Shown here: positions 1-64,000 of the stretch, piece by piece
Layout: every line of letters begins with the position of its first letter
How positions within the stretch are numbered: position 1 is the first letter of the stretch
NCBI GenBank assembly: GCA_965199495.1
Contig: CBDASK010000003.1
Coordinates: 2,304,001-2,368,000 of the forward strand
Reading direction: 5' to 3'
Source of the DNA: Abditibacterium sp.
Lineage (GTDB): Bacteria > Armatimonadota > Abditibacteriia > Abditibacteriales > Abditibacteriaceae
Length of the DNA stretch: 64,000 nt
Notes under the pieces: model-generated
What the model was told of the DNA's origin: nothing
Seen by the model: only the letters and a program-made list of their open reading frames with translations
Database searches by the model: none
Made by a program: the position numbers and the translations under genes

Positions 1-70
1 AGAACGAGGGCGCCGCCGTGGCTGTATGCGCGAGTAGGGCGAGGGCGAGCGGATAAAACAGGGACTTCAT
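1..70 (-). CDS. 5' end of a secreted protein running off the window edge
   Basis: Minus-strand ATG at 70 reads MKSLFYPLALALLAHTATAAPSF, a Sec signal peptide; divergent from mraZ. Confidence 0.6.
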   Translation of the reverse strand, partial: MKSLFYPLALALLAHTATAAPSF

Positions 71-369
71 TGTTGTTTTGGACGAATGGGGACGCGAGAA
101 GTCGCGTTTTGGGCGCATTGGGACGGGGATTCCCAAAAGTAGGAACAGTTCAAGCTGTCAGGAATTTCATTGCCTGAAATTCCTCCTCTGCTCTCTGTCA
201 CTATTCGACCTCACGCTTTCACTGAAGTAACGATTACTAATATCTCAAATAATTCTTCTAAAAACTCCGCTTATTTTCTTGCGTTGCTGATAAGTTTAAA
301 CCTTAAACTTACATTTTTTGTCGAAAATAGATTTGTCACGTCGCTAAATTTGCGATAGAATACCCGCAG

Positions 370-415
370 AGGACGTAAAAGGACGCGAAATGACACAAAA
401 GGACGGATTTAGGAA
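370..415 (+). promoter_or_regulatory. 10-bp-phased direct repeats, candidate MraZ operator
   Basis: AGGAC at 370, 380 and 400, ATGAC at 390, AGGAA at 411, upstream of mraZ. Confidence 0.55.
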
Positions 416-537
416 TCGCCTTGGAAAGCCAGATTTTCTAACCCGCCGATTAACTCGTTTTGCTTGCTTATACCGAACCTCCAAAAATCTGCTGTTAATG
501 CAAGGCGAGAGTTTACCCGCCATGTTCGAGAACATCC

Positions 538-1203
538 ATGCCCCGCGCTTCTGCCCAAAGCGAGGAAACCTTCTCTTCCGCGCCGGAAATCGGTGTGCCC
601 GTGATGACGGGCACGCATTTTCATGCGCTTGACGACAAGGGGCGTGTCATCGTGCCCGCCAAACTGCGTCCCGGTCTGACCGAACGTTTTTGGATGATGC
701 TCGATGAGAACGACAACATAGCGATGTATGATCATCAGACTGGACGCGACGTTCTCGAATTTTGCGAACAGCAGATGGCTCAAAACCCCGGCGATGATGT
801 GATCGCATCCGCGATCAAACGCATTACCGGAGCCGCCGAGTTAATAGTGATGGAAGGCGATTCGTGGAGAGTTCAGGTTCCTGAAATTCTTCGCATTTAC
901 GCCAGCATCGAGAAAGAAGTCGTAACAATTGGTGTGCTCAACAAAGCCGAAATGTGGAGCCGGGAAATGTGGTTGGAGAATCAGAAAAATTCGGATTCTC
1001 CAGAAGTGCGTAAGGCGCAGGCCAAGATGCTGCGCGCGGCGGCGAGTCAAATCAGAAAGACGAGCCTACCGCAAATCGAAGAAACGACAGAAGTCAAGGA
1101 AGTGGCAGCCAATGGAACAACAGGAACTTCAGGGCAAAATTCACCCGCCAGCGATGGTGGAGGAAGTTCTCGAATTCTTAAATTGTCGCAACTTGGCCGA
1201 TGA
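538..1203 (+). CDS. mraZ: Division/cell-wall cluster transcriptional repressor MraZ (start may be 604) with C-terminal extension
   Basis: GTHFHALDDKGRVIVPAKLR and IGVLNKAEMWS motifs; first gene before rsmH. Confidence 0.88.
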   Translation: MPRASAQSEETFSSAPEIGVPVMTGTHFHALDDKGRVIVPAKLRPGLTERFWMMLDENDNIAMYDHQTGRDVLEFCEQQMAQNPGDDVIASAIKRITGAAELIVMEGDSWRVQVPEILRIYASIEKEVVTIGVLNKAEMWSREMWLENQKNSDSPEVRKAQAKMLRAAASQIRKTSLPQIEETTEVKEVAANGTTGTSGQNSPASDGGGSSRILKLSQLGR

Positions 1204-2353
1204 AAGCTCGAACCTTTACAAGCCGGATGCGGTTTTCATTGATGGCACGCTCGGCACTGCCGGGCATACCATCGAAATTCTGAAAGCCCATCCAACGTGC
1301 CGCGTTATCGGTTTCGACCGCGACGCGGACTCGCAAAAAATCGCGCTCATGCGAATTCGGGAAGCCGGATTTGAAGGGCGCGTAACGACGGTGTTGGGCG
1401 ATTTTCGTCACGCGCCGACGTTGTTACAACCGTTCTTTGACAACTTGAAGGTCGGCGCCGATGGGCGTCCGATTTCGCGTATTGATGGCGCACTGGTTGA
1501 TGCGGGCATGAGCCTGTATCAAGTCAGTTGGGCGCAGCGGGGTCTTTCTTTTGGGAAAGATGGCCCGCTCGATATGCGATATGATCGGACACAAGGCCCA
1601 ACGGCAGCCGACCTGGTGAACCGACTTCCCCAGAACGAGTTGGAAGATTTACTTTTCCAGCTCGCCGACGAGAGATGGGCACGCCGCATCGCAGAATTCA
1701 TCGCAGCCCACCGCCAAACTTCACCCATTGAAACCACGTCTCAACTGGCCAAAATTGTCGAAAGCGCGATCCCCGCTGGAGTTCGCCATCAATCGAAAGT
1801 GCATCCTTCAACTAAAACTTTCGCCGCCTTACGGCTTGCCGTAAACGACGAGTTTTGGGCACTCGATGATGGTTCTATTGCTCTTTGCCGTGTTTTGTCG
1901 CCCAACGCAAGGCTGGTCGTTTTGACTTACAGCAGCAACGAAGACCGCACCATTAAACGCACCTTTCGCCGACTGGCGGGGCGCGCGCAGGAAAACGCAA
2001 GTGATTCTGTGCGCTCAGCCCGCCCTCGAAATCGCGACAAGTCTCGGCCCACGAGACCCAAAAACGATTCGAGCGCGGCGCGCTCATCTCTCGCCTCACT
2101 TTTCCCTACTGAGGAAAACTCTACCAAAAATCCGGGAGTTCTGCCATTTAATTGGACGGGAAACTCGGAGAAAAATGGAAGTTCGGTTCACCCGCACGCG
2201 GGAAACGGCGAATCTGCTTCAGATTTCGCAGAAAATTTTCCACAGATGAAGATTATCACGCCCAAACCCGTTGTGCCAACTCCGCAGGAGATCGAACTCA
2301 ATCCGCTCTCGCGTTCGTGCAAGTTACGCGCGCTGGAGAAGCAGGAAAATTGA
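1112..2353 (+). CDS. rsmH: 16S rRNA m4C1402 methyltransferase RsmH
   Basis: HPPAMVEEV, DGTLGTAGH, DGPLDMR, FAALRLAVNDE and NPLSRSCKLR motifs; ATG at 1112 in ORF 929..2353. Confidence 0.93.
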   Translation: MEQQELQGKIHPPAMVEEVLEFLNCRNLADESSNLYKPDAVFIDGTLGTAGHTIEILKAHPTCRVIGFDRDADSQKIALMRIREAGFEGRVTTVLGDFRHAPTLLQPFFDNLKVGADGRPISRIDGALVDAGMSLYQVSWAQRGLSFGKDGPLDMRYDRTQGPTAADLVNRLPQNELEDLLFQLADERWARRIAEFIAAHRQTSPIETTSQLAKIVESAIPAGVRHQSKVHPSTKTFAALRLAVNDEFWALDDGSIALCRVLSPNARLVVLTYSSNEDRTIKRTFRRLAGRAQENASDSVRSARPRNRDKSRPTRPKNDSSAARSSLASLFPTEENSTKNPGVLPFNWTGNSEKNGSSVHPHAGNGESASDFAENFPQMKIITPKPVVPTPQEIELNPLSRSCKLRALEKQEN

Positions 2354-2454
2354 GGGAGTTCCCTGCGGAGTTTGTGGCGAATAAAGTTGTCCCTTGCCAA
2401 TCGTCGCACCCCGTCGCCCATGAAGCGACATTCATACCAATAGAGGCCCTACCA

Positions 2455-3015
2455 ATGCCCGCAACCGCCACACGCCACCGCGAGAACACCGCCGAAACTC
2501 GCAATGGCTTCAACCCTCACGGCCCGTCTTACTCCACCCATGAAGTCCCCACTGACTCCGTGGAATTTTCGCGCGTCTCAACAGCGCCCACCGAGACCGT
2601 CGAAGACCATGTCGAGTGGAAAGAGGTCGCGCCCCTCGTTGACCGTTTTACCAACACTGTGCCCGAAGCCGAGCGTCGGCGCCGCCGTGGCTTGCGCAAG
2701 CGCCATCGCATTTTTGTGATGTCGGGCGTGTTCTGGGTCGGCGTCTTGTTTGGCATCGAGTTGGTCGGATTGGTATTTATTTACTCGCTCGATTTGACGG
2801 CGGTGCGCGCGGCGGCGACTTTGGACAAAGATATTCAGAAAACCTCGCTCGACATCGCCCTTGCGCAAAACCAATTGGCAGCCAGCAACAGCCCCGCCAA
2901 ATTAGACGGTTGGGCCGGGCAGTTGGGCTATCATAAGGCGCAACTCAACGACATGGACGACGTGACCAGTTCGGCGCCCCTACCAGCAGCCACGCCCAAA
3001 GATTCCACGCAATAA
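2455..3015 (+). CDS. FtsL-like bitopic cell division protein
   Basis: Between rsmH and ftsI; basic stretch, one TM helix, coiled coil ending AGQLGY; ATG 2455 preceded by GAGG. Confidence 0.65.
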   Translation: MPATATRHRENTAETRNGFNPHGPSYSTHEVPTDSVEFSRVSTAPTETVEDHVEWKEVAPLVDRFTNTVPEAERRRRRGLRKRHRIFVMSGVFWVGVLFGIELVGLVFIYSLDLTAVRAAATLDKDIQKTSLDIALAQNQLAASNSPAKLDGWAGQLGYHKAQLNDMDDVTSSAPLPAATPKDSTQ

Positions 3016-3038
3016 AGTTCTGTTTTTCCGACGGGGAT

Positions 3039-3082
3039 TGTGAGGAGGGCCAGCTTTTTGGCTCTCCTCACAGTTCGTTTTA
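3039..3082 (+). terminator. Stem-loop between ftsL-like and ftsI
   Basis: TGTGAGGAGGGCCA-loop-TGGCTCTCCTCACA followed by GTTCGTTTTA. Confidence 0.5.
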
Positions 3083-3106
3083 ACCCGTTAAAATTTTCTA
3101 AATCTC

Positions 3107-4960
3107 GTGATTCCCCACAAATTTCCTCGTTCCACTTCGCGCAAACGCATTGAGAAAGCGTTTTATGTCGTTGGCGGCGCCTTTGTGCTGCTGGCGGGCA
3201 AAGTGTTGTGGATGCAATCCTTTCCCAACGCCTCGGCGACAGCGCTGACTGACAAAACTTTCACGCGTGCGGAAATTTTGCCTGCGCGACGCGGCCAAAT
3301 TCTGGGCGCTGACGGCACGGCGATGGCCGTCACCATTGACGAATATACCATTTCGGCCAATCCGCGCGCCTATTCCGTTGCCGATAAAGATAAACTTGCG
3401 CGCGTTTTATCCGATACCGTTGGCGGAAATTTGGAAGAATATCGCGCCGAATTAAATAAAACCGAACGCGCTAACGGCGTCGCCAATCATTATGTGCGGT
3501 TGGCGCGTCATGTGGACGAAAACAAAGCGCAAAAACTGCAAAAATTAATGGGGCCGCAACCCAAAGAAACGCGCAAAGATCGCACCGCGCGCAAAGAATT
3601 TTGGGCCAACGTGCAGCTCGAAGCCTCGCCTCGCCGCCACTATCCGATGGGCCAATTCGCGCCGCAGTTGGTCGGTTTCACTACGAACACCGGCATCGGC
3701 GTGGACGGTATGGAAAAGGCGTGGGAAGAAACTTTGGACGGCGCGCCCGGCGCGCGTGAATCGCTGGTGGACGCGCAGGGCCGCGCCGTGCCCGGCACCG
3801 TCACAACGTGGAAAGAACCTGTTGACGGCGAAAGTATCGTCACCACGATTGACCCGAAAATTCAGGCCGCCGCCGATGCGACGATGACGCATATTTTCGA
3901 GAAATATAAGCCGAATTTCTGCGTCGCCGTCGTGATGAAGCCGACAACCGGCGAAATTGTCGCCGTTTCGACGGCGCCCGGTTACGACCCCAATAATCGT
4001 CCGGCGAATATGGTGGATTTGGCGACCAATCGCGCGTTTTCTTATGCTTACGAACCGGGTTCGACGTGGAAAATTATCACGGCTTCGGCGGCGGTCGAAA
4101 ACATTCCCGATTGGCAGCACAAACAGTTTTTCATCAACGGCGTGACGCAGGCGGGCAAATACACGATTCACGATTGGCAGTTTTGGTCGGGCCGCGTCAA
4201 ACCCGAAATGAAGGGTTTGAGCGAAGGCATCCGCGACAGCTCGAACGTAACGATGTATGATTTCGCCAAGCTGATGCCGCGCCACGTTTTGAAAGATTAC
4301 GCGCGCAAATTCGGCATCGGCGACAAAGAAGATTTGCCCGGTTTCAACGTGGCTCCGGGTTATCTGGCGCGCAGCGATCCGAAAACGTGGAGCGCGGCGC
4401 AATACGCCAACTTCTCGTTTGGTCAGGGCATGATGATCACGCCGCTTCAACTGGCGCAAATCGGCAGCGTCGTGGCTAACGATGGCGTGATGATGAAGCC
4501 GATGCTCATCAAAGAAGTCCGCGACGCGCGCGGCAAAACGCTCAAAAATTATCAACCCAAAGAGTTGCGCCGAGTGATTAAACCCGAAACCGCCAACGAA
4601 GTCAAGAAAATGATGCGCCGCGTGGTTTACGAAGGCTCGGCGCGCCGCTCAGTGTTCGTGCCCGGTTACGCGTCGGTCGGCAAAACCGGTTCGGCGCAAA
4701 AGGCTATCGGCAAAAAAGGTTACAGCGCGGGCAAATTCATCTCGTCATTCGTCGGGTTTTTGCCGATGGACAAGCCCAAATACGTCATCGCCGTTATGGC
4801 CGACGAGCCGCACGGTAGCCACTGGGGCAGCGAAGTTTGCGGCCCGGCGTTCACCGACATCGCCAAAGAAGCGATGTTGGCCATGCGCTTGGAAGAAGGC
4901 GCCGACGCGCCCAAACCCGATCCAAATTTGATGGAGCCGCCGACGGGCAAACCAAAATAG
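3107..4960 (+). CDS. ftsI: Class B penicillin-binding protein (FtsI/PBP3)
   Basis: N-terminal TM, RRGQI, EPGSTWK (SxxK), SSN, KTG; dcw position. Confidence 0.88.
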   Translation: MIPHKFPRSTSRKRIEKAFYVVGGAFVLLAGKVLWMQSFPNASATALTDKTFTRAEILPARRGQILGADGTAMAVTIDEYTISANPRAYSVADKDKLARVLSDTVGGNLEEYRAELNKTERANGVANHYVRLARHVDENKAQKLQKLMGPQPKETRKDRTARKEFWANVQLEASPRRHYPMGQFAPQLVGFTTNTGIGVDGMEKAWEETLDGAPGARESLVDAQGRAVPGTVTTWKEPVDGESIVTTIDPKIQAAADATMTHIFEKYKPNFCVAVVMKPTTGEIVAVSTAPGYDPNNRPANMVDLATNRAFSYAYEPGSTWKIITASAAVENIPDWQHKQFFINGVTQAGKYTIHDWQFWSGRVKPEMKGLSEGIRDSSNVTMYDFAKLMPRHVLKDYARKFGIGDKEDLPGFNVAPGYLARSDPKTWSAAQYANFSFGQGMMITPLQLAQIGSVVANDGVMMKPMLIKEVRDARGKTLKNYQPKELRRVIKPETANEVKKMMRRVVYEGSARRSVFVPGYASVGKTGSAQKAIGKKGYSAGKFISSFVGFLPMDKPKYVIAVMADEPHGSHWGSEVCGPAFTDIAKEAMLAMRLEEGADAPKPDPNLMEPPTGKPK

Positions 4961-5004
4961 AAAAAAGGCGCGCGAACTTTGGTTCGCGCGCCTTTTTTGT
5001 TTTT
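4961..5004. terminator. Bidirectional intrinsic terminator
   Basis: AAAAAAGGCGCGCGAAC-TTTG-GTTCGCGCGCCTTTTTT between convergent genes. Confidence 0.85.
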
Positions 5005-5278
5005 ATTCTTGTGGCTTAAATTCTGTCTCCCAGCGAACGCCTTTTGCTCGAATTTCGACGATTGGAATTGATTTGCCCCAAGTTCGTGGCTGTGTTGTCT
5101 CGTCACATTGCCCAATAACATACTTGCGTCCGCAAGTTCGCCATGACACACAAGGCGCTCGATTCGGCGTTTCATTCCACGGAATTTGAGCGCGACGCCG
5201 AATTTCTGCCAAAGCGAGTTCAAACGTTTCGTATTCTCCCGCTATTTCTGCGTGTAAATGATCTTCAATCGTAAACAT
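5003..5278 (-). CDS. Hypothetical protein (91 aa)
   Basis: ATG-start ORF 5 bp downstream of the RCC1 gene, ending at the terminator. Confidence 0.65.
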   Translation of the reverse strand: MFTIEDHLHAEIAGEYETFELALAEIRRRAQIPWNETPNRAPCVSWRTCGRKYVIGQCDETTQPRTWGKSIPIVEIRAKGVRWETEFKPQE

Positions 5279-5283
5279 AATAT

Positions 5284-6390
5284 TTAATTAACTTCGATTT
5301 CAACTGGCGCTTTCACGACTTCATCCGTTCCGCCGCCCAACTGCAACGTCGAATTGTTGCCCCAACCCCAAATTTTGTCGCCAGCAATCGCCAAACTGTG
5401 CCAGTTGCCCGCGCTGATTTGCGTGGCGCCACTTAAATTTTTCACTACGACCGGCGTTTTGCGCGTCTCGGTTGAATCGTCGCCCAATTGCGCCGTTCCG
5501 TTGTTGCCCCACGCCCAAACCGTTCCATCTGCCAAAAGCGCGAGGCAATGCCAGTTGCCCGCCGCGATTTGCGTCGCGCCGCTCAACTCAACTTTTTGCG
5601 GCGCGCTGACAATTTGCGGCCCTTCGCCGACCGCGCTCGTCATGTTGCCGCCCCAAGCCCAAACGCTGCCATCGGCGCGCAAAGCCACGCTGTGACTCCA
5701 GCCCGCCGCCACGGTTTTGGCATCGCTAAAACCAGCAATCGGCGACGGGATGGAACTGTCTTCGAGCGTGCCTTGGCCCAATTGGCCGTCGCTGTTTTTG
5801 CCCCAACTCCACACTTTTCCATCGCTCGTCACGGCCAGCGCGTGATACGCGCCCGCCGCCAATGTCGTCACGCTTTTTAAGTTCGGGATCGCGCGCGGTT
5901 TCGCGTTATCGTCGGTTGTTCCATCGCCCAGTTGGCCGTAATTGTTTTCGCCCCAACTCCACACGCCGCCATCTTTGCGCCGCGCCAGCGCGAATCCGGC
6001 GCCCGCCGCCATATCGGTAATGTCGGATAAACCGACGATTTTCGCCGGTTTATCGCGATTTTGGCGCGTGCCATCGCCCAATTGGCCGTTAGAATTATCG
6101 CCCCAACTCCATAGAGCGCCACTTTTATCGAGCGCCAGCGAGTAGCCACGGCCACTGGCGACGGCTTTGATATTCGCTAAACCGGCGATAACGGCGGGCG
6201 AATTATGTTTTTCGGTGCGCGGCCCGATGGCGCTTTTGACGCCGTTGCCCCAACCCCAGACGTTGCCATTCGCGTCAACGGCGAGGGATTGCAAATCGCC
6301 GCCAGCCAGCACTCCGGCGGCGTGGCTGCATGGCATCAGATAAAATAGAAAGGTCAAAGAAAACGCGCAAATGCGCAACAGTTGAAGCAT
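5284..6390 (-). CDS. Secreted RCC1-repeat beta-propeller protein
   Basis: About seven repeats of AG..HSLAL..DG.VW.WG.N..GQLGDG; signal peptide ending SHA. Confidence 0.9.
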   Translation of the reverse strand: MLQLLRICAFSLTFLFYLMPCSHAAGVLAGGDLQSLAVDANGNVWGWGNGVKSAIGPRTEKHNSPAVIAGLANIKAVASGRGYSLALDKSGALWSWGDNSNGQLGDGTRQNRDKPAKIVGLSDITDMAAGAGFALARRKDGGVWSWGENNYGQLGDGTTDDNAKPRAIPNLKSVTTLAAGAYHALAVTSDGKVWSWGKNSDGQLGQGTLEDSSIPSPIAGFSDAKTVAAGWSHSVALRADGSVWAWGGNMTSAVGEGPQIVSAPQKVELSGATQIAAGNWHCLALLADGTVWAWGNNGTAQLGDDSTETRKTPVVVKNLSGATQISAGNWHSLAIAGDKIWGWGNNSTLQLGGGTDEVVKAPVEIEVN

Positions 6391-6441
6391 GAGTTGGTCG
6401 AATTAGACCGCGCGAACTCAGTGTCGTTGCCCACCAAAATT

Positions 6442-7884
6442 ATGGCTTTCCCCTCGGATTCCAATGCCAAACTCGCCCATCTGTTGCGGCGCGCCGGGTT
6501 TGGCGCGAGTCCGGCGCAGTGGGCGAATTATCAAAAAATGGGTTTGCAAAACTCCACGCAAATTTTGCTGAATCCCGAAAAAACGCCCGACCATTTGGAC
6601 GCGCTTTTAGAGGAAATCGGCGGCGATTACGTGGATGCCAACGACGTGAATAGCGTGCGCCAATGGTGGATTTATCGCATGGTTCACACACAGCGTCCGC
6701 TCGAAGAGAAGATGACGCTGTTCTGGCATAACCACTTCGCGACGGCGATTTATAAGGTGGATAACGCGAACTGGATGTGGGCGCAAAACCAAACCTTTCG
6801 GCGCTATGGCATGAGCAGTTTTCGCACATTGTTACAACAAGTCGCGCGCGATCCGGCGATGTTGGTCTGGCTCGATGGCCGCGATAATCACGTCGGCAAA
6901 CCCAACGAAAATTTCGCGCGCGAGGTCATGGAATTGTTCACGCTCGGCGTGGGCGGCGGCTACACCGAAAAGGACGTGCAAGAAGCCGCGCGCAGTTTTA
7001 CCGGTTGGCAGGGCGGCGATGGGCCGGGCGGTTTCATCTACAATCCCGGCGCGCACGACGATGGCGAAAAAACCGTGTTGGGCCAAACCGGGAACTGGCA
7101 CGCCGATGATGTCTGCGATATTTTGGCGCGTCACCCCTCAACGGCGCGTTTTTTGACGACTAAACTCTTTCGTTTTTTCGTCGGCACCGAACCTTCTCCA
7201 TCCGACATCGCTAAATTATCGAAGGTTTATCTGGATAACCAATCCGATATTCGCGCCGTCTTGGAAGCGATATTGACTTCGGATATTTTTTACTCGGACG
7301 CGGCAAGGTTTGCCAAAATCAAAAGCCCGACCGAGTTTTGCGTGATGACGATTCGCGCCTACGACGCGCCCCTATCCGCCGCGCGCGATTTGAACCGCGC
7401 TCTGGCGAATATGGGCCAAGACTTGTTCAATCCGCCCAACGTCAAAGGCTGGAGCGAGGGCCGCGATTGGATCAATACGCGCACGCTATTAGCGCGCGTC
7501 AATTTCGCTTCGGGTTTGACGGACGAAATGAAAAATCGCGTTTCGCTCGAAAGCCGTCTGCGCGCGATGGCCTCCGATAATAACGCGCCGAAAATTCCAA
7601 CTTTAGGCGGCGAGAACAATTCGATGGCGATGATGGGCGCGCCCGCCATGAACGCCATGAACGCCATGAATGCAGCCACGGCGCCCGCAAGCGGCGCTTT
7701 GACCGCCGAATTCGCCGTTGATACGCTGTGGCAAGGCTTGATGCGCGGCATGCCATTAGCGTCGGCGCGCCGCGCCGAATTGGTGGCGTTTTGCAAAAAA
7801 GACGACGGCAAAGACGACACCGCCAACCGCTTGCCGGGCTTGTTCAATTTAGTCGTCTCGGCGCCGGAGTATCAGTTGTGCTGA
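6442..7884 (+). CDS. DUF1800 family protein
   Basis: HLLRRAGFG, EKMTLFWHNHF, PNENFAREVMELFTLG, PPNVKGW, PEYQL motifs. Confidence 0.88.
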   Translation: MAFPSDSNAKLAHLLRRAGFGASPAQWANYQKMGLQNSTQILLNPEKTPDHLDALLEEIGGDYVDANDVNSVRQWWIYRMVHTQRPLEEKMTLFWHNHFATAIYKVDNANWMWAQNQTFRRYGMSSFRTLLQQVARDPAMLVWLDGRDNHVGKPNENFAREVMELFTLGVGGGYTEKDVQEAARSFTGWQGGDGPGGFIYNPGAHDDGEKTVLGQTGNWHADDVCDILARHPSTARFLTTKLFRFFVGTEPSPSDIAKLSKVYLDNQSDIRAVLEAILTSDIFYSDAARFAKIKSPTEFCVMTIRAYDAPLSAARDLNRALANMGQDLFNPPNVKGWSEGRDWINTRTLLARVNFASGLTDEMKNRVSLESRLRAMASDNNAPKIPTLGGENNSMAMMGAPAMNAMNAMNAATAPASGALTAEFAVDTLWQGLMRGMPLASARRAELVAFCKKDDGKDDTANRLPGLFNLVVSAPEYQLC

Positions 7885-7913
7885 GCGTTTTTCCTCAAAT
7901 CCATCCGAAAATT

Positions 7914-9188
7914 ATGTCTCACACTCGACGCGAATTCATCTCTAACGGCCTTGGTTTTGTGGCGCTCGGTTTTACCGTGCCCACCATGCTGATGCAAGCC
8001 TCGCAAGCGATTGCCGCCGAAAAAACGGTCGGAGCGCGTGCGGGCCAACGCGGCAAAATTTTGGTAGTCATCGAAATGTCTGGCGGCAACGATGGCCTCA
8101 ATACCGTCGCGCCGATTAACGATCCGCTCTATGCCAAACTGCGCCCGACCATCGGCATGAAAGCCGGTGACGCGGTGAAAATTGATAAAGGTCTGGCGCT
8201 GCATCCGAGCATGGGCGCGCTGGGCAAATTGTATGAAAAAGGCCAACTCGCCGTCGTGACGGGCGTGGGTTATCCCAATCCGAATCGCTCGCATTTTCAG
8301 AGCATGGACATCTGGCAGAGTGGCGACCCAACTTTGGATGCGCGCGAGCGCAGCGGTTGGTTGGCGCGCTACTTCGACGAAGACGGCCATTTTCAGGGCG
8401 ATCCACTCGCCGGAATTTCGCTGGGCGATTCGTTGCCGCTCGCGTTGTGGAGCAAAACCAGCGCGGCTTCGGTCGTCGGTGGTAACGCGAATGAGTTCGG
8501 TTTCGCCGCGCGCGGCAATGCGCGCGAACAACAGTTGGCGACGCTCAAAACTTTATACGATCAAAGCGGCATGGAAAACGGGACGGTCGCGGCGGGCGCG
8601 TCCGATTTCATTCGCAACGTCGGCGCCGGCATTTACGGCAGTAGCGACGCCATTAAAATCGCGCTCAAAAACTACGACGATAAAGCCGCCAAAACCGCTA
8701 ATTATCCGCGCGATAACAGTCTGGCGAATGGCCTGAAAACCGTCGCCAAACTCATTACCGGCGATTTGGGCACGCGGGTTTACTATCTTTCGATGGGCGG
8801 ATTCGACACGCACGCCAACCAGCCGGGTAGCCACGCCTACCTGCTCGGCCAGTTGGCCGACGCCGTGGCTGCATTCAACGCCGACCTCGAATTGCAGGGA
8901 CGCGGCGAAGATGTCGTGGTGATGACATTCTCCGAATTCGGTCGGCGCGCGCAGGAAAATGGCAGCGCGGGCACCGATCACGGCGCCGCCAGCGTGATGT
9001 TTGCGACCGGAGCCTCAGTCAAAGGCGGCGTTTACGGCGATTATCCGAGTCTGGAAGATTTGGACGACGGCGACCTCAAACATCACACCGATTTTCGTAG
9101 CGTTTATTCGACCGTGCTGGGCAATTGGCTCCAAGTTTCGGCGCCGAAAGTTTTGGGCGGCGAGTTTCCGAGCTTGAAATTTGTTTGA
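7914..9188 (+). CDS. DUF1501 family protein with Tat signal
   Basis: TRREF; GGNDGLN, NRSHF, GGFDTH, SEFGRR, GTDHG motifs; follows DUF1800. Confidence 0.88.
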   Translation: MSHTRREFISNGLGFVALGFTVPTMLMQASQAIAAEKTVGARAGQRGKILVVIEMSGGNDGLNTVAPINDPLYAKLRPTIGMKAGDAVKIDKGLALHPSMGALGKLYEKGQLAVVTGVGYPNPNRSHFQSMDIWQSGDPTLDARERSGWLARYFDEDGHFQGDPLAGISLGDSLPLALWSKTSAASVVGGNANEFGFAARGNAREQQLATLKTLYDQSGMENGTVAAGASDFIRNVGAGIYGSSDAIKIALKNYDDKAAKTANYPRDNSLANGLKTVAKLITGDLGTRVYYLSMGGFDTHANQPGSHAYLLGQLADAVAAFNADLELQGRGEDVVVMTFSEFGRRAQENGSAGTDHGAASVMFATGASVKGGVYGDYPSLEDLDDGDLKHHTDFRSVYSTVLGNWLQVSAPKVLGGEFPSLKFV

Positions 9189-9195
9189 GCGTATT

Positions 9196-9651
9196 TTAAC
9201 CCATCATCATGCGGTCTGCGACGCGCCAACTGCCACCGTCTTTGGTCATCCGATAAATGTAGCCGTTGCCGCTGTAAACCAGCGGGTGAGATGGGGAAAA
9301 CCACGAGATGCGCCCCAGTTTGATTGTCTCCCCTTTTTCGCCGGTTTGGTTATCTGTGGCAGTGTCAGAATGAGACGAAGCGCGCGAAAAAGGGCGCACT
9401 GAAAAAGGCGCTCCAGCGAACTTTTGCAGAAACTTGGCGGACGGGTCTTTGCCCATAGTTCCGACAAAAAAGACGGTGAACTCCGGCGGATGAAGTGAAT
9501 TATTGGCGCCCGCGACATTGCGCACGACTGCTTCATAGAGCGGCTCGGTCTGCGAAGCGGCGTAAATTCGGAAGCCCAAAAAGCCAATAATTAGCGCGAC
9601 AAAAACGCTCAAACATCCGACTTTGAGCCATTGAGAAAAATTATTCATCAA
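9196..9651 (-). CDS. Hypothetical membrane-anchored protein
   Basis: 151-aa ORF with an N-terminal hydrophobic helix, filling the gap between genes. Confidence 0.6.
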   Translation of the reverse strand: MMNNFSQWLKVGCLSVFVALIIGFLGFRIYAASQTEPLYEAVVRNVAGANNSLHPPEFTVFFVGTMGKDPSAKFLQKFAGAPFSVRPFSRASSHSDTATDNQTGEKGETIKLGRISWFSPSHPLVYSGNGYIYRMTKDGGSWRVADRMMMG

Positions 9652-9793
9652 GACAAATCACTTTATCCATTGAAGAGCAACAAGGCAAGCGGAAACGAAA
9701 AAGACGCATTAAAAGCCGGGACATGATAAACCTTTTCGGCGCGCTGTAAATAAAGCGGGAAATCGCCGAATTTCCCGCTTTTATCCTTTCCCC

Positions 9794-11305
9794 ATGCCTT
9801 TACTTTCCGAACTTTTGGTTTCGCTGCCGGGCGCTCGCATCGAGGGCGACGCCGATTTAAATATCAAAGCCGTCAACTACGATTCGCGCGAAGTCGAGTC
9901 GGGTTCGGCGTTTGTGTGCATTCGCGGCGTCGCCAACGATGGGCACGATTTCGCCCAATCCGCCGTCGAGCGCGGCGCCGTGGCTGTTGTCGCCGAGTCC
10001 GAATCCGCTGTCGCCGATTTGCCCGATCATATCACACGCGTTTTCGTCGAAGATACGCGTTTGGCGCTGGCTTTGATGGCCGACGAATTTTATGGTCATC
10101 CTTCGCGCGAGATGATGTTGGTCGGCATCACCGGCACCAACGGCAAAACGACCGTCGCGCATTTGGTCGCCGATCTGCTCCGCGAGGCCGGTTATAAATC
10201 GGTCGGTATTATCGGGACTTTGGGCGCGGCGACCGAAAAAACGTATTATGATACCGGCAGAACGACGCCGGAAAGTTTGGATTTGCAACGGTTGCTGGCC
10301 GACTTTTTGGACGGCGGAAGCGAGGCCGTGGTGATGGAAGTTTCGAGTCATGCGCTGGCGCAACAACGCGTGGCGGGTTGTGCTTTCGATGCGGGCATTT
10401 TCACCAATCTGACGCAAGACCATCTCGATTTTCACGGCGATATGGAAGAGTATTTCGCCGCCAAAACGCGCTTGTTTACCGATGTGGCGCGCGCTTCGGA
10501 AGCGCACAAAAGTTTCGGCGCCGTCTTTCCGACCGACGACCGTTATGGCGTGCGCTTGACGCAGTTGGATAGCGATACGCCGTTTATCACTTATGGCATT
10601 GAGGCCGACGCTCACGTCAAGGCGGCGGCGGTGATGCTGCGGCCAACTGGCACGAGTTTCGTGGCGCGCACGTCGAGCGGCGATATTCCGTTTGACGTTC
10701 GGTTGACGGGACGTTTCAACGTGCAGAATATGTTGGCGGCAATTGCGTTTGGCATTTTGAAAGAGATTCCAATCGAGAAAATCCAATCCGCGATGCAGCG
10801 CGCCAATGCGCCCGAAGGCCGCATGGAAGTCATTGACGAAGGCCAAGATTTTTATGTCGCAGTGGATTACGCGCATACACCCGACGGCCTGAAAAATGTG
10901 TTGGCGACGGTGAAAGAGTTCACCAAAGGCCGCGTGATTTGCGTGTTCGGTTGCGGCGGCGACCGCGACCGCACCAAGCGCCCGCAGATGGGAGCCATCG
11001 CGGCCAGTTTGGCCGATTTGGTTATTGTGACCAGCGACAACCCGCGCACCGAAGACCCCAATCGCATTTTAGACGATATTTTGGCGGGCACAAGCGGCGC
11101 CAGTGCGGGCGTCGAAAGCGAAGTGGATCGGCGCAAAGCCATCGAACGCGCTCTGGAATTGGCGCGCGCTGGCGATTTCTTGGTTGTCGCGGGCAAAGGT
11201 CACGAGACGTATCAAATTTTCAAAGATCGCACGATTCACTTCGACGACCGCGAAGTCGTGCGCGAATGGCTCGAAGGCGCGCACGAAAGCGGAGGCAAAG
11301 GTTAA
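9794..11305 (+). CDS. murE: UDP-MurNAc-dipeptide:meso-DAP ligase MurE
   Basis: GITGTNGKTT, MEVSSH, DHLDFH, DYAHTPD, DNPR (DAP specificity), GKGHE. Confidence 0.95.
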   Translation: MPLLSELLVSLPGARIEGDADLNIKAVNYDSREVESGSAFVCIRGVANDGHDFAQSAVERGAVAVVAESESAVADLPDHITRVFVEDTRLALALMADEFYGHPSREMMLVGITGTNGKTTVAHLVADLLREAGYKSVGIIGTLGAATEKTYYDTGRTTPESLDLQRLLADFLDGGSEAVVMEVSSHALAQQRVAGCAFDAGIFTNLTQDHLDFHGDMEEYFAAKTRLFTDVARASEAHKSFGAVFPTDDRYGVRLTQLDSDTPFITYGIEADAHVKAAAVMLRPTGTSFVARTSSGDIPFDVRLTGRFNVQNMLAAIAFGILKEIPIEKIQSAMQRANAPEGRMEVIDEGQDFYVAVDYAHTPDGLKNVLATVKEFTKGRVICVFGCGGDRDRTKRPQMGAIAASLADLVIVTSDNPRTEDPNRILDDILAGTSGASAGVESEVDRRKAIERALELARAGDFLVVAGKGHETYQIFKDRTIHFDDREVVREWLEGAHESGGKG

Positions 11306-12708
11306 TGGCCGATGTCATGGCGCCAAATTTGGCCAAATTTGATTTACGCGAATTATGGTGGGTTTTCACTGGCGAGCGCGTAAGACCAACCTTCGATTGG
11401 ATTATGGAAGGCGTTGTCACGGATTCGCGTCAGGTTGAAAACGGCAATATATTTTTCGCGTTGCAAGGCGAGAAATTCGATGGACACAATTATTTGTCCC
11501 AAGTCGCTCGGATTCCAAAGGTGGCCGCAGTAGTTTCTCGGCCCGAATTATTAGAGGGCATTCATCAAATGCCTTATTTTCCAGTCGAAGATACGTTGAT
11601 CGCTTTGGGCCAACTCGCGCGTTACCATCGCCAGCGTTTCGATATTCCCGTCGTCGCTGTGACTGGAAGTTATGGCAAAACTTCAACGCGCGCTTTGATT
11701 CACGCCGCGCTGTCGGCGGGCGGCGAAACTCTGACCAGTCAAGCCAATTTCAACAACGAAATCGGTTTGCCGATGACATTATTTCAACTCGATAAAGGAC
11801 ATAAATTCGCCGTTTTAGAAATGGGAATGCGCGGTTTGGGACAAATTGATTATTTGACTAAAATCGCCGAACCGACAGTTGGCGTGATTACCAATATTGG
11901 GCCGCAGCACATCGAATTATTGGGCAGTTTGGAAAATATCGCGCGCGCCAAAGCCGAGTTGATCGAGAATTTGCCCGCCGATGGATTGGCAGTTTTGCCC
12001 GCCGATTCGCCGTTTTTGCCGATGCTGCGCGGCAAAGCGCCGTGCCGTTTCGTTACGTTTGGATTGGCGCGCGATGCGGATTATCGCGTGGAAAACGTGC
12101 GCACCGATGATCCGCATTTTCTCTACTTCGATTTGCATTACGACGGCAAAATTCAACGCCGTATCGCGTTGCCAATGATTGGCGCGCACAACGCCGTCAA
12201 CGCGGCGGCGGCTTTGGCAGTCGCTCACCAACTGGGAATTGAAATCGCCGATGCAGAGCGGTATCTCGAAAGCACCGAACTGCCCGGCGCGCGAATGCGC
12301 GTAATTAAAACCGAACAATTCACCATCATTGACGATTGTTACAACGCTGGCCCCGATTCGATGCGCGCGGCCTTGGAAACTCTGTGCGATTTTCCCGGCG
12401 ACGGGCGGCGCGTGGCTGTTTTGGGCGCGATGCGCGAGTTGGGCGAATTCTCGGATGACGAACATCGAAAACTGGGCGAATTGGCGGGCGAAATCTGCGA
12501 TTTCGTCGTCGGCGTCGGCGCGGAAACGCAGCCGATGATGGACGCGATTCGCGAGGGTAGCAAGTGTCAACTGTTCGGCTGGAGTGAGGGCGCCGATGCA
12601 GCCACGGCGAGGGTATCGGCGCAGTTGCAAGCGGGCGATATTGTTTTAGTTAAAGGTTCGCGCAGTATTGGTTTGGAAGTTGTGGTCGAGGAATTGAGGA
12701 AAATTTAA
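11305..12708 (+). CDS. murF: UDP-MurNAc-tripeptide:D-Ala-D-Ala ligase MurF
   Basis: TGSYGKTST, NFNNEIG, EMGM, DCYNA, KGSR; TAATG overlap with murE. Confidence 0.93.
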   Translation: MADVMAPNLAKFDLRELWWVFTGERVRPTFDWIMEGVVTDSRQVENGNIFFALQGEKFDGHNYLSQVARIPKVAAVVSRPELLEGIHQMPYFPVEDTLIALGQLARYHRQRFDIPVVAVTGSYGKTSTRALIHAALSAGGETLTSQANFNNEIGLPMTLFQLDKGHKFAVLEMGMRGLGQIDYLTKIAEPTVGVITNIGPQHIELLGSLENIARAKAELIENLPADGLAVLPADSPFLPMLRGKAPCRFVTFGLARDADYRVENVRTDDPHFLYFDLHYDGKIQRRIALPMIGAHNAVNAAAALAVAHQLGIEIADAERYLESTELPGARMRVIKTEQFTIIDDCYNAGPDSMRAALETLCDFPGDGRRVAVLGAMRELGEFSDDEHRKLGELAGEICDFVVGVGAETQPMMDAIREGSKCQLFGWSEGADAATARVSAQLQAGDIVLVKGSRSIGLEVVVEELRKI

Positions 12709-12710
12709 CG

Positions 12711-13844
12711 ATGGAATTTTTATCTGCAATCTTTAATGTTATGTCCGCTCAACCCGTTAGTATTTTGATAGTATCGGCCCTTAGTTGTTTATTGATGCTT
12801 GCGATGGGGCGACCTCTCATTGGTTGGCTCAAGCACCGCAAAGGTATGAAATGGGCGCCGCGCGAAGATACACCTGACACACATTTGCAAAAAGCGGGCG
12901 TGCCTTCGATGGGTGGCATTGGTATTATCGCTTCGGCATTGCTTGCCTATGCGGCTGTGCTGCTCTTTACGATAAGCGGACAATCTTTCTTCTCTTCATT
13001 TTTCAATCCAACAACCAAAGTAAGTAGCCCACAGCCTGCAGCTGTAACTTTGATTCAACTGTCCATATTTCCCTGTATTGTTCTGCTTCATGCGGTGTTG
13101 GGTTATGTTGATGACCACTCCAAAGCGACAAACAAAGGCGGAATATCTTCAAAACAGAAGCTCGTCGGGCAAATATTTTTAGCCGCTCTCTTCCTCAGTT
13201 CACTCTATTTTATTCCGATTGGTTTTGGCGCAAAAGCGCTTTCTGTTTCTGTTGCGAGCGCAACTCTTGGTTCGTGGCCCTTGTTGATCGGCGCCTTGTT
13301 GATCATAATTGGCACTTCAAACGCCGTCAACTTGACGGATGGAATTGACGGATTAGCCGCCGGATTAAGCATTCAAGTCGCTTTTGTATTTGCGTGCATG
13401 ATTTTCGATTACCAACTGAGTGGCCCCGCATTCAATTCTGCTATTTTGTTCTGGCCCGCGCTCGGCGGCGCGTGCCTTGGTTTTCTCGCATTTAACAAAT
13501 ATCCCGCCAAAGTTTTCATGGGCGATACAGGAAGTCTCGCTCTGGGCGCCGCTCTGGGCGCGGGCGCGATACTCACGCGCACGGTTTGGCTATTACCGTT
13601 CGTCGGATTTATCTTTTATGTCGAGATGTTTTCGGTGATAGCTCAGGTGCTTTATTTCAAATATACGCGCCGCAAGTTTGGCGAAGGCAAACGATTATTT
13701 AAGCGCGCGCCGCTTCATCATCATTTCGAGTTGAGCGGTTGGAGCGAGTGGCGCGTCGTGGCGACGTTCTGGGGCGTCAATTTGGTGACGACGATCATCG
13801 GTTTGGTTTTGTGGAAGATGGGGATTTTGCCGCGTTTTCCGTGA
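12711..13844 (+). CDS. mraY: Phospho-N-acetylmuramoyl-pentapeptide transferase MraY
   Basis: PSMGG, SNAVNLTDGIDGLA, FMGDTGSL, APLHHHFE. Confidence 0.95.
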   Translation: MEFLSAIFNVMSAQPVSILIVSALSCLLMLAMGRPLIGWLKHRKGMKWAPREDTPDTHLQKAGVPSMGGIGIIASALLAYAAVLLFTISGQSFFSSFFNPTTKVSSPQPAAVTLIQLSIFPCIVLLHAVLGYVDDHSKATNKGGISSKQKLVGQIFLAALFLSSLYFIPIGFGAKALSVSVASATLGSWPLLIGALLIIIGTSNAVNLTDGIDGLAAGLSIQVAFVFACMIFDYQLSGPAFNSAILFWPALGGACLGFLAFNKYPAKVFMGDTGSLALGAALGAGAILTRTVWLLPFVGFIFYVEMFSVIAQVLYFKYTRRKFGEGKRLFKRAPLHHHFELSGWSEWRVVATFWGVNLVTTIIGLVLWKMGILPRFP

Positions 13845-13866
13845 AGCGCGTTGACAGCTTCGCACT

Positions 13867-14001
13867 TTTCCAGCGAATAAATTCGCGGCTGGAGAGCCTG
13901 CGGCTTCCAAGTCCGCCTACGCGGACTGTAGCTCAGTTGAAGTCCGCGTAGGCGGACTTGGAAGCCGCAGGCTCTCCAGCCGCGAATTTATTCGCTGGAA
14001 A
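13867..14001. repeat. Long palindromic REPIN-like element (61-bp arms, 13-nt loop)
   Basis: 13867-13927 is the reverse complement of 13941-14001; each arm contains the hairpin AGTCCGC-CTAC-GCGGACT. Confidence 0.85.
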
Positions 14002-14018
14002 TCAAAGACAACTCAAAC

Positions 14019-14056
14019 AAAAAAACAGCGCGCGACTTTCGTCGCGCGCTGTTTTT
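14019..14056. terminator. Bidirectional intrinsic terminator
   Basis: AAAAACAGCGCGCGAC-TTTC-GTCGCGCGCTGTTTTT. Confidence 0.8.
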
Positions 14057-14283
14057 CAATACTCGTCCTCGAAACCGACATCGTCTTGCGGGTCGCGGTC
14101 AACCTTGCGGATGCCGAATTTTTTGTCGAGGCGAAACAGAAAGCCGCCGTTGTCGAAGCCGATGAAAATCGCGAACATGATGAGAACCACGATGCCAGCC
14201 CACGCCAAAAACAGCATCGCGGGCCAGTTCCAGGCGCCGGGTTCGCCAAATAGCCCGCTATAGGGGTCTTGATATCCAGCCAT
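14056..14283 (-). CDS. Small single-TM hypothetical protein (75 aa)
   Basis: ATG ORF with one hydrophobic helix and acidic tail, ending at the terminator. Confidence 0.6.
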   Translation of the reverse strand: MAGYQDPYSGLFGEPGAWNWPAMLFLAWAGIVVLIMFAIFIGFDNGGFLFRLDKKFGIRKVDRDPQDDVGFEDEY

Positions 14284-14364
14284 AATTAAAAATCTCGCTC
14301 ATTCTATTTTAAAGCAAATGACGTGCGTTTGTCACCCCCAACTTTGGAAACGAAGCGTTGCCGA

Positions 14365-15516
14365 TTACTTCGTTTTGCTCGAAGTTTTGCTCAGACGATA
14401 CATTTTGCCGCCATCCACCGTAAACAAAAGCGAGCCATCGGCTTCTTCGGCGCAGTCAACGGGGCGCGCCAAAACGTTTTGTCCATCTAACGTCGAAACC
14501 ATCTTCATCGCGCCCATCGGTTTGCCGGTCTCCGAATCGAACATCACGCGATCAATGCAATAGCCCTGTTTGACGCTCGAATTCCACGAGCCATGACACG
14601 CGATAAACGCGTCGCCTTTGGCGCCGATCTTATCGGTCGTGGCGAAGGTGAAGCCGTTGGTCGCCCAGTGCGGCCCGACCGGCCACGCTGGCAGGATCGT
14701 TTTTGCGGCCAGTTCGAGAATATCGGGCCGATCCTTGTATTCCAAACGCGGCGTGCCATCGCTCACGATAAACGGATGCCCGTAAAACCCGCCTTCGACG
14801 TAATGATTGAATTCGTCGTCGGGCTTGCGATTGGTCACCGGCTGCGCCTCATTAGTTTCGCCCAGCGATTTGCCATACCAATCGCTGCCGTGATCGCAGC
14901 CATAAACTTCGGTTGTGCCAGGACGAAAACGCAGCTTTTCGGTATTGCGAATGCCCGAACTCCACAGCGTGCGCGTTTTGCCGTCCAGCGAATACTTCCA
15001 GATTTTCTGGCGGTCGGTCGCGGTCTCATCGCTGGCATTCTGGCTCTCGCCAATCGAGGTGTAAAACCCGTCGTTGCCCACCAAAATCGAGCGCCACCAA
15101 TGGCCGCCGCCCTGGGGCAAATCGTCCGTAACCTTGATTTCTTCGTCGGCCTTGCCATCGCCGTTGGTGTCGCGTCCCTTCCAAATCACGCCCGACTGGG
15201 TAAACCACAGCCAGCCGTCCTTGTAATCCATGCCGTGAACCGTCTTTTTACCCGACGTAAAATCGGCGAGTTTTTTGTAAGTGCCATCGCTCTGCTTTTT
15301 CAGCGTCGCGATGCTGCCCGTATTGGGCTGCGAAAGATAAAGCACGCCCGGCGCACCCGGTTCGATAAACCGCGTCTCGCCCAAATCTTGGCCAACAAGC
15401 GTCACGGAATAACCATCGCGCACGGTGAAATTGGGCACGCCCGGCCCGGTCACTCCGGCGGCGTGGCTGGTCGTTGCATAGAATAAAAGGCCGCTAAGGG
15501 CCACAAGTGATTTCAT
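14365..15516 (-). CDS. Secreted glucose/sorbosone dehydrogenase-family beta-propeller
   Basis: Signal peptide MKSLVALSGLLFYATTSHA; GIRN, YGHP, HGSWN, RPVD motifs. Confidence 0.82.
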   Translation of the reverse strand: MKSLVALSGLLFYATTSHAAGVTGPGVPNFTVRDGYSVTLVGQDLGETRFIEPGAPGVLYLSQPNTGSIATLKKQSDGTYKKLADFTSGKKTVHGMDYKDGWLWFTQSGVIWKGRDTNGDGKADEEIKVTDDLPQGGGHWWRSILVGNDGFYTSIGESQNASDETATDRQKIWKYSLDGKTRTLWSSGIRNTEKLRFRPGTTEVYGCDHGSDWYGKSLGETNEAQPVTNRKPDDEFNHYVEGGFYGHPFIVSDGTPRLEYKDRPDILELAAKTILPAWPVGPHWATNGFTFATTDKIGAKGDAFIACHGSWNSSVKQGYCIDRVMFDSETGKPMGAMKMVSTLDGQNVLARPVDCAEEADGSLLFTVDGGKMYRLSKTSSKTK

Positions 15517-15708
15517 GGATAAATTAAGAGAGTTGAAGACGCGTTGCGGTTGCCCTTTATACAAATTATTCTGAGAAGTCCGGTTAATATCGCTTGCTTC
15601 TTTGTTCTTAAAAACCGCTTGAGCCAGAGCGTCCCTCTCTTCTTGCAATGGCTCATTTTTCGCGCGAGTAGCTCGTGGCGCTAATCTCCTATTGTAAAAT
15701 AAAACTGC

Positions 15709-17481
15709 ATGGCAACCAAATGGCGCATCGGCGAAAAAATCGAGAATCGTTGGGAAATCTGCGACATCAAGCACGGCGGCATGGATGTCGTTTATATCGT
15801 TTACGATCACGAATCGCGCGAGCCGTTCGCCATCAAAACTTTTGGCGGTAAGGTCTATCCGCGCACTGTCGAGCGATTCACCATTGAGGCGCTTTTGTGG
15901 GTCAATCTCGATGTTCATCCCAACGTGGCGCAAGCGCGATTCGTCAAAAATATCGAGGGCCGACCGTGCCTGTTTCTGGAATACGTCAGTGGCGGACATC
16001 TGGGGCGTTGGATTCGCACGCCGCAGTTGAGACAGAATTTGCGTCAAATGTTTGGTTTTGCCCTTGGCATCTGCGACGGCATGACGCACGCTTTTTCCAA
16101 AGGGCTGCAAGCGCACCGCGACATCAAGCCGGAAAATTGCCTGATTAGCGCCGATAACACGCTCAAAATCACCGATTTCGGCATGGCACGCATCGCGGAT
16201 GTCGCCGAAGAAGAGGGCATTCGGGGCGGCACTGTCGAGTTCATGGCGCCCGAACAGTGGGGCAACTTCGAGTTGGCCGACGAGCGGGCGGACATCTATT
16301 CATTCGGCGCGACGCTTTATGCGATGCTGACGGGCGAGTATCCTTTCGGCGATTCGTCCGAAGTGGATACCCGCGAAATGGAGCGGCGTCACAAAGAAGA
16401 CTCGCCCGCGCCGCTTCCTGCCCAGTTCCGCGACTTGAGTGAATTCGTCTCCAAATGTCTGGCTAAAACTCCCGCCGAACGCTTCGCCACGTTCGCCGAA
16501 GCGCGCACGGAGTTGGCGTGGCTGTGTCAGAGCATGACCGGCGAAACCGCGCCGCAACCCGTGACTGGCGCGGCGTTTGACGCGGGACAATGGAGCGAAA
16601 AAGGCGGCAGTTTGCGCGCGTTGGGACGCTATGAAGCCGCGCTCGAATGCTACGACCGCGCGCTCGAACTCGATGGCGATTTGGCCGATGTCTGGTCGAA
16701 CAAAGGCGAAGCATTGTGGAGTTTGGGGCGCATCGAGCAGGCGCTGCAATGTTTAGATCGCGCGCTCGAACTCAACCCGGAGGGCGGCGAAATTTGGTCG
16801 AATCGCGCCGCGATTGTGACGCAATGCGGACAGGCGCAAGCCGCTCTCGAATGTTGCGCGCGCGCCCTCGAACTCAACCCCAACTTAGCGATGGCCTGGA
16901 ATAATCAAGGCGTCGCGCTCATGGCGCTGGGCCAAGTCGAAGCCTCGCTCCCATGCTATGACCGCGCGCTGGAACTCGATCCGTATCTGGAAAACGCGTG
17001 GTCGAACAAAGGCTCGGCGCTGGGAGCCTTGGAGCGCGCCGAAGAAGAGTTGCAGCACTACAATCGCGCGCTCGAACTTAACTGGCGTTTAGATCAGACG
17101 TGGTGCAACAAGGGCAGCGTGCTGGCGTCGCGTGGCGAGTGGAACGAAGCCATCAAATGTTATGACCGCGCGCTCAAACTCAACCCGCAACACGCCGATG
17201 CGTGGTTCAACAAAGGCGTCGCCCTCCAAAGTTCGGGCCGCGTGCAAAAGTCTGTGGCGTGTTATGCGCGCGCGCTGAATTTAAATCCCGGCGATACCGA
17301 AGCCTGCAATCGCAAAGGTTTGGCGTTGCTTGAGTTGGGACGCACCCGTAAGGCCGTTGAGGCGTTCGAGTGCGCCCTGCAAATTGACCCCGACGATGCG
17401 GAAGCCGCCAATCATCGAGCCAACGCGTTGGAAAAAATGGGACACACCCGAAAAGCGCGCGCCGCACGAGAGCAAGCGTAA
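15709..17481 (+). CDS. Hanks-type Ser/Thr kinase with C-terminal TPR array
   Basis: FAIK, HRDIKPEN, DFG, MAPE, DIYSFG; about eight TPRs (W.NKG.AL...A..CYDRALELNP). Confidence 0.92.
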   Translation: MATKWRIGEKIENRWEICDIKHGGMDVVYIVYDHESREPFAIKTFGGKVYPRTVERFTIEALLWVNLDVHPNVAQARFVKNIEGRPCLFLEYVSGGHLGRWIRTPQLRQNLRQMFGFALGICDGMTHAFSKGLQAHRDIKPENCLISADNTLKITDFGMARIADVAEEEGIRGGTVEFMAPEQWGNFELADERADIYSFGATLYAMLTGEYPFGDSSEVDTREMERRHKEDSPAPLPAQFRDLSEFVSKCLAKTPAERFATFAEARTELAWLCQSMTGETAPQPVTGAAFDAGQWSEKGGSLRALGRYEAALECYDRALELDGDLADVWSNKGEALWSLGRIEQALQCLDRALELNPEGGEIWSNRAAIVTQCGQAQAALECCARALELNPNLAMAWNNQGVALMALGQVEASLPCYDRALELDPYLENAWSNKGSALGALERAEEELQHYNRALELNWRLDQTWCNKGSVLASRGEWNEAIKCYDRALKLNPQHADAWFNKGVALQSSGRVQKSVACYARALNLNPGDTEACNRKGLALLELGRTRKAVEAFECALQIDPDDAEAANHRANALEKMGHTRKARAAREQA

Positions 17482-17495
17482 TCGGCGCGCGCGGA

Positions 17496-18779
17496 TTAAA
17501 ACGTGGAAATGGCGGAAAGCTGAAAATACGCGTCGGTGCTGTCGTCGGTCAGTCCGGCGTCGAGCGAAGCCGTGATAGATGTTTGATTATTGGTCTGGTA
17601 ACTCAGCGCTTGTCTGAGATAGGCGGTCGTCGAGCCGGAAGTTCCAATGAAAGGACTATTGGTTTTGCCATAGCTGAGTCCACTGCGAGAACTGAACTGC
17701 GGCCCCAGCGCATAATAAAATCCGACTTCGCCGCCGTAAGAGTTGGGAAGATTCGCTCTGTCGCCGTCCACACGGCGCGCGATGCTGGTGCCGTAATCCG
17801 CGCTGACATAGAATTGCAGCGGAACCATCATTTTGCGAACCGAAAGATGAACGTAGGGTTGGTAGAAGCCACTGCCCGTGCGCAATTGATTATCGTTGAG
17901 ATGGAACGCCTTGCCCGTTGGCAACACGACGCCCGCGCCCGCCGAAAAACGAAGCCCGCCCGCAAGGCTGGGAAAACGATGCGAGATATAAAAATCCATA
18001 TCGCCGATGCCCTGCCCCTTGCGCCGCAACGTGCCCTCGGCGGACGTGGCGCGGGCTGTTTGATAAACGTAGGGCACGCCCAAACTGACATCGGTTCGAT
18101 TGGAAAGAGGATATTCTCCAGTCAGCGTCAGGCGGCTGATAAAACGGTTGTCTATCGTGAGCGGCCCAGTCGGTGTATCAACCAAACTTTGCCGGTCGAA
18201 TCCCACGGAAGTGTCCGCGTAAATCGTGATTTCGCGGCGACTATGACTCGAAGTGGTCTTGGGCGAACCAGAGATAATCGGGCCAGATGCGGGCGATGAC
18301 GAAGGCGCCGATGCCACAGGCGCCGCCGCAGGAGCTTCGGGCGCAGGAGCCACCGCCGAAGCAGCCACCGCCGCAGGAGATGCGACTTGCGCTGACGATG
18401 GCTGGGGAATGGGAACCGCTTGTCCCGCACCAGATTTTCGAATCTTCGGGATGGGAGGAAGCGTGAAGCTCTTCTCAACGCCCGCTTGGGTGTTCGGCAA
18501 TGCGGCGTTCGGAGCAGTATTTGGGGGCGACTGAACCGCAGGTAAATTTTGAATCTTCGGAAATTTCGGAATCGGCACGCGCGAGCGAACCGCGGGAATC
18601 GGCGGCAGATTTCTCCCCGATGTATCGAATGTAAGAGAGCGAACCGCAGCAATGGGCGGCAGATTTTCGGACTTTGGGATGGGCGGAATCGGAGGCAGAG
18701 GCTGAGCGGACGCAATGTCGCAACAAATAAAGGGCACTCCTAAACATAAAGAAGCACGAATCAGAGCGTTGAAAATCAT
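17496..18779 (-). CDS. Outer-membrane beta-barrel transporter (FapF/SphA-MetA-like) with Pro-rich N-terminus
   Basis: Signal peptide; repeated LPPIP motifs; GIGD, LPTGK and TGSG motifs; amphipathic strands; C-terminal Phe. Confidence 0.72.
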   Translation of the reverse strand: MIFNALIRASLCLGVPFICCDIASAQPLPPIPPIPKSENLPPIAAVRSLTFDTSGRNLPPIPAVRSRVPIPKFPKIQNLPAVQSPPNTAPNAALPNTQAGVEKSFTLPPIPKIRKSGAGQAVPIPQPSSAQVASPAAVAASAVAPAPEAPAAAPVASAPSSSPASGPIISGSPKTTSSHSRREITIYADTSVGFDRQSLVDTPTGPLTIDNRFISRLTLTGEYPLSNRTDVSLGVPYVYQTARATSAEGTLRRKGQGIGDMDFYISHRFPSLAGGLRFSAGAGVVLPTGKAFHLNDNQLRTGSGFYQPYVHLSVRKMMVPLQFYVSADYGTSIARRVDGDRANLPNSYGGEVGFYYALGPQFSSRSGLSYGKTNSPFIGTSGSTTAYLRQALSYQTNNQTSITASLDAGLTDDSTDAYFQLSAISTF

Positions 18780-18791
18780 AATGTGCGAGGC

Positions 18792-19445
18792 TTAGTTGCG
18801 GGGGCTGAAGCGCGACCAACGCAGCGAATCGAGGTTTTCCATTTGACGGTCGAGTTCGCGGATGATTTGCGCCTGATGAGTCGAGTTCGTGTGCAGCGTG
18901 GGCGTGGCAACCATAAAAACGAAGCCTTTGCTTTCTTCGTTCGCGGATTTTTGGATTTCGGCGCTACTTTGTTTTGGCTCGGTTACCAGCCACCGCTTGA
19001 GAAAAACCTTCGCGGGCAACACGAGATTGCCCGACGCTGGATCGGCCAGATAAACAAGATCGTTCTTGACGGCCAACACCAATACGAAATGCGGTTCGGG
19101 CAAAAGAATCCGCACCAGAAGCGGCGCCGGATACGATTCCAACTGTTTTTGAAGAACCGGAAAACTCATCAGAAAACTGTCGGCCAAACAGTTTTTCGCT
19201 TTGGCCGCTTCTTCCAATCCCAACAACGTCGTGCCGGAAGTTTCCTTCAGCCCCGCCAATCGCGAAATTTCGCCCTCGGTCGCGTCAACGTCCAAGTAGA
19301 AACGCAATAAAGTCGCCAGCGTCGCGGGGCCGCAATCGGACGAACCGTTTTGCACCAGCAAAAATCGCGTGTTGGCCTGAGCCTTCACGCCGATTCCGGC
19401 GACGGCGAGAACGGCGATGAAAAATGCGAGAAATAATCGTCTCAT
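18792..19445 (-). CDS. Stand-alone exported C39-family cysteine peptidase (FapD-like)
   Basis: Signal peptide ending AQA; Q....DCGPATLATLL, HFVLV, LADPASG; no ABC domain. Confidence 0.85.
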   Translation of the reverse strand: MRRLFLAFFIAVLAVAGIGVKAQANTRFLLVQNGSSDCGPATLATLLRFYLDVDATEGEISRLAGLKETSGTTLLGLEEAAKAKNCLADSFLMSFPVLQKQLESYPAPLLVRILLPEPHFVLVLAVKNDLVYLADPASGNLVLPAKVFLKRWLVTEPKQSSAEIQKSANEESKGFVFMVATPTLHTNSTHQAQIIRELDRQMENLDSLRWSRFSPRN

Positions 19446-19569
19446 CTTCGAGAGTTTGACTCCAATGGGCTTTGTGCGAAAGCCAGTTATTTTGTCAGGC
19501 TTGAGTTCAAGTGGTTCACGATGCAGCAACTTTTGGCCTCAGTGTAAATTTTCGCGATAAAAAGTCACT

Positions 19570-19619
19570 GAAACAACGACACCGGAAGCTCTTAAAGAAC
19601 TTCCGGTGTCGCTGTTTTC
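19570..19619 (-). terminator. Stem-loop between the peptide gene and the C39 peptidase gene
   Basis: CGACACCGGAAG...CTTCCGGTGTCG with extended flanking pairing. Confidence 0.65.
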
Positions 19620-19656
19620 GTGTTTTCACTCAGGAAATATTCCTGTTGAACTGCTC

Positions 19657-19932
19657 TTAGCTACAACGAGGAGGAGTGGGGCGGCAGGGAGGAGGAGCGG
19701 GAGTGCAAGACTTGCTGCTTTTCTTGCTTTTTGTGCTTTTCGCGCATTTATTGCTTTTGGACGACTTTTTGTCTTTGCAACCCAAGCCCTGAACGCCAGC
19801 TTTCTGTTGGCTGGTGAGCGCGTCGGCGCCCGACACGACCGGCAAACCTGCGGCATTGGCAGGAGCCGCACACAAAGCACCGCTCCACGCGACGCCTAAG
19901 ACCAGAAGACCCGACACAGTTGATTTTCTCAT
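19657..19932 (-). CDS. Small secreted Lys/Ser/Cys/Pro-rich peptide precursor (91 aa)
   Basis: MRKSTVSGLLVLGVAWSGALCAAPANA signal, LTSQQKAGVQG leader-like motif, cationic Cys-containing core; TAGGAAG upstream. Confidence 0.72.
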   Translation of the reverse strand: MRKSTVSGLLVLGVAWSGALCAAPANAAGLPVVSGADALTSQQKAGVQGLGCKDKKSSKSNKCAKSTKSKKSSKSCTPAPPPCRPTPPRCS

Positions 19933-20131
19933 GATGACACTTCCTATTGGTGAATTTTCTTTCCCGTTGTCCGCTTTTGAAGCGAACGAAGAAAGAATGT
20001 TAAACGAAGTCCATTTCCAAGACCGATACAAAATTCTAACTCCAAGAAGCGTTGATTTTGTGTTCTTCGGCTTTGAACTGACACAAGAAATTATGCCAGT
20101 AAACGTTCGGAGGAAATAGGGAGTAAGCTCC

Positions 20132-20902
20132 CTATTTTCGTGCGCGCGGGCGCTTAATATCTGACAAATTTTGGGAGGATAATAGCAGGGAATCGGAAGG
20201 GGAACGCTCAAACAAGCCGTGATAGTGAGCAAAAATAACTAACTCGACCCGTCCCGAAATTTGTAATTTTTCAAATATCGCGGTCAGGCGGTGGCGAACC
20301 GTGGCTTCGCTAATGAACAATTGAGCGGCAATAGCTTGATTTTTCATCGCCTGACAGACCAGAGAAATGACATCGTGTTCCCCTTTGGTGAGCGTGCTAA
20401 TGCGCCAAGTGAGATTATCTTTGTTGGACGATTGCGGGCGTTTGTTCTCGTGCAACAGGCTCGTCACCATCGTGCGTTCGATCCAGATTTCGCCAGCATG
20501 AACACATCGCAGAGCCTTGAAGAACAGCTCGACACTTTGGTTTTGCTGCACAATTCCCATCACGCCATGATCAATGGCTTGCTTGAGCAATTCGTAATTA
20601 CGAGAAGAAGTCAGCAACACAACACGACATTCGGTGTCGGCCTTAAATACCGCGAGCAACAGACTTTGTAAGGTTTCATCAAAGTCGTCCATGTCAAACA
20701 GAACGATGTCGGGGCGAAGTTGAGACACGAGGCGCACCGTCTCGTCGCCGTGGCTGCTGTTGCCTACCACTTCAAAATCTGGTTGGGTATGGAGCAAGCA
20801 GCACAACGCGGCCCGCGAAATTGCATCGCTGGTGTTTCCAGAAACGAAGATGCGCAATGGAATCGTGGAGTTGAGTGCGGATTCAAGCATGGGAGAGGTC
20901 AA
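20132..20902 (-). CDS. NarL/LuxR-family response regulator
   Basis: REC domain (PDIVLFD) and LuxR HTH (LTKGEHDVI...NQAIAAQLFISEATVRHRL); start uncertain. Confidence 0.85.
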   Translation of the reverse strand: MTSPMLESALNSTIPLRIFVSGNTSDAISRAALCCLLHTQPDFEVVGNSSHGDETVRLVSQLRPDIVLFDMDDFDETLQSLLLAVFKADTECRVVLLTSSRNYELLKQAIDHGVMGIVQQNQSVELFFKALRCVHAGEIWIERTMVTSLLHENKRPQSSNKDNLTWRISTLTKGEHDVISLVCQAMKNQAIAAQLFISEATVRHRLTAIFEKLQISGRVELVIFAHYHGLFERSPSDSLLLSSQNLSDIKRPRARK

Positions 20903-21173
20903 ATAATACGCCTTAAATCACACTGATTTTGCAGCAATTATCGTGGTTTCCGGTTTCCCTCTCCCCAGAAATTCGGTTGTTATTGGCTGCATATAGAAAG
21001 TCGTTGGAGTGAAATGGCCTTCGCCAATTTCAAGCGCACGAAATTTATTTGATAGCAGTATATTAGCCTTTTTTTGTAATCTGCGTTGCCCCGACAGGCT
21101 AATCCCTAATAATTCTCTTTTCTTTCCTACTCTGCTTGAGCGTATGGGGGCAGAAAATTCATCGCGCCCTTTT

Positions 21174-21274
21174 CTACATTCCGCGCCCACCCAGCATGCG
21201 ACCCATTTTGCCCATGCCGCGCGGCATTTTCATCTTGCCGCTCTGCATCGCTTGCAGTTGCCGCATCATCTTTT
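21174..21274 (-). repeat. Second copy of the ffh 3' end (att-like direct repeat)
   Basis: Aligns ungapped to 24697-24797 and encodes the identical KMMRQLQAMQSGKMKMPRGMGKMGRMLGGRGM-stop. Confidence 0.95.
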
Positions 21275-21649
21275 TATATTATTCATGTGTTGAGCAGTTG
21301 TAGGAAAAGATGTCGAGCGCGTCGCACTCAAAGAAGCCCATAGAAAGGCGGGCACGCTAAATAACGCAGGGAAATTAAGTAACACCAGTTCGTGTTGCAT
21401 CAACGAGCAAACGAAAGAAGCCGACGCAATCATAATAAGCAACGAAAACGATAAGAGTGAGCGTGAACTGCGCGCGCGATGAGTGACTAACCAGACTAAT
21501 CCAAATGTTGTGAAAAAGAACGTAAGCGCGGGATAAAGGCGATGTTCAATTCCAATTTGGTAAGATTGGCTGGCCCATATCGCCGGAATAAAAATGCCAA
21601 GCGCACCGAAAATTAGAGGAAGAGCCAAAAGAGGGAGACGAGATTTCAT
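21266..21649 (-). CDS. Hypothetical four-TM membrane protein
   Basis: Four hydrophobic segments; 6 bp after the upstream gene; stop lies inside the ffh duplicate. Confidence 0.6.
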   Translation of the reverse strand: MKSRLPLLALPLIFGALGIFIPAIWASQSYQIGIEHRLYPALTFFFTTFGLVWLVTHRARSSRSLLSFSLLIMIASASFVCSLMQHELVLLNFPALFSVPAFLWASLSATRSTSFPTTAQHMNNIKR

Positions 21650-21655
21650 GGCGAA

Positions 21656-22162
21656 TCAAGAGTTTTCGAGGGCGACGATTTTGTTAGCGCGCACATGAAT
21701 GGCATAAGGTAATTCCATATTGCGCGGCGCTAAGGGAACGTAACTGCTACGGTTATAGCTGAAAATTTGATCGAGATTCAAAAGGGTTTTATCTAACACA
21801 AATGGCTTGTCGCGCGATATCACGTTAATCAAAGCCACCGGCTGATGGGAGCGTTGCGCGGCTTTTATCATGTTTCCCACCGCGACATCTTGGCAACCGC
21901 AAGATTCGCGGAAAATTAGCACGCTTTCGTTAGAGCTTGCGGGCGAAAATCCAACCCGTCCGTCCGTTCCAACGATTGATAATTGAGGCAACGTCGAACC
22001 AACTTCCAAACGCCGGTTGCCCAAGGCGTTAATTAGCGCGTTGAATGAGAGTGTACTGGGACGTTCTGGTGCGCCATTGATAGTCAGGACGCAGACTTGA
22101 AGAACCAACGCACCGAGCAGAATTTGACTCAGTGCATCGCTGTTACGGAGAATTTTAAACAC
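21656..22162 (-). CDS. Membrane-anchored thioredoxin-like hypothetical protein
   Basis: N-terminal TM, LEVGSTLPQL, ESCGCQ and LPY motifs; 8-bp overlap with the upstream gene. Confidence 0.55.
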   Translation of the reverse strand: MFKILRNSDALSQILLGALVLQVCVLTINGAPERPSTLSFNALINALGNRRLEVGSTLPQLSIVGTDGRVGFSPASSNESVLIFRESCGCQDVAVGNMIKAAQRSHQPVALINVISRDKPFVLDKTLLNLDQIFSYNRSSYVPLAPRNMELPYAIHVRANKIVALENS

Positions 22163-23120
22163 GTTTTTTCGTCCTCCATGCCAAAAGCAACGCCGCCAGT
22201 GTTAAAGGCCCAAAAGTGAGCGCCAAATTGATATTGCGTTGTCTGTTTTCTGCCGCGTGTTCCTGATCATCCAGAACGCCCAACTTTTTGGCTTCTTTAT
22301 CGGTAATGGCAAAAACATCGGCTTTGGTCATCGGCACAGAAGAAGTTTTCCTGATTATTAAAGGCGCGCCAAAGCGAGTATCGGCTAAAATTGCGGGGCG
22401 AGCGATAAAAAATTGCAACGGCTGCGCAGGTTTCTTGCTGAATGTAGCAGCCGAAAATTCAAAGCGCAAAGGCATTAAACTCGTGCCTACGCTCGGATAC
22501 TTAACGGTTGCTGTTTGCGGCATCAAACCGCCGTTTTGCGCGCCCTGAGTTTCGATTGTGACAAAAGGCTTGCCCTCTTTCTGCAATCGCTCGATGCGGC
22601 GCGCCAGAAACTTTTGTCGTGGATCAAGCAACGCTCGGATCGGCTTGCCGTTGGGTGTTTGGCCTTGCAATTCCACCAAAGGCGAACCAGCCACGGCGCT
22701 GACGTGGGGCGATTTCAGCATCGAAAGTCCGCGTCCTTTAAAAAAACAGGCGCCGGGCAGCAGCAACAGCATTCGATTATTGGGGGTATCGCTGAGCAAA
22801 CTCAAGCGCGAAATCGTCACCGAATTGCCGACGGAAGAGAACTCGTCCTGCCCATCGAAAAGCGTTTCTGTAACTGGGAGTTGCGAACCTTTGTCCTTCA
22901 GTTGCACCGTGCGAAAACGGTATTTATCGCCCGTTGAAGTGGAGCTTATCTGGCGGACGGGTTTGCCATTTTCCAAAACGCGCGCCTGAAAGCTGCTGGT
23001 GGCAAACGCCGCGTCCGCTTCTCGAATAGCTTTTAACGTGGCGCCTTCGTCGAGCGCATAACAAGCGTGACTCGCCAGCAACGCGGTCATCAAACCGCCA
23101 AAAGTCTTGATAAATTGCAT
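22155..23120 (-). CDS. Exported protein with C-terminal TM anchor and basic tail
   Basis: GGAGG RBS, signal peptide, ends LALTFGPLTLAALLLAWRTKKRV. Confidence 0.7.
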   Translation of the reverse strand: MQFIKTFGGLMTALLASHACYALDEGATLKAIREADAAFATSSFQARVLENGKPVRQISSTSTGDKYRFRTVQLKDKGSQLPVTETLFDGQDEFSSVGNSVTISRLSLLSDTPNNRMLLLLPGACFFKGRGLSMLKSPHVSAVAGSPLVELQGQTPNGKPIRALLDPRQKFLARRIERLQKEGKPFVTIETQGAQNGGLMPQTATVKYPSVGTSLMPLRFEFSAATFSKKPAQPLQFFIARPAILADTRFGAPLIIRKTSSVPMTKADVFAITDKEAKKLGVLDDQEHAAENRQRNINLALTFGPLTLAALLLAWRTKKRV

Positions 23121-23130
23121 TAAGCCTCCG

Positions 23131-23808
23131 TTAATTGCAAAAACTGTAAGCCGCATTGGGATCATAAACCTCAACCGGAAGATTGGGTTGGTCGCAGATG
23201 TCGGAATTGGTGTAGGCGATGAGTTTGACGTGACCATCAACGAACAAATAATTCGCCCGGCCTAAGTGTGTGGTATGAGGCGTGCCCGAATAGCCAAAAC
23301 TGTAAACGGAGGAGTTCGTGCTTTCTAAGTCCGAAGAATCTCTCAACATTACCATATTAGCGGGACGTTTGACCTGAGTTGAGGGTAAGCCGCTCAGATA
23401 AATATTCATCTGGTAATCGGTGTAATGAACGCTCCAAAGCTGCTTCAAACCGTCCGCCGGGGTTACGTCTTCTATCACTCCATCTGTAGGGCCTTTTGAA
23501 GGACAACGGTAGAGTTGCAGATTACCCACATAAGGAAAAATGCGGTAAGCCCAACCGGGGCCATCTGCTGAATATCCGGCGGTTGGCAGTCCAGTCGTCA
23601 ACCAAAAAGGATATCTACCGTTATCATCGGCGTATTGTTGCATCGCCAAACCGATTTGGTGCAAGTTGCTTTTGCACTGAGTAATACGCCCCTGTTCGCG
23701 CGCGCGCGCGAAAACTGGCAACAGAATCGCCGATAGAATAGCGATAATGGCGAGAACCACCAAAATTTCCATCAAAGTAAAGCCTTTGACGCGTCGTGAG
23801 TGGGCCAT
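23131..23808 (-). CDS. Prepilin-type N-terminal cleavage/methylation protein (DUF1559-like, H-X9-DG)
   Basis: [31 protein letters not shown]...[34 protein letters not shown]. Confidence 0.9.
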
Positions 23809-24014
23809 CAGAATTCTCCTTTAACTCTATCTCGCGGTCGGATAATTAAATCCGACCGCAAGACGTGAAGTGTATAGTGTGCTGTAACTGAATAGCATAG
23901 TAGGGTTCTGTTTTCCGTCAGAGTCGTGCCTTAAACGCGTATGTCGCGCTTAAAGATGCGTCTCCGACAAGTCCACGCGGCCTTATCGAACTATTCAGTT
24001 GCAACATCGAGTTA

Positions 24015-24398
24015 TCAACAATCGGTGAAGCTCGCATTTGTCGTCGCTTCATTAGTAAACGTTTGGGCAACCCAGTCCCCACTACAGATAGAGCCGTTAA
24101 ATGTCGTGATTACGACACTTACAGTAAAGGGCGACATAGTGCAACGTTGATTTGTGTAGAGAAACTTGGACTCGCGACATTGGCGAATAGCCGAGGGGCT
24201 GTAGTAACTGCGAGTTGATGTGGTTCCTTTGTTGATACAGGAATCGTCACCATAGGTAACGGTATCGTAAGTCTGGTTGCACTCGGCTGAAGCCTGCACG
24301 TAGTTGGCGCACCCGAAGGTGGCCAGAGCAATGGCAGCGACGAGGCGGGCTGCCGATCCGCGTTGGACCAAAAAGGTCGGTTTTTGCATTTTCGTCAC
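24015..24398 (-). CDS. Secreted Cys/Thr-rich small protein
   Basis: GTG start after AGGAG; signal peptide ending ASA; six Cys in the mature part. Confidence 0.72.
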   Translation of the reverse strand: MTKMQKPTFLVQRGSAARLVAAIALATFGCANYVQASAECNQTYDTVTYGDDSCINKGTTSTRSYYSPSAIRQCRESKFLYTNQRCTMSPFTVSVVITTFNGSICSGDWVAQTFTNEATTNASFTDC

Positions 24399-24696
24399 AA
24401 TTTTTCTCCTTGTGACACAAGGCGTGCTGACACGTTTTGATTTAGAAGAACGCGTTTAACCAATTTTGAGTCTGGCTTTGAATTGTCAGGAATACCCGCA
24501 TTTAAGCTCAACTCTTGACGATTGTGGCTCTTCCATTTATTATTATACCCATTTCATTGAAGATTTAAACATAAGTAGAGGAAAATTTTCAAAAATTTTG
24601 GCAAATTATTTCAAGGTGAGAAATAGACGTTGACGAAGCAAATGTAAGCCAAAAAGGGGCGCAAAGCTAAAACTTCGTCCCCCTTTCTTATTTCTC

Positions 24697-26058
24697 TCAC
24701 ATTCCGCGTCCGCCCAACATCCGCCCCATTTTGCCCATGCCGCGTGGCATCTTCATTTTGCCGCTTTGCATCGCTTGCAGTTGCCGCATCATCTTTTGCA
24801 TATCGCGGAACTGATTTAATAGCCGATTAATCTCCTGCACGCTCGTGCCCGATCCCGCCGCGATGCGCTTTTTGCGGCTGGCGTTGATTACGTCCGGTTG
24901 GCGGCGTTCGCGCGGCGTCATGGACAGAATAATCGCTTCGACGCGTTTCATCATTTTGTCGTCAATGCCAGCTTGGGCGGCTTTGGGCAGTTTGTTCATG
25001 CCGGGAATCATTTCCAGCATTTTGTCCATCGGCCCCATTTTTTTCATCTCCTTCATCTGGAGCAGAAAATCCTCGAAATCGAAGCTGCCCTTTTTCATGC
25101 GCGCTTCCATCTCTTCCATGCTCGCCATCGTGACCTGCTTTTCGACGTTCTCGATCAAACTCAACACGTCGCCCATGCCCAAGATGCGGCCCGCCATGCG
25201 GTCGGGATGAAACAGTTCGATGGCATCCAATTTCTCACCGGTGCCAATATATTTTACTGGCACGCCCGTCACGCTGCGCACGCTCAAAATCGCGCCGCCG
25301 CGCGCGTCGCCGTCCATTTTGGTCAAAACAACGCCCGTCAAAGGCAACGCCTCGTTGAAGGCGGCAGCAGCAGCCACGGCGTCTTGGCCGGTCATCGCAT
25401 CGAGGGCCAAAAGCGTTTCATCGGGCGTGACGGCTTCGGCGATGGCTTTGGCCTCGCTCATCATATTCTCGTCAACGTGCAGACGGCCCGCCGTGTCGAT
25501 AATTACGACATCATAGGCTTTATCGCGCGCCAATGCCACGCCGCGCTGCGCGATGTGAACCGGATTGATCTCGCCCTCTTCGTAAACCGGCACGCCGACT
25601 TGTTCGCCGACGATTTGCAACTGTTTAATCGCCTGAGGGCGATAAATATCGCACGCCACCAGAAGCGGCCTTTTGCCTTCGCGCTTGAGCAAAGCCGCGA
25701 GTTTGGCGGCGGTCGTGGTTTTGCCCGTTCCCTGCAAACCGGCGAGCATAATCACGGTCGGGCCTTTGGAACTCCACTGCAAACGATGGGTTTGGCCGCC
25801 CAGAAGTTCCTGCATCTCGTCGCGCACGACGGCGATCACCATTTGGTCGGGCGTCAGGCTTTTCAAAACGTCTTCGCCGACGGCTTTCACGCGCACGCGA
25901 GCGATGAACTCTTTAACGATTTTGAAGTTGACATCGGCTTCCAAGAGCGCCAATCGCACTTCGCGGAGAGCGGCGTCAACGTCGGCTTCGGTGAGCTTGC
26001 CTTTGCCGCGCAGTTTGGCGAGCGTGCCAGTGATTTTTTGAGAAAGAGACGAAAGCAT
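24697..26058 (-). CDS. ffh: Signal recognition particle protein Ffh
   Basis: GLQGTGKTT, DTAGR, TKMDGDARGG, Met-rich M domain, SRKKRIAAGSG. Confidence 0.97.
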   Translation of the reverse strand: MLSSLSQKITGTLAKLRGKGKLTEADVDAALREVRLALLEADVNFKIVKEFIARVRVKAVGEDVLKSLTPDQMVIAVVRDEMQELLGGQTHRLQWSSKGPTVIMLAGLQGTGKTTTAAKLAALLKREGKRPLLVACDIYRPQAIKQLQIVGEQVGVPVYEEGEINPVHIAQRGVALARDKAYDVVIIDTAGRLHVDENMMSEAKAIAEAVTPDETLLALDAMTGQDAVAAAAAFNEALPLTGVVLTKMDGDARGGAILSVRSVTGVPVKYIGTGEKLDAIELFHPDRMAGRILGMGDVLSLIENVEKQVTMASMEEMEARMKKGSFDFEDFLLQMKEMKKMGPMDKMLEMIPGMNKLPKAAQAGIDDKMMKRVEAIILSMTPRERRQPDVINASRKKRIAAGSGTSVQEINRLLNQFRDMQKMMRQLQAMQSGKMKMPRGMGKMGRMLGGRGM

Positions 26059-26109
26059 AATTTGCGATTCAGTTTAACGCGCGCCGCTTCGAGGACGCGT
26101 CAGGAAATT

Positions 26110-26264
26110 AAGCCACAGAGTTCACAGAGAACGCGCAGAGGAACACAAAAAACGGCGAAGAAAATAGAACGCGAAAGAACAGTGGAAAATTAGTGTTCTT
26201 TTGTTTTGATTTTCTTCGCCGTTTTTTGTGTTCCTCTGCGCGTTCTCTGTGAACTCTGTGGCTT
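26110..26264. repeat. Palindromic repeat family A (AGCCACAGAGTTCACAGAG), copy 1
   Basis: 56-bp arms, 26110-26165 and 26209-26264. Confidence 0.85.
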
Positions 26265-26269
26265 TTTGT

Positions 26270-26818
26270 TTACGGCTGTTTTTCGCCGACGATTTCGGTC
26301 AGCAATTCCCACTCGTTGAGATGAACATAATCGTCGCCGCCGATGCGTTGAACGGTGAGCGTAACCTCGGAAACTGCTAAATTACGCGGAAATACAACCT
26401 CCCCCGTCACGCCGTCGCCCGCGTTTGTCCACGGCACGATTTCGTATTTAGTCGGGGATTTGCCGTCTTTGGGCCACACCATTGCCTCGACTTTCCAGCG
26501 CCCAACGTGATGCGAAATCGTGACGCGTGTTCCGGCGACCGAAACCGTGCCGTCGAATTGAATCGTGGTGATTTGCGGATTGACGGCGCTCGAACGCAAC
26601 AGGGTCGAATCGTCGCCATCGAAAATATCTTTGATTTCGCCGTTATCGTGCGGCGAACCCGCGACGGTGATTTTGTCTTCGGCGAGCCAATCTTTGAGCG
26701 GCAGTGGCTGCAAATGCAACGACACGAAATCGGGCGGCGACGGCACCTCGCTCGCCCGCGCCAACGGCGCGCTGGCGGCAAACGTTAGGCAGAAAAAGAG
26801 GACGCGTCGAAACAACAC
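26270..26818 (-). CDS. Secreted hypothetical protein, discoidin/galactose-binding-like
   Basis: Signal peptide ending ARA; IFDGD.ST and VHLNEWEL motifs. Confidence 0.6.
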   Translation of the reverse strand: MLFRRVLFFCLTFAASAPLARASEVPSPPDFVSLHLQPLPLKDWLAEDKITVAGSPHDNGEIKDIFDGDDSTLLRSSAVNPQITTIQFDGTVSVAGTRVTISHHVGRWKVEAMVWPKDGKSPTKYEIVPWTNAGDGVTGEVVFPRNLAVSEVTLTVQRIGGDDYVHLNEWELLTEIVGEKQP

Positions 26819-26880
26819 GCCCGATAGTTTAATGGCCCACTAACTTTGGTTAGCGGGCCGTTTGTTCTGGTACTTTCTGT

Positions 26881-27351
26881 TTACGGCGTCGGCGTGGCTG
26901 CATCGCGCTTGCCCATCAATCGGGTCAATGCCGCGTCAACCGATAACAAACCGGGGCCGGTCAGGAAAATGACGAGGGCGAACAGAAAATACATTGCCGC
27001 CAATTCGTAAGGGTTTTTCACCGTTGGGCCACTGATAAAACCGGAGTCGCCTTTCATTATCGTAGATAAAACGGCCACGAACATCGTGCACATCACGCCC
27101 AGACAGGCGAGCGGTGTGAGAACGCCGAACATGATGGCCAAACCGCCAAAAAACTCGGAGAAAGCCGCCAATCCCTGCAAAAATCCGGGTGGCCCATCCG
27201 GCCCCATCCAACCGAAAAAGCCACCATCGCTCTGGATTTTTCCCAAACCATGAACGGCCATCGCGTAGCCCACAAACACGCGCAAAATAAATAAACCGAC
27301 GGCGCCTGGCCCGTGAAAATAGTAACGCGGATGAAAGAAGAAATTTTTCAT
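26881..27351 (-). CDS. DoxX family membrane protein
   Basis: LFILRVFVG...HGLGK, EFFGG, GPGLLSVD. Confidence 0.88.
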   Translation of the reverse strand: MKNFFFHPRYYFHGPGAVGLFILRVFVGYAMAVHGLGKIQSDGGFFGWMGPDGPPGFLQGLAAFSEFFGGLAIMFGVLTPLACLGVMCTMFVAVLSTIMKGDSGFISGPTVKNPYELAAMYFLFALVIFLTGPGLLSVDAALTRLMGKRDAATPTP

Positions 27352-27433
27352 TGGCGCGCCCTTGCGCAAATCGAACGCCGGGCTTGAAATGCCGGATGAA
27401 GGGCAATCCAATTATCCTTAAATCACTTCGTTT

Positions 27434-28540
27434 ATGAACCCCAATTTGCCCCAATCCGCCGCCGCGACGTTGCGCGCGGCGCGCTCGCTCCAGAATACGC
27501 CCGCCCTCGCCGGGTTCGACGGCTTTATTGATACGATTTGCCACGCCGTTGACAAACGCCATGACGCGCAGAATTACGACCGCATTCGCACGCTACGCGA
27601 GTTTGGCGAGCGCATCGCGGCGGCGGCTGGCAAATCGGCCAACGTCGAAATCGTGCCGACTCTGGTCAAACTCGGCGGCAACGGCCCGATTATGGCCAAC
27701 GCGCTGTGCGCTCTGGGATTGGATGTGACTTATTGCGGCATGACCGGCTATCCCAACACGCATTCGGTTTTTGAAGAGTTCGGCCAGAGCGCCAAACTTT
27801 TGCCGATTTCGGCGCCCGCTTTGACCGATGCCTACGAATTTGACGACGGCAAACTCATCGTCGGCAAACACGCGACGGTCGCCGAAGTCAGTTACGAAAA
27901 CCTGATGAGCCGCGTTGGCGAAGACGCGTGGTTCGAGGCGTGGGATGCCGCCAAATTCGTGGCGATGGTCAACTGGACGATGCTGCCCTACATGACGCCT
28001 TTGTGGAAAAGGATGCTCGAATTTCCCGCGACATCAGAACGCAAAACTCTGTTTTTCGATTTGGCCGATCCGGAAAAACGTTCGCGTGAAGATATTCTCG
28101 ACGCGCTGCAAACTATCGCCAAATTCCAGGAGAATCACGACGTGATTTTGGGTCTCAACGAGGCCGAAGCGATTCAGGTCGGCGAAACGCTCGACGTTTC
28201 GACTCCCGTTGGCAAAGTCACCGATCACGAAAGCGCGCCCGAATTAGCGGCGGCGATTCGCGCCAAATTGGAAATCGGTGTTGTCGTGGTGCATCCGACG
28301 AAATTCGCCGCCGCCGCCGACAGCCACGACGCCGTGGCTGTGGATGGGCCATTCATCGCCCAACCGAAAATCTCGACGGGCGCGGGCGATCATTTCAACG
28401 CCGGTTTCTGTCTGGGCCAACTTTTGGGCGCCGATTTGGAGCAATCGCTGCAAATGGGCGTCGGCACATCGGGCTTTTATGTGCGCAATGCGCAAAGCCC
28501 ATCGCGCGAGGATTTGGCGGATTTTCTGGCGACTTTGTAA
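27434..28540 (+). CDS. PfkB/ribokinase-family carbohydrate kinase
   Basis: KLGGNG, LNEAEA, STGAGDHFNAG. Confidence 0.82.
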   Translation: MNPNLPQSAAATLRAARSLQNTPALAGFDGFIDTICHAVDKRHDAQNYDRIRTLREFGERIAAAAGKSANVEIVPTLVKLGGNGPIMANALCALGLDVTYCGMTGYPNTHSVFEEFGQSAKLLPISAPALTDAYEFDDGKLIVGKHATVAEVSYENLMSRVGEDAWFEAWDAAKFVAMVNWTMLPYMTPLWKRMLEFPATSERKTLFFDLADPEKRSREDILDALQTIAKFQENHDVILGLNEAEAIQVGETLDVSTPVGKVTDHESAPELAAAIRAKLEIGVVVVHPTKFAAAADSHDAVAVDGPFIAQPKISTGAGDHFNAGFCLGQLLGADLEQSLQMGVGTSGFYVRNAQSPSREDLADFLATL

Positions 28541-28990
28541 ATGATCGACCACATCAACATCGTCGTCGCCGATTTGGAACGCGCCGCGCATTTTTACGAA
28601 GCGCTGTTTGGCTTTAAACGCGGCTTCTCCGCCCAACTTCAAGGCGATTGGATCGAAACCGTCACCGGACTTCAAGGCGCCCGCGCTCAATGTCTGTTTC
28701 TCGATCCGCCGCGCGCAGCAGCCACGCGTATCGAGCTAATTCGCTACGACGCGCCCGACGCCGAATTTTCGCCGTTCGCGCCGACGCCCAACGAACCCGG
28801 TTTGCGTCACATCGCGTTTGAAGTCGAAGACATTGATGCGACTTTGAATCAGGTGCGCGCGTTGGGCCTCACGCCGTTTTCCGCGCCAGTCGAAGTGCCG
28901 TTTCGCGTGGCGAATCTGGGTGTAAAGCACTTGGCTTATTTTCACGATTTCGACGGGACAATCGTCGAAGTCGCGGCTTATCGTAAATAG
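28541..28990 (+). CDS. VOC/glyoxalase family protein
   Basis: IDHINIVVADLERA..FY, LRHIAFEVEDID, DFDGTIVE. Confidence 0.88.
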   Translation: MIDHINIVVADLERAAHFYEALFGFKRGFSAQLQGDWIETVTGLQGARAQCLFLDPPRAAATRIELIRYDAPDAEFSPFAPTPNEPGLRHIAFEVEDIDATLNQVRALGLTPFSAPVEVPFRVANLGVKHLAYFHDFDGTIVEVAAYRK

Positions 28991-29035
28991 GCCACAGAGT
29001 TCGCAGAGAACGCACAGAGGGACACAGAGAACAGA

Positions 29036-29177
29036 TATAGCCCTTCACAGTGGAGAGGCTACAACACCGGCGGGGCTGACGCCCTCTTCCAATCAGCGGA
29101 GTTCCTCGAAAGCGCGCTGATTGGAAGAGGGCGTCAGCCCCGCCGGTGTTGTAGCCTCTCCACTGTGAAGGGCTATA
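29036..29177. repeat. Palindromic MITE-like element, family B (63-bp arms, TATAGCC ends)
   Basis: 29036-29098 is the reverse complement of 29115-29177. Confidence 0.85.
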
Positions 29178-29187
29178 GGATGACCGC

Positions 29188-29344
29188 AGGGGCGCGCCTG
29201 TCATTTCGAGCGCAGCCGAGAAATCTTTCGCCCGCGCGGCAGCGCAGTTCAAGCGATTTTCTCGTTCAGAGTTGCCTGTGACTTCCGCTGGCGCGGGGCC
29301 GCAAGATTTCTCGGCTGCGCTCGAAATGACAGGCGCACACCCCT
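29188..29344. repeat. Palindromic repeat family C (GTCATTTCGAGCGCAGCCGAGAAATCT), copy 1
   Basis: Inverted 27-bp cores 29200-29330; shared with 35494-35625. Confidence 0.85.
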
Positions 29345-29388
29345 AATTTGTTCGCTGCGCGTTCTCCATGAACTCTGTGGCTTATTTT

Positions 29389-32010
29389 TTATTCCGTCGC
29401 GATTTCCCACCAAACCGTTTCATTTTGCGGCTCAATCTCAAACGACAAAACGCCGTTTTTGAGTTGCGAACTTTGAATTTTGCCGAGCGCTCCCGTCGGC
29501 GAAAGTTGAAACACGCGCGCGCGTTTGGCGTTGGTTTTAATCTCTATATTGGCGCGCGGCACCTCGATTTGCGTTGGGCCTTCGCCCCATTTGTCGCCGA
29601 CGCTCGTGCGGTCGGCGTTCCAACCCATATTCTTGTTTTCGGCGCGATTCATCGCCGTCAAGAGCAACGATTTCGATTGTGCAATCGGCGATTTATCGAG
29701 CGCGACCAAAGTGATTGTCGCCCACTGATTCGACGATTTGACATCGGAAACGCGTAGCGCGCCCAGTTGTGTGGGGCCGACCAAAAAGTTGTCTCCGATT
29801 TTTCCGACGACGATTTTCGTTGCGGGCGCGTCCACCGAAATGACGCCGCGTCCGCCGCGAAAATCCCAATTCCACGCGCCGCCGCGTGCGCCGCTTCGTT
29901 CCAGTTTCGGCTCAGTTCCCGACGGAGCCAAACGCAGTTGCACGCGGCTTCCGACTAAATCATCGCGACGCAAACCGCGCGCGCGCCATTCGTCGGTGAT
30001 GATGCTGTTGTAAACGCTCGCGCTGCGGGTTTGTGCCGTCATTTCCAGCAAGCGGTCGCGCGGCACGACTAAAGTCGTCGTGCCCGCGAAGGCAGCCACG
30101 TCGCCGCGAAGGAAAGAACGCGCCATCGAAGGAAAGAACGCCATTTTGTTCGGATCGGAACTCACATCGAAATAATTGCGGATTTTATCGGAATTCCAAT
30201 TGTCGCGGTCGCCGTTGTAATCGAACAAAAAGATGCCGTCCCAATCCTGCGCGGCGGCGTAACTGAAAATTAGCGGAATCGTTTCGCTGGCGTAATCATT
30301 GGGCGCGGCGTGGTTGTATTCGCTGACCGTAAACGGCTTGCCCGCGATGCGATGCGTCGCCAAACTCATCAATGTTCCCGTATCGGCGGCATCAGTCATC
30401 GGCGTGTTGGGAGTATTCCAATTCGACGCGTCCCACGCTTGGCCGGGGAAACTGGGATGCTGCCAATACGCGTGCGAATCCACCCAATCGGTGCGGCTCT
30501 CGCGCGCGATTCCAGCCCACGCGCCATAACTCGCCTGCGAGCAAGTCACCAAACCTTTGTAGCCGAGTTCATTCTTGATGCAATCGGTCATGGTATCCAC
30601 ATAAGATTTTTCGACGGCGGCCAGATAATCCACCCAATCCTGGCCCTGCGTCGGCACGATGTTTTGGCCCGGCAAATCGAAGTTGGCTTTTTCCAGCGAC
30701 CAATCGGGCGCGATGTCGGCGACGATGCCGGGTCGGATTTGCACATCCGACAAATAAACCGCGTCGTTGGCGCCGCCGACGGCGAAAGTGATGCGGTTCA
30801 AATCGGGGTCTAAGCCGCCCGCGCGAAACACGAAATGAAACTCTTGCCATTGCGGCGTAAGTTGGAAAGTCGCCGCGCCATAACGCGTCCACGGATCGCG
30901 ATTGATGCCGACCGAGGCGTTAATTTCGCGCGGCGCATCGGCGCGCGCGCGCAGCGAAACCGTGTAGTTCTGGCCCGCGCGCAACTTCAACTTCGTCTGC
31001 ATCAGTTCCATCTGCCAATCGTTTTCCGGCTTTTTGGTGATGCTAACTTTGAGCGCTTTAACGCCGTTACCGTCCACGGTTCCGACAGCACCTTCCGAAG
31101 CGGCTTGGCGAACCAATTCCCACTGCGCGGTTCCTTCGCTCAAAGCCACGTCGCGCGTGATATTTGCGCCCAACGGTTCGCCTTCCCACGCGCGGCGCAA
31201 CGTGCCATCGTTGGCATAGCGCGCTTTGAGAAATGTGTTCCAACCTTTTTCCAACGTCGCGCGATAAAATGGCGGCAACTTTTGCAGCGATCCGTCGAAG
31301 GCGTGGCCGATTAGGGTGTCTTCATTGTTCAGTTCGACCAGAGCCACGGCGGGGTCGTCGGCCCACTTCTTTCCGGTTTTGGGATTGACATGGCCCAAAA
31401 TCTGGCGCGCGTATTCTTTCTGTTGCGCGATAAATTGCGGCTCGAAATACGCCGTAACCTTACCCATTTCCGGGATTTTGTCGGTGTCGGGAAAACCGTC
31501 GCCGTTCGTCAGCGCGCGCGCGACATGTAAATTGAGGTCAACATAAACACCGTTTTTGCTCAGTTCGCTGACCATATTATCGAGCAAGGCCAGACTGTCG
31601 GCGTCAACGGTTTGGTTTGGCCCTTTTCCTGAATCGTGATCGGCGCCGAAAATTGACGGATTGGCCCAACTCGCATCCATATGATGCAGACGCACGATAT
31701 TAAAGCCATATTTGTGCAAACGCGCCGCGACGGCGGGCGCGTCGGCGGGCCGAGTAAAATTGGCCGTCGCCACGAAGTTGGTGCCGACAAACCGCACGCG
31801 ACGCCCGACTCCATCCACGAAGTGGCCGTCTTGGACGCGGATGCGTTGCGCATCGGTCAAAGGCGCCGGATTCAAATCGCCAACGCTGGTCGAAGTTTTA
31901 GCGTCGTCGTTCCACGGCAACGTGAAAGCGAAATTCTGCGCGTGAACCGGCGCAATCAGCGCGAGGGCGAGCGCGCCCAGGATGGGAATGGGGAACAGTA
32001 AACGCGGCAT
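29389..32010 (-). CDS. Secreted clan GH-A-like glycoside hydrolase with inserted CBM4/9-like domain
   Basis: Signal peptide; NIVRLHH, ELNNED, HAYWQHP, VSEYN; internal LTPQWQEFHFVF domain. Confidence 0.75.
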   Translation of the reverse strand: MPRLLFPIPILGALALALIAPVHAQNFAFTLPWNDDAKTSTSVGDLNPAPLTDAQRIRVQDGHFVDGVGRRVRFVGTNFVATANFTRPADAPAVAARLHKYGFNIVRLHHMDASWANPSIFGADHDSGKGPNQTVDADSLALLDNMVSELSKNGVYVDLNLHVARALTNGDGFPDTDKIPEMGKVTAYFEPQFIAQQKEYARQILGHVNPKTGKKWADDPAVALVELNNEDTLIGHAFDGSLQKLPPFYRATLEKGWNTFLKARYANDGTLRRAWEGEPLGANITRDVALSEGTAQWELVRQAASEGAVGTVDGNGVKALKVSITKKPENDWQMELMQTKLKLRAGQNYTVSLRARADAPREINASVGINRDPWTRYGAATFQLTPQWQEFHFVFRAGGLDPDLNRITFAVGGANDAVYLSDVQIRPGIVADIAPDWSLEKANFDLPGQNIVPTQGQDWVDYLAAVEKSYVDTMTDCIKNELGYKGLVTCSQASYGAWAGIARESRTDWVDSHAYWQHPSFPGQAWDASNWNTPNTPMTDAADTGTLMSLATHRIAGKPFTVSEYNHAAPNDYASETIPLIFSYAAAQDWDGIFLFDYNGDRDNWNSDKIRNYFDVSSDPNKMAFFPSMARSFLRGDVAAFAGTTTLVVPRDRLLEMTAQTRSASVYNSIITDEWRARGLRRDDLVGSRVQLRLAPSGTEPKLERSGARGGAWNWDFRGGRGVISVDAPATKIVVGKIGDNFLVGPTQLGALRVSDVKSSNQWATITLVALDKSPIAQSKSLLLTAMNRAENKNMGWNADRTSVGDKWGEGPTQIEVPRANIEIKTNAKRARVFQLSPTGALGKIQSSQLKNGVLSFEIEPQNETVWWEIATE

Positions 32011-32042
32011 CGGAAAGAGCGTTTAGTTTGACGTGAACCGCG

Positions 32043-32471
32043 TCAATCTTCCATCTGTCCCACCGGAAAATTAATCGCCATTGCGCCTTTGAGCGGGCGA
32101 AACCCAATTTTACGATAGAAGCCTTCGTTGTGCGGTTCGGTCGTCAAAAGCAAAGCGATGTGCGGATCGAATTCGGCGACGATGGATTTCATCAACGCGG
32201 CGCCGATGCCGCGCTTTTGGAAATCGGGATGCGTGGCTAAACCGTGAATCGAGGCGTCCAACTCGCCATCGGAAAACGCGTAAACGCCGCCGACGATTTC
32301 TCCGTCCCACAACGCGATGCGCGTGGCCCATGAACGCTCGAAGATCGTGCGAATCCGTTCCTCGCTAATGGTGCTGCCATAAGCCGCGCGATAAACCTCG
32401 GCTAATTTTTCCCAATTGACGGCGTCGGTATCGGTTTGAATCGTTAAAGAGCAATGGATGGCAACCTTCAT
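32043..32471 (-). CDS. GNAT family N-acetyltransferase
   Basis: HPDFQKRGIGAALM, GFYRKIGF; ATGA overlap with the upstream gene. Confidence 0.88.
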   Translation of the reverse strand: MKVAIHCSLTIQTDTDAVNWEKLAEVYRAAYGSTISEERIRTIFERSWATRIALWDGEIVGGVYAFSDGELDASIHGLATHPDFQKRGIGAALMKSIVAEFDPHIALLLTTEPHNEGFYRKIGFRPLKGAMAINFPVGQMED

Positions 32472-33604
32472 TTGGCCGCGACTTTCAGCACATAAGGTGC
32501 CGCGAAACTCTGCTCGCCGCGCGTGTAATTGAACCAGATTTTCCACTCGCCCGGCACGTCAAACGTCATTTCGGGAGCCGAACCGATGCCATGCACAAGC
32601 GTAGAATTGTCGGGCGCAATCGCGACGATTTCGGGGTTTTCGATGGACGACTTGTCAGAAAGCCCCCATTGTAATTTCGTCTTTTGTCCCACTTTGGCTT
32701 CTGGCCGCGACATTCCTTGGGTTTTTAAACCGCTAAAAAAGACGACTTGTAAAGTTGCTTGCCCCTTATTGTTGTTGGCCATAGCCATATCGCTTCCTTC
32801 GGGCGGCGTTGGAAGCACAGATATATATTTGCTCATATCTGGAATTGGAGCAACTTTTCCAATCGCCGTGAAATTCCAGTAACCGACTTCGCGCGGCAAA
32901 TTGTAACTCGCGCGGCGCGTCATCAATTCGCCCATTGACAAATCTTCGTTTTGCGCGACCGCCGGTTGATATTCCAGCCACAGCGTATAATCGCCCGGAC
33001 GCGGCAACGTCCAGTCGGTGTAAAACGAGCCGTATTGTTTATACGTTGGCTTCTGCGGCAGGAAAACCGTGCCGTCTTTGGAGATAATCCAACCGTTCAT
33101 CAAAACCTGCGTGTTATTGATTTTGGTGTCCGGTTGCTGCGGCAACTGCGCGTAGTGTTTCCATTCTTGGCGCAACCCATCGGGTTTGTCTTTGATGTCG
33201 AAAACTTTGATGTCCCAGAACGACTGTTCGCCCGCTTTGACGGGATAAGTGAACGGTTTCGCGCGCACTTTGGTTTTGACCGGCCCAATCAAAGTTTGTG
33301 CTTTGATGAGTTTGAGCGCGGCGGGCGATGGTGGGTTATGCGGCTCGCAACCAGCCACGGCGAGGAGCAATAGCGCGAATCCCATTTTATGAACTGTCTT
33401 AAAACGCCTCACACCCCCTCTGTCCTTCGGACATCTCCCCCTCCGAAAGGGGGAGAACGCGCACTGACCGTTCATTGCTCGCGTTTGTTGTGGCGAAGTC
33501 GAGGGTTTGAGCGCCTCTCCCCCTTTCGGAGGGGGAGATGTCCGAAGGACAGAGGGGGTGTGAGGCGTTTTAAGACAGTTCATAAATGGATAAGACTGCA
33601 TCAT
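32468..33604 (-). CDS. Lipoprotein carrying an in-frame MITE in its signal peptide (alternative start 33385)
   Basis: Lipobox LLLLAVAG-C; ATG 2 bp after the mltG stop; ORF open through the element. Confidence 0.7.
   Translation of the reverse strand: MMQSYPFMNCLKTPHTPSVLRTSPPPKGGEALKPSTSPQQTRAMNGQCAFSPFRRGRCPKDRGGVRRFKTVHKMGFALLLLAVAGCEPHNPPSPAALKLIKAQTLIGPVKTKVRAKPFTYPVKAGEQSFWDIKVFDIKDKPDGLRQEWKHYAQLPQQPDTKINNTQVLMNGWIISKDGTVFLPQKPTYKQYGSFYTDWTLPRPGDYTLWLEYQPAVAQNEDLSMGELMTRRASYNLPREVGYWNFTAIGKVAPIPDMSKYISVLPTPPEGSDMAMANNNKGQATLQVVFFSGLKTQGMSRPEAKVGQKTKLQWGLSDKSSIENPEIVAIAPDNSTLVHGIGSAPEMTFDVPGEWKIWFNYTRGEQSFAAPYVLKVAAK
33390..33582. mobile_element. 193-bp palindromic MITE with TA target duplication
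   Basis: Ends TGAACTGTCTTAAAACG/CGTTTTAAGACAGTTCA, about 60-bp arms, TA on both sides. Confidence 0.8.
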
Positions 33605-33606
33605 TG

Positions 33607-34926
33607 CTAATTCTTCGCTTGCTCGATTTCATCGCGTTCGCGGCGCGCGATGGCGACGTTATGTTTGTGGCCCTCGAAATCGTTGGCGAAAATATGTTTT
33701 TTCAGTTTGGGCGAATACACATAAAACAGCGCCAGAGTTTTGGCCGGGCGCGCCGCCGCCATCAGCGCGTCTTCGCCGGGATTGCAAATCGGCGTCGGCG
33801 GCAAACCGTCGTGGAGATAGGTATTGAACGGCGACTCAAACTTGTAATCTTTGAAATACAAACGCGTTTTATGGTCTTTATCGGCCAGAATGCGCGCGTA
33901 TTGCACGCTGGCGTCAATTTGCAAACGCATGCCCTTTTCCAGTCGGTTCATCATCACGCCCGCAACGATGGGCATCTCGGTTTTAAGATTCGATTCGCGT
34001 TCGACTAAGGAAGCGATGGTAACGATTTCGCCTTTGGTGAGCGGCACGCCTTTGACCGAGGGCAACGGTTCGGGCAGTTTTTTCATCATTTCCGCGAACC
34101 CTTGCTGCATCTGCGCGATCAAGGTTTTGCCGTCGGCTTTGAGCGGCATCCAGTAGGTGCCGGGCGCCAATTGCCCTTCGTAGGGCGAAAAACCCTGATC
34201 GGGATAAATCAGTTTTTCCATTTCGTCGGCGCCCGCGAAACCCTCGCTTTTCAGGCGCGCCGCGATTTGCAAACCGGTGAAACCGGGCGGGAAAACGGCT
34301 TTTTCGTCGGTCGGCCCGGCCTTGAAAATCTGCGCCAGATCGCGCGGCCCGGCGCGGTCGGGCAGGGCATAGCCGCCGGGCGTGACGTTGGTCAAATTGA
34401 CTTCTTTGGCCGCCTGAATAAAAGCGTCGGCATCGCGCACTTTGTCGGATTTTTGGAGTTTTTGCGCCAATGTCGCGGCGCCCCAATCGGTCGGCACGAA
34501 CGCCATTTTGTCGGGCATCGCAATCGGCGCCCAACGCCGTGCTTCTTTGGCGTCGGCCTTCATTTTGAGATAAAGCCCGCCGCCGCCAACGCCCAGAATC
34601 AGAATCAAACCAACCAGGATCGCGGGCCAGCGCGAGCCGCGTGGCTCGACGTAACCCGCGACGATATGTTCGTCGGGCGCGTCTTTGCCGTCTGCGCTCT
34701 CGTCCGGCGTGGCTGTTAGCGGCGCGGGTTGGCTAAAATCGGCGGCGTCCGCGATTTTCTCGTCGAAAACCGTGGGTTCAGAGGTGCGATTGGTGAGCTG
34801 ACTTAAATCGGTGCTGGCCAAATCCCCATCGCTGGCGGGCGGCGAGTCGTCCGTTGTTGGCGCGCTGTTTTCGGGTGGCAACGGTTCGGGCGTGGCGTCG
34901 GGCGACGAATGGGACGGGGTGTTCAC
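33607..34926 (-). CDS. mltG: Endolytic transglycosylase MltG with acidic N-terminal extension
   Basis: TIASLVERE, NRLEKGMRLQIDASVQY, SPFNTY..DGLPPTPICNPG. Confidence 0.9.
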   Translation of the reverse strand: MNTPSHSSPDATPEPLPPENSAPTTDDSPPASDGDLASTDLSQLTNRTSEPTVFDEKIADAADFSQPAPLTATPDESADGKDAPDEHIVAGYVEPRGSRWPAILVGLILILGVGGGGLYLKMKADAKEARRWAPIAMPDKMAFVPTDWGAATLAQKLQKSDKVRDADAFIQAAKEVNLTNVTPGGYALPDRAGPRDLAQIFKAGPTDEKAVFPPGFTGLQIAARLKSEGFAGADEMEKLIYPDQGFSPYEGQLAPGTYWMPLKADGKTLIAQMQQGFAEMMKKLPEPLPSVKGVPLTKGEIVTIASLVERESNLKTEMPIVAGVMMNRLEKGMRLQIDASVQYARILADKDHKTRLYFKDYKFESPFNTYLHDGLPPTPICNPGEDALMAAARPAKTLALFYVYSPKLKKHIFANDFEGHKHNVAIARRERDEIEQAKN

Positions 34927-34957
34927 GGTGAGTCAAAAATTTGGGAGCGCGGCATTT

Positions 34958-35443
34958 TCAATGGCCCAACGCTTCGCGACTATTGGGTTCGTCGTGGGAA
35001 GACGCCTCAGTTTGGCGCGCATCGAGAAAAGTCTGCAATAGCGAAGCCGCCGCTCCCGCGTCAAGTAAGCCTTCTTCGCGCGCGCGCCGCGAAGAAACGC
35101 CCGTCGCGCGCAGGCCGCGCGCCGCTAACGCGCTCGAATAACGCTCGTCGGCGCGATGAAATTCCAAACTTAATCCGGTTTCAATCGCCGCGCTTTCCAA
35201 TTTCTCGGCGAAACGCCGCGCCGCGTCGGAAGTTTGCTGGCTCGAATCCGATCCGGCGGGCGCGCCCATCACGATGCCGCCGATTTCGCGGGCGCGCACC
35301 AAACTCAAAATCGCCGCGATGTCGCCGCGATTGTCATTGACGCGCCGCGTATGCGTGCCATGAGGCAACGCCAGCCTGTCGGCCTCGTCGGCGATGGCGA
35401 AACCAAGGCGGCGCGCGCCGTAATCAATGGCGAGAAATTTCAT
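34958..35443 (-). CDS. ruvX: RuvX/YqgF pre-16S rRNA nuclease
   Basis: LAIDYGARRLGFA, DERYSS, LDAGAAASLLQ. Confidence 0.88.
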   Translation of the reverse strand: MKFLAIDYGARRLGFAIADEADRLALPHGTHTRRVNDNRGDIAAILSLVRAREIGGIVMGAPAGSDSSQQTSDAARRFAEKLESAAIETGLSLEFHRADERYSSALAARGLRATGVSSRRAREEGLLDAGAAASLLQTFLDARQTEASSHDEPNSREALGH

Positions 35444-35457
35444 TTTGGTCGTCAAAT

Positions 35458-35661
35458 GTCAGTTTTTCAGGATCAGGGGCGTTGCTTGCAGTTGTCATTT
35501 CGAGCGCAGCCGAGAAATCTGTCGCCCGTGCGGCAGCGCAAATGAAAGTGCTCGTGACGTTCCAGAAAGCCTATGACTTCCGCTGGCGCGGGGCCGCAAG
35601 ATTTCTCGGCTGCGCTCGAAATGACAACTGCAAGCAACGCCCTTGATCCTGAAAAACTGAC
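35458..35661. repeat. Family C palindrome, copy 2, with extended outer arms
   Basis: Cores 35494-35625 plus GTCAGTTTTTCAGGATCA/TGATCCTGAAAAACTGAC flanks. Confidence 0.85.
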
Positions 35662-35665
35662 GCCT

Positions 35666-36736
35666 TTAAGCATCTCCGACAGTTTCCAACTCCAACATTT
35701 CGGTGCGGCGCGTTTGCACGAGGGCATCAATCAACTCGCCGATTTCGCCGCCCATCAGACGGTCGAGCGAATTGCTTTTCCAGTTGATGCGATGGTCGGT
35801 TAGACGGTTTTCGGGAAAGTTATACGTGCGAATTTTGTCGCTGCGGTCGCCGCCCTTGACCTGCGCTTTGCGCGCCGAATCGCGCTCGTCAGCCAAGCGC
35901 TGGCGCTCGGCTTCGTATAATCTGGAGCGCAAAACCAGCATCGCTTTTTCTTTGTTCTGGCGCAAGCTGCGTTCGTCCTGACAAATAACGACCAAACCCG
36001 TCGGTTTATGCGTCAATCGGATGGCGGTTTCATTTTTCTGCACGCTCTGTCCGCCCGCGCCCGCCGCGCGCATCGTATCAATTTGAATATCGCTTTCGTC
36101 CAACTCGATGTCCACTTCTTCGGCTTCGGGTAGCACTGCCACCGACGCGGCGGATGTGTGAATGCGGCCTTTTTGTTCGGTCGCGGGCACGCGTTGCACG
36201 CGATGCACGCCGCTTTCGGTTTGCAACGCTTCCCACGCGCCCGCGCCGATAATCGAAAACACGACCTCTTTCAAACCGCCCATCTCGGCTTCGGATGTCG
36301 AAATGGATTCGACTTTCCAGCCGCGCACTTCGGCGAGTTTGAGATACATCCGATACAAATCGCCCGCCCACAGCGCGGCTTCTTCGCCGCCCGCGCCGCC
36401 GCGAATCTCGACGATGACGTTGCGGTCGGCGTCTTCGTCGCGCGGCAACAAAGCCTGTTCGAGTTCAACGATTTTCGCTTCGAGTTGCGGTTCCAGCTCG
36501 GCGATTTCTTCGTGCGCGAGTTCGCCCATTTCGGCGTCTTCGGCCATCAAACGCGCTTCATCCAGAGCGGTTTGAATCGCTTCGATTTGGCGAAAAATGC
36601 GCGCAATAGGTTCGATTTTGGCGCGCTCGCGACTGATGCGAGTGACGGCATCGCTATCGCCGAAAACTTCGGGCTGGGCGAGTTGATTGGTTAAATCGTC
36701 GAAATGTTCGGCGACAAGTTTGGCTTTTTCTAACAT
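35666..36736 (-). CDS. prfA: Peptide chain release factor 1
   Basis: [22 protein letters not shown] (PxT), [15 protein letters not shown]. Confidence 0.95.
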
Positions 36737-36742
36737 GATTTT

Positions 36743-36875
36743 TTAGCCACAGAGTTCACAGAGAAACACAGAGAGAGAATAAGAACAATAAAATAGTGTA
36801 GAAGTTACTTTTAATTTTCACTCACCTTAGTTTCTCTGTGTTTCTCTGTGCGTCCTCCGTGAACTCTGTGGCTAA
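36743..36875. repeat. Family A palindrome, copy 3
   Basis: TTAGCCACAGAGTTCAC...GTGAACTCTGTGGCTAA. Confidence 0.8.
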
Positions 36876-36882
36876 TGAGATT

Positions 36883-37965
36883 TTATTTTTTGGCTTCGAC
36901 TTCCTCTTCTTTGTTCAACAACACACGCATCGCTTCGCACGCGACTTCCAACTGGTCGTCGCTCGGCTCTTCGGTCGTCAATCGTTGCAACCACATTCCG
37001 GGTTTGACCACGATCATCGCCAAGCCCGACAAACGTGGGTTGACGGTTGATTTGATGATTTCATACGAAATGCCCGCGACAACAGGCAACAGCAACAAGC
37101 GCAGTCCGATGCGGGCGACGTGGCTGTCGCCCCACGGCAGAAACGCAAAGCAAATCACCGAAACGAAAACCGTAATTAAAGCGAACCCGGTTCCGCAACG
37201 CGGATGCGGTGTATCGAACGGGCGCGCGCCTGCGGGCGTGAGCGGGCGTCCGTTTTCGACGGCGTAAACGACTTTATGCTCGGCGCCGTGATACTCGAAA
37301 ACCCGCTTGATATTCTTGCGCCGCCCAATGATGAAAACGTAGCCGATGAAAATCGCCAGTTTGACCAAACCTTCGATTCCATTCAGCGCGAGCCGATTTT
37401 TGCCCAATAACGGCTCGAATATCCAATCAGTCAACAAATTTGGCAGCGCCACGAACAGAGCCACGCCGACGCCCAGCGAACCTAAAATCGTCAGCAGGAA
37501 TAACCAAATTGGCAACGCCTTTTTGTCGGGCGCGGTTTGCGTTTCGATTTCCTGCGACGGCGGATGCGTCGTCGTTACCGGCTCGGCAATCGCGACGTTA
37601 CCTCCGTCGCGTTCGGGTTGAACGGTATGCGTCTGTTCTTCCAAAACGACGGCGCCCGTCAACGGCTCGCGCACGGTAAGCGCGGCTTCGCCCGCTTTCT
37701 TTTTGCCTTCGTCTTGCAACGCCAACTCGCTCGACCAATTCAGGTAACCCATGCCCAGCGCGAGCATTTCAAACAACGCGATGATGCCGCGCACAAACGG
37801 AATGTTGAGAAACGGTTTGCGCTTGAGAATCGAATCGAACGGTTCGACACGCGACTGAATCTGGCCGTTAGAGCGCCGCACGGCGGCGCCGACGTGCGTC
37901 GGCCCGCGCATCATCACACCTTCGATGAGCGCTTGCCCGCCCAACTGAAATGGAGTTTTGGCCAT
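36883..37965 (-). CDS. DUF1385 family membrane protein
   Basis: GGQALIEGVMM, FEYHGAEHK, HPRCGT, LQRLTTEEP. Confidence 0.9.
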   Translation of the reverse strand: MAKTPFQLGGQALIEGVMMRGPTHVGAAVRRSNGQIQSRVEPFDSILKRKPFLNIPFVRGIIALFEMLALGMGYLNWSSELALQDEGKKKAGEAALTVREPLTGAVVLEEQTHTVQPERDGGNVAIAEPVTTTHPPSQEIETQTAPDKKALPIWLFLLTILGSLGVGVALFVALPNLLTDWIFEPLLGKNRLALNGIEGLVKLAIFIGYVFIIGRRKNIKRVFEYHGAEHKVVYAVENGRPLTPAGARPFDTPHPRCGTGFALITVFVSVICFAFLPWGDSHVARIGLRLLLLPVVAGISYEIIKSTVNPRLSGLAMIVVKPGMWLQRLTTEEPSDDQLEVACEAMRVLLNKEEEVEAKK

Positions 37966-38038
37966 AGAATGCAAAAAAGAGCGGAATCCGAGCCGCAAAA
38001 TGAATTGCGACCCTAATTCCGCTCTTTGGGAGTTGTGG

Positions 38039-38275
38039 CTAACGGCGTCCGCTTTTGGGAGCGGGCTTGCCTTCGCCGTCGCCGCGACGCTGGTTGAAGC
38101 GATCAACGCGCCCGGCGGTGTCAACGATGCGCTTTTTGCCGGTGTAAAACGGATGGCAATTGGAGCACAAATCGAGACGCATTTGGGGCACGGTCGCGTG
38201 GGTGGTGACTTCGGTTCCGCAGGAGGTGCAAGCGATGTTGCTCTCCATGTAATCGGGGTGGATTTCTGGTTTCAT
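38039..38275 (-). CDS. rpmE: 50S ribosomal protein L31, zinc-binding type
   Basis: MKPEIHPDY, CTSC, CSNCHPFYTGK, GRVDRF. Confidence 0.95.
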   Translation of the reverse strand: MKPEIHPDYMESNIACTSCGTEVTTHATVPQMRLDLCSNCHPFYTGKKRIVDTAGRVDRFNQRRGDGEGKPAPKSGRR

Positions 38276-38686
38276 GTTGTGTTTTTGGACGTTCAGGGCG
38301 GCGAGGGCTTTTGATGAGGCGGGCACCCCTGTGGTCTGACAGTTCCCTTATGGCGTCCTATTTAGTGGTTTTTTACGTTCAATTAACGTGTCAGCACGGA
38401 TTATACAGACGTCATTTTACCCTTTTACGTTCCGCATTGGCAAGGCGCTGAAATGATTACGACTGCGTTCTCTGCCAAGAAATCGCCTGACGTTCACGAA
38501 GCGCACTTAACCGCTCTTGAGAAAATTTGGGTCGGAGAAATTCCGCTGTTTTTGCGATTTTATTTCGCCAATTGCGCGAATTGCGTTAAAATACAATGAT
38601 GTTGTTTGGGGCGAAATTTGCTGCTTTCAACAGCTTATGAACTTTTATCAAAACGGGCTTTGCTTTCATTATTCGGCGGTGACGCG

Positions 38687-39349
38687 TTGACCGAAGTCAT
38701 TCCTCCCCTACCGCGCATTGGCGTTTTAGTTTCCGGTCAATCGGGCGGCACCAACTTTCAGGCGATTTTGAACGCCATTAAGCGCGACGAACTCCATGCG
38801 CGCGTGGCTCTGCTGGTAGCGACCAACGAATTGCACGGCGCTATTGCGCGCGCGCGCACGGCCAATATTCAAACTCTGGTTTTGCCAACGGCCAATCTCA
38901 GTCGCGAATCTTTCGACGAGAAAGTCGCCGATGCGTTTTATCAAGCGGGCGTTTCGGTCGTGGCATTAGCGGGCTATCTGCGTTTCGTGACGCCGGTTTT
39001 GCTCGAAGCGTTTCCCGGTCGCATTCTCAACGTGCATCCCTCGCTTTTGCCCGCTTTTGGCGGTCAGGGAATGTATGGCAATCGCGTGCATCGCGCGGTT
39101 TTGGAACACGGTTGCCGCGTTTCTGGCTGCACCGTCCATCTCGTTGATGAGCGTTACGACACCGGCCCCATTATAGATCAAGCGTGCGTCCACGTCGAAG
39201 ACGACGACACGCCCGATTCGCTCGCCAAACGCGTCCAGCACGAAGAGCATCGTTTGTATCCGCAATGTTTGGAATGGCTGTGCCACAACAAAGTCGTCGT
39301 CGAGGGTCGCCGCGTGCGCCGGGTTGCAGATGTTTCGGATGCCAGATAA
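38687..39349 (+). CDS. purN: Phosphoribosylglycinamide formyltransferase
   Basis: VLVSG..GGTNFQA, LAGYLR, NVHPSLLPAF, DTGPII; TTG start assumed. Confidence 0.92.
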   Translation: MTEVIPPLPRIGVLVSGQSGGTNFQAILNAIKRDELHARVALLVATNELHGAIARARTANIQTLVLPTANLSRESFDEKVADAFYQAGVSVVALAGYLRFVTPVLLEAFPGRILNVHPSLLPAFGGQGMYGNRVHRAVLEHGCRVSGCTVHLVDERYDTGPIIDQACVHVEDDDTPDSLAKRVQHEEHRLYPQCLEWLCHNKVVVEGRRVRRVADVSDAR

Positions 39350-39591
39350 CAGATGTCAAATTTCGGATGGGTTTGAAGAGAGTTGTGTAGGACTTACGCA
39401 GTGAATTCTTCATTCGTAGCTTAAAAGCTACGGCAGATGGCTGCGCCGAACGTGCTTCGCACTTATTTTTAGTGCGAAGCACGTTCGGCGCAGCCATCTG
39501 CCGTAGGCTTCAGCCTACGAAGTGCGTAAGTCCTATTGTATTGCTTTGAACTCTTTTCAAACTTATTCGATTATCTGAAATCCGTTATCTG
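39343..39591. repeat. Nested palindromic element between purN and purH
   Basis: Imperfect outer arms; TAGGACTTACGCA/TGCGTAAGTCCTA at 39388-39535; 36-bp inner arms at 39428-39506. Confidence 0.8.
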
Positions 39592-39616
39592 AAATCCAAT
39601 GTTATCCTTTAGAGCG

Positions 39617-41158
39617 ATGTCAAAGCGCGCTTTACTTTCCGTTTCCAACAAAAATCGTCTCGCCCCGTTCGCGGCGGGACTTGTCGAATTGGGTTTTCAA
39701 ATTCTCTCGACCGGCGGCACCGCCCGCTCTTTGCGCGAGGCCGGTTTGCCCGTCACCGATGTCGCCGAAATCACCGGTTTTCCCGAAATGATGAATGGCC
39801 GCGTCAAGACGCTGCATCCCGCCGTGCATGGCGGCATTCTGGCACGCCGCGATAAACCTGAACATTTGAGCGCCATCGAATCGCAAAATATCGGCGCGAT
39901 TGACTTGGTTTGCGTCAACCTCTATCCGTTCGAGCAGACCGTCGCCAAACCCGATGTGACTGACGAAGAGGCGATTGAAAACATTGACATCGGCGGCCCT
40001 TCGATGGTGCGCAGCGCGGCCAAAAACTTCGCCGCCGTGACGGTCGTGGTTGATCCGACCGATTACGACACCATTTTGGACGAACTCCAAAGCGGCGATA
40101 CCAAAATAGAAACGCGGCGTGCCCTCGCGACCAAAGCGTTCGCGCACACTTCGGCCTACGACGCGGCGATTACAACGTATTTGTCGGGTGAAACTCTGCC
40201 CGATTCGCTGCGCTTGGCGTTCGAGAAAGAGGACGATTTGCGTTACGGCGAAAACCCGCACCAAAAAGCCGCGTTCTATGCCGAACCCAATCCCGCGCAA
40301 GGTTCCCTCGCGGCGGCGCAACAATTGTCGGGCATCGCGTTGTCGTTCGTCAATTTGTTCGATTTGGACGGCGCGTGGAATTTGGTATGCGAATGGGACG
40401 AACCCGCCGCGTGCATCGTCAAGCATGCCAACCCGTGTGGCTGCGCCGTGGCTTCTACGCTCGCCGAGGCGTTTAGCAAAGCGCGCGACGCCGATCCTGT
40501 TTCGCGATTCGGCGGCATTATCGCGTGCAACCAAATCGTTGACGAGCAAACCGCGCAGGAAATCATCGTCAAAGGCTCGCTCTATCACGCGATTATAGCG
40601 CCCGGCTACGAACCGGCGGCGCTGGAATTACTCAAAAATCGCAGTGGCTGGGGCGCCGACTTGCGCATTTTGGATGCGGGCACGACTTTGCCGCGCGAAC
40701 CGGCGCTGGATTGGAAACGCGTTTCGGGCGGTTTGTTGGTGCAGGATTTAGATCGCGGCGAAGTTGCGGATGACGAATTAAAAACCGTGACGCAGACAGC
40801 AGCCACGCCGGAGCAAATGAATGATTTGAAGTTCGCTTGGAAGTGCGTCAAACATCTCAAATCGAACGCGATTGCCGTCGCCAAAAACGGTTCGCTCATT
40901 GGCGCGGGCGCCGGACAGATGAATCGCGTGAATAGCGTTGAACTCGCACTCAAGCAAGCGGGCGACAAAGCGCAGGGCGCGGTCTTGGCTTCGGACGCAT
41001 TTTTCCCGTTCGACGACGGCCCCGCCGCCGCCGCTAAAGCCGGAATTGTCGCGATTATTCAGCCGGGCGGCTCGAACAAAGACGCCGATTCAATCGCGTT
41101 ATGCGACCGCGAAAACGTGGCGATGGTGTTTACCGGAATGCGTCATTTTAAGCATTAA
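39617..41158 (+). CDS. purH: Bifunctional AICAR transformylase/IMP cyclohydrolase
   Basis: RALLSVSNK, GRVKTLHP, IDIGGP, RYGENPHQ, KHANPCG, SDAFFPF, RHFKH. Confidence 0.96.
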   Translation: MSKRALLSVSNKNRLAPFAAGLVELGFQILSTGGTARSLREAGLPVTDVAEITGFPEMMNGRVKTLHPAVHGGILARRDKPEHLSAIESQNIGAIDLVCVNLYPFEQTVAKPDVTDEEAIENIDIGGPSMVRSAAKNFAAVTVVVDPTDYDTILDELQSGDTKIETRRALATKAFAHTSAYDAAITTYLSGETLPDSLRLAFEKEDDLRYGENPHQKAAFYAEPNPAQGSLAAAQQLSGIALSFVNLFDLDGAWNLVCEWDEPAACIVKHANPCGCAVASTLAEAFSKARDADPVSRFGGIIACNQIVDEQTAQEIIVKGSLYHAIIAPGYEPAALELLKNRSGWGADLRILDAGTTLPREPALDWKRVSGGLLVQDLDRGEVADDELKTVTQTAATPEQMNDLKFAWKCVKHLKSNAIAVAKNGSLIGAGAGQMNRVNSVELALKQAGDKAQGAVLASDAFFPFDDGPAAAAKAGIVAIIQPGGSNKDADSIALCDRENVAMVFTGMRHFKH

Positions 41159-41176
41159 TTGTGGATTCGGCAAATC

Positions 41177-41271
41177 GTAGAGACACCGACTTGTCGTGTC
41201 TAAAAAGATTGAACTTACTTTGATGTCATGGAAAATCTGACATTTTAGACACGACAAGTCGGTGTCTCTAC
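41177..41271. repeat. GTAG-type REP doublet, family D, copy 1
   Basis: GTAGAGACACCGACTTGTCGTGTCTAAAA...TTTTAGACACGACAAGTCGGTGTCTCTAC. Confidence 0.88.
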
Positions 41272-41277
41272 AGGCAA

Positions 41278-41817
41278 TTACGCCCGAATCTCACGCGCCA
41301 AACCCGCCACACATTCGCGCAATAACGCGCTGATTTCCTCATCGGCGAGCAACGCAGCCACGTCCACCCGATTCGATCCCAATGGCACTTCCACCGACGC
41401 CGTTTCGCTGACGCGTGCCATCAACGTTTTCAAAATTTCGAGCAACGACGCGTTGGCAAACGAACCACGATTGGCGACGCTGATTATCGCGACCGGTTTG
41501 TCCCACAACTCGCCGCCGCTCACCAGCCAGTCGAGCAAATTCTTGAAACTGCCCGGCAAACCATGAACATATTCGGGCGTGCAAATGATTAAACCTTCGG
41601 CGGCAACCACGCGGGCGCGCAAATCGGCGACGCTCGTGGGCGCGTTTTCGCCATCGTCGTCGGGATTGAAATGCGGCAACGCGCCCATATTATCATAAAT
41701 TTCAATCGAAATATCGTCGGGCGTCAGCGCCGTGGCGGCTTGCAAGAGCGCCGAATTGGAACTGGCCACGCGCAGACTGCCCGAAATCGCCAGCAACTTA
41801 AAGGAAGAATCGTTCAT
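41278..41817 (-). CDS. NADPH-dependent FMN reductase
   Basis: ISGSLR..SSN, TPEYVHGLPGSFKNLLDW, DKPV. Confidence 0.9.
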   Translation of the reverse strand: MNDSSFKLLAISGSLRVASSNSALLQAATALTPDDISIEIYDNMGALPHFNPDDDGENAPTSVADLRARVVAAEGLIICTPEYVHGLPGSFKNLLDWLVSGGELWDKPVAIISVANRGSFANASLLEILKTLMARVSETASVEVPLGSNRVDVAALLADEEISALLRECVAGLAREIRA

Positions 41818-41860
41818 AAAACTTGTTCTACAAACGCGCTATGAACATTGACGTTGCAGC

Positions 41861-41875
41861 GTGAAACATTTGTGA
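41861..41875 (+). promoter_or_regulatory. GTGA-N7-GTGA direct repeat, candidate OmpR-family site 1
   Basis: Same motif and spacing at 46129 and 47433. Confidence 0.55.
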
Positions 41876-41944
41876 ACTTCATTGGCTAAATTAAAACATC
41901 ACGCGCGGGAACTTTCGCGCGGTTTCGTGCTTTGAATTGCTGAT

Positions 41945-42703
41945 ATGAAACGCCTCGAACCCAAACATCCGCTCGCGATTCGCTGGTTTCACTGGATCAA
42001 CTTTCCGGTTTTGATGCTGATGATCTGGAGCGGTTTGCTCATCTACTGGGCCAACGATGCTTTTCGCGTCGGCATTGGCAACTGGACGCTGTTCCACTTT
42101 TTTCCGCAACCGTTTTACGACAAATTCAACATCCCGTTTCGACTGGCCGAAGGCATGGGATGGCACTTCACCTTCGCGTGGATTTTCGCGATTAATGGTT
42201 TGCTCTACGTGCTTTATCTGGCGTTTTCGGGCGAATGGCGCCAGTTAATTCCCGGTCGCAAAACGTTGGGCGAAGCGATTCAAGTCGTGTTGCACGATTT
42301 GCATATTCGCAAGCAGCCACTGCCGCGCCGCAAGTTCAACGGCGCGCAACGCATCGCTTATAGTGGCGTGATTGTGATGGGTTTGGGCATGGTTTTGACG
42401 GGACTGGCGATTTACAAACCTGTTCAACTCGCGCTAATTTCGGCGCCGCTTTCCGGTATCGGCGGCGCGACGGCTTACGAAGTCGCGCGCTTTCTGCACT
42501 TCTGGATTACGCTGGCGTTTTGCGGGTTTTTTCTGGTTCACGTCGCGCAAGTCGCGCGCGCTGGCTGGAACAATTTTCGCGCGATGGTGACGGGTTATGA
42601 AGTTGTAACTGTAACGCAAAATAATGATTCGCCGGTGCGCAGCGAAGATGAACCGGCGTCAACAATGAACGAAGCAACCCAAGCGGTGGGAGAAAAAGTA
42701 TGA
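41945..42703 (+). CDS. Cytochrome b (PhsC/YdhU-like) membrane subunit
   Basis: IRWFHWIN, WHFTFAW, KFNGAQR.AY, ARFLHF, FLVHV. Confidence 0.88.
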   Translation: MKRLEPKHPLAIRWFHWINFPVLMLMIWSGLLIYWANDAFRVGIGNWTLFHFFPQPFYDKFNIPFRLAEGMGWHFTFAWIFAINGLLYVLYLAFSGEWRQLIPGRKTLGEAIQVVLHDLHIRKQPLPRRKFNGAQRIAYSGVIVMGLGMVLTGLAIYKPVQLALISAPLSGIGGATAYEVARFLHFWITLAFCGFFLVHVAQVARAGWNNFRAMVTGYEVVTVTQNNDSPVRSEDEPASTMNEATQAVGEKV

Positions 42704-43551
42704 ACGAGAAAACCGAAATGGCCGAGGCGCCCGAAGAAATTGAGATCGAGCGCGCCAATCAAAAACTCATCGAAGCACGCGAACAACAGGCGTTCGTGCG
42801 CGGCGAAATGCCGCCCGAATTAGTCGAGGCGCGCATGAAGCAGATGTCGCGGCGCTCGTTTTTGTGGGGCGCTTTAGCCGTTGGCGCGACCGTGGGCGGC
42901 GTCAAGTGGATCGGCGCGCAACGCGCCGAAGACGGCGTGGCTTGGCCGTTGCGGCGCGGTTTGCAAACCAACGAAGAATTGTGGCGCAATTTCTTTCGCC
43001 CGTCGCAATTGGCGACGACTTATCCGGCCTCGCGCGCGCGCCCGATTCGCGTTAATGGAATGATTGGAATGGAAGATGAAATCGACCCAAAAACCTGGAA
43101 ATTGCGCGTTGAAGGTCTGGGCGATGACGCAGAGTTTTCGCTCGATCAACTCAAAAAATTGCCCAAAGTCGAGATGACGACCGAGCTGAAATGTATTGAA
43201 GGCTGGGCCACGGTTGTCAACTGGGGCGGCGTGCGGTTGGCCGATTTCATCCGTGCGCACTCGCCCAAAAGTAAAGATTTCGCGTTGCCGCAGTACGCCG
43301 CCCTCGCCACGCCCAACGGCGGCTATTATGTCGGACTCGAAATGGCGGCGGCGCTGCATCCGCAAACATTGCTCTGCTACGAAATGTATGGCAAACCGCT
43401 CACGAACGAACATGGCGCGCCGCTCCGATTGGTTTCGCCGCTCAAATACGGCATCAAAAACATCCGTCGCATTGGCCTGCTCAAATTCATGGATATGCGC
43501 CCCGACGATTACTGGGCCGAGCGCGGCTACGATTACTACGCGGGATTTTAA
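42700..43551 (+). CDS. Tat-exported sulfite-oxidase-family molybdoenzyme (MsrP-like)
   Basis: SRRSFL, CIEGW, HPQTLL, HGAPLRLV.PLKYGIK, YWAERGYD. Confidence 0.88.
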   Translation: MNEKTEMAEAPEEIEIERANQKLIEAREQQAFVRGEMPPELVEARMKQMSRRSFLWGALAVGATVGGVKWIGAQRAEDGVAWPLRRGLQTNEELWRNFFRPSQLATTYPASRARPIRVNGMIGMEDEIDPKTWKLRVEGLGDDAEFSLDQLKKLPKVEMTTELKCIEGWATVVNWGGVRLADFIRAHSPKSKDFALPQYAALATPNGGYYVGLEMAAALHPQTLLCYEMYGKPLTNEHGAPLRLVSPLKYGIKNIRRIGLLKFMDMRPDDYWAERGYDYYAGF

Positions 43552-43554
43552 ATT

Positions 43555-44307
43555 ATGCCCCCTTCTTCGCTTCTCGCTCCTGCCGCACCGCGCCAAATTT
43601 TGGTGGTCGAGGATGACCGTGATTTGAGCCAACTGGTGCAGATGCACCTGCGCGACGCCGGTTACAGTTGCCAGATCAGCCACGACGGCGCCGCTGGTTT
43701 GACGCAAATGGAAACGCGCGATTACGATTTAATCGTGCTGGATTTGACTCTGCCGCGCACCGATGGCCTCGAAGTTTGCCGTCAGGTGCGCGCGCGCGAT
43801 CATTACACGCCGATTATCATGGTGACTTCGCGCGGCGACGAATTGGATCGCGTGCTGGGTCTGGAGTTGGGCGCCGACGATTATCTGGCCAAACCGTTTT
43901 CGATGCGCGAACTTTTGGCGCGCGTCAAAGCGGTTTTTCGGCGCGGCGAAGCGATGAATAAATCAGAAAACGCGCGCGATTCCGATTGTCCGGTGGCGAA
44001 AAACAGCGTTATTGAGAGCGGCCAGATGCGCATCGAACTCGACAAACGCGAAGTTATCATTGCCGGGCAAAGCGCGCAACTCACCGCCAAAGAATTCGAT
44101 TTGCTGCACTATTTCGCCTGTCATCCGGGCCGCGTTTACACGCGCTTGCAACTGCTCGATGCCGTTTGGGGTTTGGGTTATGAAGGCTACGAACATACGG
44201 TAAACAGTCACATCAATCGTCTGCGCGCCAAAATCGAACGCGACCCGACGCGTCCGCAATATTTGTTGACGGTTTGGGGCGTGGGATATAAATTCGCGGA
44301 GTTGTAG
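43555..44307 (+). CDS. OmpR-family response regulator
   Basis: VVEDD, LDL.LP, GADDYLAKPF, winged helix TVNSHINRLR, TVWGVGYK. Confidence 0.93.
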   Translation: MPPSSLLAPAAPRQILVVEDDRDLSQLVQMHLRDAGYSCQISHDGAAGLTQMETRDYDLIVLDLTLPRTDGLEVCRQVRARDHYTPIIMVTSRGDELDRVLGLELGADDYLAKPFSMRELLARVKAVFRRGEAMNKSENARDSDCPVAKNSVIESGQMRIELDKREVIIAGQSAQLTAKEFDLLHYFACHPGRVYTRLQLLDAVWGLGYEGYEHTVNSHINRLRAKIERDPTRPQYLLTVWGVGYKFAEL

Positions 44308-44329
44308 GGAGTTTTGGGGTTTTTGTGTA

Positions 44330-44582
44330 TTGGGGTTTGTGGGGCGGAGATTTTCGCTCGACCGGCCTCCTCCCCAACCCTCCCCCGTGCCGGGAGAGGG
44401 AGCCACCTCTCGGTCGCCGCGACTTTATTGAACTGTCTTGAAAGTTTGAAGACGGCGCCCTTTTAAACGTTTAAAGAAAGCTCTATACCAATCGGCGGCT
44501 TCGACGTGGCTCCCTCTCCCGGCACGGAGGAGGGTTGGGGAGGGGGCCGGTCGAGCGAAAATCTCCGCCCCACAAACCCCAA
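44330..44582. repeat. Long palindromic element between response regulator and kinase genes
   Basis: About 75-bp imperfect arms GGGGTTTGTGGGGCGGAGATTTTCGCTCGACCGGCC...CTCCCCAACCCTCC and reverse complement. Confidence 0.8.
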
Positions 44583-44594
44583 CATCCGAAAACA

Positions 44595-46124
44595 ATGAAA
44601 TTTTTCCAAACACTCCACGGCAAACTTTCGGCGGCACTTTTGGCATTACTGATTTTGGTCGGAGTTCTTTTAATTCCGCTCACGCTGTTCGCGGTGCGCG
44701 GCTACACCGAAGAAGTCGCGCAGCAACTCAATCGTCCGCTCGCGGCGGATTTGGCGAAACATTTGGACACCAAAAATTTGTTGCGCGCCAATTTCGCGTC
44801 CGACCAAGCCTTGCAAGCCGCCGCCAAAAGCGAAATCAGCAAGTTGATGGTGCTCAATCCCGACATCGAAATTTATATTTTGGACACGCACGGCAAGGTG
44901 CTGGCCTATTCGGCTCACGTCGAGAAGTTGCCGATGAATCGCGTCGCCCTCAAGCCGTTACGCGAATTTTTCGCGGGCCAAACTCTGCCGATTCGCGGCG
45001 ACGACCCGCTGCATTTGGGCGGGCACAAAGTCTTCTCTGCCGCGCGCATCCCCGATGCGGATGGTAAACCTTCGGCGGACGATTTGAACGGTTTCGTTTA
45101 TATCGTTTTGGGCAGCGACGCCTATCAATCGGTCGCCGAACTGACGGGCCGTTCTTATGCGCTACGCGGGATTTTGTGGATTATGGCGGGCGCCCTCGCG
45201 CTCGTGTTTGGCGCGGGCGTGCTACTATTTCGCGTTTTGACGCGCCCGCTACGCCGCCTAAAAAACGAGATGTCGGCGTTTCAAACCCAATTTGCCGCGT
45301 CCCCGGCGGCCACAGCAGCCACGCCGCCCGCGCAGGGGGAAATCGAAGAGTTGCAACGCGGGTTCGGCGCGCTGGCGAATTGCATTTCGGCGCATGTGGC
45401 TGCACGCGAGCGCGCCGAGGTTTCGCGCCGCGAACGCATGGGCAATATCTCGCACGATCTGCGCACGCCGCTCGCCGCTTTGCAGGGCTATCTCGAAACG
45501 CTTCAGATGAAAGACGCCACGCTTTCGCCCGCGCAGCGCCAACAGTATCTGGCCACCGCGATGCGCCGCGCCGCGCGGCTCAACACGCTGATTAGCTCGC
45601 TTTTTGAACTCGCCAAACTCGATTCCAGCGAAGCCAAAGCGCAACTCGAACCGTTTTCGCTCGCCGAACTGGTGCAGGACGAAATGCAAGAGTTCGCCCG
45701 CGCCGCGCAAGCCAAAGGCGTGCGTTTGCACACGCGATTGCCCAAAGATTTGCCGATGGTGAACGGCGACATCGCGCTTATCGAACGCGCGTTGGAAAAC
45801 CTGTTGAGCAACGCGTTGCGCCATACGCCCCAAGGCGGCGAAGTTTCGGTTACGCTCTCGCCGTGCCACGAAAACGAGCGTCGTTGTGTTCAAGTCGAAG
45901 TGCGCGATAGCGGCGAAGGCATCGCCGCCGCCGATTTGCCGCGCATTTTCGACCGCAGTTTTCGCGCGGGCACCGAGGGCGAAGGCGCCGGTTTGGGGCT
46001 GGCGATTACCAAGCGCATTTTGGAATTGCACGGCGAAACGATTGAAGTCCGCAGCGAACCCAATCAGGGCGCGACTTTTTGGTTTCGGTTGTGGGCGCCC
46101 GTAGAAGTCAAGAAAATAGGATGA
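44595..46124 (+). CDS. HAMP-domain sensor histidine kinase
   Basis: Two TMs, ISHDLRTPL, NLLSNALRHT, DSGEGI, GLGLAI. Confidence 0.92.
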   Translation: MKFFQTLHGKLSAALLALLILVGVLLIPLTLFAVRGYTEEVAQQLNRPLAADLAKHLDTKNLLRANFASDQALQAAAKSEISKLMVLNPDIEIYILDTHGKVLAYSAHVEKLPMNRVALKPLREFFAGQTLPIRGDDPLHLGGHKVFSAARIPDADGKPSADDLNGFVYIVLGSDAYQSVAELTGRSYALRGILWIMAGALALVFGAGVLLFRVLTRPLRRLKNEMSAFQTQFAASPAATAATPPAQGEIEELQRGFGALANCISAHVAARERAEVSRRERMGNISHDLRTPLAALQGYLETLQMKDATLSPAQRQQYLATAMRRAARLNTLISSLFELAKLDSSEAKAQLEPFSLAELVQDEMQEFARAAQAKGVRLHTRLPKDLPMVNGDIALIERALENLLSNALRHTPQGGEVSVTLSPCHENERRCVQVEVRDSGEGIAAADLPRIFDRSFRAGTEGEGAGLGLAITKRILELHGETIEVRSEPNQGATFWFRLWAPVEVKKIG

Positions 46125-46128
46125 ATCT

Positions 46129-46143
46129 GTGAAATTCGCGTGA
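46129..46143 (+). promoter_or_regulatory. GTGA-N7-GTGA direct repeat, site 2
   Basis: GTGAAATTCGCGTGA upstream of the gene at 46207. Confidence 0.55.
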
Positions 46144-46206
46144 GAATTATGCGTTAATCTTCTTTTTATCCGCCCTAAAAAAGCGGAATTTCCAAGGAGA
46201 TTTCCC

Positions 46207-47394
46207 ATGAATTTACCGTCCCTTTTTCGCAACACTTTACCCGCCGCAGGTTTACTCGCTCTGACAGCCACGGCGCACGCCCAACCCGATCCGCTGCACA
46301 ATCCCGCCGAAGTCGGGCCGCCCTCGCCCGCCGTCGGCGCCAAAATTTCCGAAGGCTATTTCGGGCCGATGCCGTCCGAAAACAAGAAGGAATTGATCGG
46401 CCCTTACCTTTTGCTCAAGGCGGGCAAAGTTTCGGACGATGGCAAAAGCGTTCAATTGCAACTTTACAAAGGCAAGCTCGAAGATGGCCGCACCGTTTGG
46501 TATGTTTTGACCGACACCACCGACGAGAAAAACGCCGAAGCGTTGGGCCTGAATTTCTCGGCCAAACTCAACTACGCCGATGTCGGTCGCGCCTGCCGCA
46601 CCGCGCGCTTGGAAAAAGACGGGACTTTGACGTTTTCCAAAGGCGCGGTCAACTTCGCGCCGCAACGCAAGCTGGTGCCGGGCACTTTGCCGGGCGCGTT
46701 TCCGCCCAAATCGGCGCAGCCCGGCTCGGTCGGCGACGCCGATTATACGCCCTTCGTCAAAATCACCAACGCCGGTGGCCACATCTATAACGCGCCCACC
46801 ATCGCCTTTGGCGTCGAGGCCAATCAGATCAGTTACGCCAATGGCAACCCCGATTACAGCCGCGTCCACGATAAAGTTTTGAAACTCGATCCGATTAATA
46901 TGACGGTCACGCTCAAGCTCACGGTTGGTTACTCGTTCGCGCGCCCGGTTTCGTATTTGTCGTTCGAGTCCAACGATCCGGTCGCGGCGACTTTGGAAGA
47001 AGCGACGCTGGCGCCCGCTTTAAACGATATTCAAGTCGGCCATGACGACGGCGCTTTTAGCGCGGTCGAGCGATTATTCACCTTTACCAATGGGCCGCAG
47101 GGCCAAGGCAATCCGCAACGCCAAGGGTTGAGTAGCGCCATCGCCGATGGCGGCGGCCCGATCAATATCTTTGGCGGCGTCCCCACGATTGCGGGCGATT
47201 ACTCGCCGATCTGGGATTTGCAAATCGGCGAGTGGACAACAGACGCCGTCGCTAAAGGCTACCGTTCGCGCTTGATTGACGAATTCACCATTTTGCGTTT
47301 CGCCAAAGACGGCTTTCTCACCGGGCCGATGGGCAAACCTTACGGCTCGTCGGGCACCATCGTGACTTGCCCGGTCGTGATGCGCTCGTTGTAA
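46207..47394 (+). CDS. Secreted hypothetical protein
   Basis: AGGAG RBS, signal peptide ending AHA, DYTP/DYSP.W internal repeat, C-terminal TCPVV. Confidence 0.78.
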   Translation: MNLPSLFRNTLPAAGLLALTATAHAQPDPLHNPAEVGPPSPAVGAKISEGYFGPMPSENKKELIGPYLLLKAGKVSDDGKSVQLQLYKGKLEDGRTVWYVLTDTTDEKNAEALGLNFSAKLNYADVGRACRTARLEKDGTLTFSKGAVNFAPQRKLVPGTLPGAFPPKSAQPGSVGDADYTPFVKITNAGGHIYNAPTIAFGVEANQISYANGNPDYSRVHDKVLKLDPINMTVTLKLTVGYSFARPVSYLSFESNDPVAATLEEATLAPALNDIQVGHDDGAFSAVERLFTFTNGPQGQGNPQRQGLSSAIADGGGPINIFGGVPTIAGDYSPIWDLQIGEWTTDAVAKGYRSRLIDEFTILRFAKDGFLTGPMGKPYGSSGTIVTCPVVMRSL

Positions 47395-47432
47395 ATTCCC
47401 AGCTTGGAGCGTGACTTAAAAAACGAGAACTC

Positions 47433-47447
47433 GTGACTCTTTAGTGA
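47433..47447 (+). promoter_or_regulatory. GTGA-N7-GTGA direct repeat, site 3
   Basis: GTGACTCTTTAGTGA upstream of the Met-rich gene. Confidence 0.55.
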
Positions 47448-47585
47448 GATTTAGGTTTTAAAATTCAATTCAGTTATCGTTGGTTGAACTTCAAAGTTCA
47501 ACCAACGGTGCGCTTCAATGCTTGGAAAAGCTCTCGCGGCGAGATGCGCCGCCAACTGGATTCAAGAATCCAAAGGAAAACACCC

Positions 47586-47966
47586 ATGAACAAACAATTG
47601 CTCAACCGACTCGCTCTCGTCGCCCTCGTCGCCCTCGTCGGCGTCACCGCCTTGCCCGTCATCGCTCAGGACAAAATGGACGGCAAGATGATGGACAACG
47701 GCAAAATGATGGACGGTAAAATGTCCGACGGCAAGATGATGGACGACAAGATGATGATGTCGAACATGGACAAAATGAAGATGTCCAAGTCCCAGAAGAT
47801 GATGATGAAAAAGGACATGATGGGCATGTCCATGATGCAAAAGAACGGCATGATGACCCACATGATGATGGGCAAAATGGCTTCGGGCCAAGAAATGCGC
47901 CGCATCGCTTGGTATAAAAAAACCTACGGCGGCAATTGGCGCGGCCACTATATGCCCGGTGTTTAA
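47586..47966 (+). CDS. Secreted methionine-rich repeat protein (MXKDX/MrpX-like)
   Basis: AAGGA RBS, signal peptide, repeats of (M)MDGKM, very Met-rich mature part. Confidence 0.82.
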   Translation: MNKQLLNRLALVALVALVGVTALPVIAQDKMDGKMMDNGKMMDGKMSDGKMMDDKMMMSNMDKMKMSKSQKMMMKKDMMGMSMMQKNGMMTHMMMGKMASGQEMRRIAWYKKTYGGNWRGHYMPGV

Positions 47967-47977
47967 GCCGCGCACTT

Positions 47978-48011
47978 CGCCCCGCCTGAACTCCAGACGG
48001 GGCGTTGTTTT
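47978..48011 (+). terminator. Intrinsic terminator
   Basis: CGCCCCGCCTG-AACTC-CAGACGGGGCG followed by TTGTTTT. Confidence 0.7.
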
Positions 48012-48136
48012 GGGTGAGGACAATCTCAAAGAACAGACAAATGATGCGTTTGCCCGGCTTTCAACTTGCTTTTGTCCCGACGCAAGAGCGCGCAACTCGG
48101 TAAAAGTCAAATGGCGCGTGCTAACACCCTGATTCG

Positions 48137-48931
48137 ATGTTTGATCTCGTTGGCCGTCACTGGCGCCATTACCTCGCCGAAGCCGCCGGACTCGCATTTT
48201 TCATGTTAGGCGCCAGCATTATTACCACGCAACTGCGCTACCGCGAAGCGTGGCTTCACGGAATCATCACCACTCCGTTCGCGCAATTGGCGACGCTTGG
48301 TTTGCTGATGAGCTTTGTCGTGGCGGCGATTATTTACACGCCCTGGGGCAACAAATCGGGCGCGCATATCAACCCCGCCGTGACAATCGCGATGTGGCGA
48401 TTGGGCAAAATTGATACGCACGACGCACTGTTTTACATGGGGTCGCAGTTCGTCGGAGCAATAGGAGCAGTGCAAATCGCCGGACTATTGCTTGGACGTG
48501 GCTACACCAAAGCGGGCACGAATTACGTTGTAACGCAACCCGGCCCGGCAGGAGTTGCGGCGGCGTTTATCGCCGAATGGATCATCAGTTTTGTGCTGAT
48601 GATGACGTTAATGTGGGCGCTCAACAATGCGAAACGCGAGAAATTCGCTGGTTTAATGATCGCGATTTTGCTTGGCTTTTATTTGGTCGTCGAAGAACCG
48701 TTTTCGGGCATGAGTTTGAATCCGGCGCGCTCATTTGCCTCGGCATTTGCGGCGCGCGAGTGGAAAGATTTATGGATTTATTTCGTCGCGCCGATAACAG
48801 CCACGTTGACCGCCGCCGAATTATTCCGATTGATAACGGGCGGCGCACACGATTTGGCCGCGCATCCGCAAGATAACGAGCAGCAAAATCGTAATAACAC
48901 GCCAACAGAAGAGTTGGCCCAAAAGGTGTGA
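48137..48931 (+). CDS. MIP/aquaporin family channel
   Basis: SGAHINPAVT and SLNPARS. Confidence 0.92.
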   Translation: MFDLVGRHWRHYLAEAAGLAFFMLGASIITTQLRYREAWLHGIITTPFAQLATLGLLMSFVVAAIIYTPWGNKSGAHINPAVTIAMWRLGKIDTHDALFYMGSQFVGAIGAVQIAGLLLGRGYTKAGTNYVVTQPGPAGVAAAFIAEWIISFVLMMTLMWALNNAKREKFAGLMIAILLGFYLVVEEPFSGMSLNPARSFASAFAAREWKDLWIYFVAPITATLTAAELFRLITGGAHDLAAHPQDNEQQNRNNTPTEELAQKV

Positions 48932-48970
48932 CAGTTTTGGTTTAATTCCTGCTAACAGTAATTCAACAAA

Positions 48971-50326
48971 ATGGCTAAATCCAAAAGTTTTCTCGATATT
49001 ATCCAAAAGCACGGCGCCGATGAATATGGCGGCGACCAGTTCGGCGGCGCTGGCGGCACCGACGGTTCGGGTTTGCCCGACGGCTACAAAGGCAATTTTC
49101 TGTTTGCGACCGGAATCGAGTGTTCCTATCCGACGATTGTAGCCAAAAATGGCGTGACGATTCGTCGCGATTTATTAGAAGAATGCGGGCATTATAAAAA
49201 TTATAAAACCGACTTTCAACTAACGGTTGATTTGGGTCTCAATGTATTGCGTTATGGCTTGCCTTACTATTCGATTCAAACCGGCGCTGATACTTATAAT
49301 TGGGAATTCGCCGATGCTGCGATGGCCGAAATGCGGCGCCTAAATATCACGCCTATTTTAGATTTGATGCACTTCGGCGTGCCGGATTTCATCGGCGATT
49401 ATCAAAATCCCGACTTGCCGATTCACTTCGCTAATTACTGCGAAGCCGTCGCCAAGCGTTATCCTTGGGTCAGATTTTACACGCCGGTCAACGAAATTTT
49501 CGTGACCGCCAAATTTAGCGCAATGGACGGCGTGTGGAACGAGCGCCAGAAATCGGACAAAGCGTTTGTGACGGCGCTCAAACATTGTGTGGCCGCCTCG
49601 ATTCTGGGCAATCACGCTATCGCGCGCCAACGGCCCGATTGCGTCATCGTGCAATCGGAAAGCGCCGAATACATTCACGAAGCCTCAGCCACGCCGTCGC
49701 CCGAAGTGACGCGGCTCAACAAATTGCGCTTTCTGTCTCTCGATTTGCTTTACGCCAATCCGCCCGATTCCGATGTTTGCCTGTTTATGATGGACAACGG
49801 TTTATCGCGCGACGAATATAACTGGTTTATGAAGGGCGAGCCGCCGGGTTATCAAATCATGGGCAACGATTATTATGGGCGCAACGAAAAAATCATTTTG
49901 CCCGATGGTTCGGAATTTACCGGGCAAGATGTTTTCGGTTGGTATTTGATTACCAAAGAATATTTCGAGCGTTATAAAAAACCCGTGATGCACACCGAAA
50001 CCAATACATTGGAAGATAAAAACGATGCCACTTGCAAGTGGTTATGGAAACAGTGGATGAACGTTTTGCGAATGCGCAAAGACGGCGTTCCCGTTTTAGG
50101 TTTTACGTGGTATTCGCTAATAGATCAGGTGGATTGGGACAAAGGTTTGGAGGAGAAAACCGGAACAATTAATCCCTGCGGTCTCTACGACATGAACCGC
50201 CAGCCACGCGCCGTGGCTGGTGCTTACCGGCAATTGTTGGAAGCGTTCGGGCAAATCACGATTGTGCCACACGGCGAGGTTTTCGAGATTACCGACCGCG
50301 AAGCGCGCTTGAAAGTCGAGGTTTGA
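48971..50326 (+). CDS. Family 1-like glycoside hydrolase
   Basis: FATGIECS, DLMHFG.P, TPVNE, HTET, GFTWYS. Confidence 0.8.
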   Translation: MAKSKSFLDIIQKHGADEYGGDQFGGAGGTDGSGLPDGYKGNFLFATGIECSYPTIVAKNGVTIRRDLLEECGHYKNYKTDFQLTVDLGLNVLRYGLPYYSIQTGADTYNWEFADAAMAEMRRLNITPILDLMHFGVPDFIGDYQNPDLPIHFANYCEAVAKRYPWVRFYTPVNEIFVTAKFSAMDGVWNERQKSDKAFVTALKHCVAASILGNHAIARQRPDCVIVQSESAEYIHEASATPSPEVTRLNKLRFLSLDLLYANPPDSDVCLFMMDNGLSRDEYNWFMKGEPPGYQIMGNDYYGRNEKIILPDGSEFTGQDVFGWYLITKEYFERYKKPVMHTETNTLEDKNDATCKWLWKQWMNVLRMRKDGVPVLGFTWYSLIDQVDWDKGLEEKTGTINPCGLYDMNRQPRAVAGAYRQLLEAFGQITIVPHGEVFEITDREARLKVEV

Positions 50327-50346
50327 AAGTTCTTGATGTGAAATTC

Positions 50347-50441
50347 GTAGAGACGCCGATTTATCGCGTCTAAAAACGTTGGAATTGCCATAAGATTGAA
50401 GCAAATCTGATGTTTTAGACACGACAAGTCGGTGTCTCTAC
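50347..50441. repeat. Family D REP doublet, copy 2
   Basis: GTAGAGACGCCGATTTATCGCGTCTAAAA...TTTTAGACACGACAAGTCGGTGTCTCTAC. Confidence 0.88.
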
Positions 50442-50447
50442 GAATCG

Positions 50448-52754
50448 CTAAACGAATTTATCCGGCGTTAGCGGCAGTTCGCGCAAGCGTTTGCCGGTGG
50501 CGTTAAAGACGGCGTTGGCGATGGCGGCGGGCACGCCGACGATGCCAATTTCGCCGATGCCGCGACAGCCCACGCTGTTGATGTGCGGATCGGGCACCTC
50601 GACAAATTCGACTTGAATGCGCGGCACGTCGCCATTGACCGAAACGTGGTAATCGGCCAGATTGCGGATGTAGGGTCGCGCCGTGTTCGGATCGTAAAGC
50701 GTCTCTTCGCTCAAAGCCATGCCGATGCCAAAGCCGACGCCGCCCAGAATTTGCGAGCGCGCGGTGCGATGATTGAGAATGCGTCCGGCGTCCATCACGG
50801 CAGCCCAATCCAACAGACGAATCGTGCCCATTTCTTCGTCCACGCGCAACTTGCAAAACTGCGCGCCGAACGAGTGAAACGAGTATTTCGCGTCGTCTTT
50901 ATCGGTTTCGGCGTCGGGGTCTATAATGGCACACGGCGCCTTGGTTTTCTGCTTCAAACCCTCGTTGTTTTTGGCGCTCATCATGGTTTCGGCGCGGCAG
51001 CACGCCTCGACGAACGGCTTGCCGGTACGCTTAACGATTTCGGACAACGCCTCGCCTTTGCCGCCGCTTTTGAGAATCGCCAGGCCGTTTTGGAATTTGA
51101 TTTCGTCCAGTTTGCGGCCATAAAGCGGCGACTTGCGATCTTTGATCGCCACAGCAGCCACGTCGCGCATCGCCATTTCGCACGCCTCGACAACGGCGGG
51201 CGCCACGCTCGCTGTTAGCCACGAGCCGCCCGCTTGCGGCGCGGTCGGCAGTTTCGAGTCGCCCAGTTCAAACACGACTTTATAAAGCGGAAATCCCAGC
51301 GTATCGGCGGCGACCTGACGAAACACCGTATAAGCGCCGGTGCCAATATCCACGCCATTACAGGCCGAAACGGCGCGGCCATCGCCATAAATGCGGCAAT
51401 TGGCCGAAGCCGGTTGGCGATTGGCCGGATAGGTCGCCGACGCCATGCCGTAACCGATGAGATAACGGCCCTCGCGGATCATGCGCGGCTGGCTTTTGCG
51501 CGCGTCCCAGCCGATGAGCGCGGCGCCGCGCTCGTAGCATTTTTTCAATTGCTTGCTCGAAAACGGCAATTTGGAATCGGGGTCAACTTCGGCGTAGTTG
51601 CGCAGCCGAAATTCCAGCGGATCCATGCCCAATTCGACAGCCATTTCGTCCATCGCGCACTCCAGACCGAACGCGCCGGGCGCTTCGCCGGGCGCGCGCA
51701 TATAGATCGGCGGCGAGATATTGTTGCGCGCCACGCGGTGCGCCATTTCGTAGTTTTGCGCCGGATACATCACGTTCGATATCAGGCCCGCCGACTCGAA
51801 AAACTGTGGCTGGTTTTGGTGGCCCTGCGTTAGCGTTTTCATCGCCAACATCTCCATTTTGCCCTCCGCGTCCGTGCCGACTTGCATTGCCATTTCGGTT
51901 TCGCCGCGATGCCCGACGCCCGCGAACATTTGCTGGCGCATCAAGGCCAACTTCACCGGACGCGCGACGGCGCGCGACGCGAGGGCGCACACGATGTCGT
52001 GGCCCCACGCGCCCGCGCCCTTGCAGCCGAATCCGCCGCCGGTGAAATAGTTAATCGTGCGCACCTTTTCGGGCGCGAGTTCAAACAGATACGCCATCGT
52101 CGCCTGCGACGGCGAGGTGCCCTGCGTGGACTGATAGACGGTTAATCCGCCGTCGTGAAAATGGGCGACGTTGGCGTGCGGTTCGAGCGGATTGTGATGC
52201 TCGTTGGTCGTGTGATACGTCGCCTCGATTTTGGAGTTCGCGCCCGCAAACGCCGCGTCGGGCGCGCCGCGCACGATCTGCGCCGGGCCGCCGTGCAGAC
52301 TTTTGGGCGTGTCAATGTTGGGCGTATCGCGCAGCGTCGTCGAAGGCGGCAAAGCCGCGATTTCGGCCTTAACCAGCGTGGCCGCATAACGCGCGCGTTC
52401 GTAAGTATCGGCCACGACAACGGCAATCGCCTGTCCGTTGTAAACGATGTCGGCGCTCTGAAACGGCAGCAAAGCCTCGCCCATTTGCGCTTGCGCCTTG
52501 GCCATCGCTTTCGGATCGAGCGGCGCAAGTTTCGGTTTGTCTTGATAGGAAATCACCGTCAAAACGCCGGTCGCCGCGCGCGCCTCCGATGTATCGAGAT
52601 TAGTAATTGTGCCGCGTCCCACGGGCGAAGTGACGAGGACAGCGTAAGCCATGTTGGGCAGGGCGAATTCGGCGGAGTATTTGGCGCCGCCGGTGACTTT
52701 GAGTTTCGCGTCCTGGCGCGTGACGGGCTGGCCGATGATGGATGGAGTTGTCAT
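50448..52754 (-). CDS. Xanthine dehydrogenase-family Mo-binding subunit (PaoC/YagR-like)
   Basis: KVTGGAKY, HNPLEPH, GGGFGCK, MRAPGE, GIGEIGIVG, RELPLTPDK. Confidence 0.92.
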   Translation of the reverse strand: MTTPSIIGQPVTRQDAKLKVTGGAKYSAEFALPNMAYAVLVTSPVGRGTITNLDTSEARAATGVLTVISYQDKPKLAPLDPKAMAKAQAQMGEALLPFQSADIVYNGQAIAVVVADTYERARYAATLVKAEIAALPPSTTLRDTPNIDTPKSLHGGPAQIVRGAPDAAFAGANSKIEATYHTTNEHHNPLEPHANVAHFHDGGLTVYQSTQGTSPSQATMAYLFELAPEKVRTINYFTGGGFGCKGAGAWGHDIVCALASRAVARPVKLALMRQQMFAGVGHRGETEMAMQVGTDAEGKMEMLAMKTLTQGHQNQPQFFESAGLISNVMYPAQNYEMAHRVARNNISPPIYMRAPGEAPGAFGLECAMDEMAVELGMDPLEFRLRNYAEVDPDSKLPFSSKQLKKCYERGAALIGWDARKSQPRMIREGRYLIGYGMASATYPANRQPASANCRIYGDGRAVSACNGVDIGTGAYTVFRQVAADTLGFPLYKVVFELGDSKLPTAPQAGGSWLTASVAPAVVEACEMAMRDVAAVAIKDRKSPLYGRKLDEIKFQNGLAILKSGGKGEALSEIVKRTGKPFVEACCRAETMMSAKNNEGLKQKTKAPCAIIDPDAETDKDDAKYSFHSFGAQFCKLRVDEEMGTIRLLDWAAVMDAGRILNHRTARSQILGGVGFGIGMALSEETLYDPNTARPYIRNLADYHVSVNGDVPRIQVEFVEVPDPHINSVGCRGIGEIGIVGVPAAIANAVFNATGKRLRELPLTPDKFV

Positions 52755-52785
52755 AATTTGGGGGATTGTGCGTTGCGTTCAACTC

Positions 52786-52881
52786 GTAGAGACACCGATT
52801 TATCGTGTCTAAAACGTTCGGGTTTCCGCAAACAAATGCGGGTTCATTCACGTTTTAGACGCGATAAATCGGCGTCTCTAC
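52786..52881. repeat. Family D REP doublet, copy 3
   Basis: GTAGAGACACCGATTTATCGTGTCTAAAA...TTTTAGACGCGATAAATCGGCGTCTCTAC. Confidence 0.88.
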
Positions 52882-52892
52882 GAACGGCAATT

Positions 52893-53957
52893 TTACGCGT
52901 CCGGCGTCATACCAGCCACGGCGCCCACGCTTGAGGCGAAAACGGTTCCGGGCGCGCCCTGCATCGGCATCAAACCGCTGATTTCCATCAGACAGCGCAC
53001 CATGACGTTTTGGCCCAACGGCACTTTGTAAGCGTTATATTGCAGCGGTTTGGAACCCGCAAAAGCGGCGCGCGCGGCCTCGCGGAACAGCGATTCCGAC
53101 GGCGCTTTTCCGGCCAACATTTGCTCGGCTTCGTCGGCGCGCCACGGTTTGGGCGCGACGCTGCCCAGCGCGATGCGCACGGTTTTCATTTTCTTGCCGT
53201 CCATTTCGAGCGCGACGGCGCACGAAGCGCGCGCGTAAGCGTAACTGGAACGGTCGCGGATTTTGAGATAATGTGATTTACCCGCGAAATTGGGTAAATC
53301 AATAAACGTGATGATTTCGCCCGGCAGCAAAACCGTATCATCCTGCGGCGTGTCGCCGGGCAGACGATGCAAATCGGCCATCGCAATTGAACGCGCGCCG
53401 CTCGGCCCGTTAGTTTGCACGACGGCATCGAGCGCCGTCAGAGGCACGGCCATATCGCCATGATACAAAGTGATGCACGCGGGCGAGCCGCCCAGAATCG
53501 CGTGATCGGCGTTAATTCCGGTCAAAGCCGAACAGCCCGTGCCCGGCTCGCGTTTGTTACACGGCATCGCGGTATCGCGATAATACGAGCAACGCGTTTT
53601 CTGTAAGAGATTGCCGCCCATCGAAGCCATGTTGCGGATTTGCGCCGACGCGCCCGCTAAAATCGCCTCGGAAACGCCGGGATAACGCCGCATGATTTCG
53701 GGATGATAAGCCGCGTTGGTATTGGAAACGCCCGCGCCGATTCGCAAACCGCCCGCGTGCGATTCAATTTTGTCGGACAAAATCGGGCTGAGATCGAGCA
53801 GAACGTCGGGACGCAAAACGTTCTCTTTCATCAGGTCAATTTGCGTGGTGCCGCCCGCGATAAATTGCGGCGCAACCTCGCTCGACGAAGAATGTGTGGC
53901 AGTGTTTTGAACGGGCGTCGCGGTCGCCGTGGCTGCTTGGTATTGGAAGGGTTTCAT
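52893..53957 (-). CDS. FAD-binding subunit with 4Fe-4S Cys motif (PaoB/YagS-like)
   Basis: IAGGTTQIDLMK, GASAQIRNMA, RCSYY...CNKREPGTGC, KIRDRSSYAY. Confidence 0.92.
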   Translation of the reverse strand: MKPFQYQAATATATPVQNTATHSSSSEVAPQFIAGGTTQIDLMKENVLRPDVLLDLSPILSDKIESHAGGLRIGAGVSNTNAAYHPEIMRRYPGVSEAILAGASAQIRNMASMGGNLLQKTRCSYYRDTAMPCNKREPGTGCSALTGINADHAILGGSPACITLYHGDMAVPLTALDAVVQTNGPSGARSIAMADLHRLPGDTPQDDTVLLPGEIITFIDLPNFAGKSHYLKIRDRSSYAYARASCAVALEMDGKKMKTVRIALGSVAPKPWRADEAEQMLAGKAPSESLFREAARAAFAGSKPLQYNAYKVPLGQNVMVRCLMEISGLMPMQGAPGTVFASSVGAVAGMTPDA

Positions 53958-53971
53958 GGGATTGACCAATC

Positions 53972-54024
53972 GTAGGGGCTTGCCGCGCAAGCCCTAAATC
54001 AAGGCTTGCCGCGCAAGCCCCTAC
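53972..54024. repeat. Short GTAG-type REP doublet, family E
   Basis: GTAGGGGCTTGCCGCGCAAGCCC...GGCTTGCCGCGCAAGCCCCTAC. Confidence 0.7.
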
Positions 54025-54031
54025 AATTGGT

Positions 54032-55051
54032 TTACGCGTCGCGCGCGGCCTTGACCGCCGCCAGAATGTTGGGATACGCCGCGCAACGGCACAAGTTTCC
54101 GCTCATATGTTCGCGGATTTCGTCGTCGGAACCGGCGCGTTTGCTCTTGATCAAAGCCGTCGCCGACATGATCTGGCCGGACGTGCAATAGCCACATTGG
54201 AACGCATCGTTTTCGATGAACGCCAACTGCATTGGATGCAATTCGCCGTTTTGGGCCAAGCCTTCAATCGTAGTGATCTCACGATTTTGCGCGCGCACCG
54301 CCAGCGTCAAACACGACAAATGCGCCTCGCCATCCACATGAACGGTGCAGGCGCCGCATTGTCCGTGATCGCAGCCTTTTTTACTTCCCGTGAGGCCCAT
54401 ATATTCGCGCAAAGCATCCAACAGCGCCACGCGCGGTTCGAGTTGCAGAGTCTGCGCGCGGCCATTGACGCGCAAAGTCACGGGAATCGTATCGGTTTTA
54501 ACGTAGGAGTTGGCGGCGCTCAGGTTGGGCACGGCGCCAATCGGCGGCGTGTTGGCCGGGCCGGGCCGACCGTTGGCGGCGTGGCTGCTGTTGGCGGCGA
54601 GGGCCAAAACCGCGCTCGCTGCCAAAGTCGCGGCTAAAAACGAGCGGCGCGACAAGCCTTTTTTCTCGTCGTTACGCAACGCTTCCAAAGCCGCGATGAT
54701 TTCGCCGGGCGCGGCCTCTTCGCCGCTCGCTGATTTCCATTGCCAGGCGATGTTGCCGGTTTCGTCGAGGACGAAAACCGCGCGCTCGCCGCTCACGCCG
54801 AACTGTGCAGCCACGTCGCCCGCACTATCAAAGGCGTGCCATTCGTCGCCGCCCGCGTCCACGATTTGCGCGTCAAACTGCGCGGCCAAAGTCGCGTAAA
54901 GTTCGCTCGACGCGGCGCGCGCCGGATTCCATTCGTCGGGCGCGAACGCCACGATGAGCGGACGCCCGCGCTTTTGCGCGGCGCGCGTGCCGTCCGGCAA
55001 AGTGAAATCGGGTGCGGTTAGTTGCGATTCGAGGTTGTGAGGGGAAGACAT
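54032..55051 (-). CDS. 2Fe-2S subunit (PaoA/YagT-like) fused to an N-terminal Cys-less redoxin-like domain
   Basis: APDFTLPD...RAVFVLDETG; SRRSFL; GCDHGQCGACTV, QCGYCT, NLCRC. Confidence 0.88.
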   Translation of the reverse strand: MSSPHNLESQLTAPDFTLPDGTRAAQKRGRPLIVAFAPDEWNPARAASSELYATLAAQFDAQIVDAGGDEWHAFDSAGDVAAQFGVSGERAVFVLDETGNIAWQWKSASGEEAAPGEIIAALEALRNDEKKGLSRRSFLAATLAASAVLALAANSSHAANGRPGPANTPPIGAVPNLSAANSYVKTDTIPVTLRVNGRAQTLQLEPRVALLDALREYMGLTGSKKGCDHGQCGACTVHVDGEAHLSCLTLAVRAQNREITTIEGLAQNGELHPMQLAFIENDAFQCGYCTSGQIMSATALIKSKRAGSDDEIREHMSGNLCRCAAYPNILAAVKAARDA

Positions 55052-55282
55052 AAGAATTGGACTGTCGAAAAGTTACGAGGTCAGTTTGTAATTTTTAGTG
55101 TTACTCAATTTATGGACGACAAAAAGGCACGAGTTGAACGAAATTAAAAGTTGGGTTCTCGTCGCATTCTGTATTCTTTGGCTGTATTTGAAGCGCGCGT
55201 TTCAGCCCGCGCTCCAAACAAAAACTCCAACAACGTCCCAAAATATAAAGCGCCTTGCAGAGAGTTCTGCTGAGATAGGCAC

Positions 55283-56185
55283 TTAATTCTGCGCGTCCGC
55301 TCCGATTGCGTTCAATTTCGGCAGCATTTCACCGGGAATTTGCAAGTCCGCCGCCACGACGTTTTCGCGCAGATGCTCGACTGACGAAGTGCCGGGAATC
55401 AGCAAAATGTTGGGCGAGCGTTGCAGCAGCCACGCCAGCGCGACTTGCAGCGGCGAGGCTTGCAAAGCGTCGGCGACTTCTTGTAGCGCCGACGATTGCA
55501 ACGGCGAAAATCCGCCGAGGGGGAAGAACGGCACGTAAGCGAGGCCCGCACCAGCCAGTTCTTCAAGCAACGCGTCATCCTCGCGGTGCGCGAGGTTGTA
55601 TTGGTTTTGCACGCACACGATTTCGGCGTAATTGCGGGCCTGCGCGACCTGTTTCGAGGTGACGTTGCTCAGTCCGATGTGGCGAATCAAACCCTGCTTT
55701 TGCAACTCGACCAAAACGCCCAATGGTTCTTCGAGCGAGCCTTCGGTGGGGCCATGCCCGGCGCCGCCGCCCATCATGCGCAAATTGACGACATCGAGAG
55801 CCTCGACGCCCAAGTTGTTCAAGTTGCTGTGAATGGCACCAGTCAATTCATCGGGCGTCATCGCCGAATTCCACGAGCCGTCGTCGCCGCGCAACGCGCC
55901 GACTTTGGTGACGATTGTCAAATCATCGGGATACGGATGCAGCGCCTTTTTTATCAGTTGATTTGTAACGTATGGCCCGTAAAAATCGCTGGTATCAATG
56001 TGATTGATGCCGGTGGCTACAACTTCGCGCAACACGGCGAGCGCGGCGTCTTCATCGCGCGGTGGCCCCCACACACCTTTGCCCGCGAGTTGCATCGCGC
56101 CATAGCCCATGCGATTGAGCGTGATTTGCGTGTTCGGCAGCGTGAATTCGCCGCCCAGATTGTTCGAGTTAATGAAATTGTTCAT
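55283..56185 (-). CDS. Aldo/keto reductase (YdbC-like)
   Basis: GYGAMQL, DTSDFYG, IGLSNV, IPGTSS..HL.EN. Confidence 0.9.
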   Translation of the reverse strand: MNNFINSNNLGGEFTLPNTQITLNRMGYGAMQLAGKGVWGPPRDEDAALAVLREVVATGINHIDTSDFYGPYVTNQLIKKALHPYPDDLTIVTKVGALRGDDGSWNSAMTPDELTGAIHSNLNNLGVEALDVVNLRMMGGGAGHGPTEGSLEEPLGVLVELQKQGLIRHIGLSNVTSKQVAQARNYAEIVCVQNQYNLAHREDDALLEELAGAGLAYVPFFPLGGFSPLQSSALQEVADALQASPLQVALAWLLQRSPNILLIPGTSSVEHLRENVVAADLQIPGEMLPKLNAIGADAQN

Positions 56186-56221
56186 TGGAAATTTTCTCTG
56201 TTTTTTAGTGAAACGCGAGCC

Positions 56222-57289
56222 TCAAAGCAAAAACTGACCGCCCGCGAATTCGGCGAGTTCCGGGCCAAACAGCGCGCCCGGCGTGAAAGCGCCCGGTTTG
56301 CCTTCGCCGCGCGACAAACGTAGCGCGACTTCGGCCAGCGCGCGATTGGTAAAGTCTCCGGCGTCGCCCAGTTGCAGCCAGCCTTCGCGCGTTTCGCCCC
56401 CTTCCCAACTGACGCGCGCGTGCGCCCACGAGAATTGCTGGCCTTTGCCCTCGAATTGTCCCGGCTTCATTTCGACGGCGGCCAGGCGGCGCGTGGCGAA
56501 ATCGCTGATGGCTTTGAAGCGCATCAGCGCCATAATCGCGGGCAAAACCGCGCCCATCACCGGCGAGTTGGGCACCATGCTCGACGCCGCCACGACGTTG
56601 CCCGCGCCACTGGCGCGGCGCGCGGCTTCGAGTTCGCCCGAACTCCAACCGGCGGTTGTGGCGCGCGATCCGTCGGGCACAGTCAGCGTTTTCACGCTGC
56701 TCACGGGACGCGTGCGCACCAATTGGCCGCGCGAATAACGCCGCCCGCCCTCGATAATGCCGCCGACAATTGTGCTTGCCAACGCTTGTCCCATCGCGCC
56801 CGCTTCGACATTGACAAACGGCAAAACATCAACGCGGACTTTACTCGCCGGAGGCTGGCCCTCGCACAGTTTCAGCACCAAACTCTCGGTCGCCAGCGCG
56901 CCAAATCCGGCGCCCGGAACCAGAGTTTGTCCCGCCGCAACCGCTTCGTCGTGCATCGAGAACAGTTTTAAAAACGACGCGAGTTCATTGGAAATATCCA
57001 AATAATGCGTGCCCGCCGGACACGCTTTGGCGATGGGAAACGCCGATTGAGTAAACGGCCCCACCGTATTAACGACGACAGCGGGCTTGCCGTCCGCAAT
57101 CGCGCGCGCCATCGCCTCGACCGAATCCGCAATAACAACGCGCGCCTCGCCGCCGCATTCGTCGGCGACTTTATCCAAACGCGCCGCGTCGCGCCCGACC
57201 AAAACGAGCGCGCATTGCGCCTGCGCCAGAAGTGCAGCCACGGCGCGCCCGCTCCGGCCCGTTGCGCCTAAAATCCAAATTTCGTTCAT
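56222..57289 (-). CDS. Saccharopine dehydrogenase-like oxidoreductase
   Basis: ILGATGRSG, NTVGPF, YLDISNE, GAFTP. Confidence 0.82.
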   Translation of the reverse strand: MNEIWILGATGRSGRAVAALLAQAQCALVLVGRDAARLDKVADECGGEARVVIADSVEAMARAIADGKPAVVVNTVGPFTQSAFPIAKACPAGTHYLDISNELASFLKLFSMHDEAVAAGQTLVPGAGFGALATESLVLKLCEGQPPASKVRVDVLPFVNVEAGAMGQALASTIVGGIIEGGRRYSRGQLVRTRPVSSVKTLTVPDGSRATTAGWSSGELEAARRASGAGNVVAASSMVPNSPVMGAVLPAIMALMRFKAISDFATRRLAAVEMKPGQFEGKGQQFSWAHARVSWEGGETREGWLQLGDAGDFTNRALAEVALRLSRGEGKPGAFTPGALFGPELAEFAGGQFLL

Positions 57290-57334
57290 GTTGTTAAAAA
57301 GTCCGTAATGCAAGCGACTTCAGTCGCTTGGCGC

Positions 57335-58231
57335 TCAATTATCGAAGTAGAAACCCTGCTCCAGATCGGCGATTAAACCGGGATGAGTCGGGTTCCAACC
57401 CAACTTTTCGCGCGTGATGACGCTCGAAGCGGGCGCGTCCATCCCAAAGAAACCGACCATGCCGCCGAAATGCTGCGCGGCCTCGTCGGGCGATTTGGAA
57501 ACGACTGGCACATCCAAATGCCGTCCGATGACTTCGGCGATTTCCCGTAAAGTCACGCCCTCTTCCGCCGTGCCGTGATAAGCCGCGCCCGCTTCGCCTT
57601 TTTCTGCGGCCAGCCGAAACAGCGTGGCCGCATCCAAGTAATGCACGCCGGGCCAGCGATTCTGCCCCTCGCCAATGTAAGCCGAAACGCCCGTTTCGCG
57701 CGCGGTTTTGATTAGCATGGGCACGAAACCCTGAGTATCGGCGTCGCCATGAACCGACGGCGCCAGACGAACTGTCGAGGCGCGCACGCCGCGCGCGGCC
57801 AACGCCAGCGCCGCCGCTTCCGATTGGCGCGGATAATTTGGGCCGGGCGCGGGCGCCGCATCGTTTTCGGTCGCCACGTAGCCCGGCGCCAGAAATCCGA
57901 CGCCCGACGTGACGACAATCGAACGATTCGAACCTTCGAGCGCGTTGCCCATCGTCTCAATCGCGCGCCTATCCAACTCGCAACACGCCGCGAAATCAGA
58001 AAAATCGTGCTTAAACGCCGTGTGAATCACGCCATCGCTCGCCGCCGCGCCCGCGCGCAAACTCTCCAAATCATCCAACGAACCGCGCTGAACGGCGGCG
58101 CCCATTTCGGCCAGCTTTTGAGCTGACGCATCGGAACGCGCCAGCCCCAAAACCTCGTGGCCCGCGCCCAAAAGTTCGTTGACGACGGCGCTACCGACCA
58201 AGCCCGTGGCTCCAGTAACAAAAATTTTCAT
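57335..58231 (-). CDS. NAD-dependent epimerase/atypical SDR
   Basis: MKIFVTGATGLVG, VIHTAF.HDF; AAGGAG RBS. Confidence 0.9.
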   Translation of the reverse strand: MKIFVTGATGLVGSAVVNELLGAGHEVLGLARSDASAQKLAEMGAAVQRGSLDDLESLRAGAAASDGVIHTAFKHDFSDFAACCELDRRAIETMGNALEGSNRSIVVTSGVGFLAPGYVATENDAAPAPGPNYPRQSEAAALALAARGVRASTVRLAPSVHGDADTQGFVPMLIKTARETGVSAYIGEGQNRWPGVHYLDAATLFRLAAEKGEAGAAYHGTAEEGVTLREIAEVIGRHLDVPVVSKSPDEAAQHFGGMVGFFGMDAPASSVITREKLGWNPTHPGLIADLEQGFYFDN

Positions 58232-58263
58232 GTTGATTTCTCCTTTGGCTTTAGTGAACCATT

Positions 58264-58286
58264 GTAAACTATACGGTATAGTTTAC
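58264..58286. promoter_or_regulatory. Candidate TetR operator
   Basis: Perfect palindrome GTAAACTATAC-G-GTATAGTTTAC between the divergent SDR and tetR genes. Confidence 0.75.
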
Positions 58287-58325
58287 TAAGAAGTCAAGAG
58301 CAAATCGGTTAAAATAAAGGAGATT

Positions 58326-58970
58326 ATGAAAAAAAGTGAGCTGCCCGGCGAGCGCGTTGGCAAGCGCGGCGATGAACTGCGCGCGCATATTTTGTGGGCG
58401 GCCAAGGACGTATTTTTGGACGAGGGTTTCGAGCGCGCTTCGATGGACGCCATCGCCGCGCGCGCCGAGACTTCCAAACGCACGCTTTACGCGCACTTCG
58501 AGAACAAAGAGAATTTATATTTGGCGGTCGTCGAGTTGGTGCGCGCGCTTTTGATGCAACGCTTGCAACATCCCGGCGATTATTCGGATGATCCGGCGCA
58601 AGCGCTTGTGATGTTTTGCGGGCGCTTTCTGGAAATCATACTTTACGCGCCCAGCATTCGCATGAGCCGCATGAACATCGCGCAGGCCGAGCGTTTTCCT
58701 CAAGGCGCCGCGAGTTACCACGACGCCGGTTTTTCCGTCGCGCACGAACGCTTGAGCGATTATTTGGCGATGAAATTCGCTTTATCGGAACAGGCCAGCT
58801 TAGACGCGGCGCAAGAGCTGTTGGGCCGCGTATTGCATCCGCGTTTTGTGCGCGCACTGTTTGGCGTGGACGAACTCTCGTCGCAGTTGGGCGAAGATTC
58901 CATCCGCGACGACTTGGATTTGGAACCCATCCGCCGCGCCGTGGCTGATGTGTTGGCCTCGCTGAATTAG
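58326..58970 (+). CDS. TetR/AcrR family regulator
   Basis: GFERASMDAIAARAETSKRTLYAHFENKENL; AGGAG RBS. Confidence 0.92.
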   Translation: MKKSELPGERVGKRGDELRAHILWAAKDVFLDEGFERASMDAIAARAETSKRTLYAHFENKENLYLAVVELVRALLMQRLQHPGDYSDDPAQALVMFCGRFLEIILYAPSIRMSRMNIAQAERFPQGAASYHDAGFSVAHERLSDYLAMKFALSEQASLDAAQELLGRVLHPRFVRALFGVDELSSQLGEDSIRDDLDLEPIRRAVADVLASLN

Positions 58971-58971
58971 A

Positions 58972-59796
58972 TTAGCCCTGCGCGGCGTTGGAAACGTCGG
59001 CCCACGCTTCCCATGTCGCGATGCGCCCGGCGTAGGCGGCGCGCGCGGCGGGCAAGTTCTGGTCGCCGAGCATCATGCGCAGCGGCGGTTTTTCGGCATC
59101 CACGATCTGCAAAATAGCGTCGGGCGTCGCCTGCGGGTTGCCGCGTTTCTGGTTTTTCAAGCCCGCCATCAGGTTCTGGCGCAACTCGGCGTAGACTTCC
59201 ATCCCCTCGGATTGCTTGAGCGACGCGTCGCTGCCAAACTCGGTGGCGTAGGCGCCGGGTTCGATGATCGTGACGTGAATGCCGAACGGTTCGACTTCCT
59301 GAGCCAAGCTCTCGTGGAGCGCCTCAATCGCCCATTTGGAAGCGCAGTAAAGCCCAATGAGCGGCACCGCGATGATGCCCAGAGTGCTGGAAACGCCCAG
59401 AATATGGCCGCTGCCCTGCGCGCGTAAGATGGGCAAAACCGCCTGAATCACGCGTAACGTGCCGAAAAAATTGGCGTCGAACTCGGCTTGCACGTCGCTT
59501 CCCTTGACTTCCTCGACCGTGCCGACCAACGAGTAACCTGCGTTGTTAATCACGACATCCAATCTGCCGAAATGTTCGTGCGCCTGGGCGACGGCGCTTT
59601 GGACTTGCTCGGCATTGGTCACATCGAGCGCGAGCGGCAAAGCGGCGTCGCCAAACTGTGCGGCGAAGTCAGCCACGTCGGCGACATTGCGCGCGGTCAC
59701 CGCGACTTTATCGCCGCGCTTCAGTGCGGCCTGCGCCCAGATGCGGCCCATGCCACGCGAGGCGCCAGTAATAAACCAGATTTTTGGGTTGTTCAT
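58972..59796 (-). CDS. Classical SDR oxidoreductase
   Basis: TGASRGMG, NNAG, YCASK. Confidence 0.92.
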   Translation of the reverse strand: MNNPKIWFITGASRGMGRIWAQAALKRGDKVAVTARNVADVADFAAQFGDAALPLALDVTNAEQVQSAVAQAHEHFGRLDVVINNAGYSLVGTVEEVKGSDVQAEFDANFFGTLRVIQAVLPILRAQGSGHILGVSSTLGIIAVPLIGLYCASKWAIEALHESLAQEVEPFGIHVTIIEPGAYATEFGSDASLKQSEGMEVYAELRQNLMAGLKNQKRGNPQATPDAILQIVDAEKPPLRMMLGDQNLPAARAAYAGRIATWEAWADVSNAAQG

Positions 59797-59862
59797 AATG
59801 TTATCCTTTGATGCGTGATCTCCAGTGATTTCAATGACACGCGCCGCTCAGTGTAAGCGTCC

Positions 59863-59903
59863 ATCTAAACGCTGTCAAGATTAAATTTGAACACTGTTAA
59901 GAT
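59863..59903. promoter_or_regulatory. Tandem candidate TetR operators
   Basis: Imperfect palindromes ATCTAAACGCTGTCAAGAT and ATTTGAACACTGTTAAGAT, 22 bp apart. Confidence 0.65.
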
Positions 59904-59912
59904 TTGACTAAA

Positions 59913-60554
59913 ATGGCTGTAAAAAAAGAGAATTATCATCACGGCGATTTGCGCGCGGCGCTTATTCGCGCGGCGGACGAGATTATCAGCGAGAGCGGCA
60001 TTGAGGGTTTTTCGCTGCGCGCGGCGGCGGCGCGGGCGGGCGTCTCACCGGGCGCTCCGGCGCATCATTTCGGGAGCGCCAAAGGTTTGCTCACCGAAGT
60101 CGCGCTTTTGGGGTTCGAGCGCGTGGACGGTTACCTCGAAAAAGTCGAACCCTGCGGCGACGTGGCTGCCGATATGCGCGCGGTCAGTCTGGCGTTCGTG
60201 CGTTTCGCCCTCGATAATCCCGGCCATTTTCGGCTGATGTTTCGCAACGATTTAATCAATCGCGACGACCCGCGTTACGCCGAAATTAGCCACAAACCGG
60301 GCGCGCGTTTGAGCGCGGCAGTGGCCGCTTACCACGGCAAAACTGAGTTAGATTTAGAGCGATTCGAGGACGCCGCCGATCTTTTCGGCGCGCTTTCCAC
60401 GATTCACGGATTGGCGCACATGGTTTTGGCGGAAAAGGCGACAGCTTTTTTCGCGCACGCCGACGCGCACGAATTCGCCCAGCGCGAACTGCCGCGTGTG
60501 CTGGAACGAATGTATCCCGCCGCGCCCGGTAAAAATAAAGATGGATTCTCTTAA
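59913..60554 (+). CDS. TetR family regulator (WHG-like C-terminus)
   Basis: YHHGDLRAALI, FSLRAAAARAGVSPGAPAHHF, IHGLA. Confidence 0.9.
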   Translation: MAVKKENYHHGDLRAALIRAADEIISESGIEGFSLRAAAARAGVSPGAPAHHFGSAKGLLTEVALLGFERVDGYLEKVEPCGDVAADMRAVSLAFVRFALDNPGHFRLMFRNDLINRDDPRYAEISHKPGARLSAAVAAYHGKTELDLERFEDAADLFGALSTIHGLAHMVLAEKATAFFAHADAHEFAQRELPRVLERMYPAAPGKNKDGFS

Positions 60555-63500
60555 AACTGCTCCAATCGTTTACCCCGCACCGATGCCAACGATTCGACCA
60601 AAACTTCGATTGTGCGCAGCAATTGCGCGTCGTTCATCGCGCGCGTGTTGATCGCCAAACCTTCGAGTTTGCGCAGCGCCAACGTCTGCAAAGCGCGCTT
60701 GTCTTTTTCGCCCAGAATTTTATAAGCATATTTTAAATCGCTATCTTCAAACGTATCGCCGGGCTTGAGTTTAATCAATACTTCTTCGGGGCTTTTAGTG
60801 ATACTTCGCAGATAGGCTTTCAACATCCAAACGCGCACTTTTAACACGCGAATCAGATTAAACGCGGGCGCCGGAAGCGCGCCGAAACGGTCGCGCAGTT
60901 CCTCGCGGATTGATTCGACATCTTCGAGTTCGCGCACCATCGTCATTTCGCGATAAAGGCCCAAACGCTCGACGGCATCGGCAACGTAATCTTCGGGCAA
61001 ATACGCCGGAATCGGCAAGTCCACTTCGGGCAACTCCTCGACACGAGCCACGCGCTTGGTTTGGCCGCGCGTTTTGGCGACGGCTTCGGCCAAAAACTGC
61101 GAATACAAATCCATGCCGACCGCCGCAATCGAGCCGCTCTGTTTGATGCCCAGCACATCGCCCGCGCCGCGAATTTCGAGGTCGCGCATCGCGATGCGAA
61201 AACCGGCGCCCAAATCGGTGTTTTCCTGCAAAGCCGCCAAACGTTCTTCGGCGTCTTTGGGCATTTTGCCGCGATTGGAATGCAAGAAATACGCATACGC
61301 CTGACGCGGACTGCGCCCTACTCTTCCGCGCAATTGATACATTTGCGACAACCCCAAACGGTCGGCGTGATCGCAGATAATCGTGTTGGCGTTGGGCAGG
61401 TCAATGCCATTTTCGATAATCGTCGTCGCCAACAAAATATCGGTGCGATGCTGCATAAAGTCGAGCATCACTTGTTCTAATGCTTCGTCGCCCATCTGTC
61501 CGTGGCCCATGCCGATGCGCGCGTGCGGCACCAGTTTTTGCAACTGATCGGCGACGTGGCTGATGCTGTCCACGCGATTGTGGATGTAATAAATCTGGCC
61601 TTCGCGCTCCAGTTCGCGCTCGATGGCCGCGCGCACAACCGCGTCTTTTTGCGGCATCACATACGTGCGAATCGGCAAACGGCCACGCGGCGGATCGGTA
61701 ATCAGCGAAATTCCGCGTAATCCGCCCAATGCCATTTGCAGCGTGCGCGGAATCGGCGTCGCGCTCATCGTCAGAATATCGACTTCGGCGCGCAATTCTT
61801 TCAAACGTTCTTTTTGCATCACGCCGAAACGTTGTTCTTCGTCCACGATAACTAATCCCAAATCTTTGAACTCGACATCTTTTTGAATCAACCGATGTGT
61901 TCCGATAACGATGTCAACGCCACCACTTTTTAAGTTCTCCAAAGTTCGTTTAATTTCGGTCGCGGTCTTAAATCTGGAAACGACTTCGATACGCGTGGGA
62001 TACGCGTTCATGCGTTCGCTAAAAGTCTGAAAATGTTGTTGCGCCAAAACGGTCGTAGGAACTAAAACCGCGACCTGTTTACCTTCCTGCACCGCTTTGA
62101 AAGCGGCGCGCACGGCGATTTCGGTCTTGCCGAAACCGACATCGCCGCAGACCAATCTGTCCATCGGCTTGCCAGTTTCCATGTCCGATTTGGTGTCTTT
62201 AATCGCCTGCAATTGCGAGGGCGTTTCCTCGAATGGAAACGCCGATTCCATTTCGCGTTGCCACATCGTGTCCGGCCCCAGCGGCGCTTTTTCGGCTTTC
62301 TCGCGGCGCGCATACAAAACCGCCAAATCCTGCGCGGCCTGCATCGCTTCCTCGCGGGCGCGGGTTTTGGCTTTCTCCCAACTGCCGCCTTTGAGCGGCG
62401 TTAGCGAAGGCACCGACGCATCCGAACCCATATATTTCTGCACGCGATCTAACTGGCCAACCGGCACATACAAACGGTCTTGACCGTCGTATTCCAATGC
62501 CAGATATTCGTTGACCGCGCCACCGATTTCGCGTTGCACGACGCCGCCATATTGCGCGATGCCGTGATTGACGTGAACGACATAATCGCCTTCGCGCAGG
62601 TCGGCGATTTTGGACAATGGCGAAGTTTCGCTGCCGAATTTCTCCGCGCCGCCCTTCTTTTTGCGACGGCTCCGTTTGGTCGCGCGCGGCTGAAACGTCT
62701 GCCAACCGAACATTTCGCTGTCGCACAAAACGCACAATTCGCCCCAGTTAAAACCATTTGTCAATCGCTGCGGCATCACCAAAATTTGGCCGTTTTCGGC
62801 TTTGTTAATCTCGTCAATTAAGTGGACGTGGCTGATGTTTTGGTCGGCCAAAATCTCGCGCACGCGGCGCGCGTGCGAAGTCGCGCACACGATGATTTTG
62901 CCCTCGTGCTGACGAACTTTAATCCAATCGCAAAGCGGCGCGATTTGCCCGTTGAACGCGGGCGGCGCGCCGATTTCGAGCGAAACATCGGCGCCGTCGT
63001 CGCTGCCCGCGCGCGCCTCGAAACGCGTAAATTTGGCGCTGGCCGTTTGCAATTCGTCCCAACTGGCGACCGACGGCGGCACTTCCAAAATATCATCTTG
63101 ATGTAACGCCGTGTTTTCATCGGCCAAGCGCGAAACCTGCGACAGAGCGCGCTCCGGCTCGGCCCAAATTATCAAGGCATCTGGGGGCAAATGATCGAAG
63201 AGCGTCGAATGTTGCGGCTCGATCAAGCCGCGGTAACGCTCGACGCCGGGGAAATATCTGCCGCTATCTAATAATTCGATTTCGCGGTCGAAGCGGCGCT
63301 TCAAAACGCGAATATCTTCGGGAAACGCTTTCAATCGCTCGATTTCTTCGTCCAAACGAATCAACAATTGCGCGGCGATTTCGCGTCCTTTGGCTGCCGA
63401 TAAATATAATTCGCGCGGCGGAGTTAAGCGAATCGATTTCAATTTCTCGGTCGAGCGCTGCGTTTCGACATCGAAAGCGCGCAGTTCGTCAATTTCGTCG

Positions 63501-64000
63501 CCCCACAATTCGAGGCGCATCGGCGTGCCTCCGGCGGGCGGATAGAAATCTATAATGCCGCCACGCACCGCGAACTGGCCCGATTCCTCAACTTCTTCGA
63601 CGCGCTCGTAACCTGCTTCCGATAAGTGCGCGATGAAATCGTCGCGCGTCAATTTCTGGCCGACGTTCAATTCGTCGTAGCCCTGAATTAACTGTTTGAC
63701 CGGCAGCGTCGGATGAGCCACGGCGACGGCAGTCGTGACGATGAGCGGCTTTTCGCGGTGAATCGCATCCAAAACCGCGAGGCGTTCTTGCGTGGCGTTG
63801 CGGTCGTCGGTGTCGTCCAAAACCGCGCGGTCGGGCGCCGGAAAATAGAGCGCCTCGCGCGATTCGTCGGGCGCAATCGCGGCCAAATCGCGCAACGCAT
63901 TTTCGCCGCTTTCGGCGGTTGGGCACACCAAAACAACGGTTTTTTCGCTGACCTGCGACAGATATTCCGCCAGAGGCGCCCAACTCGCGGGCGGCGCTCC
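60551..64000 (-). CDS. mfd: Transcription-repair coupling factor Mfd (5' end beyond the window)
   Basis: [55 protein letters not shown]; frame open to the window end. Confidence 0.96.

Follow-up and report, generated by a model that had tools for sequence, protein, structure and literature searches.

The window (the whole stretch of 64,000 nucleotides analysed here) is strewn with a short asymmetric, non-palindromic word, CAGCCACG. The locus raises the question of whether this word is truly over-abundant, how its copies arose, and what might read them.

Abundance and distribution of the word

An exact-match count gives 43 copies of CAGCCACG in the window, 23 on the plus and 20 on the minus strand, against an expectation of 2.45 (sd 1.57, maximum 8), and none of 100 dinucleotide shuffles reached 43. 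The original prediction had listed 42 copies, all at correct coordinates, and had overlooked one at 43677..43684 (+). Its estimate of about three expected octamers is close to the shuffled value, and its 32 of 42 copies extended to CAGCCACG-N-CG become 33 of 43 when the sequence contexts are recounted. The copies without this extension start at 2987, 5085, 12411, 16517, 28719, 41355, 48798, 50201, 55427 and 62827. On the 4.72-Mb chromosome of the same genome (G000), the genome-wide k-mer count is 3,083 copies versus approximately 234 expected under a third-order Markov model (~13-fold), with 1,558 on the plus strand (118 expected) and 1,525 on the minus strand (115 expected). The 12-mer GCAGCCACGGCG occurs 690 times versus 3.9 expected. 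The observed hyper-abundance is thus real; the word as first defined was slightly off, the invariant core being AGCCACG. One-mismatch neighbours of CAGCCACG (21 variants) are not enriched, with 94 observed and ~78 expected, and no single neighbour is selectively drained. Conservation around the copies in G000 does not extend past ~13 nt.

The word shows no strand or replichore polarity (cumulative strand-skew range 73 versus a random-walk mean of 88). Its spacing is more regular than random (CV 0.93): intervals of 30-500 bp and of more than 3 kb are under-represented. The two small replicons are near background (2 copies versus 1.1 expected and 6 versus 1.8). Among GC3 octiles the lowest holds 0.28 copies per kb versus 0.67-0.78 in classes 2-7; low-GC islands are at background level, and these islands and a CRISPR array make up the largest copy-free gaps. 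Foreign DNA is without the word.

Within ORFs lie 2,926 of the 3,083 chromosomal copies (95%), in all six frames, in agreement with the claimed frame independence. The enrichment survives synonymous-codon shuffling: the ORF set holds 1,311 sense copies versus 120, and 1,618 antisense copies versus 171, in 20 shuffles. Intergenic DNA is enriched equally (145 copies versus 10.8 expected). GCT and GCA, the alanine codons often used by the copies, are uncommon, as had been suspected: they account for 11% and 7% of alanine codons, and copies of the word take up 6.8% of GCT codons overall. The enrichment is no coding effect: neither base composition nor codon usage nor peptide content can explain it, as the dinucleotide and synonymous shuffles show. 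It extends beyond one reading frame and beyond the window, and the original prediction therefore stands in this respect.

Phyletic range, turnover and flank dialects

The word is carried by three of 31 related genomes, G000 (1,561/1,530 copies by strand), G004 (1,730/1,773) and G011 (1,328/1,348), at a density of about one per 1.4-1.7 kb in each; in the remaining 28 it is at control level. The carriers, soil bacteria of the poorly known phylum Abditibacteriota, are each other's closest relatives and form one clade of Abditibacterium-like species. The outgroup G006 has the word at none of 13 orthologous sites. Five motif-less congeners have no comparable word of their own, which points to a young, clade-specific invention rather than a family-wide system with dialects.

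The word is conserved in G011 at 20 of 27 window sites and in G000 at 49 of 62 sites taken from G011, compared with a baseline of 0.38-0.39; G004 has it at only 10 of 29 window sites. Because 19 of the 26 G004 sites without the word in G000 align gap-free, these are substitutions and not insertions: the copies were written in place by substitution and then maintained. The seven window sites at which G011 lacks the word have no copy in G004 either, so no loss in G011 is demonstrable at them.

Both G011 and G004 keep the word at 2987..2994 (+), 9979..9986 (-, in murE), 12411..12418 (-, in murF), 12599..12606 (+, in murF), 33352..33359 (+), 37119..37126 (-), 40800..40807 (+, in purH) and 61555..61562 (-, in mfd). 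It is lacking in G006, G012 and G003 at 9979 and 12411, and in G006 at 12599, 37119, 40800 and 61555. G011 also keeps the copies at 6321..6328 (-), 7673..7680 (+), 28333..28340 (-), 30093..30100 (+) and 48798..48805 (+), all lacking in G004 and the third also in G006; those at 8864..8871 (-), 15462..15469 (-), 25371..25378 (+, in ffh), 26893..26900 (-) and 49686..49693 (+), each with one mismatch in G004, the ffh copy and the last being absent from G006; and those at 17..24 (-), where G004 is unaligned, and 34708..34715 (-). The sites missing in G011 are 5085..5092 (-), with three mismatches; 16517..16524 (-); 28321..28328 (+) and 50212..50219 (-), with one mismatch each; 50201..50208 (+); and 28719..28726 (+) and 62827..62834 (-, in mfd), where just the 7-nt core is present. 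The sites at 28321, 50201, 50212 and 62827 are absent from G004 and G006 as well. The two inverted pairs of the original prediction, 28321/28333 and 50201/50212, both exist. G004 keeps the copies at 41355..41362 (+) and 54580..54587 (-) and lacks those at 51155..51162 (+), 52913..52920 (+), 53928..53935 (-) and 54808..54815 (+). Relatives are unaligned at 20749..20756 (-) and 22688..22695 (+). The copy at 43677 and those at 45316..45323 (+), 46265..46272 (+), 55427..55434 (+), 57235..57242 (+), 58940..58947 (-), 59670..59677 (+) and 60161..60168 (-) complete the set.

At sites common to the lineages the flanks differ by lineage, as at 12599 and 40800, where the G004 flank is TCC. The dialect of G000 and G011 is aGCAGCCACGbCG, mainly within genes, and that of G004 is GACACCAGCCACGTCCta, often in intergenic hairpin pairs; the predicted NCG flank accordingly holds in two of the three species and fails in the third. 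The 15-mer ACACCAGCCACGTYC has 1,535 copies in G004, three in G000 and none in G011. In G004, 38 of the 88 sites sampled lie between genes, and hairpins (-35 to -62 kcal/mol) are formed by 19 convergent pairs, nine of them with a T run nearby; in G000 a T run is found at only three of 65 convergent pairs. The 86 close inverted pairs of G000 are not concentrated at gene ends.

Possible function and comparison with known systems

Our preferred reading, proposed tentatively and by analogy, is that the AGCCACG-core word is a 'self' tag of the species group, whose most likely mode of action is that of the DNA-uptake sequences known from Neisseriaceae (DUS) and Pasteurellaceae (USS). A sequence-specific factor would read the word (usually CAGCCACG, with lineage-specific flanks) on DNA, and a surface or periplasmic component of a type IV pilus and competence apparatus would bind word-bearing DNA, which would be taken up and recombined more often. 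An allele gaining the word would for that reason be over-transmitted, and molecular drive would write the word into genes and spacers, to about one copy per 1.5 kb. We infer that the word is read by a part of the uptake machinery and that uptake is the step at which the bias takes effect.

On every indirect measure computed, the word behaves like DUS and USS: in its density and equal use of both strands, in occurring in all frames, in having arisen in place by substitution, in being depleted in foreign DNA, in its regular spacing, its lineage dialects and, in one species, its hairpin pairs. Competence tool-kit genes are also present: ComEC, DprA, a ComEA-like HHH_3 protein, at least six secretins, PilC, PilD and four pilin-like genes. 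A receptor was not found, and the competence genes also occur in motif-less congeners. ComEC and DprA are also in the motif-less G012 and G006 and a 618-aa pilin-like gene is genus-wide, so no competence component tracks the motif. The original interpretation is supported in part.

Pasteurellaceae USS are evenly spaced, as is the word here. H. influenzae has many imperfect USS, unlike the present genomes, where one-mismatch copies are not enriched; sequence and lineage differ as well. Like USS, the word combines a core with flanks that are weaker, and it favours reading frames whose peptides are tolerated (PMC7811141, PMC1939737, PMC12616744). Neisseria DUS are reported at 1,500-3,400 copies per genome (Frye et al. 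2013, PMC3630211), and the word is likewise short and non-palindromic, with 2,676-3,503 copies per genome on both strands, within and between genes, flank dialects that track the core-genome phylogeny, and inverted pairs in G004 that resemble terminators. Uptake sequences are described as concentrated in terminators (preprint 10.1101/2025.10.24.684340), and the intergenic hairpin pairs of G004 with T runs match that description. Unlike DUS, the word has no CTG core, belongs to another phylum and is limited to three species rather than a family. A search with the ComP_DUS family gave no match here, nor in any control genome. Against the uptake reading stand the lack of a competence component that tracks the motif, of enriched one-mismatch copies and of a word in the five motif-less congeners. 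In addition, the word of G000 and G011 differs from known uptake sequences in that nearly all copies are intragenic and not in terminators, and the clade has a swapped DNA-end nuclease, which is an alternative candidate reader. In the literature, no report of uptake or transformation was found for the phylum.

A link of the word to an orphan DNA methyltransferase, to a sequence-specific repair bias that turns near-cognate into cognate sites, or to both, comparable to HIP1, is an unlikely explanation. HIP1, the cyanobacterial palindrome GCGATCGC, is likewise an octamer, 15- to 300-fold over-represented (PMC5861425), conserved at orthologous sites and patchy over lineages, with a debated reader (PMC4390886, PMC5861425); it is a precedent for a tie between a hyper-abundant word and orphan methyltransferases (PMC4390886). 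G000 encodes a range of asymmetric-site enzymes (two Type ISP-like, one MmeI-like, two Eco57I-like, two HSDR_N_2 plus methyltransferase, HsdM, two N4/N6 and two Dam-like), and an all-or-nothing core would suit a repair or conversion mechanism. However, none of the six methyltransferase candidates tested (of ~12) is confined exactly to the three motif genomes: L147 and L140 are patchy, L152 is in G000 only, L139 in G000, G011 and G012, L142 also in G012 and G006, and L148 in G000 and G011 only. The absence of a drained neighbour also speaks against this explanation, as does the asymmetry of the word, HIP1 being palindromic and holding the sites of two orphan methyltransferases (PMC4390886, PMC5861425). 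HIP1 is now being tied to transformation and gene transfer (10.1101/2024.09.10.611283, PMC13756078), so this explanation partly merges with the uptake reading.

It is also improbable that the word is a polarity-free analogue of Chi, or a self-tag of innate immunity, recognised at DNA ends by a nuclease, either a helicase-nuclease or one that serves in defence. The word would switch the enzyme from degradation to repair, and word-rich chromosomes would thereby be protected and foreign DNA would not. Like Chi and the polar words KOPS and AIMS, the word has eight letters, would mark the cell's own DNA and is seldom found in foreign DNA, being depleted in plasmids and islands; its reverse complement is G/T-rich, as are known Chi words. 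Moreover, a ~1,100-aa AddB-like PD-(D/E)XK protein, present in 10 of 10 motif-less congeners, is missing only in the three motif genomes, and a 1,421-aa PD-(D/E)XK and SF1B helicase protein of Dna2-like build is exclusive to them. This phyletic match is nevertheless one evolutionary event. The candidate gene survives in G011 as a remnant, with ~2.2 kb including the nuclease domain deleted and a frameshift, yet G011 still holds 2,676 copies, its turnover with G000 is symmetrical, and none of its seven missing window sites is a demonstrable loss. The word differs from Chi, KOPS and AIMS in not being co-oriented with replication and in its longer specificity, the 18-nt dialect and the hairpin pairs are unlike Chi, and the 13-fold to 180-fold enrichment far exceeds that of Chi. 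No RecC was found in any of 13 genomes (the E. coli control was positive).

That the word is bound by an abundant protein of the chromosome, for nucleoid organisation, condensin loading or repair scanning, with selection on density rather than position, was in outline the other possibility originally proposed and is quite improbable. It would account for the even density along the chromosome and over GC3 classes, for the lack of polarity, and for a density that is conserved where positions are not. To our knowledge, there is no precedent for a nucleoid protein with a 7-nt invariant core, specificity of up to 18 nt, and thousands of sites in coding sequence that go against the codon preference. 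Any one site would be under minute selection, yet ~17% nucleotide divergence has sufficed for most of the ~3,000 sites to arise, which suggests transmission bias and not site-by-site selection.

Derivation of the word from a mobile or repetitive element (REP/BIME via RAYT, or MITE), or from base composition or peptide repeats, is very improbable: the long form in G004, often in intergenic palindromic pairs with GTAG adjoining the loop, superficially resembles REP/BIME and Y1 transposase genes are present, but these are equally common in motif-less genomes, most copies are single, the hairpin arms lengthen with locus-specific bases, conservation in G000 ends at ~13 nt, and the location in ORFs in all frames, the synonymous shuffles and the gap-free substitutions contradict it.

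Implications

By analogy with the known systems, the word may, with some reservation, be regarded as a new and young counterpart of DNA-uptake sequences. These bacteria would then have written a word some 3,000 times into their own genes, comparable to the marks by which DNA of Neisseria and Haemophilus is recognised for uptake. If true, the clade would be a third lineage with an analogue of DNA-uptake sequences, besides Neisseriaceae and Pasteurellaceae.

Abundance and chromosomal distribution of the word

The 8-mer CAGCCACG is present in 43 exact copies in the 64-kb window, 23 on the plus and 20 on the minus strand, compared with 2.45 expected and a maximum of 8 in dinucleotide-preserving shuffles. 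The original prediction had reported at least 42 copies against roughly 3 expected; all 42 coordinates are correct, a single copy at 43677 (+) had been overlooked, and the shuffles bear out the rough expectation. The N-C-G (NCG) flank described for 32 of 42 copies was also recovered, the count being corrected to 33 of 43 from the contexts of the window copies. The assembly of the source genome (G000, 4.81 Mb) consists of three contigs, a 4.72-Mb chromosome (C3) and two small contigs of 24.7 kb and 64.6 kb; the window spans C3:2304001-2368000. The excess is chromosome-wide when k-mers are counted against a third-order Markov model: the chromosome carries 3,083 copies (1,558 + / 1,525 -; one per 1.53 kb), with 118 and 115 expected per strand (~234 in total). 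The top 11-mer, CAGCCACGGCG, occurs 526/525 times (5.9 expected) and the 12-mer GCAGCCACGGCG 346/344 times (1.9 expected) on the same model. As in the known uptake sequences, this is a short asymmetric word found about once per 1-2 kb, far over expectation and equally on both strands. A literature search with the word itself matched only primers in unrelated papers.

Density ranges from 95 to 145 copies per 200 kb around the whole chromosome. The cumulative strand-skew range is 73, below the mean of 88 for random sign sequences, and therefore there is no replichore polarity. The GC skew of the genome is weak. Signals of the KOPS/AIMS type, with a strong strand skew that switches at ori and ter, were rejected, as no skew is present. 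The copies are spaced more evenly than a Poisson process would place them (CV 0.93), with 555 intervals of 30-500 bp where ~800 are expected and an excess of intervals of 1-3 kb. The exception to this even spacing is formed by close inverted pairs, with 56 intervals of 10-20 bp versus 20 expected. These pairs lie mostly within ORFs and without T runs; 21 of 86 are located ≤100 bp from an ORF 3' end, versus 15% of random positions, and a T run accompanies 3 of 65 convergent pairs. Known uptake sequences have a good share of their copies, above all those in inverted pairs, in terminators. A terminator function in G000 was set aside as improbable, gene ends showing no accumulation of the pairs and T runs being so rare.

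The word is depleted in recently acquired DNA, as is typical of uptake sequences. The biggest gaps between copies fall together at 1.12-1.26 Mb, where the DNA is low in GC and carries restriction-modification genes. ORFs of the lowest GC3 octile contain 0.28 copies per kb, where classes 2-7 have 0.67-0.78. On the small contigs the word stays at background level, with 2 copies on C1 (1.1 expected) and 6 on C2 (1.8 expected). The stretch C3:1.12-1.26 Mb (GC 0.48-0.54) encodes HsdM (L151) and a 1,432-aa Eco57I-like methyltransferase (L141) adjoining a 1,981-aa ORF; it probably represents an acquired island with defence functions. Another of the biggest gaps contains a CRISPR array (C3:2766483-2775006), whose 131 repeats have a periodicity of 62-68 bp.

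Coding context and anatomy

Copies were placed relative to a crude ORF set of our own making (longest-first, ≥80 aa), whose 3,985 members span 90% of the chromosome. ORFs contain 2,926 copies (95%), 145-146 lie between ORFs and 11 straddle a boundary. Copies occur in each of the six frames, in agreement with the original claim of copies in different reading frames. Two frames are favoured, with 839 copies read as xCA-GCC-ACG, mostly Ala-Ala-Thr, and 1,195 on the opposite strand as x-GTG-GCT-G, Val-Ala-x. The alanine codons GCT and GCA, which had been described as uncommon, are indeed the rare ones (11% and 7% of Ala codons), and 6.8% of all GCT codons are situated within copies of the word. 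The synonymous-codon shuffling proposed earlier (20 shuffles per ORF) reduced the word from 1,311 sense and 1,618 antisense copies to 120 and 171, and the 11-mer from 976 and 1,087 to 31 and 35. The excess thus survives this control, and a codon or peptide cause was ruled out. In intergenic DNA (455 kb, 48% GC) 145 copies were found where 10.8 are expected from its own composition, an excess of ~13-fold that equals the excess in genes. Like uptake sequences, the word is found both inside genes, in more than one frame, and in the spacers between them, and it arises by substitution and not by insertion, as outgroup states and gap-free alignments show.

The invariant part of the word is AGCCACG. 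The 21 single substitutions over these seven core positions, counted in 12-mer context, total 94 copies versus ~78 expected; imperfect copies are therefore without any enrichment. Upstream preferences are C at -1 (68%), G at -2 (50%) and A at -3 (43%). Downstream, A is avoided at +1 (7%), and C at +2 (77%) and G at +3 (69%) are preferred. Analysis of the flanks of the G000 copies revealed no conservation beyond -3/+3. NAGCCACG has 4,533 copies in total.

Occurrence in related genomes and turnover of sites

Among G000 and 30 relatives, the word is abundant in only three genomes: G000 (1,561/1,530 copies on the two strands), G004 (1,730/1,773) and G011 (1,328/1,348). The remaining 28 genomes, nine of them congeneric, have it at the level of the reversed-word control. 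Nucleotide identity to G000 is ~86% for G011, ~82% for G004 and ~70% for other congeners; the word therefore marks a single small clade. Homologues of the Ffh encoded in the window, at 78-80% identity, carry the NCBI names Abditibacterium sp. or Abditibacteriota bacterium, and the source is accordingly placed as an Abditibacterium-like member of this phylum. A contig at 80% identity (L011), found by a PurH-based search, has 1 copy in 21.5 kb and no enrichment. Five congeners without the word (G002, G006, G009, G010, G012) were sampled over 100 kb each, and no 8-mer in these samples exceeded 19 copies or ~7-fold excess, so those species are not merely using another word.

When the window was aligned to the fetched orthologous stretches (16 sites unaligned in G011, 14 in G004 and 30 in the outgroup G006), G011 retained 20 of 27 aligned sites (baseline for any 8-mer 0.39, P = 2e-4) and G004 10 of 29 (baseline 0.31, not significant); G006 has none of 13. 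In the reverse direction, G000 has 49 of 62 aligned G011 sites (baseline 0.38, P = 7e-11) and 21 of 47 G004 sites (baseline 0.29, P = 0.016). Of 26 G004 sites absent from G000, 19 align without gaps and thus arose by substitution. Amino-acid change affects 34-52% of codons under differing sites and 20-32% of those under random differing 8-mers, from only 20-59 codons. The density of sites is conserved and their position is not, each lineage continually gaining sites of its own.

The flanks form dialects that track phylogeny, as those of uptake sequences do. NCG follows 2,180 of 3,091 copies in G000 and 1,838 of 2,676 in G011 (69-70%), versus 739 of 3,503 (21%) in G004. For G004, the 88 sites of a 120-kb stretch sampled without bias give the logo G-A-C-A-C-CAGCCACG-T-C-C-t-A-c-g. 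The 15-mer ACACCAGCCACGTYC occurs 729/806 times (1,535) in G004 and 1/2 times in G000, and is absent from G011, G012 and G006. At shared orthologous sites the flank is TCC in G004 versus GCG or CCG in G000, which indicates that the flank preference of a putative reader has diverged and the sites have followed, in co-evolution with that reader. A Dam-like D12 methyltransferase (L148, C3:3737447-3738337) is present in G000 and G011 (85% identity) and was not found in G004, G012, G006 or G009; this is the same split as that of the NCG dialect and may be coincidence.

In G004, 38 of the 88 sampled sites are intergenic, in a sample with 13% non-coding DNA, and 19 convergent pairs (43% of the sites) form hairpins of -35 to -62 kcal/mol, with a run of at least four T near 9 of the 19. 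The hairpin arms continue past the word with locus-specific bases; the hairpins are therefore not copies of a single mobile element.

Other sequence features

A near-perfect palindrome of ~135 bp (window 13866-14005) directly follows mraY, where the dcw cluster in the window ends, and is itself succeeded by a terminator-like hairpin distinct from it. The outermost 23 nt of the palindrome are found again, likewise in palindromic form, at six further loci of the chromosome, and parts of the palindrome match G004 at non-syntenic positions. Three ORFs between ftsI and murE in the same cluster (window 5284-9188) have no NCBIfam match. The small contigs C1, C4 and C5 of G004 (L086, L089, L090) carry a repeat family of ~107 copies; its unit includes AAGCCGGAATAGCACCCTAGG, and these copies probably represent CRISPR arrays.

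Candidate readers

G000 encodes competence machinery, as the bearer of an uptake sequence should: ComEC (862 aa), DprA, a ComEA-like HHH_3 protein, at least six secretins, PilC, a prepilin peptidase (PilD), four pilin-like genes in tandem (C3:867620-872591) and ~40 further prepilin-type proteins. DNA uptake is therefore plausible. The prepilin-type paralogues, ~40 loci with a near-identical N-terminus and one member in the window (23131-23808, minus strand), are presumably of the DUF1559 type. ComEC and DprA are also encoded by the motif-less congeners G012 and G006, and a pilin-like protein of 618 aa occurs throughout the genus and evolves fast (identity 57% in G011 and 47% in G004); none of these three components follows the distribution of the word. 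The known receptor for uptake sequences is the minor type IV pilin ComP, and ComN/PpdA is predicted as another. The ComP_DUS profile (PF16732) matched nothing in 13 genomes, nor in any control genome.

An AddB-like PD-(D/E)XK protein of ~1,100 aa (e.g. L159, G006:C42:58196-61567) is encoded by 10 of 10 motif-less congeners and by none of the three motif genomes. A 1,421-aa nuclease-helicase (C3:4111368-4115630), which joins a PD-(D/E)XK nuclease at the N-terminus to an SF1B helicase at the C-terminus, has DNA2 and Upf1 as its closest solved relatives; it is found in the three motif genomes only and is absent from the 10 congeners. Since the exchange is a single evolutionary event, its correlation with the word counts for little as evidence. 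Only a remnant of the gene survives in G011, which has lost ~2.2 kb with the nuclease domain and carries a frameshift in what is left, and yet copy number and site turnover of the word match those of G000. This argues against the nuclease-helicase as reader, unless the gene decayed very recently or its damage is an artefact of assembly. A topoisomerase IB beside the gene was rejected as a linked partner, being genus-wide and unlinked to the nuclease-helicase in G004.

Interpretation

The word is strand-symmetric, evenly spaced, missing from foreign DNA and of substitutional origin, all of which points to a genome-wide DNA reader that rewards density and not position. The sites arose by substitution at a cost to codon habit and with some amino-acid changes. 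Because most of the ~3,000 sites were written within ~17% nucleotide divergence, we infer that biased transmission (drive) explains their writing more easily than selection on each site. To our knowledge, biased uptake followed by recombination, as in DUS and USS, is the sole established mechanism of such drive. By analogy with these two systems, the word may be an uptake-sequence-like signal, a tentative reading that we believe almost as readily as we doubt. Competent cells would then favour DNA with the word in binding, uptake and transformation. The word differs from DUS and USS in being mostly intragenic in two of three species, in lacking a halo of imperfect copies and in the very young age of its system.

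A methylation or repair word resembling the cyanobacterial HIP1 is unlikely. HIP1-type words are palindromes with methyltransferase sites and the present word is asymmetric; of ~12 methyltransferase or restriction candidates six were tested, and none is present in exactly the three motif genomes or matches the distribution of the word. HIP1 itself has recently been reported to be linked to transformation and gene transfer (10.1101/2024.09.10.611283, PMC13756078). A polarity-free Chi-like signal or self-tag for defence is similarly unlikely. The swap of the AddB-like protein for the nuclease-helicase in the word clade speaks for it, but none of 13 genomes has RecC, which the search did recover from the E. 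coli control, and none of the three motif genomes has the AddB-like protein, which speaks against RecBCD or AddAB as reader; the strand-skew range lies below the random mean, with no co-orientation to replication, and G011 retained the word with its nuclease-helicase gene in ruins. In its more specific form, the word would be a self-mark and no uptake signal, born when the clade exchanged an AddB-type DNA-end nuclease for a Dna2-like nuclease-helicase, and serving as a polarity-free Chi analogue or innate-immunity tag. This version is less probable still; if true, birth, spread to ~3,000 copies and dialect split of such a mark would be traceable over three species. A binding site for a nucleoid protein is judged quite improbable. 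An artefact of mobile elements or composition is very improbable, as 95% of copies lie in ORFs, flanks are not conserved and substitutions are gap-free, which does not fit REP, BIME or MITE elements; a RAYT/REP origin was rejected on the same gap-free substitutions, on Y1 transposases being equally present in motif-less genomes and on the G004 logo sample.

Significance

The literature search found no paper on uptake sequences in Armatimonad/Abditibacteri and none on natural transformation in Abditibacterium. The uptake-sequence papers that were found concern Neisseriaceae and Pasteurellaceae (PMC3630211, PMC7811141, PMC1939737, PMC12616744); according to these sources, only these two proteobacterial families are so far established as recognizing self DNA sequence-specifically by a hyper-abundant word. 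A third independent case, in Abditibacteriota, would mean that such tagging evolves repeatedly. Only three species, 82-86% identical in nucleotides, have the word, and their congeners lack any such word. The system is thus young, and its origin, the rate of site writing and the dialect shift at orthologous sites are therefore readable from alignments. The systems of Neisseria and Haemophilus are old and their origin is not traceable in that way. The word, added to transforming DNA, would also be a starting point for genetic work in a phylum that has hardly any tools.
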